The notes below the pieces were generated by a model that had not been told where the DNA came from, did no database searches, and saw nothing but the letters and a program-made list of their open reading frames with translations. Positions 1 to 32,000 of a stretch of 32,000 nucleotides of DNA are shown here, in pieces. Each line of letters starts with the position of its first letter. Within the stretch, counting starts at the first letter, position 1. Both the position numbers and the translations under genes were made by a program. This DNA is from Synechococcus sp. A15-24 (GTDB taxonomy: Bacteria; Cyanobacteriota; Cyanobacteriia; PCC-6307; Cyanobiaceae), in assembly GCF_014280195.1 (NCBI RefSeq), contig NZ_CP047960.1:2250001-2282000 (forward strand), in the 5' to 3' direction.

Positions 1-155
1 CGCTGGGCCAGGAGATCCGGCAGGGAGGCCAAGCAGTCGGGAACGACACCGCCACTACGGCCATGCACCACCAGATGCAACCCTTGACGCCCCCGATCGG
101 AAGCGTCATTCCGTAGCAATGGCCACGGATCAAAAAAAGAGCTATCTGATGTCAT
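1..155 (-). CDS. 5' end of a GC-rich host gene running off the left edge; hypothetical (the HG-containing N-terminus is faintly CbiX/SirB-chelatase-like, not established)
   Basis: Hand translation of the minus strand from ATG at 155-153 gives MTSDSSFFDPWPLLRNDASDRGRQGLHLVVHGRSGGVVPDCLASLPDLLAQ... From GLHLVV onward about 3/4 of third codon positions are G/C, like the core genes at 15-32 kb. The start is uncertain: TTG at 80-78 is an alternative, and ATG at 155 leaves only 9 nt to the ORF at 165. Confidence 0.35.
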   Translation of the reverse strand, partial: MTSDSSFFDPWPLLRNDASDRGRQGLHLVVHGRSGGVVPDCLASLPDLLAQ

Positions 156-164
156 CGAGAAGTA

Positions 165-413
165 ATGACCTGGGGTAAGTACATGGCACCTCGCCAACAA
201 AACGAACGTGCATCATTGGAAAGTCGTTTCTACCGGGCACAGACACGTCGGCGCTTTGACCTAAGCTCTACATTAATTGAATTTAAGAGTCCAAGTATGC
301 GCAAAAGGGCAAAGCCGTACGACAAGAGTTACAGACGGCAATACGAGCGGAATCGTAATTCCATCAACAGAACAACTTTTGAGTACGAACTAGAAAAGGA
401 CGTAGCCGCTTAG
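165..413 (+). CDS. hypothetical small, very basic protein (82 aa, R/K-rich); may not be a real gene
   Basis: The ORF is in the supplied track. GC is intermediate (42-52% on lines 181-301). A hairpin plus T-run follows at 434-469. I recognise no family motif. Confidence 0.25.
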   Translation: MTWGKYMAPRQQNERASLESRFYRAQTRRRFDLSSTLIEFKSPSMRKRAKPYDKSYRRQYERNRNSINRTTFEYELEKDVAA

Positions 414-433
414 AAGCCGGTTTGGCAAATGAT

Positions 434-469
434 CTGTTCGGGAGCTGCCCGCATGCTGAACAGAGTTTT
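434..469 (+). terminator. possible intrinsic terminator (imperfect hairpin plus T-run)
   Basis: CTGTTC (434-439) pairs with GAACAG (458-463), with inner AGC/GCT pairing (443-445/455-457). It is followed by AGTTTT (464-469). Confidence 0.3.
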
Positions 470-715
470 ACATCAGATTTAAATCTATAAAATGAATAGC
501 ATAGATCGCACAGGAAAAAGAATATAAAATCAACAGGGAAGCTGGGAGTCTAAAAAACCAACATTGTGCTAATATATTTCTTAAGTAGCTCGAGAAATCG
601 AAGGTTACTTCACTATCGCACGCTTTCATTATTACGTAGCGACAAAGGTCCCCGGGCCGATTAAACTGATCTACTACATTTTTTGATCGATCAGTCCGCC
701 CTATTTTCATGAATC

Positions 716-2257
716 ATGACCATCAAAAACCAAATCAACCCCTACTTCGCAGAAAAAAAATTGAATAAGATTGAAAAAAGTAAGTTGGAAAAAGATGGGC
801 TTTTAGTAGGAAGCGAAATCGAAAAGTTTGCAAAAATTGGGTGGGAAAATATGGATGAAACCGATTTAAAACTCCGTCTGAAATGGTATGGAATGTTCTG
901 GCGTCCGAAAACACCCGGAAAATTCATGCTAAGACTTAGAATACCAAATGGTGTATTGACATCCAATCAAATACGAGTTGTAGCTTCAATAGTTGAACGT
1001 TATGGAGAAAATGGAAGCTGCGACATCACCACAAGGCAAAACCTGCAACTTAGAGGAATACTATTATGCGATCTTCCCGAGATCCTTAGAAGACTGCGTG
1101 AAGCCGGACTAAGTAGCGTCCAGTCGGGCTTTGATAATCCACGAAACGTAACCGGCAATCCACTCGCAGGAATAGATCCGAACGAAATCGTCGATACGAG
1201 ACCTTACACAACTAAATTGCAGAACTTTCTCACAAATAATTGTGAGGGAAATTCGGAATATTCCAACCTACCGAGAAAATGGAACACAGCAGTCGCAGGG
1301 TCTAAAGACAATTTCCTTCTTCACAACGACATAGTGTTTCATCCCGTTGAGAATAACGGCGTGATGGGTTTTAGCATCTGGATTGGAGGGATTTTATCTC
1401 CACAGATGAACGCATATGCATTTCCCATGAATGTATGGGTATTACCTGACGAGATCTGCAACATTTTGGATACTGTGATTCGTCTCTGGAGAGACAATGG
1501 AGAAAGAGAAAAGAGAACCAAAGGACGTTTCCGCATGTATCTCGATGAGATAGGGCACGAAGAATTCCGCAGCCAAGTGGAAAAACTGTACGGAACACTC
1601 ACTCCCGATCCAGGCTCAATATTCGAAAACTCTCCACGCTCTCACTTCGGCATTAATCAGCAGAAACAAGCCGGACTTTATTTTGCTGGCATACACGTGC
1701 CGGTCGGTCGCCTCACGGCAGAGGATCTACAAGATATCGCAACAGCGAGTCTCAAATATGGAAATGGAGAAATTAGACTCACAGAAGACCAAAATATAAT
1801 TATCACAGGTCTTACGAGTGAAAAAGTTGAAGAATTAAAGACTGATACATTAATGCAGCGTTTCCCCCTAGCACCTAGCAATATTTCAGCAGGAACAGTG
1901 TCCTGCACGGGAAATACGTACTGTAGTTTTGCGCTTACCAACACTAAAGACCAAGCCTTAAAAGCAGCAAAGGAACTTGACGAGGAGTTGAACCTACCTG
2001 AAGAGATAAAAGTTCACTGGACTGGCTGTCCAAATACATGTGGACAGGCTTATATGGGAGCAATAGGTTTAACAGGTACAAAGGCTAAAAATGCTGAAGG
2101 AGTAATGGGTGAAGGCTACACAATGACTATTGGTGGTTCACAGGGTCGCAACCCAACTATTGGTCAAATCTATCGCAAAGCTATACCTGCGGCTGAAATC
2201 AAAACAGCCCTCAAGGAAGTACTTATTTCAAAATTTGGAGCTACAGAAAAGAAATAA
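716..2257 (+). CDS. nirA: ferredoxin-nitrite reductase
   Basis: 513 aa. It shows nitrite/sulfite reductase hallmarks: LKWYGMFWRPKTPGKFMLRLRIPNG and TTRQNLQLRGI. It also has the siroheme/[4Fe-4S] cysteine cluster SCTGNTYCSFA ... WTGCPNTCGQ. Confidence 0.95.
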   Translation: MTIKNQINPYFAEKKLNKIEKSKLEKDGLLVGSEIEKFAKIGWENMDETDLKLRLKWYGMFWRPKTPGKFMLRLRIPNGVLTSNQIRVVASIVERYGENGSCDITTRQNLQLRGILLCDLPEILRRLREAGLSSVQSGFDNPRNVTGNPLAGIDPNEIVDTRPYTTKLQNFLTNNCEGNSEYSNLPRKWNTAVAGSKDNFLLHNDIVFHPVENNGVMGFSIWIGGILSPQMNAYAFPMNVWVLPDEICNILDTVIRLWRDNGEREKRTKGRFRMYLDEIGHEEFRSQVEKLYGTLTPDPGSIFENSPRSHFGINQQKQAGLYFAGIHVPVGRLTAEDLQDIATASLKYGNGEIRLTEDQNIIITGLTSEKVEELKTDTLMQRFPLAPSNISAGTVSCTGNTYCSFALTNTKDQALKAAKELDEELNLPEEIKVHWTGCPNTCGQAYMGAIGLTGTKAKNAEGVMGEGYTMTIGGSQGRNPTIGQIYRKAIPAAEIKTALKEVLISKFGATEKK

Positions 2258-2371
2258 TCATTTTATAAGAAATAAAACAAGTTATGAAGCAAAGTTGATC
2301 AACAGAGAAGAGTAAAGATAATATTGCACAATTAAAAGAATTGCAATAATTAGAGTATAGAAAAAAAGATC

Positions 2372-3298
2372 ATGCTAGGGTTAAAAGGTATAACAAAGAA
2401 AGTATCGAACTTAAATCAGATGGAGAATCTATATCACATTAGAGAAAGATTCTCAATTATTCACGATAATAAGATAATAGGAATACAAATGAAATGGGAA
2501 GGTAAAAGAGAAAAACCTCCAATGCTAATGCTTCCGGCCTTAAGTACAATTTCAAGAAGCGATGAATGGCAACATTTTAAAGCAATAGTGACAGATAAAT
2601 ACCAATTAATAACAATCGATTGGCCTGGATTCGGCGAAAGTGATAAAATAGATATACACTACAGTGGAACAGTATTACAAAAAACACTAAAAAAGGCTAT
2701 CAAAGTAATACAGAGTAAAAATAACAGAAAGCTAACTATAATTGCAGCTGGTCATAGTGCCTCAGTTGTACTTACACTAAAAGACAAATACATCAATACA
2801 ATAAAACAAGTTGTGCTAATTGCACCAACATGGAGAGGTCCACTTCCAAGTATGACAGGATGGTCACCTAAGAGGCTAAATATCATAAATGAAATAGTAA
2901 GGCTTCCTATCATTGGTCCAATACTATACTTCATAAATACAACAAAAGTAATTATAAGATTAATGATGAAAAGGCATGTATGGTTAAATAAGAATGACCT
3001 TGATAATGATAAAATACGAAAACTTCAAGTATTATCTCGACAGAAGGGAGCACGATACGCAAGCGCAGCATTCGTAACAGGGAGATTAGATATAGATAAT
3101 AATAACAAGTGGTGGATATCAAATACAAATATGGTTAAAGAAATGTCTACTCTTGTTATACCGAAGGATTCACCAAAAAGATCATTATCAGAGATGGAAG
3201 CACTCTCAGAGAGCATTAAAGATATTTTATACATTAGAGGTAGGCTAGGATGCCACGAAGAATTCGGAGAAGAAATCGCAAAGAGATTATTCCACTAA
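2372..3298 (+). CDS. alpha/beta-hydrolase fold protein, function unknown
   Basis: 308 aa. It has the oxyanion-region-like motif ITIDWPGFGESD and a nucleophile-elbow-like IIAAGHSASVV. This is the most AT-rich gene sampled. Its 3' end overlaps the convergent znuB by 12 nt. Confidence 0.65.
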   Translation: MLGLKGITKKVSNLNQMENLYHIRERFSIIHDNKIIGIQMKWEGKREKPPMLMLPALSTISRSDEWQHFKAIVTDKYQLITIDWPGFGESDKIDIHYSGTVLQKTLKKAIKVIQSKNNRKLTIIAAGHSASVVLTLKDKYINTIKQVVLIAPTWRGPLPSMTGWSPKRLNIINEIVRLPIIGPILYFINTTKVIIRLMMKRHVWLNKNDLDNDKIRKLQVLSRQKGARYASAAFVTGRLDIDNNNKWWISNTNMVKEMSTLVIPKDSPKRSLSEMEALSESIKDILYIRGRLGCHEEFGEEIAKRLFH

Positions 3299-4117
3299 AT
3301 TGTAAGCACAAGAAAATACCAAGGAAAAAAGGAAGGCAAAGAATTGAAAGATTACAATTGAAGGACCTGAAGGTAGATTAAAGAAACCTGATAAGATAAG
3401 CCCAAACAGAGCACACATACCACCCAGTACCATAGAAAAAACAATATAAGAACTAAACTTACGCGAAATTAGTCTAACAGCGCATGCAGGTATTACAACG
3501 AAGGCACTTATAAGCAATGCACCAACAGACTTAATTGAAACAGATACAACAATAGCCAATAAAATTATGAAAGCAAGTTTATGGAATCTTGTGTTAATAC
3601 CAATAGAGCCAGCCAAATCCTCATTAAGAGTTAAAAGAACATGAGAACGAAGACTAAAGACAAGGTAGATAAAAGAAACAATAAAAAGGATCAATGTAAT
3701 ATATATATCTGATGCTGTAATACCAAGAATATCTCCAAAAAGCAACTGCTTAATGCTACCACTATAAGAGTTGATTTTACTTAAGGCAAGAACAGCTGCT
3801 GCTAGAGAGCTAGAATATACGATATTCAATAGTGCGTCGGTAGGCAAAGAACTGCGCTCAACTAGATTATTTACAAGAAATGCAAAGATAATGGCAAAAG
3901 GAATAAGAACAAAAGTAGGATTCACATTTAAAAGGATACCTAGAGTTATACCGAGCAAGGCAGAATGCCCTAATGCATCACTAAAAAAAGCAAGTTGTCG
4001 GAGTACAGCAAAAGAACCTATAAGCCCTCCTAAAGAACCAGTTAAAAAGCCACCAATTAATGCGCGGTGAATAAATGGCTCATCAAATAACTCAAAAAAA
4101 GTTGATAAATCACCCAC
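3287..4117 (-). CDS. znuB: ABC-3 family metal (Zn/Mn) transporter permease
   Basis: 276 aa, polytopic and hydrophobic throughout, ZnuB/MntB/TroCD-like. The GTG start overlaps the znuC stop by 8 nt (GTGGGTGA). Confidence 0.85.
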   Translation of the reverse strand: MGDLSTFFELFDEPFIHRALIGGFLTGSLGGLIGSFAVLRQLAFFSDALGHSALLGITLGILLNVNPTFVLIPFAIIFAFLVNNLVERSSLPTDALLNIVYSSSLAAAVLALSKINSYSGSIKQLLFGDILGITASDIYITLILFIVSFIYLVFSLRSHVLLTLNEDLAGSIGINTRFHKLAFIILLAIVVSVSIKSVGALLISAFVVIPACAVRLISRKFSSYIVFSMVLGGMCALFGLILSGFFNLPSGPSIVIFQFFAFLFSLVFSCAYNLVE

Positions 4118-4877
4118 GACATTGATGCTGATAAGAAACTATATTGGGCCCATAGAGAACACTTAATCTTTCGGAAGTCAATGCAAGATTAGGTATACCT
4201 CGGCAGCACAAACGTCTATTTAAACCAAGTACTTGATCGCTACTACGGAGAACCATATCAATATCGTGAGATATATGGAGGACAGTCCAACCTTCCTGCC
4301 GACGCAATTCAAATAACATTTTTTGAAAACGTTGAGTTGAAGGTATATCTAGACCAGCCTGTACTTCGTCCAAAACAAGAAGATCCCTCGGACGTACGAT
4401 ACAAAATGCAAGCATAACGCGCTTCAGTTCACCGCCAGAAAGTTCACTAAGAAGACGTCGTCTTAAATTAAAAGTATCGGTTCTTTCCAAAGATCGATGA
4501 ACTAAAATCTTAGTACGGGAGTCCCGCATGCGGAGAAAGGACGAACTATTACTAAGTCCAAGTTGCACGAACTCAAATACGGAGAGGGGAAACTGACCCT
4601 GAAAAGAAAAATTCTGTGGAATATAAGAAATTCGCTCACGTATGGATTTCGGTAGATACCCAGCTTTATTCATTTTGGTGCCCATAATATTGATGTCACC
4701 TGAGACGCGCGGAATAAGACCCAACAAGGAGGCAACTAAGGAACTTTTACCAGCACCATTAGGGCCAACTAAAGCTGTATCACTTTCAGCTAATAATTCA
4801 AAAGAAACATCATCTACAACAACATTGGCACCCCTTCTTACAGTAAGATTCTTAACAGAAGCAATTGGATATGACAT
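4110..4877 (-). CDS. znuC: metal (Zn/Mn) ABC transporter ATP-binding protein
   Basis: Walker A GPNGAGKSS, ABC signature LSGGELKR, Walker B LLVLDE. It starts 3 nt downstream of znuA. Confidence 0.9.
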   Translation of the reverse strand: MSYPIASVKNLTVRRGANVVVDDVSFELLAESDTALVGPNGAGKSSLVASLLGLIPRVSGDINIMGTKMNKAGYLPKSIRERISYIPQNFSFQGQFPLSVFEFVQLGLSNSSSFLRMRDSRTKILVHRSLERTDTFNLRRRLLSELSGGELKRVMLAFCIVRPRDLLVLDEVQAGLDIPSTQRFQKMLFELRRQEGWTVLHISHDIDMVLRSSDQVLGLNRRLCCRGIPNLALTSERLSVLYGPNIVSYQHQCRG

Positions 4878-4880
4878 AGT

Positions 4881-5792
4881 TTAACCACCAAGAGAGAGAA
4901 GAAGATTGGACAGGTTATCCCGCATAAGGTCAAAATAGAGAGACTCGTCATACACAAAATCCTGTGAAATAGTTTCAATAGGATTGAATAGTGCTATTTC
5001 AATATTAAGATCACGTGCCAACGAATTGAAAGAATTGCTTCCATCTTGAGGCTCAGTTAAAAGAGCCTTTAAATCGGAATCTCGAACAAGATTCGAAACT
5101 CGCTGTAAATCAGCAGGGCTTGGATTGATATCTGGCAGATCAACTAAGTATTCAGCTTTTAATTGATATCGTTCAGCAAAATATGGTGCAAAGTCATGAT
5201 AAGCGATAAATGATTTGCCCTGATAAGGCTCCAACTTGGATAAAATTTCAGCATGCAATGCGAGCAAGTTATCCACATAAGCTAAGGCATTTGAAGTATA
5301 GACCTCACTACAAGCAGGGTTTAAATCCACAAGAGCATCTTTAATAGTCTCTACCTGGCTAATAGCACGTATAGGATCTAGCCATATATGAGGATTAGGA
5401 TCAGAATAAGAATTCGCGTTAGAGATATCAGTAGAAATAGTCTTGATGCCAACACTAGTGTCAACAACGGATAATGTTGTACTCGCTGCTGAAGAGATTA
5501 GCCTGTCTAAAAAAGTCTCCATTCCCAAGCCATTAATAAAAAATACATCAGCCTTGCCAATAGATAGGATGTCCTTAGGGGTTGATTGAAAATCGTGTGG
5601 TCCAATATTTGTGGGGATTAAAGCTTTGACATCTCCGCATTCACCGGCTACTGCCCTTGCAAATAGTGTTATCGGAAGGAATGAGGTCATAATGGAAATC
5701 TTTTTAGACCCCTCAGGAGGCGTTGTGAGGGAGCCGCAAGAAACCAAAAAAATGGATGCTAGCGAGCCACTAATCCACTTACTCAAGCGCAT
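4881..5792 (-). CDS. znuA: cluster-9 (TroA/ZnuA family) metal-binding lipoprotein
   Basis: Lipoprotein signal ...SIFLVSC|GS. Metal-ligand contexts GPHDFQ, NPHIWLDP and AYHDFAPYF are present. There is no His-rich loop, so Zn versus Mn cannot be decided from this protein alone. The neighbouring COG0523 gene favours Zn. Confidence 0.8.
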   Translation of the reverse strand: MRLSKWISGSLASIFLVSCGSLTTPPEGSKKISIMTSFLPITLFARAVAGECGDVKALIPTNIGPHDFQSTPKDILSIGKADVFFINGLGMETFLDRLISSAASTTLSVVDTSVGIKTISTDISNANSYSDPNPHIWLDPIRAISQVETIKDALVDLNPACSEVYTSNALAYVDNLLALHAEILSKLEPYQGKSFIAYHDFAPYFAERYQLKAEYLVDLPDINPSPADLQRVSNLVRDSDLKALLTEPQDGSNSFNSLARDLNIEIALFNPIETISQDFVYDESLYFDLMRDNLSNLLLSLGG

Positions 5793-5822
5793 CTAGTAGG
5801 AGAAGCGAAGTCAAATACGATA

Positions 5823-5892
5823 CGAAAAAACAAAGATCTTTCTGAATCACCGAAAAAACAAGGCGATATAAGCTGCCCGGGATTAGTATAAT
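5823..5892. promoter_or_regulatory. divergent znuA / COG0523 control region: perfect TATAAT, an 11-nt direct repeat and a 10-bp palindrome
   Basis: TATAAT lies at 5887-5892, 20 nt before ATG 5913. CGAAAAAACAA occurs at 5823-5833 and 5851-5861. The palindrome AAAGATCTTT lies at 5832-5841. I could not recognise a canonical Fur/Zur box. Confidence 0.3.
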
Positions 5893-5912
5893 TGTTGAAC
5901 ATCCATCTCGTA

Positions 5913-7295
5913 ATGAAAGAAAAGCGAAAGGTTCCTGTCACCATACTTACTGGCTACCTTGGGGCAGGGAAAACCACACTTTTAAACAAGATCTTGAGAG
6001 AAGAGCACGGCAAAAAAATTGCAGTCATAGAAAACGAATACGGCGAGGTTGGAATTGATCAAGGACTCGTCATTAACGCAGACGAAGAGGTCTTTGAAAT
6101 GTCTAATGGTTGCATTTGTTGCACGGTAAGAGGTGATCTGATAAGAGTCCTAGGCAATCTAATGAAACGTAGGGACAAATTTGATTACGTTTTAGTTGAA
6201 ACGACCGGCCTCGCTGACCCAGGGCCGGTAGCACAAACTTTTTTTATGGATGATGAAGTTAGAGATGAATTCACTCTTGATGGAATAGTGACGTTAGTAG
6301 ATTCTGCACACATTAATCAACAATTGGAACATAGCACTGAAAGTGCAGAGCAGGTCGCCTTCGCGGACGTACTCATACTCAATAAAACTGACTTAGTTTC
6401 CAAAAACGAAGTCAATGTACTTGAATCACGCCTTCGAGATATGAACAAAATGGCCCGTATACTGCGTGCAAAAGAAGCCGGGGTCGATGTTGAAGATGTC
6501 TTGAATCTTGGTGCATTTGATCTCCAGCAAACATTAGATAGACGTCCGACATTTCTCGAACCTGAATATCCGTTTGAGTGGACCGGAGTATATGAACTTA
6601 AGAAAGGAAACTACAGGCTTTATTTTGATGATGGACCTGATCCAACAATGCTAATAACAGCAATAAAATGTGATAGTTCAAATGGAAAAGATCTTGACGA
6701 ATACGCCGAAGATTGTGTAAGAATATTCTCAAAAGAACCTAAAAAACTTTTACCAGGTGAAGCAATAAGCTTTAACGAGGTTATTGAATTACAATTACAA
6801 GATGCTGGTCAAAAGCTCTTTGAATTATATATAGACAATAAATCAACTATAGGTCTCTTCACTCAACATACGGCAGAAGAATTTAATATAAGACTGGATG
6901 AAAATAAAGATGATCAGCCCAGAGATAAGGAATTTAGCAATATAACTAAGGGGATCGATACAAAGACCGAAAGAATATGGGTAGCAGAACACGAGCATGA
7001 CGATGAAGTTGGATCTATTGCCCTAGAAAGCCTTGGCAACATTAATCCAGATAAATTAAACGATTGGATTTCTAAACTTCTCCGAGAAAAAGGAGTAGAT
7101 ATATTTAGAACCAAAGGGTTTATCAGCTACGCTGAAGAATCTAGAAAAATTGTATTTCAAGGGGTCCATATGTTATTTACTGCAGAACCTGGAAGCGAGT
7201 GGGGAAACGAGCCCAGGAAGAATCAACTTGTATTCATAGGCCGAAATTTAGACGAGGATGCATTAAGGACTGAGTTTCAAAAATGTCTAGCATGA
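5913..7295 (+). CDS. COG0523 (CobW/G3E family) GTPase, putative zinc metallochaperone, with an unusually long inter-domain insert
   Basis: G1 GYLGAGKTT, metal motif GCICC, VETTG and NKTD are present. The HEHDDEV linker is followed by a CobW_C-like end (FRTKGF...VFQGV...LVFIG). I place the start at ATG 5913, because the track's TTG 5892 lies inside the TATAAT box. Confidence 0.9.
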   Translation: MKEKRKVPVTILTGYLGAGKTTLLNKILREEHGKKIAVIENEYGEVGIDQGLVINADEEVFEMSNGCICCTVRGDLIRVLGNLMKRRDKFDYVLVETTGLADPGPVAQTFFMDDEVRDEFTLDGIVTLVDSAHINQQLEHSTESAEQVAFADVLILNKTDLVSKNEVNVLESRLRDMNKMARILRAKEAGVDVEDVLNLGAFDLQQTLDRRPTFLEPEYPFEWTGVYELKKGNYRLYFDDGPDPTMLITAIKCDSSNGKDLDEYAEDCVRIFSKEPKKLLPGEAISFNEVIELQLQDAGQKLFELYIDNKSTIGLFTQHTAEEFNIRLDENKDDQPRDKEFSNITKGIDTKTERIWVAEHEHDDEVGSIALESLGNINPDKLNDWISKLLREKGVDIFRTKGFISYAEESRKIVFQGVHMLFTAEPGSEWGNEPRKNQLVFIGRNLDEDALRTEFQKCLA

Positions 7296-8350
7296 AAAGA
7301 TCTAACAGCATTTTTCAAGGTGGATGGTACAGTGAAATTAATGAATACGTAATAGCTTGTGACTGGGCACTCGAAAATAAGAATATTATTGCTGCAGATA
7401 TAACAGGCAATATTTACTCTTTTGATGCAAAAACAGGGAAGTTACTATACATGCAAAAAGACACTCACAACAAATCACTCTTAGATCTAGCAGTAAATCC
7501 CAATGGAAGCATATATGCAACTTGTGGCCAAAACGGCAAGGTTGATATTAATGCGGCTTCAGATGGAAGCTTACTAAGTTCAAGCTCATTAGGCAATGAT
7601 TGGATTGATAATATACAATGGACAAATAACGGAAAATTATTAGCCGGTAGCATTGGAAAGTTCGTACATGTGATTGATTCGTCAGGAAATCAATTATGGA
7701 GTTCCGATGAACTGACAAGTACTGTGTCAGCAATTTATTGGTCAAATAATAGCGAATTAGCGATAGCAAGCTACGGCCAAGTGATTATTTATGATGTGAA
7801 AACCAATAAAGTTTGTCAAAGATTTGAGTGGAAGGGATCTCTTATATCATTGGCATTGAGCCCAAACGGGGAGATTGTAGCTTGTGGAAGTCAAGACAAT
7901 TCAGTACATTTTTGGCGACGAACTAATGGTAAAGATGCAGAAATGACTGGTTATCCTGGCAAACCTAAAGATATTGTGTTTGATATTACGGGAAAATATT
8001 TAGCTACAGGGGGAAGCCCCCAAGTTACAGTATGGAACTTTAAAAATAAGGGTCCTGAGGGAACAATTCCGGGGCAACTTATACTTCATAATGAGCCGAT
8101 AAGTTGCCTAAGCTTTGCCAACAGTAGCTCATTATTAGCATCTGGTGCAAAAGATGGGTCAATTGCAATTTGGAAATTAGATAAAAATGGAGATGGTGAG
8201 CCCATTGACAAGATATCCATCAACTCGACGCCGACACGACTAAGATGGAAAAAAGATGATAATGCCTTTTTAGCTGCTAGCGACTCGGGGAAATTATTCT
8301 GCTGGGATATACCGTCTAAAAATGGAGAAGGATTCGGATTCAAAAAGTAA
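7283..8350 (+). CDS. WD40 beta-propeller repeat protein
   Basis: 355 aa of roughly 40-aa repeats, for example GSQDNSVHFW, TGGSPQVTVW, SGAKDGSIAIW and ASDSGKLFCW. The ATG overlaps the COG0523 stop by 13 nt. Confidence 0.85.
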   Translation: MSSMKRSNSIFQGGWYSEINEYVIACDWALENKNIIAADITGNIYSFDAKTGKLLYMQKDTHNKSLLDLAVNPNGSIYATCGQNGKVDINAASDGSLLSSSSLGNDWIDNIQWTNNGKLLAGSIGKFVHVIDSSGNQLWSSDELTSTVSAIYWSNNSELAIASYGQVIIYDVKTNKVCQRFEWKGSLISLALSPNGEIVACGSQDNSVHFWRRTNGKDAEMTGYPGKPKDIVFDITGKYLATGGSPQVTVWNFKNKGPEGTIPGQLILHNEPISCLSFANSSSLLASGAKDGSIAIWKLDKNGDGEPIDKISINSTPTRLRWKKDDNAFLAASDSGKLFCWDIPSKNGEGFGFKK

Positions 8351-8469
8351 ATATATAACCGTTTGATATAATCCTTGAGGATCAGAGGAGAGTTGATTAA
8401 GAAATTAAAAACTAATTCAAATGCGACTGGCCGGACTGTACAATGGTGTAAATCAATACAATACAAGTT

Positions 8470-8616
8470 ATGTATCAAACTCAATGGCTAGCTTCCGTCA
8501 CTGACTCACTGCGGAAGCGTTATCTAAAGTCTCAAAAAGAAAATGACAAAAAAGCAACTACAGAATTGTTTAAGGAAGCGGTTTATTTAGGCATTAACAT
8601 ACGCAATTTTGATTAA
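8470..8616 (+). CDS. possible 48-aa small ORF (below the track cut-off)
   Basis: Hand translation: MYQTQWLASVTDSLRKRYLKSQKENDKKATTELFKEAVYLGINIRNFD*. It is stop-free in AT-rich DNA. It contains a 7-bp hairpin (8491-8497/8512-8518). I recognise no family. Confidence 0.2.
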   Translation: MYQTQWLASVTDSLRKRYLKSQKENDKKATTELFKEAVYLGINIRNFD

Positions 8617-8696
8617 GATTTTTAATGGGCCGATAATAGAGTCCTTTATAATAACATGAATGTTTATAATATAGAAAGAACCCGAGCCCATTGCTA

Positions 8697-9020
8697 ATGA
8701 ATGAAGAATCAGCAAAAAGTAACGAAGGCCAAGATATTTTTTCACAATTAATGAAAGAAGTAAGTACTCTTGCTTTATTAAAAGAATCAGGTGCAAGTAT
8801 TATTCAAGGAAAGATTTTAATAATTATCGTTGGAATTGAAAAGGATGGAGAATTTTTAAAGGGCAATGAGATACAACCTAAACATTGCAATATAAGCAAT
8901 GAAGAAGAATTCCAAGAATTTATTAAAGGTAATTACAAAAATGTTGATACGTTATATGTAAGATACTTTAGACCCGGAGACATAGAATTAAGTGAAATTA
9001 CTAAATACATAATAAAATAA
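8697..9020 (+). CDS. hypothetical protein (107 aa from ATG 8697)
   Basis: This is the only long ORF in this interval. TATAAT-like boxes lie upstream at 8648-8672. There is no recognisable motif. Confidence 0.4.
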   Translation: MNEESAKSNEGQDIFSQLMKEVSTLALLKESGASIIQGKILIIIVGIEKDGEFLKGNEIQPKHCNISNEEEFQEFIKGNYKNVDTLYVRYFRPGDIELSEITKYIIK

Positions 9021-9060
9021 AAGAGCTACTTTAGGCAAGTTAAATAAACACAAAGTGTAA

Positions 9061-9927
9061 CTAAGAAGACTCCTCAACTGCTCTTGTTTCGCGTAGGAGA
9101 TGATCCTCAAGTTGGAGTTTGATATCAATGAAGAGAGAATCTTTTTCTATAATATTACGGATTCTGGGCCTTGGCAAAGGGACATCTATAATATCTGCAA
9201 TATTTGCAGATGGTCCACTTGACATAAGCACAATTTTGTCAGACATTAATAATGCTTCTTCAATACTGTGTGTAATTAAAAGAGCTGTGACTCTATTTTT
9301 CTCCCATATTTTTAACACTTCTTCTTGCAAATAGGACCTTGTAAGGGCATCAAGGGCTCCAAAAGGCTCGTCCATAAGTAACATAGACGGATTAATAGAC
9401 AAAGCTCGTGCAATAGCAACTCTCTGCTTCATACCACCTGAAATTTGCTTTGGAAACTTGTTCATTGAGCGTTCTAACCCAACCATATTCAAAAAGTATC
9501 TGGCTTTTTCACGCCTCTGTGAGGTACTTAGTTCTGGACAGGCCGTCTCTAAGGCATATTCGATGTTGCCTGCGGCGGTAAGCCAGGGCATCAGTGCGTA
9601 GTTCTGAAAAATTATGCCTCTGTCTGGACCAGGGCCAACCAGTGGCTTGCCTTCGATGAAAATTTCACCAGACGTGAAATCATCTAATCCTGCTAAAAGA
9701 TTCAAAAGCGTTGATTTACCACAGCCTGAAGGGCCAATCAAAGAGACAAAAGTGTTCTTTTTAATATCAAGATTTATACCTTCAAGAGCAATATAGTTCT
9801 CAGTTTTTTTGTTAAAAAGAGAAGGTCGAGAAATTGGGAAAACTTTTCTTAGATTTACAATTTCAACATGAGATTCATGTTCCTTGTAAGAAATGGAATC
9901 AGCTGAACTGGGAGCAGATTTAGTCAT
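9061..9927 (-). CDS. cynD: NitT/TauT-family ABC transporter ATPase, probable cyanate transporter component
   Basis: Walker A GPSGCGKST, signature ISGGMKQR, Walker B LLMDEP. A single-ATPase operon next to cynS fits the cynABD type rather than nrtABCD. Confidence 0.8.
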   Translation of the reverse strand: MTKSAPSSADSISYKEHESHVEIVNLRKVFPISRPSLFNKKTENYIALEGINLDIKKNTFVSLIGPSGCGKSTLLNLLAGLDDFTSGEIFIEGKPLVGPGPDRGIIFQNYALMPWLTAAGNIEYALETACPELSTSQRREKARYFLNMVGLERSMNKFPKQISGGMKQRVAIARALSINPSMLLMDEPFGALDALTRSYLQEEVLKIWEKNRVTALLITHSIEEALLMSDKIVLMSSGPSANIADIIDVPLPRPRIRNIIEKDSLFIDIKLQLEDHLLRETRAVEESS

Positions 9928-10703
9928 AAATCGTAATTGAATCGAAGTTGCAAAATCTCAAAGATTTGATCCAGTACATAACCAGTTATACCTATGATTA
10001 TAATTGCTACAAATATGTTAGCTACATATAAATTGTTCCATTCATTCCATATAAAATATCCGATACCCGTGCCTAGAAGCATTTCAGCAGCAACTATTAC
10101 AAGCCATGCTGTACCCATTGAAATTCTCATCCCAGCTAAAATATTTGGCATTACTGCAGGTAAGATGACTTTGGTAATGGTATTAGTTTTGGAAGCACCT
10201 AATGACTTTGCAACTTTTAAGACATCAGAATCTACAGATTGAACACCAATTGCGGTATTAATTAAAGTCGGCCAGATGCTTGTAATAAAAATGACAAAAA
10301 TACCGGTAACTTCTGAATTTCTAAATACGAATAAGCCAATGGGCAGCCAGGCAAGCGGTGAGACCGGTTTCAGTAGTTGTACATAAGGATCAACAGAAGA
10401 CTTAACGGTTTTGGAAACACCAACAAAGAGACCGAGTGGAATTGCAACAACCATTGCAAGTGTGTAACCAATTAGAACTCTTCTTAAGCTTATAAGTAAA
10501 TTAAAACCAATACCTAAATCGTTAGGACCGTTATCAAAAAATGGATCTGATATCCACCATAATAATTCCTGAAAGGTCTTTAAAGCCCCTGGAAAATTAG
10601 GAATTAAATTGGCACTGGCTATAATTTCCCAAACAACGCAAAAAGAAAGGAGACTAGATCCTGAGATCAGTAACGATCTCAGGATTGTTGACTTTGTAGA
10701 CAT
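9924..10703 (-). CDS. cynB: NitT/TauT-family ABC transporter permease, probable cyanate transporter component
   Basis: 259 aa polytopic permease. It overlaps cynD by 4 nt and starts 5 nt after cynA. Confidence 0.8.
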   Translation of the reverse strand: MSTKSTILRSLLISGSSLLSFCVVWEIIASANLIPNFPGALKTFQELLWWISDPFFDNGPNDLGIGFNLLISLRRVLIGYTLAMVVAIPLGLFVGVSKTVKSSVDPYVQLLKPVSPLAWLPIGLFVFRNSEVTGIFVIFITSIWPTLINTAIGVQSVDSDVLKVAKSLGASKTNTITKVILPAVMPNILAGMRISMGTAWLVIVAAEMLLGTGIGYFIWNEWNNLYVANIFVAIIIIGITGYVLDQIFEILQLRFNYDL

Positions 10704-10708
10704 ACAGT

Positions 10709-12388
10709 CTATACACCGTCCCTATCAATTTGTTTGCTGACATAGCCCAACGGATCAGTAGGGTCAAAACTGTCGTATGCAAGCTTCTCAGTCTTGAACG
10801 AACGGGAGGGAGGATTGAACCCCAACTCCCTCTCCAAAGATTGAGCTTCATTTGTTAGGAATATTGCGGCACTATTAGCATTAAAGTCACCAGCTTTAAT
10901 TGCGTCAGCAGCTCCTCCAAGGTCCCATCGTACAAGTTGAGACTGAATCCAATGTGAAAAGCTCTGCCAAGGATAAGGTTTAAAATCTATTCTGTCAGGG
11001 ACATTTTTCTTATTGCCCAAGCCGTCATCGAACTTGCCTGTCAAAACAGCTTCAACGACTTTAGTCGGTTGGTTTAGAAAGGCGCGGCCAGAAATGTATT
11101 TCGCAATTTCAGATCTGTTAGTAGGATTTGTTGCATAATTCGCAGCTTCAATAATAGATTTATTGATGGCTTTAAAAGTATTTGGATGCTTATTAATCCA
11201 GGGTTCTCCCGCAGCGAAAGCGCAGCATGGATGACCAACCCAGAGATCCTTAGTTAGAAGGTGAATAAAACCAACACCTTCAAACACAGCTCTCTGATTA
11301 AATGGATCAGGCATCAAATATGCATCGATATCACCTGCAACCATCTGGGCAACACTGTCCGGTGGTGGTACAGGGCGAATTTGTACATCCTTGTCAGGAT
11401 CAACTCCACCCTTAGCGAGGTAATATCTAAGTAGTAAATTATGCATCGAGTATGGGAATGGTACTCCGAATACAAAGCCTTTCATGTCTGCGGCAGATTT
11501 AACTTTATCCTTGTGGCGATTAGCTACAGTTATTGCTTGTCCGTTGATATTTTCAATACTGGCTAGTTTGACGCTGAATGGAGAAGTTCCCAATCCCAAA
11601 GTCATAGAGATAGGCATTGGTGCGAGCATGTGATAAGCATCAAGCTCACCTGCAATGGCCGAATCGCGAACAGCTCCCCAACTTGGCATTTTCACAACCT
11701 TACATTTCAACCCATTAGATTTATAAAAACCCATAGGTTCTGACATGATTATCGGTGTTGCACATGTAATTGGAATGAATCCAATCTTCAAGTTAGTTTT
11801 CTCTAATTTACCGCCGGCATGACCTGCTGCATGAGCATCTTGAGTATCTAATCCTGCACTATTGGCAATTGTTATCATGGCCGCACCAGCAGCCAATCCT
11901 TTGAGAAATGACCTTCTTCCAAAAGGGGAACTAGAGTGAATAGAGGCGAAGAATTCACCTGCTTGAGGACCAAAAGCTGCTGCCATCGCTTGGTCTAATC
12001 CACCGGCTTCTTCAGCTAGTGCCCGCAAAAGCTTTTCCTTGGCAGGATCACCTTGAGAAGCGTTCTTATAAAAAAGAATTTCTCTAAGCTCCGCTGATGA
12101 AACAGCCTCAGCGACTTCTACAGCATCGGCTTTAATCAAACCCATTTTATAAAAATCATCCATCAAATCCTCAGGATCTGAAGGCATATCTTCGGTAAAA
12201 TCTTGATGATCTGGGCTAAATGGCCGGCACTCTACACAGAAGCAAAACAAACCATGACCGGTTTGGGGTTGAAAGGAAGGAGAACTTGATGTAGCTTCCG
12301 TAGTGCTATTACATTGAAGCTGTGACTTAAGAATCTCAGCGGCAGTCTGAGTAGTTGTGGATGCATGCGAGGTGAAAAGATTCGCCAC
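10709..12388 (-). CDS. cynA: NrtA/CynA-like periplasmic substrate-binding protein with a consensus Tat signal preceded by a long N-terminal extension
   Basis: GRRSFLKGLAAGAAMITIANSAG has RR at residues 158-159, followed by AHA|AG. An NrtA/CmpA/CynA-like body follows (KIGFIPITCATP ... YHMLAPMP). The GTG start at 12388 lies 22 nt downstream of a -10 box that is correctly spaced from a perfect NtcA box. Confidence 0.8.
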   Translation of the reverse strand: MANLFTSHASTTTQTAAEILKSQLQCNSTTEATSSSPSFQPQTGHGLFCFCVECRPFSPDHQDFTEDMPSDPEDLMDDFYKMGLIKADAVEVAEAVSSAELREILFYKNASQGDPAKEKLLRALAEEAGGLDQAMAAAFGPQAGEFFASIHSSSPFGRRSFLKGLAAGAAMITIANSAGLDTQDAHAAGHAGGKLEKTNLKIGFIPITCATPIIMSEPMGFYKSNGLKCKVVKMPSWGAVRDSAIAGELDAYHMLAPMPISMTLGLGTSPFSVKLASIENINGQAITVANRHKDKVKSAADMKGFVFGVPFPYSMHNLLLRYYLAKGGVDPDKDVQIRPVPPPDSVAQMVAGDIDAYLMPDPFNQRAVFEGVGFIHLLTKDLWVGHPCCAFAAGEPWINKHPNTFKAINKSIIEAANYATNPTNRSEIAKYISGRAFLNQPTKVVEAVLTGKFDDGLGNKKNVPDRIDFKPYPWQSFSHWIQSQLVRWDLGGAADAIKAGDFNANSAAIFLTNEAQSLERELGFNPPSRSFKTEKLAYDSFDPTDPLGYVSKQIDRDGV

Positions 12389-12410
12389 AAATCTGGTTCA
12401 TAGTTCCATA

Positions 12411-12453
12411 TTTATAGTTGGAAAGTGAACGCGGATGTTGTATCAAGTGATAC
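12411..12453 (-). promoter_or_regulatory. NtcA-activated (class II-like) promoter of the cynA operon
   Basis: The minus strand reads GTATCACTTGATAC (12453-12440; GTA-N8-TAC). A 23-nt spacer follows, then TATAAA(T) (12416-12411), then 22 nt to the GTG at 12388. Confidence 0.65.
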
Positions 12454-12642
12454 TCATAGCAAAATTTGTCAGAATTGTCTCACTTGCTACATTAAATGGC
12501 TGTTCAATTTATTAGAGAGAAAGGTAATTCTCCAGATAAAATTTGTTGGATGTCCTAAACAGTGTGCGCTTAAACTTAAAATTATACTTATTGCAACAAT
12601 GAGTGAATCTTTATTATTGGGAATTTATTATATTTGAGAGAA

Positions 12643-12659
12643 GATCTGCTGCGCAGATC
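12643..12659 (-). terminator. possible terminator between tatA and the cynA promoter
   Basis: GATCTGC-tgc-GCAGATC is a GC-rich 7-bp stem (or 6 bp with a 5-nt loop) in AT-rich DNA. It lies 13 nt after the tatA stop. On the minus strand it is followed by TTCTCTC. Confidence 0.4.
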
Positions 12660-12672
12660 AATCGCCTTAAGA

Positions 12673-12879
12673 TTAAAGGGTATCTTCATTAGGATCTTTG
12701 TCCTCCAAGACAACTACATCAATTTCTTTCTTAAATTCATCAGAGGCGGATCTAAAACCGCCCAAATATTTAGCCAAATATTTTCCAACTTTGGGCAAAC
12801 TATTAGGCCCTAAGACTAATAAAAAAGAAATAAGGCATATAATTAGTAGCTCAGGAAAACCTAATCCAAAAAAGCTCAT
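12673..12879 (-). CDS. tatA: TatA/E-family twin-arginine translocase subunit, divergent paralog
   Basis: The sequence is MSFFGLGFPELLIICLISFLLVLGPNSLPKVGKYLAKYLGGFRSASDEFKKEI... This is the typical TatA layout: a TM helix, a hinge Gly, then an amphipathic helix. The usual FGPKKLP motif reads LGPNSLP here. Confidence 0.8.
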   Translation of the reverse strand: MSFFGLGFPELLIICLISFLLVLGPNSLPKVGKYLAKYLGGFRSASDEFKKEIDVVVLEDKDPNEDTL

Positions 12880-13287
12880 TTGTGATTGACCGCTAATTTA
12901 TTATAGCTGTGCCGTTAAGATCATCAAGTTGATTTTAGACATATTTAAGATTACCAATTTTGCTTTTGTAAGATTACTATCGAACGGTATACGTGCATAA
13001 TGTAAAGTCATGCAGTAAACAATATAATAAATTGATTTACAAGCAATCAATTAGCTGGCACATTCTCCTAATATTCGGCCTCAAAAGTATATGATCGTTT
13101 GTGGTATTCTCTTAATTCATTGCTTTTTTAACCACTCAGACTTCAAAATAGTATAAGGATATATAACTTTATCTCAAATGCCTTATTACAATCAAAAAAG
13201 AGTCGAGTTCTGGTTGGTACAGACGTGAAAGTAAAATACTGACAAGTTGATAGAAAATCGTAATTGTTATCCGACAACGAATTCTTA

Positions 13288-13301
13288 GTAGAACTGGATA
13301 C
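13288..13301. promoter_or_regulatory. second perfect GTA-N8-TAC (NtcA-type) box, orphan within a long spacer
   Basis: The box is GTAGAACTGGATAC. No well-spaced -10 lies on the plus side. On the minus side TACGAT sits 25 nt away (13262-13257). About 0.2 such boxes would be expected by chance in this spacer. Confidence 0.3.
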
Positions 13302-13390
13302 CATTTAATTACAATTAATGAAGTTTAGATAAATTCAGCATACATCATTTGTCTAGAGCGAGTATTAATCATTTACCTATGTAACCATAA

Positions 13391-13549
13391 ATGAAAAATC
13401 ATACGCTCAGATTCAGCAAGCCTAAAATAGGGAAAATGATATGTGATATATTCATACGATACCAAGACTATATAGTAGACTTGTTGTGTTCGTTTCTACA
13501 CAATGAAGAATTACATCTTGAAATCAAAAAAACTACTTACGCTAAATAA
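13391..13549 (+). CDS. possible 52-aa upstream ORF ending 2 nt before the HEAT-repeat gene
   Basis: Hand translation: MKNHTLRFSKPKIGKMICDIFIRYQDYIVDLLCSFLHNEELHLEIKKTTYAK*. It is below the track cut-off. I recognise no family. Confidence 0.2.
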   Translation: MKNHTLRFSKPKIGKMICDIFIRYQDYIVDLLCSFLHNEELHLEIKKTTYAK

Positions 13550-13551
13550 CC

Positions 13552-14277
13552 ATGAAGGATACTGAATCAGATCTGTGGGAGAGACTCGGCAATTCACGTA
13601 AGGTTCCCTTGGATCCTTGTTGGTTAGAAAATGTCTATTCGCCCAACCTTGCTACTGATCTGCGGCTAGCTCTCTGTGAAAAAATGGGTATGCTTGCAGA
13701 TCGTGGCTGGCCTATTATTGAACATTTACTGCAACGCTATGGCGACATGCCTGATTTGGTGATGGCCGCAGGACTCTGCCATCAAATTGAGGCCCGTGAA
13801 TGGTTACTGGAATTGCTCAAGCGCAGCAATTATAATGAAAAACTTCAACTAACTGCAGTTCAATCGCTTGGTTGTTGGGGTGCTGAAGTTCCCGAAGCAA
13901 TCGTCACTCATTGCTTACATCATCCTGGTCAAAATTTTCGACTCGCTGGTCTTCAATTGCTGGAATTTCGCTCACACCTTCTAACAGATCACCAACTCTT
14001 GGATTACTGTAATGAAGCACTCAACGATTTTCGGGATTCAGTTGTTATTGCAGCAATCCGTATAATTCAGCGTCGTGACAGTAAAGAAATCTGCAAACAA
14101 TTATTTTGTTTGTGTCAAGAAGACTCTCACGAAGTCGCATTTACCGCACTCCGTGCTCTTAGCTGTATAGCATCCGAAAATAGCAAAAGATATCTACTGA
14201 AACTTAGTAAAACCCTAAAAAGTGAATCAAGACGATTATTAGCCCAAAAAAAACTTAACGAACAGTTTAGATCTTAA
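13552..14277 (+). CDS. HEAT/PBS-lyase-like repeat protein, function unknown
   Basis: 241 aa, all-helical, with repeated units such as ...LTAVQSLGCWG..., ...RLAGLQLLEF..., ...VIAAIRIIQ... and ...AFTALRALSC... GC is intermediate (about 42%). Confidence 0.5.
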   Translation: MKDTESDLWERLGNSRKVPLDPCWLENVYSPNLATDLRLALCEKMGMLADRGWPIIEHLLQRYGDMPDLVMAAGLCHQIEAREWLLELLKRSNYNEKLQLTAVQSLGCWGAEVPEAIVTHCLHHPGQNFRLAGLQLLEFRSHLLTDHQLLDYCNEALNDFRDSVVIAAIRIIQRRDSKEICKQLFCLCQEDSHEVAFTALRALSCIASENSKRYLLKLSKTLKSESRRLLAQKKLNEQFRS

Positions 14278-14322
14278 AGCCCAATGACAATTGGACTATA
14301 GATAAGTCGAAAGCCTAAGTTT

Positions 14323-14757
14323 TTACCATTTCTTGTAGGGTAAAAACTTACCACACATTACAATTTTGACACGATCACCTTTAGGGTCCACAACTTTATC
14401 GACATCTATAGTGAAATCAATAGCACTCATAATTCCATCTCCGAAATGCTCCTGAATTACATCTTTCAGAGGCATGCCATACACCTGCATGATCTCGTAA
14501 AAACGATAAATCAAAGGATCAGTGGGAATCACTGGCTCAAGGCTTCCCTTGGTTGGGTACTCCTGCAGTGCCGCTGTTGTTTCTGCATCAAGGGATAACA
14601 AACCAGCAAGTTTCTCGGCCTCCTCCTTCGAGGCCGTCGCTTGGCCATAGAACAAAGATGCAACCCAAACCTCATCGAGACCAATAGCCGCCTCGAGATC
14701 AGCAAAACTCATACCTTTGGCCTTTTTGGCGGCCATCAACGTGGCTGTTAAAGACAT
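14323..14757 (-). CDS. cynS: cyanate hydratase (cyanase)
   Basis: Translation from ATG 14757 gives [40 protein letters not shown]... The C-terminal cyanase domain follows: [38 protein letters not shown]. The 10 extra codons in the track look like read-through upstream of the true ATG. Confidence 0.95.
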
Positions 14758-15194
14758 AACGGTTAAGCGAACAATGAACTGCCTCAAAGCAGCATTCCAG
14801 ATCGGAACGTCTCAGCAGCATCGTAAGTGTCACCCAGCAGATGCACTCAAAATGCAGCAACGGCGACCAAATCAATTCATCGTTTTGATGCATCGCATAC
14901 AACAGACACGTTCCCGTGACGCTGCAACAAAAAAACTATATTACAATTATATGGTTCAGCTCTTTCGGGAAAGCTCGTCGTTGTTGTTCAGCCAACAATT
15001 GCAAGCAAAACCGGCCATCAACCTCGCCCTCGAGCGTCTGTACTACGCCGATGGTCGTCACAACCCCGACCATCCCCGGCACGGCAGCTTCGATGGACTG
15101 AATGTCCTGCCACAAAGCTAGGACGATTAGTATCAATCACTACGTTCACGGAGTCCGGCACTCCTGAACACTTCGCTCAGCTGAAGGGACATCT

Positions 15195-16265
15195 GTGACC
15201 AGCGCCATCGTCAACGGTCGGGAACGCTTCAAGCAGCACCTGCGCAAAGTTGGCAGTGGTGAGCACACCAGCAAGGGGATGAGCAGGGAGGAGGCTGCCG
15301 ATGCGCTCCATCTCATGCTCGATGGGGTGGCATCCCCAGCTCAAATCGGAGCCTTCCTGATCGCCCATCGCATCCGCCGGCCGGAGCCTCAGGAACTCAC
15401 CGGCATGCTCGATACCTACCGCAGACTTGGTCCTGTGCTGACCAGTGCAGAGGGTCAGCGGCCGCCTCTCTGTTTCGGCATGCCCTTTGACGGTCGCACA
15501 CGCACGGCCCCTATCTACCCACTCACCACGCTGGTGCTGCTCGCCTGCGGTCAGCCCGTGGTGCTGCAAGGGGGGGATCGCATGCCGATCAAATACGGCG
15601 TCACCGCAATTGATCTGTTCCGAATACTGGGCCTTGACCTGGCGGGTCTCTCCATAGCCACTGTCCAAGACGGCTTCGAGCAGACCGGGTTTGCACTGAT
15701 CCACCAGCCCGACCATTTCGCCATCGCCGAAAGCCTGATCGGTTACCGCGAGGAACTGGGCAAACGTCCTCCAGTGGCCAGTCTTGAACTGCTGTGGACA
15801 CCCCATCAAGGCAACCACCTGCTGGTGAGTGGTTTCGTTCATCCCCCCACGGAAAGCCGTGCCTGGGAGGCCCTCAAGCTGGCCGGCGAAACCGATCTGC
15901 TCACGGTGAAGGGTCTGGAAGGTGGCACCGATCTCCCCATCGGTCGGGCCTGCATCACCGCAAGGGTTCAGCAGGGCCAGGCCGAACGGCTGATTCTTCA
16001 CCCTCGAGACCATGGCTGCCATGCAGCAGATGTGGAGTGGAGCGATGAAGCGGCCTGGACTGAACAGGCCCTTGCGGCACTCGACAACCGTGGCCCCCTC
16101 CTGGATGCCCTGCGCTGGAATGCCGGGGCTTACCTCTGGTTCAGCGGCCACAGCGACAGCCTTGAATCAGGCCTGCAAACGGCTGATGGCGTGCTGAAAA
16201 CAGGCCAAGCCCTGCAATGCCTCGATCAGCTGCGGTCCTGGAGAAGCCATTTATCCATCCGATAG
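15195..16265 (+). CDS. anthranilate phosphoribosyltransferase-like (glycosyl transferase family 3, TrpD2-type) protein
   Basis: 356 aa. The N-terminal helical domain reads ...MSREEAADALHLMLDGVASPAQIGAFLIAHRIR... It uses GC-rich codons. Confidence 0.8.
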   Translation: MTSAIVNGRERFKQHLRKVGSGEHTSKGMSREEAADALHLMLDGVASPAQIGAFLIAHRIRRPEPQELTGMLDTYRRLGPVLTSAEGQRPPLCFGMPFDGRTRTAPIYPLTTLVLLACGQPVVLQGGDRMPIKYGVTAIDLFRILGLDLAGLSIATVQDGFEQTGFALIHQPDHFAIAESLIGYREELGKRPPVASLELLWTPHQGNHLLVSGFVHPPTESRAWEALKLAGETDLLTVKGLEGGTDLPIGRACITARVQQGQAERLILHPRDHGCHAADVEWSDEAAWTEQALAALDNRGPLLDALRWNAGAYLWFSGHSDSLESGLQTADGVLKTGQALQCLDQLRSWRSHLSIR

Positions 16266-16693
16266 CGCTCGAACGGAACGCCTCCAATGCTGATGGTTTC
16301 TGGAGCCTGCACACGCCAACCGCAGCGTTCCAGCAACGGGCGACTTAACTGACTCGCTTCGGTGCGCAACCGCTCCACACCCTCATGGCGGGCATCGGCC
16401 TCAATCTGGTCCAGCAAGGCGCGGCCATGGCCCTGGCGGCAAGCCCGTCCTCGGCAATAAAGCAATGACAAGCGATCCCTTGGTTCACGGATGGCAAAGG
16501 CAGCGTCGTGGCCACTGATCCACCCCTGCCCCTCCAGGAAGGTGCGATCCAGGATCCCGGGCAACCAGGCCAGAGCCGCCCAGGCGCGGACCTGGTCTGA
16601 GGAATAGAGCCCCGGAGCCTGACTCTCGATGGCATCCGCATAGATCTCCCGCAGCAGGGGGTGATCAGCGGACCCGATCGGGCGGAGTGGCAT
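16226..16693 (-). CDS. GNAT-family N-acetyltransferase
   Basis: 155 aa with an acetyl-CoA-binding motif A-like CRQGHGRALLDQIEADAR. It overlaps the convergent upstream gene by 40 nt. Confidence 0.75.
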   Translation of the reverse strand: MPLRPIGSADHPLLREIYADAIESQAPGLYSSDQVRAWAALAWLPGILDRTFLEGQGWISGHDAAFAIREPRDRLSLLYCRGRACRQGHGRALLDQIEADARHEGVERLRTEASQLSRPLLERCGWRVQAPETISIGGVPFERYRMDKWLLQDRS

Positions 16694-17990
16694 GCCATCG
16701 GCCTGTGGGAATGTGAGTCTCCTTCAACCGCCGGTCGCCTTGCAGCGCCCCCGTATCCCCACCCTGCTCAGCGCGTTTCTGACGCTGCTGAACGATCGAC
16801 TGAGCGAGAGCATTTTTTTACCGCTGTTGCCCTTTCTGCTGGCGGACTTCAGCAGCAGCGGCAGCACCGTCGGTCTGCTGTCGGGGACTTACGCCCTCTC
16901 TCAATTCGCTGTGGCGCCACTGATCGGTGCCCTCAGTGATCGCTTCGGCCGCAAACCGGTAATCAGCATCTGTGTGGGTGGCTCCGTCGTCGGCATGGGA
17001 CTGTTCGCCACCACCCTGACGGTGCCCTGGCAGCAGATCTGGCCCGGAGCTGCCGCAGCAGGCGTCCCCCTGGCCCTGCTGTTCACAGCCCGGATCATCG
17101 ATGGCATCAGCGGCGGCACGTCCGCCACCGCCACCGCCGTGCTGGCGGACGTCACAACCTCGGAGAACCGTGCCAAAGCTTTTGGACTGATCGGTGTTGC
17201 CTTCGGCCTGGGCTTTGCCCTTGGACCAGGCCTCGGTGGTGTGCTCGGCGAAATGAACCGCATCCTCCCCGCCTGGGGAGCCACCGGGTTTGCCGTCGTG
17301 AACCTGGTGATGGTGAGTCTGTTGCTGCCGGAAACCCATCCCCTTGAGGCCCGTAAACCTCTGCCGCGCAAGCGAGCCCTCAACCCTGTGTCGCTGCTTC
17401 AGCGAGTGTTTGCCCGTCCGGATGTGCGGCGTCTGGCCCTGGCCTTCTTCGGCTTCTTCATGGCCTTCAACGGCTTCACCACCGTTCTTGTGATCTATCT
17501 CCGCAACGCCTTCAACTGGACGGAAGGGATGGCGGGAGCCGCCTTTGCCCTGGTGGGCGTGATCGCCATGGTGGTGCAGGGAGGACTGATAGGCCCGCTG
17601 GTGAAGCGATTCGGCGAACTCCGTCTCACCCTGGCGGGTCTGGGACTGCTCAGCGTGGGTTGCCTGATGGTGCCTCTCGCCAAGGAAGAGACGTCGATGC
17701 CGGTCATTTACAGCGCCGTCGCCCTGCTGGCGCTGGGCACCGGCCTGGTCACGCCTTGTCTGCGGGCGCTGGTCTCGAAACGACTGACGCGGGATGGTCA
17801 GGGAGCAGCCCTGGGAGGACTGCAGGGACTCCAGAGTCTCGGCACCTTTCTGGGGGCATCCGCTGCAGGATTCAGCTACGACCGTCTGGGACAGACGAGT
17901 CCTTTCTGGATCGGTGCTCTGGTGCTGTTCGGCGTTGCTGGTCTGGTGGCTGGTGCCCCGCGTTCACCCACGGTGGAAACACGAATCTGA
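16692..17990 (+). CDS. MFS transporter (drug/H+ antiporter-like)
   Basis: MFS motif A GALSDRFGRKPV and a roughly 12-TM hydrophobic pattern. The start is uncertain, with GTG 16713 as an alternative. The ATG at 16692 overlaps the divergent GNAT start codon. Confidence 0.85.
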   Translation: MPSACGNVSLLQPPVALQRPRIPTLLSAFLTLLNDRLSESIFLPLLPFLLADFSSSGSTVGLLSGTYALSQFAVAPLIGALSDRFGRKPVISICVGGSVVGMGLFATTLTVPWQQIWPGAAAAGVPLALLFTARIIDGISGGTSATATAVLADVTTSENRAKAFGLIGVAFGLGFALGPGLGGVLGEMNRILPAWGATGFAVVNLVMVSLLLPETHPLEARKPLPRKRALNPVSLLQRVFARPDVRRLALAFFGFFMAFNGFTTVLVIYLRNAFNWTEGMAGAAFALVGVIAMVVQGGLIGPLVKRFGELRLTLAGLGLLSVGCLMVPLAKEETSMPVIYSAVALLALGTGLVTPCLRALVSKRLTRDGQGAALGGLQGLQSLGTFLGASAAGFSYDRLGQTSPFWIGALVLFGVAGLVAGAPRSPTVETRI

Positions 17991-18035
17991 TTGCTACGTT
18001 TCGGCTGACCCCGCAGATCCAGCTCCAAACTTCCC

Positions 18036-20174
18036 ATGAGCTCCGCTGTTCTGAGCCCGGACTGCTACATAAACCGGGAACTGAGCTGGATCGCCTTCAA
18101 CCAGAGAGTCCTCGCCCAGGCGCTGGATCAGCGCACCCCCCTGCTGGACCAGGCCAAGTTCAGCGCCATCTTCAGCAACAACCTTGATGAGTTCTTCATG
18201 GTGCGCGTGGCGTCCCTGAAGTCTCAGGTGGAAGCTGGCATCACCACCCCCAGCGAAGACGGAAAGACGCCGCTCGAACAGCTGCTGACCATTCGCGAAC
18301 GGCTGATACCCCTGCTGCAGCAACAGCAGGACCACTATCGCAAACAACTGCGCAAACAACTGCTCGACCACAACGTGCAACTGCTGGATTACAGCCAGTT
18401 GAACAAGCATCAACAGCAATGGGTCAGCGACACCTTCCGCCATTCGGTGTTTCCGGTGCTGACTCCGCTTGCCGTTGACCCGGCACATCCCTTCCCCTTC
18501 GTCAGCAACCTCAGCCTCAACGTTGCTGCTGTCATTCACGACCCGGAATCAGGCCAACGTCAATTCGCACGGGTAAAGGTTCCCCAGAAGAACCTCCCCC
18601 GCTTCGTCTCCATTCCCACCGAGCTGAGTGAGAGCGATCCCAAACCCATCCACACCGCCGTACCGCTGGAACAGGTGATCGCCTTCAACCTCGATCTCCT
18701 CTTTCCGGGGATGAGCGTGCAGGGGCATTACTTCTTCCGCGTGACGCGCGATGCCGACCTGGAACTGCGGGATCTCGAAGCCGATGACCTGATGCTTGCC
18801 CTTGAGCAGGGTCTACGCAAACGGCGGATGGGAGGCGAAGTGGTGCGACTCGAGGTGCCCAACGATATGCCCGAGGACGTCGTTGAAATGTTGATGAATG
18901 GCCTCGCGGTTGAGGAAGAAGACCTCTACAGGATTGATGGACCCCTGGGTCTGGATGATCTCTTCGGTTTGATGGCCCTACCTCTTCCGAAGCTGAAGGA
19001 CAAACAGCACAGCGGACAGACACCAGCGGTGCTGGCTAGAACCCAACAGCATCTGATTGACGAAGGTGCCATCAAACCCGAGGAATTCGAAAACATCTTC
19101 TCGGTGATGCGTCAGCAAGACATCCTCTTGCATCACCCCTATGACCTGTTCTCCACCACGGTGGAGGAATTCATCAACCAGGCCGCTGATGATCCCCAGG
19201 TGATGGGGATCAAGATGACCCTGTATCGAACCTCGAAGGATTCACCGATCATCGCGGCACTCATCCGTGCCGCTGAAAATGGCAAGCAGGTGATGGCCCT
19301 GGTGGAACTCAAAGCCAGATTTGATGAAGACAACAACATCCAGTGGGCCCGACAACTGGAACGCTCCGGCGTCCATGTGGTGTATGGCGTTCTGGGCTTG
19401 AAAACCCATACCAAGATCGTTCTGGTGGTCCGCAAAGAGCAAGAAAAGCTGCGTAGTTACGTCCACATCGGGACCGGGAATTACAACTCAAAGACTTCGA
19501 AGCTCTACACCGATCTCGGGCTTCTCTCCACGCGGCCGGAGCTGGGCCAAGACCTGGTGGAACTGTTCAACTACCTGACCGGGTTCTCAAAGCAGCAAAG
19601 TTTCCGCCGACTGCTGGTGGCTCCGGTGACCCTGCGCAAAGGGATGGAATCCCTGATCCGGCGCGAAATCGAACATGCCAGGGAAGGTCGGGACGGTCAC
19701 ATCAGAGCCAAGATGAATTCCTTGGTGGATCCGGACATCATCGCGTTGTTATATGAAGCCGCAGCAGCGAATGTGCGGGTTGAACTGATCATCCGCGGCA
19801 TGTGCAGCCTCTACCCAGGCCGAGAAGGACTGAGTGAAAGCATCAGCGTTGTGAGCATCATCGGCCAGTTCCTCGAACACTCGCGCATTTTCTGGTTCGG
19901 AAACGGTGGCTCACCTGAGGTGTACATCGGTAGCGCAGACTGGATGAGTCGCAACCTTGACCGCCGGGTGGAAGCTGTAACACCCGTGGAAGATCCCAAC
20001 CTTCGCGGCCGACTGGAGCGCTTGCTGGAGCTCTACCTGAAGGACAACCGGGGCGCCTGGGACATGCAAAGCGATGGCAGCTTCATCCAACGGCAACCAG
20101 AGGAGGGAGAGGACGTTTGCAACTCTCAGGTTCAACTGATCAAGCAATGGAGCCTAGGCGTCCCGCAATCGTGA
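18036..20174 (+). CDS. ppk: polyphosphate kinase 1
   Basis: 712 aa. N-terminus YINRELSWIAFNQRVL. Two PLD-like segments are present: GLKTHTKIVLVVR and FLEHSRIFWFGNGG. Confidence 0.97.
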   Translation: MSSAVLSPDCYINRELSWIAFNQRVLAQALDQRTPLLDQAKFSAIFSNNLDEFFMVRVASLKSQVEAGITTPSEDGKTPLEQLLTIRERLIPLLQQQQDHYRKQLRKQLLDHNVQLLDYSQLNKHQQQWVSDTFRHSVFPVLTPLAVDPAHPFPFVSNLSLNVAAVIHDPESGQRQFARVKVPQKNLPRFVSIPTELSESDPKPIHTAVPLEQVIAFNLDLLFPGMSVQGHYFFRVTRDADLELRDLEADDLMLALEQGLRKRRMGGEVVRLEVPNDMPEDVVEMLMNGLAVEEEDLYRIDGPLGLDDLFGLMALPLPKLKDKQHSGQTPAVLARTQQHLIDEGAIKPEEFENIFSVMRQQDILLHHPYDLFSTTVEEFINQAADDPQVMGIKMTLYRTSKDSPIIAALIRAAENGKQVMALVELKARFDEDNNIQWARQLERSGVHVVYGVLGLKTHTKIVLVVRKEQEKLRSYVHIGTGNYNSKTSKLYTDLGLLSTRPELGQDLVELFNYLTGFSKQQSFRRLLVAPVTLRKGMESLIRREIEHAREGRDGHIRAKMNSLVDPDIIALLYEAAAANVRVELIIRGMCSLYPGREGLSESISVVSIIGQFLEHSRIFWFGNGGSPEVYIGSADWMSRNLDRRVEAVTPVEDPNLRGRLERLLELYLKDNRGAWDMQSDGSFIQRQPEEGEDVCNSQVQLIKQWSLGVPQS

Positions 20175-20372
20175 TCTTTCGAGATGAAGTTGCGTCAAAT
20201 ATCCGTGATGACTGATACGGAATCGTCGCAATCAAGCCGAAGCCGTTCAACACACCCTTGCCACACACTGGTGTCATAAACCACATCAGGGGCTCCCGAA
20301 AGTCTTCGGATTCACAACAGTCAAATCTGAAGGTGAGTGCTAAATTGATTACAAATTCATCAGGAGACCAGG

Positions 20373-21362
20373 GTGATGGGGATCCCTCTGGACTCTTCCG
20401 GATCGACTGCAAAGTCTTCCCGGAAGTCCCTTGCCTTACCATCCACTGGACGGCGGGCATCAACGCGTCAAAGCAGCCGTCTGGCCACCGATTCCATCGG
20501 TTTTTATCTCAGCAGCATCGGTCGCATTCCTCTGCTGACAGCCGCTGAGGAGATTGAACTGGCGCACCACGTCCAGGAGATGAAGCAACTTCAGGAACTC
20601 CCTGAAGAAGAGTTCACCTCCCGTCATCATCACAAAATCCGCATGGGCAAACGTGCCCGGGATCGGATGATGGCCGCCAATCTCCGCCTTGTGGTCAGCG
20701 TCGCCAAGAAGTACCAGAACCAAGGACTGGAACTGCTGGATCTGGTTCAGGAGGGAGCGATCGGACTCGAACGGGCCGTCGATAAGTTCGACCCGGCCAT
20801 GGGATACAAGTTTTCCACCTACGCCTACTGGTGGATCCGCCAGGGGATGACTCGCGCGATCGACAACAGCGCCCGCACCATCCGGCTGCCGATTCACATC
20901 AGCGAAAAGCTCTCCAAAATGCGACGCATCTCGCGGGAGTTGTCCCATCGGTTTGGACGTCAACCGAATCGACTGGAACTGGCCAGTGCCATGGGCATTG
21001 AGCCGCGCGAGCTGGAGGATCTGATCTCCCAGAGCGCTCCCTGTGCATCGCTCGATGCCCATGCCCGCGGCGAGGAAGACCGCAGCACCCTGGGTGAGCT
21101 GATTCCAGACCCCAACGGCGAGGAGCCGATGGAAGGCATGGACCGCAGCATCCAAAAAGAGCATCTCGGTGGCTGGCTGTCCCAGCTCAATGAGCGGGAA
21201 CAGAAGATCCTGCGGCTTCGCTTCGGTCTTGGCGGTGAAGAGCCGCTGACCCTTGCGGAGATTGGGCGTCAGATCAATGTGTCCCGCGAGCGGGTTCGTC
21301 AGCTGGAAGCCAAAGCCATCCTCAAGCTGCGCTCGATGACCGATCATCAGCAGGCCGCCTGA
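20373..21362 (+). CDS. group-2 sigma-70 family RNA polymerase sigma factor
   Basis: Region 1.2 IGFYLSSIGRIPLLTAAEEIELA, region 2 KFSTYAYWWIRQGMTRAI, and region 4.2 HTH TLAEIGRQINVSRERVRQLEAKAILKLR. Confidence 0.95.
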   Translation: MMGIPLDSSGSTAKSSRKSLALPSTGRRASTRQSSRLATDSIGFYLSSIGRIPLLTAAEEIELAHHVQEMKQLQELPEEEFTSRHHHKIRMGKRARDRMMAANLRLVVSVAKKYQNQGLELLDLVQEGAIGLERAVDKFDPAMGYKFSTYAYWWIRQGMTRAIDNSARTIRLPIHISEKLSKMRRISRELSHRFGRQPNRLELASAMGIEPRELEDLISQSAPCASLDAHARGEEDRSTLGELIPDPNGEEPMEGMDRSIQKEHLGGWLSQLNEREQKILRLRFGLGGEEPLTLAEIGRQINVSRERVRQLEAKAILKLRSMTDHQQAA

Positions 21363-21379
21363 TCCAAGCCTCCAGTCCG

Positions 21380-22030
21380 GTGGTGCATCTGATCGGACCC
21401 ATCGCCATCGGTCTCTGGCTCGGGATAGTGGTGCTGATCGCCGTGCTGACTCGTCAGCGCTGGCCCGATCAGCAGGAGTTGTCTCGCAAAATCATCCACA
21501 TCGGCACAGGAGCCGTGGTTCCGCTGGCCTGGTTCTTCGCCATCCCGGCCTGGATCGCCGTTCCCTTTGCCGTATTGGTGACCCTGGCAACGGCGATCAA
21601 CCACCGATGGCGCATCGTTCCGGCCGTTGAGGATGTCGATCGCAACAGCTACGGCACTGTTGCCTACGGCCTGGCGATCACCATGTTGCTGATTCTGTGC
21701 TGGCCCGCCCGAGCCGATGCAGTCTGCGCCGGTGTTCTGGTCATGGCACTCGGCGATGGACTGGCTGGCCTCATCGGCCGATCGGTGAACTCAGCGCGGT
21801 GGACCGTGCTGGGACAGACGAAATCCGTCGCTGGCACGTTGACCATGGCCCTGGTGTCAACACTGGTGCTGGTCGGATTGATGCTGGTCAGCGGCAACGC
21901 CATCGCCTGGAGAGTTGCCTTAGGCATCAGCACGATGGCCACGGCACTGGAACAAATTAGTCCCGCGGGGGTGGACAACCTCAGCGTGCCGCTGCTGGTG
22001 GGACTGGCCTGGGTGTTGCTGATCAGCTGA
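21380..22030 (+). CDS. phytol/polyprenol kinase-like membrane protein (CTP-dependent dolichol kinase/VTE5 family)
   Basis: 216 aa and polytopic. Motifs: SRKIIHIGTG, NSYGTVAYG, ALGDGLAGLIGR and KSVAGT. Confidence 0.65.
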   Translation: MVHLIGPIAIGLWLGIVVLIAVLTRQRWPDQQELSRKIIHIGTGAVVPLAWFFAIPAWIAVPFAVLVTLATAINHRWRIVPAVEDVDRNSYGTVAYGLAITMLLILCWPARADAVCAGVLVMALGDGLAGLIGRSVNSARWTVLGQTKSVAGTLTMALVSTLVLVGLMLVSGNAIAWRVALGISTMATALEQISPAGVDNLSVPLLVGLAWVLLIS

Positions 22031-22370
22031 CCCGCAGCATGGCGTTCCAGTGACCCTGCCAGTCGCCACGACTTCCGAGCCCGGCGACGAGTTCAACCTC
22101 AGCAGGGTGATGGGTGAGTTGCTTCTGCCATCCACGGATCTGGTCCTCCTGCTCCATCCAGCGGTTGATCACCATCTGCTGCAGTGGCTCAATGTCCCAA
22201 TGCTGGTGACGTGCAACCCGCTGGGACCAACCCAGGAGTTCATCCAGCAGGAGGGGGCGAAAGCCTTCCACATGAAGACCGGTGCGTTGCTCCAGAGAAA
22301 ACCGACACAGCGGATCTCCGAAGCCGAAGAAATGAAGGTGAATCAACATCGTCTCCGTCGTGATCAACAA
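22023..22370 (-). CDS. hypothetical protein (115 aa); strand choice uncertain
   Basis: This Trp-rich ORF competes with the plus-strand ORF 22050-22385. I preferred the minus strand because it is co-oriented with the upstream DAHP synthase gene and has protein-like composition. Confidence 0.35.
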   Translation of the reverse strand: MLITTETMLIHLHFFGFGDPLCRFSLEQRTGLHVEGFRPLLLDELLGWSQRVARHQHWDIEPLQQMVINRWMEQEDQIRGWQKQLTHHPAEVELVAGLGSRGDWQGHWNAMLRVS

Positions 22371-22447
22371 CCTACGGAGAAGTGATGGAAAAACTGTTCA
22401 ACATGATCGGTTAATACTGAACAGTTAGCAAGCGCAAAAAGAAAGCC

Positions 22448-22480
22448 TGATTAGCACTCAAGCGCTTGGAGTGCTAATCA
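22448..22480 (-). terminator. intrinsic terminator of the DAHP synthase gene
   Basis: A perfect 12-bp stem TGATTAGCACTC / GAGTGCTAATCA with a 9-nt loop, starting 10 nt after the stop. On the minus strand it is followed by GGCTTTCTTTTTG. Confidence 0.75.
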
Positions 22481-22490
22481 ATGATGAACG

Positions 22491-23558
22491 TTATGCCGTC
22501 ACAGCGCTGCTGCGCTCGGCCACGGCTTTAGCCAGCTGGGACAGCAGCGCATCTGTGGTCTCCAGGCTGATGCAGGCATCCGTGATGCTCTGGCCATAGG
22601 TGAGCTGGGAGAGATCAGCGGTGAGTTTCTGATTGCCTTCCACCAGATGACTTTCGATCATCACGCCCATCACATGGCCGGATCCAGCCTTCAACTGATC
22701 AGCCACCGTGGCGAGTACATCGGCCTGGCGGCGGAAATCCTTGTTCGAGTTGGCATGGCTGCAGTCCACCATCAGACGATCCTTCAGGCTCGCCTTGCTC
22801 AGTTCCGCTGCAGCAGCCTGAACGGCCTCCAGGTGGTAGTTGCTGCCCTGATGACCGCCACGCAGCACCAGATGACCATCCGGGTTGCCGGTCGTGCTCA
22901 CGATCGAGGCATGGCCGTCGTGGTTGATCCCCAGAAAATGATGAGGTTTCGATGCCGCCTGCATCGCATTGATGGCGATGGTGGCGCTGCCATCAGTGCT
23001 GTTTTTGTAGCCGATCGGCATCGACAAGCCTGAAGCCATCTCCCGATGGGTCTGGCTTTCCGTGGTGCGGGCTCCGATCGCAGTCCAGCTGATCAGATCA
23101 GCGATGTACTGGGGAACCACCGGATCCAGCAGTTCCGTTGCAGCCGGCATGCCCTCCCGGGCCAGGTCCAGCAGTAAGCCACGGGCCCGCCTCAGGCCTG
23201 TATTGATGTCGTACGAGCCATCGAGGTGGGGGTCATTGATGAGGCCTTTCCAACCAACCGTCGTACGCGGCTTTTCGAAATAAACCCGCATCACCACCTC
23301 CAGCTGATCCTTCAGCCGTTCCCGGATCGGGGCCAGCCGTTCGGCGTACTCCCGCGCCGCCTTCACATCGTGGACCGAGCAGGGGCCCACCACCACCAGC
23401 AGACGCTGATCCTCGCCGCGCAAAATGGCCTGAATCCGTCGACGGGCCGATGCGACCGTCTCCATGGCGGCGGCATCAATCGGCAGATCTCCGTGCAGCA
23501 AAGCCGGAGCCACCAGCGGACGGGTCTCCACCACATGCAAATCCGAGGTGGTGGCCAT
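22491..23558 (-). CDS. 3-deoxy-7-phosphoheptulonate (DAHP) synthase, class I (AroF/G/H type)
   Basis: Translation from ATG 23558 gives MATTSDLHVVETRPL... Family motifs present: LLVVVGPCSVHD, KPRTTVGWKGL, and IMIESH-type MGVMIESHLVEGNQ. Confidence 0.93.
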   Translation of the reverse strand: MATTSDLHVVETRPLVAPALLHGDLPIDAAAMETVASARRRIQAILRGEDQRLLVVVGPCSVHDVKAAREYAERLAPIRERLKDQLEVVMRVYFEKPRTTVGWKGLINDPHLDGSYDINTGLRRARGLLLDLAREGMPAATELLDPVVPQYIADLISWTAIGARTTESQTHREMASGLSMPIGYKNSTDGSATIAINAMQAASKPHHFLGINHDGHASIVSTTGNPDGHLVLRGGHQGSNYHLEAVQAAAAELSKASLKDRLMVDCSHANSNKDFRRQADVLATVADQLKAGSGHVMGVMIESHLVEGNQKLTADLSQLTYGQSITDACISLETTDALLSQLAKAVAERSSAVTA

Positions 23559-23654
23559 GACCGCGCGCGTTAAACGGACCAAGGCTACGCATCCTGCTCA
23601 CTGGCAACAGACCCTGTCCGGAAGAATGGTGGTCTGCCCCGCAAATTCCTCACC

Positions 23655-26237
23655 ATGCTGAGCGCGTATCGCGAGCTGGCCGCCGACCGCGAAGCCCAAG
23701 GCATCCCGGCCCTGCCGCTAACCGCTGAGCAGACCCAGGCCCTGACCGAACTGCTGCAACAACCACCTGCAGGGGAGGACGAAGCCCTGTTGCATTTGCT
23801 CATTGAGCGCATTCCACCCGGAGTTGACGAAGCCTCTTATGTGAAAGCCACCTGGCTCAGCGCCGTCGCCCAAGGGCAAGCGACAAGCCCCCTGGTGTCA
23901 CCACTGGAGGCCACTCGCCTGCTCGGAACCATGGTGGGTGGTTACAACGTGGCAGCACTAATTGAGCTGCTTCAGCACAGCGACGAGCAGCTGGCCAGCT
24001 GCGCGGCTGAAGGCCTCAGCCGCACCCTGCTGGTTTACGACGCCTTCAATGACGTGATGGAGCTGGCAGCGAGCAATCGCTTCGCCAAGCAGGTGGTGGA
24101 CAGCTGGGCGGCGGCCGAATGGTTCACCCGCCGTGAGCCCCTGGCCGAAATGATCACGGTGACCGTGTTCAAGGTGGAAGGGGAAACCAACACCGACGAC
24201 CTCTCACCCGCCACCCACGCCACCACCCGACCGGACATTCCCCTGCACGCCCTGGCGATGCTCGAGACCCGGGATCCCGAGAGTCTGAAAACGATCGCAA
24301 CCCTCAAACAAAAGGGTCATCCCGTGGCCTACGTGGGCGACGTGGTGGGAACAGGCAGCTCCAGGAAAAGTGCGATCAACTCCGTGCTCTGGCACACCGG
24401 CGACGACATTCCCCACGTCCCCAACAAACGCGGGAGCGGCGTGATTCTCGGCGGCAAGATCGCGCCGATCTTTTTCAACACCGCCGAAGACTCCGGAGCC
24501 CTGCCGATCGAATGTGATGTCACCGTGCTGAACACAGGTGATGTGATCACCATCAGGCCCCACGCCGGCACGATCGAACGCGATAGCGAGGTGGTGAGTC
24601 GGTTCGAACTCAAACCCAGCACCATCAGCGATGAAGTGCGGGCCGGAGGCCGCATCTCTTTGATGATCGGCCGGGCCCTCACGGACAAGGTACGAGCGCA
24701 GCTGGGTCTCACCCCTTCGGACGCCTTCATCCGACCCTCGGCACCAGCAGACACCGGCAAGGGCTTCACTCTGGCCCAGAAAATGGTGGGTAAAGCCTGC
24801 GGCTTGCCGGGCGTTCGCCCCGGTACCAGCTGCGAGCCACTGATGACCACCGTCGGCTCCCAGGACACCACCGGACCGATGACCCGGGATGAGATGAAGG
24901 AGCTGGCCTGTCTCGGCTTCTCCTCCGACCTGGTGATGCAGAGCTTCTGCCACACTGCGGCTTACCCCAAACCAGTGGATCTGCAGACCCAGAAGGATCT
25001 GCCGGACTTCTTTGCCCAGCGCGGCGGTGTTGCCCTTCGCCCGGGCGACGGGATCATCCACAGCTGGCTGAACCGCATGCTCCTGCCCGACAGCGTGGGC
25101 ACGGGTGGGGACAGCCACACCCGCTTCCCCCTCGGCATTTCCTTCCCTGCTGGTTCCGGCCTGGTGGCCTTCGCTGCTGCCATCGGTGCGATGCCCCTGG
25201 ACATGCCCGAGTCGGTGCTGGTGCGCTTCAGCGGTTCACTGCAGCCTGGTGTGACGCTGCGGGATGTGGTGAACGCCATTCCATGGGTGGCCATTCAGAA
25301 GGGTCTTCTCACAGTGGAGAAGGCCAATAAGAAGAACGTCTTCAACGGCCGGATCATGGAGATCGAAGGTCTGCCGGATCTCAAGCTGGAGCAAGCCTTT
25401 GAACTCACCGATGCCACCGCCGAACGCTCCTGCGCCGGCTGCACGATCAAGCTCTCGGAAGCAACCGTGAGCGAATACCTGCGCAGCAATGTGGCCCTGC
25501 TGAAAAACATGATTGCCAGGGGCTATAGCGATGCCAAAACCCTGGCTCGTCGGATCAAGGCCATGGAGGCCTGGCTGGCCAATCCGCAGCTGCTGAGCGC
25601 TGATCCGGATGCTCAATATGCCGAAGTCCTGGAGATCAACCTCGACGAGCTCACCGAACCGGTGCTGGCCTGTCCCAACGATCCCGACAACGTGAAACTG
25701 CTCAGCGAGGTCGCCGGCGATCCCGTTCAGGAGGTGTTCATCGGCTCCTGCATGACCAACATCGGCCACTACCGCGCCGCGGCCAAGGTGCTGGAGGGCT
25801 CGGGCAGCAACAAAGCCCGCCTCTGGGTCTGCCCGCCAACACGCATGGACGAAGAGACCCTGAAGGCCGAGGGCTACTACGCCACCTTTGAAGCGGCCGG
25901 CTCTCGCATGGAGATGCCGGGTTGTTCGCTTTGCATGGGCAACCAGGCCCGGGTGGAGGACAACACCACGGTGTTCTCCACCAGCACCCGGAACTTCAAC
26001 AACCGTCTGGGCAAAGGCGCCCAGGTTTATCTGGGCAGTGCCGAGCTGGCAGCGGTCTGCGCCCTGCTGGGTCGCATTCCTACCGCCGATGAGTACCGCT
26101 CAATCGCCGCTGAAAAAATTGATCCGCTCTCTGATGAGCTTTACCGCTACCTGAATTTCGATCAGATCAGCGGTTTTGAAGATCAAGGCCGGGTGATGAG
26201 TGCGGATGAGGAGGCGGCTGTGCTGGCTGAAGCCTGA
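23655..26237 (+). CDS. acnB: aconitate hydratase B (bifunctional aconitase 2 / 2-methylisocitrate dehydratase)
   Basis: 860 aa with an AcnB-type N-terminus ([22 protein letters not shown]). Fe-S ligand contexts [19 protein letters not shown] and [12 protein letters not shown] are present. Confidence 0.97.
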
Positions 26238-26251
26238 TCCCCCATCACCCT

Positions 26252-27697
26252 GTGCCCACCCTGAGCGAACCGAAACGACGACGCCACCTGCTGGGGTCCA
26301 GCCGCAGCATCCAGCGGTTGCTCGAACGCCGCTGGCTGGTGGTGGTTCTGGCGCTGGCACTCACAGGCCTGGGGGCTGCCATCACTGGCCTGCTGTTCAC
26401 CGGAGGCATCAACCTGCTCAAGGATTGGCGCCTGGAGTTGCTCGATGACTTTCCCGCCTGGGTGGTGCTGCCAGCTCTGGGGGGATTCGGCGGTTTGCTG
26501 TCCGGCTGGCTGATCAGCAATCTGGCGCCCGCTGCCGGTGGCGCCGGCATCACCCACATCATGGGATTTCTGCGCCACAGGGCCGTTCCCATGGGGCTAC
26601 AGGTGGGCCTGGTGAAACTCGTGGCCGGAATCATCGCCATCGGCAGTGGCTTTCCCCTCGGCCCGGAGGGTCCAGCTGTGCAGATGGGTGGGTCCGTGGC
26701 CTGGCAGATGTCCCGCTGGCTGAAGGCACCCGCGGCCTTTCGCCGCATGATCGTTGCCGCGGGGGGTGGCGCTGGTATCGCCGCCGTGTTCAGTGCACCG
26801 ATTGGAGGTTTCATCTACGCGATCGAGGAGCTGCTGCACTCGGCCAGACCCGTGGTGCTGTTGCTGGTGCTGATCACCACGTTCTCCGCAGACACCTGGG
26901 CGGACGTGCTGGGCTTTCTCGGCCTCAACCCTGGGTCGTCCGGCCTCAGCGGCAGCAGTGGCTTCCAGCTGGAGCGCGCCTACACACCGCTGGTGAAATT
27001 CCTGCCCATCGATCTGCTGTATCTGATCGCACTGGGAGCCGTGATCGGGGTGCTGGCAGAGCTCTACACCCGCTATGTGCTGGCCATGCAGCGTCAGGGG
27101 AACCGCTGGTTCGGTGACCGATTAATCCTGCGCATGACCCTCAGCGGGGTGGTGATCGGCTGCGTCTATGCCGCCCTGCCCGACACCTTTCACAATCCAT
27201 CGGAGTTGAAGCACCTGATTGCCGCTGGAAAAGCGGACGTCGGCCTCGCCCTCGCCAGCTTCGTGGTTCTGTTCTTCAGCACCGGACTGGCCGCCGGCTC
27301 AGGGGCCCCCGGGGGGTTGTTCATGCCGATGCTGACCCTGGGCGGTGCCATTGGCCTGGCCTGTGGCATCGGGGTGGAAGCCCTCACAGGCCACGTCCCC
27401 ACCACCTATGTGTTTGCAGGCATGGGGGCCTTCGTGGCGGGGTGTTCCCACACGCCGATCTCCGCCATGTTCCTGGCGTTTGCCCTCACCAAGGACCTGC
27501 TGATTCTCAAGCCAATCCTCGTGGCCTCTCTGATGAGCTTCCTGGTGGCCAGGTTGTTCAACCCCAACTCCATCTACGACCGTCAGATGGGGATGGAGCT
27601 GGCGTCTGAAGAACGGATGCAGCAGCGGATCAACCGTCATCGCCGTCCGTTCACCCCGCCACCACCACCCTCCGGGCCCTCAGGAGACACCAACTGA
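26252..27697 (+). CDS. ClC-family voltage-gated chloride channel / H+-Cl- antiporter
   Basis: Selectivity-filter motifs GSGFPLGPEGP, GGLFMPML (GxFxP) and FSAPIGG. The protein is polytopic. Confidence 0.9.
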   Translation: MPTLSEPKRRRHLLGSSRSIQRLLERRWLVVVLALALTGLGAAITGLLFTGGINLLKDWRLELLDDFPAWVVLPALGGFGGLLSGWLISNLAPAAGGAGITHIMGFLRHRAVPMGLQVGLVKLVAGIIAIGSGFPLGPEGPAVQMGGSVAWQMSRWLKAPAAFRRMIVAAGGGAGIAAVFSAPIGGFIYAIEELLHSARPVVLLLVLITTFSADTWADVLGFLGLNPGSSGLSGSSGFQLERAYTPLVKFLPIDLLYLIALGAVIGVLAELYTRYVLAMQRQGNRWFGDRLILRMTLSGVVIGCVYAALPDTFHNPSELKHLIAAGKADVGLALASFVVLFFSTGLAAGSGAPGGLFMPMLTLGGAIGLACGIGVEALTGHVPTTYVFAGMGAFVAGCSHTPISAMFLAFALTKDLLILKPILVASLMSFLVARLFNPNSIYDRQMGMELASEERMQQRINRHRRPFTPPPPPSGPSGDTN

Positions 27698-27753
27698 ATC
27701 AGGAAACCCTGCTGTTCGATCCGGCCACACCGGAACCCGATGCCCTCAAGGCC

Positions 27754-29331
27754 GTGCTGGCGTTTCCCAGCACCTATTCGGTGGGGATTACCAGCCTCGG
27801 GTATCAGATCGTCTGGGCGACCTTGGCGCGTCGCAGCGATGTCGACGTGCGGCGACTATTCACCGATCAGAGTGATCCTCTGCCGCGCCACTGCGATCTG
27901 TTCGGGCTGTCCCTGAGCTGGGAGCTGGATGGTCCAGTGTTGCCTGAGCTGCTGCAGAACCAGCGCATTCCCATCTGGGCTGTGGAGCGTCGCGATCAGG
28001 ACCCGATCGTCTTCGGTGGCGGTCCTGTGCTGACCGCCAACCCTGAACCGCTGGCCCCCTTCTTTGATGCGGTGCTGCTCGGAGATGGGGAGCTGCTGCT
28101 GCCCGCCTTCATTGATGCTCTCCAGCAATGCCGAGGGGCTGACCGTCAGGCACGGTTGCGACACCTCGCTCAGGTGCCAGGGGTATACGTGCCCGCGCTC
28201 TATGCCCCTCAATACGACAGCGACGGCCAGCTGCAAGGGGTGAAACCGATTCAGCCTGGGCTGCCGCACACGATTGAAAAACAGACCTGGCGCGGCAACA
28301 CCCTCAGCCACTCCACGGTGGTGACACCGGAGGCCGCCTGGCCAGACATCCACATGGTGGAAGTGGTGCGGAGTTGTCCCGAACTGTGCCGCTTCTGCCT
28401 GGCCAGTTACCTCACCCTCCCCTTCCGCACACCATCCCTGGACGATGGTCTGATCCCGGCGGTGGAAAAGGGTCTGACCGCCACCCAACGGCTTGGGCTG
28501 CTGGGTGCTTCGGTCACCCAGCACCCCCAGTTCTCCGATCTGCTGCATTGGTTGGATCAGGACCGCTTCGACGGCACGCGCATCAGCGTGAGTTCCGTGC
28601 GAGCCGCCACGGTCACCCCTGACCTGGGACGGATCCTGGCAAAACGGGGCAGTCGGTCGCTCACGATTGCCATCGAAAGCGGCAGCGAACGCATGCGGGA
28701 GGTGGTCAACAAAAAGCTCTCCACCGAAGCGATCCATGCCGCTGCCCAGCACGCCAAGCAAGGCGGGCTGTCAGGCCTGAAGCTCTACGGCATGGTCGGT
28801 CTGCCGACCGAGAGCGATGACGATGTGGACGCCACCGCCGATCTGCTGCTGACCCTGAAAAAAGGCACCCCTGGGCTGCGTTTCACCCTTGGCGTCAGCA
28901 CCTTCGTGCCCAAGGCCCAGACCCCCTTCCAATGGCAAGGGGTGCGGCCGGAAGCGGACAAACGCTTGAAACGGCTGGCGAAGAAAGTCAAACCCAAGGG
29001 CATTGAGTTCCGCCCGGAGAGCTACGGCTGGAGCGTGATCCAGGCCCTGCTGTCCCGCAGCGACCGACGCCTGGCCCCGGTGATCGCCGCCGTCGGCGAC
29101 GCCCGCGAGAGCATCGGCGGATGGAAAAAGGCCTATCGAGCTGCCCTTAACGACGAGCTGGATTCCATCCCTGGCGACCCGCTGCCGGCCCCACCCCCCT
29201 GGGATGAGGTGGTTCATGGGACCTGGGAGCCCACCCGCGTTTTGCCCTGGACCCACCTCAGGGGTCCGCTTGCTCCGGAGAAACTGCTGGAGCATCACGA
29301 TCAGGCCCTGGTTCCTGGCACTGACGGCTGA
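27754..29331 (+). CDS. B12-binding-domain radical SAM protein
   Basis: CPELCRFC (CxxxCxxC) at VEVVRSCPELCRFCLASY. Track coordinates are given. The reading frame stays open and protein-like back to CTG 27694 (see findings). Confidence 0.85.
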   Translation: MLAFPSTYSVGITSLGYQIVWATLARRSDVDVRRLFTDQSDPLPRHCDLFGLSLSWELDGPVLPELLQNQRIPIWAVERRDQDPIVFGGGPVLTANPEPLAPFFDAVLLGDGELLLPAFIDALQQCRGADRQARLRHLAQVPGVYVPALYAPQYDSDGQLQGVKPIQPGLPHTIEKQTWRGNTLSHSTVVTPEAAWPDIHMVEVVRSCPELCRFCLASYLTLPFRTPSLDDGLIPAVEKGLTATQRLGLLGASVTQHPQFSDLLHWLDQDRFDGTRISVSSVRAATVTPDLGRILAKRGSRSLTIAIESGSERMREVVNKKLSTEAIHAAAQHAKQGGLSGLKLYGMVGLPTESDDDVDATADLLLTLKKGTPGLRFTLGVSTFVPKAQTPFQWQGVRPEADKRLKRLAKKVKPKGIEFRPESYGWSVIQALLSRSDRRLAPVIAAVGDARESIGGWKKAYRAALNDELDSIPGDPLPAPPPWDEVVHGTWEPTRVLPWTHLRGPLAPEKLLEHHDQALVPGTDG

Positions 29332-30532
29332 AGGCACAAAGCCCGGCGAGCAGGGTCCAGCCAAGGATGTTGAGACGGCTGTCAAACAGCGGCAGATCGG
29401 TGGCGTGCATCACCACCATCACCAACGTGGCGGCCCACCAGGCCCGCTCCAGTGGAGCCTTCTGCAGCATTCCGCGTTGGGCGGCCAGCACCAGCAGGAA
29501 CAGCACTGTGCCGACGATCAACAGCATCGCCGGCACTCCATGACTGACGGCCAGCTCCAGTGGCAAGTTATGGACATGGCCATGCCAGCGCTTGGCAGCA
29601 TGGATGGGATACAGAACGCTGAAAGCAGCAGCACCCCAGCCGAACCAAGGGCGGGCCGTCACCAACTGCAGGGCGTACTGCCACTGACCCAAACGCGTGT
29701 GTTTCCAGGCGGTTTCCCCCTGGCTTTCCAGCACCCGCACCAGCACCTGATCTGGCAGCAGGCGCATCCCCCACTGCTGCAGACCGGCGGGAACCCCCGG
29801 CAGGACAGCAAGCAGGAGGGGTGAGGCGAGGAGCAGCAGCAACGGCAGCAACCACATCCACTGGCAAGGCCCGAACACGAACGGCAGCACCAGCACCAAT
29901 CCACCCATGGCATTGCGCGACTGGGTGAGCAGCACTGCCAGCGCGGTGGCCATGGACAGCAACAGAGCGCCCCCGCGTCGTCGCCAGCCATCGGGGCGAA
30001 GCACGGCAGCCAGCATCAACGGCCAGACCACTGCGAGCCAGGCGCCGGTGATGTTGGCGTAATCGAACAGACCGGACAGACGACCGATCGGGCGGCCATC
30101 GGGATGCAGAAACCAGATGATCGCTCCGCCCCCCACCTGCCAAGGGCCCTGCCAACCCAGGAGCATCTGACCGAATCCCGTCACCAGAACAGGCAGCGTG
30201 CCCGCCAGCAACATCCACACCGCCTGGCGGCGTTGGCTGGCCTTCGCGAGGTGAGGTTGAAAGGCCCAGAACGCCCAGACAAAAGGCAACCAGTTGGCCA
30301 GACCTGCCCAAGCCAGGCCAACGTTCTCGGCCAGACAGGCCCCGATCAGCATCAGCAGCCCAGCCAGCAGCAGCGGCTGGCACCAACGATCCCGCCACAG
30401 CGGTTGCTCCCGACCACGACTTCCGCTGACGCAGGCGATCAACAGGCCAACTCCCGCCAACAGAGCGCTGGAGGGCAGAAAGAACAACCCAAGCCGAAAC
30501 GCCTGGCCCCCGATGCGCCGATCCCTGATCAC
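29258..30532 (-). CDS. O-antigen ligase (Wzy_C) domain / IctB-like polytopic membrane protein
   Basis: 424 aa with about 10 or more hydrophobic helices and a periplasmic-loop region resembling Wzy_C/IctB-type proteins. The GTG start overlaps the purU stop (GTGA). Confidence 0.6.
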   Translation of the reverse strand: MIRDRRIGGQAFRLGLFFLPSSALLAGVGLLIACVSGSRGREQPLWRDRWCQPLLLAGLLMLIGACLAENVGLAWAGLANWLPFVWAFWAFQPHLAKASQRRQAVWMLLAGTLPVLVTGFGQMLLGWQGPWQVGGGAIIWFLHPDGRPIGRLSGLFDYANITGAWLAVVWPLMLAAVLRPDGWRRRGGALLLSMATALAVLLTQSRNAMGGLVLVLPFVFGPCQWMWLLPLLLLLASPLLLAVLPGVPAGLQQWGMRLLPDQVLVRVLESQGETAWKHTRLGQWQYALQLVTARPWFGWGAAAFSVLYPIHAAKRWHGHVHNLPLELAVSHGVPAMLLIVGTVLFLLVLAAQRGMLQKAPLERAWWAATLVMVVMHATDLPLFDSRLNILGWTLLAGLCAFSRQCQEPGPDRDAPAVSPEQADP

Positions 30533-31383
30533 GCGAACACAGCCGTACGGCCCCGATAGACCATTACCTGACGGTGAAGATGCATCCGCAAAGCCCGCGC
30601 CAGTGCCAGCCGTTCGGTGTCGCGTCCCTTGCGGATGAGGTCATCGACATCATCACGGTGACTCACGGGCACGGTGGTCTGCTCGATGATCGGCCCGTCG
30701 TCGAGGTCCTCGGTCACATAGTGAGCGGTGGCACCAATCAACTTGACCCCCCGCTCCCAGGCTCGGTGATAGGGCTGCGCGCCCTTGAAGGCCGGCAAAA
30801 AGGAGTGGTGGATGTTGATCACATCCGGGAAACGCTGCAGAAAATCACCACTGAGCACCTGCATGTACTTGGCGAGCACCGCGAGTTCGATCCGGTTCTC
30901 TGCCAACAGCTCCAGCATCCTCTGCTCAGCCTCCGGTTTGGTCGCCTTGGCGACTGGAACACAGACAAAACGAACCCCGAACCCGGCACAAAGGGGCTCG
31001 AGATCCGGGTGGTTGGCGATGACCAGCGGCACCTGCATCGGCAATTCACCGCTCTGCACCCGCCACAGCAGATCCTGAAGGCAGTGGGCCTGCTTGCTGG
31101 CGAAGATCGCCACCCGAGGCATTGCATCGGAAAAGTGCAGCTGAGCCTGACCGTTCAGACGCTGCTCCAATGCTGCAGCTGCCTCGGGCAAGGCAGCCCG
31201 CGACAGACCGAAGCCATCGAGATCCCACTCGATCCGACTGAGAAACAACCCTGCCCCCGCATCGGTGTGGTGGTCGGCGTGGCGGATGTTGCCGCCGTTG
31301 GCTGCCACCCAACCTGCCAGCTCACTGACCAACCCCGGACGATCCGGGCAGATCATTTGCAGGATCACCGTGACGTCACGCAC
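30529..31383 (-). CDS. purU: formyltetrahydrofolate deformylase
   Basis: I place the start at GTG 31383, giving (M)VRDVTVILQMICPDRPGLVSELAGWVAANGGNI (ACT domain). The formyltransferase core follows: INIHHSFLPAFKGAQPYHRAWERGVKLIGATAHYV. That makes 284 aa. The track's extra 150 N-terminal codons run antisense through psbQ. Confidence 0.9.
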   Translation of the reverse strand: MRDVTVILQMICPDRPGLVSELAGWVAANGGNIRHADHHTDAGAGLFLSRIEWDLDGFGLSRAALPEAAAALEQRLNGQAQLHFSDAMPRVAIFASKQAHCLQDLLWRVQSGELPMQVPLVIANHPDLEPLCAGFGVRFVCVPVAKATKPEAEQRMLELLAENRIELAVLAKYMQVLSGDFLQRFPDVINIHHSFLPAFKGAQPYHRAWERGVKLIGATAHYVTEDLDDGPIIEQTTVPVSHRDDVDDLIRKGRDTERLALARALRMHLHRQVMVYRGRTAVFA

Positions 31384-31455
31384 GACGAAGGTTTGAAAAA
31401 CAAATTCTCCCGCGCAGAACTGGCTGGTTAAAGTCCACGGGATTTTTTCCTGACC

Positions 31456-31905
31456 ATGCTGAAGGCCCTGCGCCGCCTTGCCGCGATCTGCCTCTGCGTC
31501 GCGTTGAGCCTGGGTCTGATGGCCCCGGCTGCTGTCAATGCTGCTGGCATCAACCCAGATGACCTGGCGGTGATCCGCCGCCAGGCCGCCGCGTTTGAAG
31601 CCACCAAGTCCCGTCTGCCTGACCTGGCACGGCTGGTGAGCGCTGAGGATTGGGTCTTCACCCGCAACCTTCTGCATGGTCCGATGCAGGAAGTGGGTCG
31701 TGAAATGTCGTACATCAACCAGCGCCTGGATCGCTCTGAGCGCAAAGATGCCGACAAGATCGCCCGCAAATTGAAGGAAGCCCTTGCAGACCTGGATGAA
31801 GCGGCCCGCCTGCAGGACGGCTCCCGTCTGCAACGGTCCTACAGCAACCTGGCGGCCAGCTTCGACGCTTACTCCGACGTGATCCCTGCTGAGGCCTTCA
31901 GCTGA
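31456..31905 (+). CDS. psbQ: photosystem II extrinsic protein CyanoQ (PsbQ-like)
   Basis: A signal peptide is followed by LVSAEDWVFTRNLLHGPMQEVGREM...ADKIARKLKEALADLDEAARLQDG...YSNLAASFDAYSDVIP. This aligns well with Synechocystis CyanoQ as I recall it from memory. Confidence 0.8.
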   Translation: MLKALRRLAAICLCVALSLGLMAPAAVNAAGINPDDLAVIRRQAAAFEATKSRLPDLARLVSAEDWVFTRNLLHGPMQEVGREMSYINQRLDRSERKDADKIARKLKEALADLDEAARLQDGSRLQRSYSNLAASFDAYSDVIPAEAFS

Positions 31906-32000
31906 ACCATCCGATTGCCGTTGTCGGTGCCGGGGCCCTTGGCCTTGGTACCGCCTGGCACCTGAGCGGCCTTGGCCATCCGGTGACGGTCTTTGATCCT
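31902..32000 (+). CDS. 5' end of an FAD-dependent oxidoreductase (ThiO/DAO-like), partial
   Basis: The frame reads (L)NHPIAVVGAGALGLGTAWHLSGLGHPVTVFDP, a classic GxGxxG Rossmann N-terminus. No ATG/GTG/TTG lies between the in-frame stop at 31890 and the motif. Confidence 0.55.
   Translation, partial: MNHPIAVVGAGALGLGTAWHLSGLGHPVTVFDP

Follow-up and report, generated by a model that had tools for sequence, protein, structure and literature searches.

The closest known counterpart of the locus described here is the island SYNW2477-2491 of Synechococcus strain WH8102, where nirA, znu and cyn genes follow one another in the order found in this block, and a flexible island of this kind has thus already been described. 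Another occurrence of part of this gene set is in Prochlorococcus, where cynABD is carried by some HLI and HLII members (PMC10119275). Here, the window, meaning the whole 32,000-nucleotide stretch of Synechococcus sp. A15-24 that was analysed (NZ_CP047960.1, positions 2,250,001 to 2,282,000), contains a 14.9 kb AT-rich block of 38.8% GC, as opposed to 62-64% GC in its flanks (Table 1). We read this block as an old flexible island that is exchanged by homologous recombination and whose AT-richness is maintained, a reading to which we give a probability of about 0.6. Judging from its flank genes, the host is a marine Synechococcus of subcluster 5.1 and sister to MAG TMED177; the best hits of the flank reach identities of 82% for the TrpD-like protein, 88% for ppk, 95% for the sigma factor and 92-93% for AcnB.

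Gene content of a conserved cassette slot

In relatives, the order of this region is CbiX-like, 82-aa ORF, nirA, focA, HEAT, cynS, TrpD-like, GNAT, MFS, ppk and sigma factor. Synteny comparison showed that the slot between the CbiX-like and TrpD-like genes is conserved and that nirA, HEAT and cynS of the window occupy their ancestral places in it, which supports the nitrogen-assimilation neighbourhood proposed by an earlier sequence-only reading; the gene list of that reading was also found to be correct with Pfam and NCBIfam. The block edges coincide exactly with the start of the CbiX-like gene and a position upstream of the TrpD-like start, and the block probably represents a chromosomal flexible island occupying the nirA-cynS cassette slot, which is part of the nitrogen-assimilation region and lies between pyrG and ppk. 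It consists of two layers, the first being resident genes in ancestral order (small ORF, nirA, HEAT, cynS) and the second an accessory module standing where relatives have focA. This module, located between nirA and the HEAT gene, comprises the hydrolase, znu-like ABC, COG0523, WD40, cynABD and tatA genes. The replacement of the neighbourhood that had been suggested is upheld with regard to homologous exchange in the flanks, but not as one replaced unit, as nirA, HEAT and cynS are resident and only positions 2,258-12,879, about 10.6 kb, are extra.

Table 1. Features of the window, with positions counted from its first nucleotide.
Feature	Position	Strand	Basis or remark
AT-rich block, whole	129..15011	.	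Maximum-likelihood change points, GC profiles, per-ORF GC3
CbiX-like gene, 5' end (left flank)	1..155	-	GC-rich, conserved, runs off window
Small ORF, 82 aa, putative gene	165..413	+	Upstream of nirA
nirA, ferredoxin-nitrite reductase	716..2257	+	NCBIfam NF007125, 860 bits (cut-off 594); Pfam NIR_SIR; synteny
Alpha/beta-hydrolase-fold protein	2372..3298	+	Weak Pfam Hydrolase_4 and Abhydrolase_1 matches, both under cut-off
znuB-like metal ABC importer permease, ABC-3 family	3287..4117	-	Pfam ABC-3, E = 3e-58
znuC-like metal ABC importer ATPase	4110..4877	-	Pfam ABC_tran
Cluster-9 metal-binding lipoprotein, ZnuA family	4881..5792	-	Pfam ZnuA, E = 2e-61; Zn specificity putative
COG0523 (CobW/ZigA-like) metallochaperone GTPase	5892..7295	+	Pfam cobW and CobW_C; GCICC motif
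WD40 beta-propeller protein	7283..8350	+	Pfam WD40 families; 13-nt overlap with COG0523 stop
ORF, 109 aa	8691..9020	+	94% identical in sister contig L085
cynD, cyanate ABC transporter ATPase	9061..9927	-	Pfam ABC_tran
cynB, cyanate ABC transporter permease	9924..10703	-	Pfam BPD_transp_1
cynA, NrtA/CmpA-family substrate-binding protein, cyanate transporter	10709..12388	-	Pfam NMT1_2, E = 7e-79
Candidate NtcA-activated promoter of cynABD	12440..12453	-	Motif search; position
tatA/E-like, 68 aa	12673..12879	-	Pfam TatA_B_E, 35.7 bits (cut-off 21)
HEAT-repeat protein	13552..14277	+	Pfam HEAT_2; resident, syntenic
cynS, cyanase	14323..14787	-	TIGR00673, 204 bits (cut-off 113); resident, syntenic
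Second perfect GTA-N8-TAC site, putative	15130..15143	+	cynS/TrpD-like divergent spacer, right edge
TrpD-like gene, PRK07394 family (right flank)	15195..16265	+	NCBIfam NF005635, 560 bits (cut-off 287)

Among the resident and flanking genes, the CbiX-like fragment reads MTSDSSFFDPWPLLRN...LVVHGRSGG and shares 49% identity with the N-terminus of a 219-aa gene at the same position in locus L001, whose product matches CbiX weakly (20.5 bits, below the cut-off of 22); a CbiX-like gene precedes nirA in L001, L115 and L116 too. The 82-aa ORF is without a Pfam family, and a pairwise search aligned it with the 82-aa ORF at the same position in L001 (35% over 98 aligned positions, E = 2e-10). The HEAT gene, which in relatives stands after focA, is fast-evolving, with identities of 52-66% to other Synechococcus, 72% to the island-type loci L088 and L089, and 94% to L087. 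Translation of cynS likely starts at the ATG at 14757. To its right, the TrpD-like gene, which follows cynS in relatives, is the first GC-rich gene (GC3 0.68).

In the accessory module, the hydrolase was not found among 80 related loci and is kept at 84% in the island variant L113, where the znuB-like permease and znuC-like ATPase are 90% and 95% identical (83% and 86% in L114). The importer would belong to the Zn/Mn family, and its probable function, as predicted from these genes, is metal import. In its ZnuA-family protein a lipobox (LVSCGS) and three conserved His motifs are present, whereas a His-rich loop is lacking. This protein passes no NCBIfam equivalog cut-off (AztC 121 vs 350, ZnuA 91 vs 268), and has relatives at 72% or more that are all metagenomic, whereas named genome-derived picocyanobacterial ZnuA reach at most about 54%. 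The COG0523 GTPase, whose likely start is Met8 at 5913, is 67% identical to a COG0523 gene adjoining cynABDS in HLII Prochlorococcus L111; its overlap with the WD40 gene, which would couple the two translationally, is also present in L111 and L112 (46% identity). The 109-aa ORF gave no Pfam match. CynD and CynB are 65-68% and 71-76% identical to their counterparts in the cynABDS clusters of L111, L084 and L086, and in L111 tatA also comes after cynABDS. CynA is 66% identical to the cluster containing Synechococcus elongatus PCC 7942 CynA (ABB58137/AAB58736), and its homologues sit in cynABD-cynS operons. By homology, the block would serve nitrite scavenging through reduction to ammonium, along with cyanate uptake and hydrolysis. 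It is also probable that cynABD is under the control of NtcA, where the candidate promoter reads GTATCACTTGATAC, 23 nt and TATAAA, its end lying 52 nt ahead of the start of cynA. This position is suggestive only, and NtcA motifs were not enriched across the window (3 sites vs 2.2 expected).

Composition and junctions of the block

Maximum-likelihood change points in GC along the window fall at 129 and 15,011, confirming the jump that had been placed at about 131 and 15,000. Segment GC is 64% over 1-120, 38.8% over 131-15,000 and 61.6% over 15,001-32,000, where the left GC-rich flank within the window is only about 130 nt long. In windows of 500 nt, GC is 0.30-0.48 throughout 501-15,000 and 0.53-0.67 over 15,001-32,000. 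The reported drop in third-position G/C holds as well, with GC3 per ORF of 0.18-0.48 inside and 0.68-0.80 outside; four-fold degenerate sites are 29% GC in the block vs 77% in the flank, and block intergenic DNA is 30.7% GC. nirA itself is AT-shifted (GC 42%, GC3 38%). Amino-acid usage is also shifted, with FYMINK at 28.6% vs 17.2% and GARP at 22.9% vs 31.7%. After normalisation, the tetranucleotide signature found in the block correlates with that of Prochlorococcus at r = 0.75-0.81, as opposed to 0.58 with its own flank.

Steps this sharp could come from an assembly or binning chimera of a low-GC and a high-GC picocyanobacterium, and metagenome contigs carrying the island are mostly short and often end near the edges (L003 begins at window position 501). 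This was rejected and is extremely improbable, as the right junction and its GC step recur in L087 and L089. L087 (GenBank MDSV01191740), an independent metagenome contig from another data set, is 95.9% identical in nucleotides over window positions 12,816-17,008, about 4% diverged, and continues across the right junction, its GC stepping up there from 31% to 65% as in the window, while L089 represents a second lineage with the same junction. Both edges lie at syntenic positions of closed genomes, and comparable but weaker steps are seen in closed genomes of isolates (MIT S1220, MIT S9503 and KORDI-100). Contigs of other samples also carry the island (L003 at 97.5%, L085 at 97.8% and L113 at 90.9% nucleotide identity); no independent contig was found across the left junction.

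The statement that the block has no mobility genes was upheld, since the window gave no tRNA or tmRNA, and none of the ORFs scanned contained an integrase, transposase or phage domain. No Rfam family matched in the window, flanking direct repeats did not go past chance-sized imperfect matches of 14-31 nt, and comparison with 50,697 phage records yielded no similarity in DNA.

Exchange among lineages and the question of a donor

The cassette, being without self-mobility, would be gained, lost and swapped among Synechococcus lineages by homologous recombination, with crossovers in its conserved neighbours, the CbiX-like gene on the left and the TrpD-like gene on the right. The earlier suggestion of recombination in conserved flanks receives direct support from L089, where exchange by homologous replacement is indicated because its HEAT protein groups with the window (72%, vs 57-59% to its own L004 clade), while its TrpD-like flank groups with its own clade (88-93% to L004/L006/L007, only 84% to the window). 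Similarly, L032 and L006, which belong to the same clade, are 87-94% identical in nucleotides in their flanks, but only 65-80% in the segment running from the end of the CbiX-like gene to the start of the TrpD-like gene, with sharp edges; L033 and L034 show a like pattern.

A different account, along the lines of the sequence-only reading, is that DNA of a low-GC, Prochlorococcus-like donor recently took the place of the neighbourhood; the low GC, the oligonucleotide signature and the presence of cynABD in some HLI and HLII Prochlorococcus can be cited in its favour. Per-gene comparisons and trees contradict it. NirA lies on the Synechococcus side (72-80% to Synechococcus 5.1 vs 63-72% to Prochlorococcus), and CynS (84-92% to Synechococcus 5.1 vs 69% to HLII Prochlorococcus) nests within 5.1 Synechococcus, among the clade neighbouring the flank, where it pairs with the low-GC L032. 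The best matches of both (80% for NirA, 92% for CynS) are in the L004/L006/L012 clade, a neighbour of the flank's best matches. The accessory proteins, at 46-75% to HLII Prochlorococcus (CynA 71%, CynB 75%, CynD 65%, COG0523 67%, WD40 46%), are within the core-gene range of 54-85% and no closer than core genes, while the znu genes are merely 26-31% identical to those of Prochlorococcus and therefore belong to a different family. A recent donor of this kind was accordingly rejected, and we consider it very unlikely.

An older import is harder to set aside, although it too is improbable. Here the cassette or its accessory module would have come from an unsampled low-GC picocyanobacterium into a Synechococcus ancestor, with homologous replacement then carrying it from one 5.1 clade to another, and its AT-richness would be a slowly decaying relic and no equilibrium. 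The COG0523, WD40, cynABD and tatA module shared with HLII Prochlorococcus, the ZnuA subfamily, whose named genome-derived relatives among picocyanobacteria do not exceed about 54%, and the tetranucleotide signature would fit such a history, and the signature, being Prochlorococcus-like rather than host-like, counts against our preferred explanation. NirA also has a long branch that joins the 5.1 clade basally, apart from the flank's sister, which could be a long-branch or composition artefact or reflect a deeper origin. However, L116 NirA bridges this branch (84% to the window, 81-82% to ordinary 5.1), CynS nests inside the 5.1 radiation, and low-GC alleles arose independently within their own clades, as in L032, whose HEAT protein is closest to its clade-mates (76-78%).

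Age and probable upkeep of the AT-richness

A diverged island allele, about 75% identical in nucleotides to the window, sits in a different host clade, and this divergence of about 25% also speaks against a recent donor. When the window is compared with L114, L088 or L089, 43-67% of island four-fold sites differ, while GC4 is 16-42% in each, an argument for age that assumes the two alleles diverged inside GC-rich hosts; four-fold sites of the flanking TrpD-like gene differ at 54%, with GC4 of 71-75%. These values do not support a recent event, and AT-richness is probably an old, maintained property of the cassette, with no mark of recent foreign import. Two independent imports from unsampled low-GC donors, instead of divergence within GC-rich hosts, may also account for them. 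As to the decaying relic, about 55% four-fold turnover predicts GC4 of about 46-53% under a simple F81 relaxation towards a host GC4 of about 75% (an estimate), as opposed to the 16-42% observed. The block genes are all full length, and against L113 their amino-acid identity is 84-96% with 13-21% of four-fold sites changed; selection on them is maintained.

The AT-richness of the island is most likely due to escape from GC-biased gene conversion together with mutation bias. The variable segment would escape the forces that raise GC in the freely recombining core genome, namely GC-biased gene conversion and codon-usage selection, and AT-biased mutation would then determine its composition. Across Synechococcus loci, the median GC3 deficit relative to the flank comes to 4.6 points in nirA, 5.9 in HEAT and 8.1 in cynS, and a dip of more than 15 points occurs in about 10-16% of loci. 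The sequence-only reading's opposite case, an old resident region, is borne out in part: NirA and CynS are 5.1 types like the flank and GC of relatives is lower here, but NirA has its long basal branch and the usual dip is modest (median 5-8 points). The closed MIT S1220 genome is extreme (nirA GC3 29 vs a flank mean of 59), as is L032, and the 1-kb GC profile of KORDI-100 is 45-48% at the cassette vs about 60%. Low-GC alleles at this locus do not cluster together. The CbiX-like fragment of L116 is itself low (GC3 0.41), which counts against our explanation.

The same island might instead owe its AT-richness to selection for nitrogen thrift in genes expressed at nitrogen scarcity, since AT-rich DNA and RNA, and proteins from AT-rich codons, hold fewer nitrogen atoms. 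Proteins of the block contain 0.322 side-chain nitrogen atoms per residue and those of the flank 0.370, and the block has nitrogen-scavenging genes and a candidate NtcA promoter. We regard this as unlikely, as AT-rich codons automatically bring a lower nitrogen content with them, and the AT-richness of the metal transporter, hydrolase and intergenic DNA equals or exceeds that of the nitrogen genes. The narB and moa genes of relatives show no AT shift, and therefore nitrogen-regulated function alone does not account for the dip; focA keeps a normal GC even within dipped cassettes (median +4.4). These observations on narB, moa and focA also weigh against our preferred explanation. In the closest clade nirA GC3 is 75-79, equal to that of its own flank.

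Composition, junctions and gene content of the block

The sequence-only interpretation is partly supported: the AT-rich block is exchanged as an island through homologous recombination, but is neither a donation from Prochlorococcus, nor a recent acquisition, nor a unit replaced as a whole. This class of object has already been described, and what is notable here is that uptake of cyanate and metals extends beyond clade III and that the compositional contrast persists. The step in GC and GC3 (GC at third-codon positions) lies where the sequence-only reading had placed it, as seen in the 500-nt profile, in the maximum-likelihood change points (Table) and in the GC3 of individual ORFs. GC is 0.30-0.48 in each 500-nt window from 501 to 15,000 and 0.53-0.67 beyond, which corresponds to 64% in 1-120, 38.8% in 131-15,000 and 61.6% in 15,001-32,000; GC3 is 0.18-0.48 in block ORFs versus 0.68-0.80 in flank ORFs, and GC at four-fold degenerate sites is 29% in the block versus 77% in the flank. 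The contrast extends to amino-acid usage, with FYMINK residues at 28.6% in the block versus 17.2% in the flank and GARP residues at 22.9% versus 31.7%, and to the tetranucleotide signature, where the block correlates with its own flank at r = 0.58 and the flank with other Synechococcus at 0.86-0.95.

An assembly chimera could in principle produce such a step, and this explanation is contradicted by contigs that span the right junction (L087 and L089) and by steps in closed genomes. Low-GC sequence matching the block recurs in independent assemblies of other samples (L003, L085, L113 and L087; Table), and the decisive contig is L087, which crosses the right junction with an identical GC step, from 31% to 65%. 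The right junction is also present in the Tara contig L089, from a lineage that is ~25% diverged, and the support at the left junction is confined to synteny, exact look-ups with the NirA and orf82 proteins having returned no contig that spans it. Weaker GC steps are found at the same place in the closed isolate genomes MIT S1220, MIT S9503 and KORDI-100.

The gene list of the sequence-only reading proved correct when checked with Pfam and NCBIfam: the block carries nirA, an alpha/beta hydrolase gene, genes for a metal ABC importer of znuB/C/A type, for a COG0523 GTPase and for a WD40 protein, a 109-aa ORF, cynD, cynB, cynA, tatA, a HEAT-repeat protein gene and cynS. All genes are full length and, relative to the closer island variant L113, have 84-96% amino-acid identity despite changes at 13-21% of four-fold sites, which indicates purifying selection. 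A further ORF of 134 aa lies opposite the 5' end of cynS, which it overlaps, and crosses the right change point; it matches no Pfam family, the ORFs called there in relatives measure just 54-66 aa, and it is probably not a gene.

NirA scores above its NCBIfam equivalog cut-off and, by homology, would carry out nitrite reduction. CynS matches TIGR00673 (204.5 bits versus a cut-off of 113.3) and Pfam Cyanate_lyase (E = 7e-36), and would split cyanate, imported by CynABD, to ammonium and CO2. CynA, an NrtA/CmpA-family binding protein, shares 66% identity with the cluster in which the CynA of Synechococcus elongatus PCC 7942 falls; its gene lies beside cynB and cynD, and its homologues are found inside cynABD-cynS operons. 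The cynABDS genes of PCC 7942 encode an experimentally characterised cyanate transporter and cyanase, and the corresponding binding protein, permease, ATPase and cyanase are all encoded in the window; unlike in PCC 7942, cynS in the window is transcribed from its own promoter region and is parted from cynABD by tatA and HEAT. Upstream of cynA, at a distance of 52 nt, there is a candidate promoter of NtcA type (GTATCACTTGATAC, 23 nt, TATAAA; pattern GTA-N8-TAC, at 12,440-12,453). The motif is not enriched across the window (3 sites versus 2.2 expected), and the canonical promoter layout is found at just this one of the 3 sites. The cynA gene as called also encodes an N-terminal extension of ~150 residues that precedes a Tat-like signal, RRSFLKGLAAGAA (residues ~158-174), and contains a CFCVEC motif (region residues 1-190). 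Long CynA (~490-580 aa) is retained in most top homologues, with query coverage of 86-100%, and PCC 7942 CynA entries are annotated at 395, 440 and 529 aa.

By Pfam, the importer consists of a cluster-9 binding protein (ZnuA), an ABC-3 permease and an ABC_tran ATPase. Because the ZnuA-like protein falls under all NCBIfam cut-offs (ZnuA 90.7 versus 268 bits; AztC 121.5 versus 350; Mn-type models similar) and its sequence has no His-rich loop of the kind typical of ZnuA, the importer is called Zn/Mn-family, and with its COG0523 partner it would probably import zinc or manganese; the adjacent COG0523 gene favours zinc as the substrate, though it is not proof. Relatives of the ZnuA-like protein that are at least 72% identical come from metagenomes only. 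The COG0523 and WD40 genes overlap by 13 nt in the window and in HLII Prochlorococcus alike, and the pair adjoins cynABD in both. In a Tara contig, too, a COG0523 gene lies directly beside cynABDS (Table). This arrangement suggests that the metallochaperone pair is functionally tied to cyanate or metal use, a tie of which no earlier description was met.

The absence of mobility genes remarked on in the sequence-only reading was upheld: Pfam detected no integrase, recombinase, transposase or phage domain in any block ORF, the 32 kb contain no tRNA or tmRNA and no Rfam family, no repeats bracket the block (just short imperfect repeats are present), and blastn against 50,697 phage records gave no match. 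A self-mobile integrative element (prophage, ICE or tRNA-linked island) is thus rejected, having neither integrase, tRNA site, bracketing repeats nor phage similarity, and a phage as vehicle is ruled out as there is no similarity to phage genomes.

Table. Coordinates of features in the window and in comparison loci
Sequence	Position	Feature	Detail
Window	1-155 (minus strand)	N-terminus of CbiX-like protein	CbiX profile match weak
Window	129-15,011	AT-rich block	maximum-likelihood change points
Window	2,258-12,879	extra DNA, hydrolase to tatA	in the place of focA
Window	5892-8350	COG0523/WD40 overlapping pair	
Window	10709-12388	cynA	
Window	12880-13551	non-coding stretch, tatA/HEAT	670 nt, 30.7% GC
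Window	13288-13301	perfect GTA-N8-TAC site	
Window	14717-15121	134-aa ORF	opposite strand to cynS
Window	16692-17990	MFS gene	GC-rich flank, beside GNAT gene
Window	501-3,614	match to L003 (JGI)	97.5% nt identity
Window	1,474-7,730	match to L113 (Tara)	90.9% nt identity
Window	7,996-12,738	match to L085 (ENA)	97.8% nt identity
Window	12,816-17,008	match to L087 (GenBank MDSV01191740)	95.9% nt identity
L111 (HLII Prochlorococcus)	6305-8715	COG0523/WD40 overlapping pair	
L112	5945-8355	COG0523/WD40 overlapping pair	
L086 (Tara)	383-1369	COG0523 gene abutting cynABDS	
L032	5000-10000	divergent cassette versus L006	
L033 (MIT S1220)	8100-9600	divergent cassette versus L034	
L033 (MIT S1220)	5000-10000	GC dip over nirA-cynS	42-47% vs 58-61%; nirA GC3 29
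L115 (KORDI-100)	10000-13000	GC dip over nirA-cynS	45-48% vs about 60%
L019 (MIT S9503)	5000-10000	GC dip over nirA-cynS	
L084 (Cyanobium-like, ~70% GC)	10000-14000	cynABD-cynS operon	local GC minimum, 57-65%
L031/L033	16000-18000	low-GC patch	37-47% GC
L043	15000-19000	low-GC patch	37-47% GC

Resident genes, accessory module and known counterparts

The ancestral gene order, as read from MAG CUG2138 (L001; NirA 78% identical) and 80 loci anchored on the TrpD-like gene, is cobA, a gene for a 219-aa CbiX-like protein, an 82-aa ORF, nirA, focA, HEAT, cynS, the TrpD-like gene, GNAT, MFS, ppk and a sigma factor gene. The window follows this order, having first the CbiX-like gene, orf82 and nirA, next the accessory module, and then HEAT, cynS and a GC-rich TrpD-like gene, so that both block edges coincide with divergent promoter regions beside conserved genes. 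In this arrangement nirA, HEAT and cynS are residents, and only the segment from the hydrolase gene to tatA is extra DNA (Table). The module of hydrolase, znu, COG0523, WD40 and cynABD genes was found in 0 of the 80 TrpD-anchored loci, which have focA there instead; matches to cyn genes or znuC among them reach only 25-48%, lie in freshwater loci and are probably nitrate-transporter genes. In Synechococcus and LLI Prochlorococcus the nitrogen-assimilation cluster sits between pyrG and ppk (PMC6370341). The sequence-only reading had proposed that a nitrogen-assimilation neighbourhood was replaced, and while the slot is indeed that of nitrogen assimilation, replacement as a single unit does not hold, given that nirA, HEAT and cynS are syntenic residents. 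KORDI-100, considered as an isolate carrier of the island, is ruled out, since its locus has nirA, HEAT and the TrpD-like gene while the accessory module, focA and cynS are absent. The block's most AT-rich part is the non-coding stretch between tatA and HEAT, which contains one perfect GTA-N8-TAC site (Table), has no match in Rfam, and may be the HEAT promoter region or a scar left by module insertion.

The flank genes place the host within marine Synechococcus subcluster 5.1, where MAG TMED177 is its sister and the L004/L006/L012 clade its neighbour, with best identities of 82% for the TrpD-like protein, 88% for ppk, 95% for the sigma factor and 92-93% for AcnB. Of the residents, CynS and NirA fall with Synechococcus. 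CynS is 84-92% identical to 5.1 proteins versus 69% to HLII Prochlorococcus, and its tree nests it in 5.1 among the flank-neighbouring clade (L039, L012, L008, L004), paired with the low-GC L032. NirA is 72-80% identical to 5.1 proteins (best in the L004 clade) and 63-72% to those of Prochlorococcus, and in the NJ tree it forms a long branch at the 5.1 base on the Synechococcus side. This long branch is broken by the NirA of locus L116, which is 84% identical to the window's and 81-82% to ordinary 5.1 proteins, so that NirA is read as an AT-driven, fast-evolving 5.1 protein, though a deeper origin is conceivable.

For the accessory genes, the relevant comparison is with the HLII Prochlorococcus region znuB-zur-znuC-znuA-COG0523-WD40-cynABDS-tatA (for example in GCA_000634215, L111), the cynABD part of which is Pro-eCAG_005 (Dore et al., 2023). 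As in the window, the overlapping COG0523-WD40 pair, cynABD and tatA neighbour one another there, with identities of 71% for CynA, 75% for CynB, 67% for COG0523, 65% for CynD and 46% for WD40. In the window, unlike in this region, cynABD is inverted relative to COG0523-WD40, cynS lies outside the operon and is of the resident Synechococcus type, and the metal transporter is of another family (26-31% identity to the znuABC-zur system), with zur missing. Core genes are 54-85% identical to those of HLII Prochlorococcus and accessory proteins 46-75%, no higher than the range of vertically inherited core genes, and thus nothing indicates recent transfer from Prochlorococcus. The window's CynA is 71-74% identical to the CynA of three quite dissimilar contexts, namely L111 (GC 32%), the Cyanobium-like L084 (70%) and the Tara contig L086 (44%). 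The Prochlorococcus-like donor of the sequence-only reading is contradicted, as block proteins neither nest in nor stand markedly closer to Prochlorococcus than core proteins do.

A similar architecture has been described in WH8102 (clade III), where the predicted island SYNW2477-SYNW2491 contains a putative zinc ABC operon, SYNW2479-2481, and a cyanate ABC operon, SYNW2485-2487 (PMC3744912); SYNW2477 is nirA and SYNW2487 the binding-protein gene (PMC6716455). The second znuABC of WH8102 is regulated by neither Zn nor Zur (PMC9337993), cynABD constitutes the clade III island Syn_GI013 (Dore et al., 2020, PMC7522525), and among Synechococcus it occurs in few genomes only, mostly of clade III (PMC10119275). 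Mobility genes are not mentioned for the WH8102 island (PMC3744912, PMC6716455, PMC9337993, PMC7522525). Compared by published locus tags, the window shares with it the order nirA - zinc ABC - cyanate ABC in the nitrogen-assimilation region. It differs in that its host is not of the WH8102 lineage, the flank grouping with TMED177 and the L004 clade and having no genome representative closer than 82% in the TrpD-like gene, and in that the proteins are far apart, the ZnuA search having returned no named genome-derived picocyanobacterial ZnuA above ~54% identity. WH8102 NirA and CynA were not recognised among the best 120 matches to the window proteins, and a WH8102 entry was not seen among the members listed for 20 CynA clusters. 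As far as published gene order shows, the window appears to be the WH8102-island architecture in other uncultured hosts, its proteins strongly diverged and its GC contrast uncommonly large and persistent.

Synechococcus islands have been defined chiefly by tetranucleotide deviation, and the phycobilisome-rod region shows core function together with island behaviour and incongruent phylogeny (Dufresne et al., 2008, PMC2441476). Like these islands, the block has deviant oligonucleotide composition, variable gene content between strains and core-gene borders (CbiX-like, TrpD-like); islands of this kind may include core-function genes, and their phylogeny conflicts with that of the core, which implies inter-lineage exchange. 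The window is unlike them in the size of its contrast (~23 GC points, ~35-40 GC3 points), in covering the near-universal residents nirA and cynS, and in borders without tRNA or integrase.

Allelic exchange at the nirA-cynS locus

The mobility of the island is one of homologous replacement and not of self-transfer. In L089, a diverged island allele, cynA, HEAT and cynS at low GC are followed by a TrpD-like gene at 61% GC. Its TrpD-like fragment shares 88-93% identity with the L004/L006/L007/L032 clade and 84% with the window, whereas the HEAT protein is 72% identical to that of the window and just 57-59% to the same clade. Since these affinities conflict, the island allele and the flank have different histories; the cassette has passed from one 5.1 clade to another, the crossover lying close to where cynS meets the TrpD-like gene. 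The sequence-only reading had invoked homologous recombination in flanking conserved genes, and on this point the conflict in L089 bears it out. Equal four-fold divergence would suggest that, from the window to L089, island and flank simply diverged together by vertical descent; this is rejected because the L089 flank belongs to the L004 clade.

Beyond the few cultured genomes, mostly of clade III, that have it, cynABD circulates in at least two further uncultured 5.1 host backgrounds, packaged with a metal importer and the COG0523-WD40 pair at a fixed recombination slot, and this bears on how nutrient-gene distributions in ocean metagenomes are read.

The nirA-cynS locus appears to be an allelic hot spot in other Synechococcus too. 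L032 and L006, of one clade, are 87-94% identical at the nucleotide level in the flanks on both sides and 65-80% identical from the CbiX-like end to the TrpD-like start, with sharp edges; GC over this interval is 42-52% in L032 and 54-62% in L006. Likewise, L033 and L034, of the MIT S1220 group, have a divergent cassette between similar flanks. In these within-clade comparisons (L032/L006, L033/L034), the divergent allele is the more AT-rich one.

Two further observations concern the neighbourhood. The MFS gene just outside the island is dimorphic among Synechococcus, the window's being 82-93% identical to those of L005, L020, L024, L025, L028, L001, L023 and L036 and 62-67% to others, and its type can differ in close relatives (L019 is 96% identical to L040/L017 and 64-65% to L023/L013/L036); it looks like a second site of allelic replacement. 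Several related genomes (L031/L033 and L043; Table) have low-GC patches a few kb past the right side of the sigma-factor gene, where the window has none, and these are additional variable islands of the neighbourhood.

Age and possible causes of the AT-richness

A recent origin is at odds with the island alleles: between the window and the diverged alleles L114, L088 and L089, 43-67% of four-fold sites differ, yet GC4 (GC at four-fold degenerate positions) is 16-42% in both versions. Between the flanking TrpD-like genes 54% of four-fold sites differ, with GC4 at 71-75%. A rough F81-type estimate, which assumes divergence inside GC-rich hosts, has turnover under the host regime taking GC4 from 10-25% to ~46-53%, and the GC4 observed in the island is well below this expectation. 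All junction-spanning contigs found (window, L087 and L089) have GC-rich flanks, and the CbiX-like fragment of L116 is mid-GC. The AT-richness is thus old. A 23-point GC drop resembles fresh foreign DNA, yet this one covers resident genes and has survived extensive turnover at synonymous sites, so that composition alone both misdates and misattributes the origins of islands. Since island contigs are Prochlorococcus-like in composition, composition-based binning of picocyanobacterial MAGs tends to lose or misassign them.

Recurrence was surveyed in loci with Synechococcus-like flanks (52 for nirA, 61 for HEAT and 68 for cynS). The median GC3 deficit relative to the flank is 4.6 for nirA, 5.9 for HEAT and 8.1 for cynS, versus about 35, 40 and 27 in the window, while focA, absent from the window, has no median deficit (+4.4). 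Deficits of >15 points occur in ~10-16% of the loci surveyed, and none observed outside the lineage of the island itself is as large as those of the window. The alleles of markedly low GC (those of window type, L032, MIT S1220 and KORDI-100) are not mutually closest, the L032 HEAT being nearest to its own clade-mates, and thus AT enrichment at the nirA-cynS slot arose more than once. A single horizontally spreading low-GC nirA allele is rejected, as the window NirA is 74% identical to those of the low-GC L032/L033/L054 and 80% to that of the high-GC L004. Equally low GC in relatives, which in the sequence-only reading would have marked an old resident region, is seen in part: some relatives have dips, but in the nearest clade nirA GC3 is 75-79 and equals that of its flank. 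Three closed isolate genomes dip over nirA-cynS (Table), and no description of an AT shift of nirA-cynS in Synechococcus was met in the papers searched. In the Cyanobium-like L084, a second and unrelated context, cyanate genes again tend towards a higher AT content than that of their host.

The favoured explanation is that a variably present, poorly recombining segment would escape the GC-raising forces acting on the core, and that AT-biased mutation would then dominate its composition. Nitrogen thrift is a possible though faint rival as the cause of AT-richness: side-chain nitrogen per residue is lower in the block (0.322 versus 0.370 in the flank), but intergenic DNA and the genes unrelated to nitrogen are just as rich in AT, and in relatives narB, moa and focA are without AT shift. 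Beyond the escape of a poorly recombining segment, it can be supposed, though it is rather unlikely, that the nirA-cynS cassette forms a compositional domain at an AT-rich equilibrium of its own, of which the window is the most extreme known state. In that doubtful case, a sharply bounded, gene-edged segment would hold ~25-30% neutral-site GC through site turnover while the adjacent core holds ~75%. If true, the locus would be a natural experiment on why GC is high in free-living marine bacteria, and could tell mutation bias apart from GC-biased conversion linked to recombination or from nitrogen-thrift selection.

Transcription-coupled deamination lacks support as a cause, because the A-over-T excess at four-fold sites tracks the + strand and not the coding strand. 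On the + strand, at four-fold sites in 716-14787, A exceeds T in both + and - strand block genes (hydrolase A 64, T 26; znuB coding T 57, A 26), HEAT being the exception, and the asymmetry is strand-linked, perhaps via replication, rather than transcription-linked. In the GC-rich flank, the + strand has C in excess of G instead of A in excess of T.
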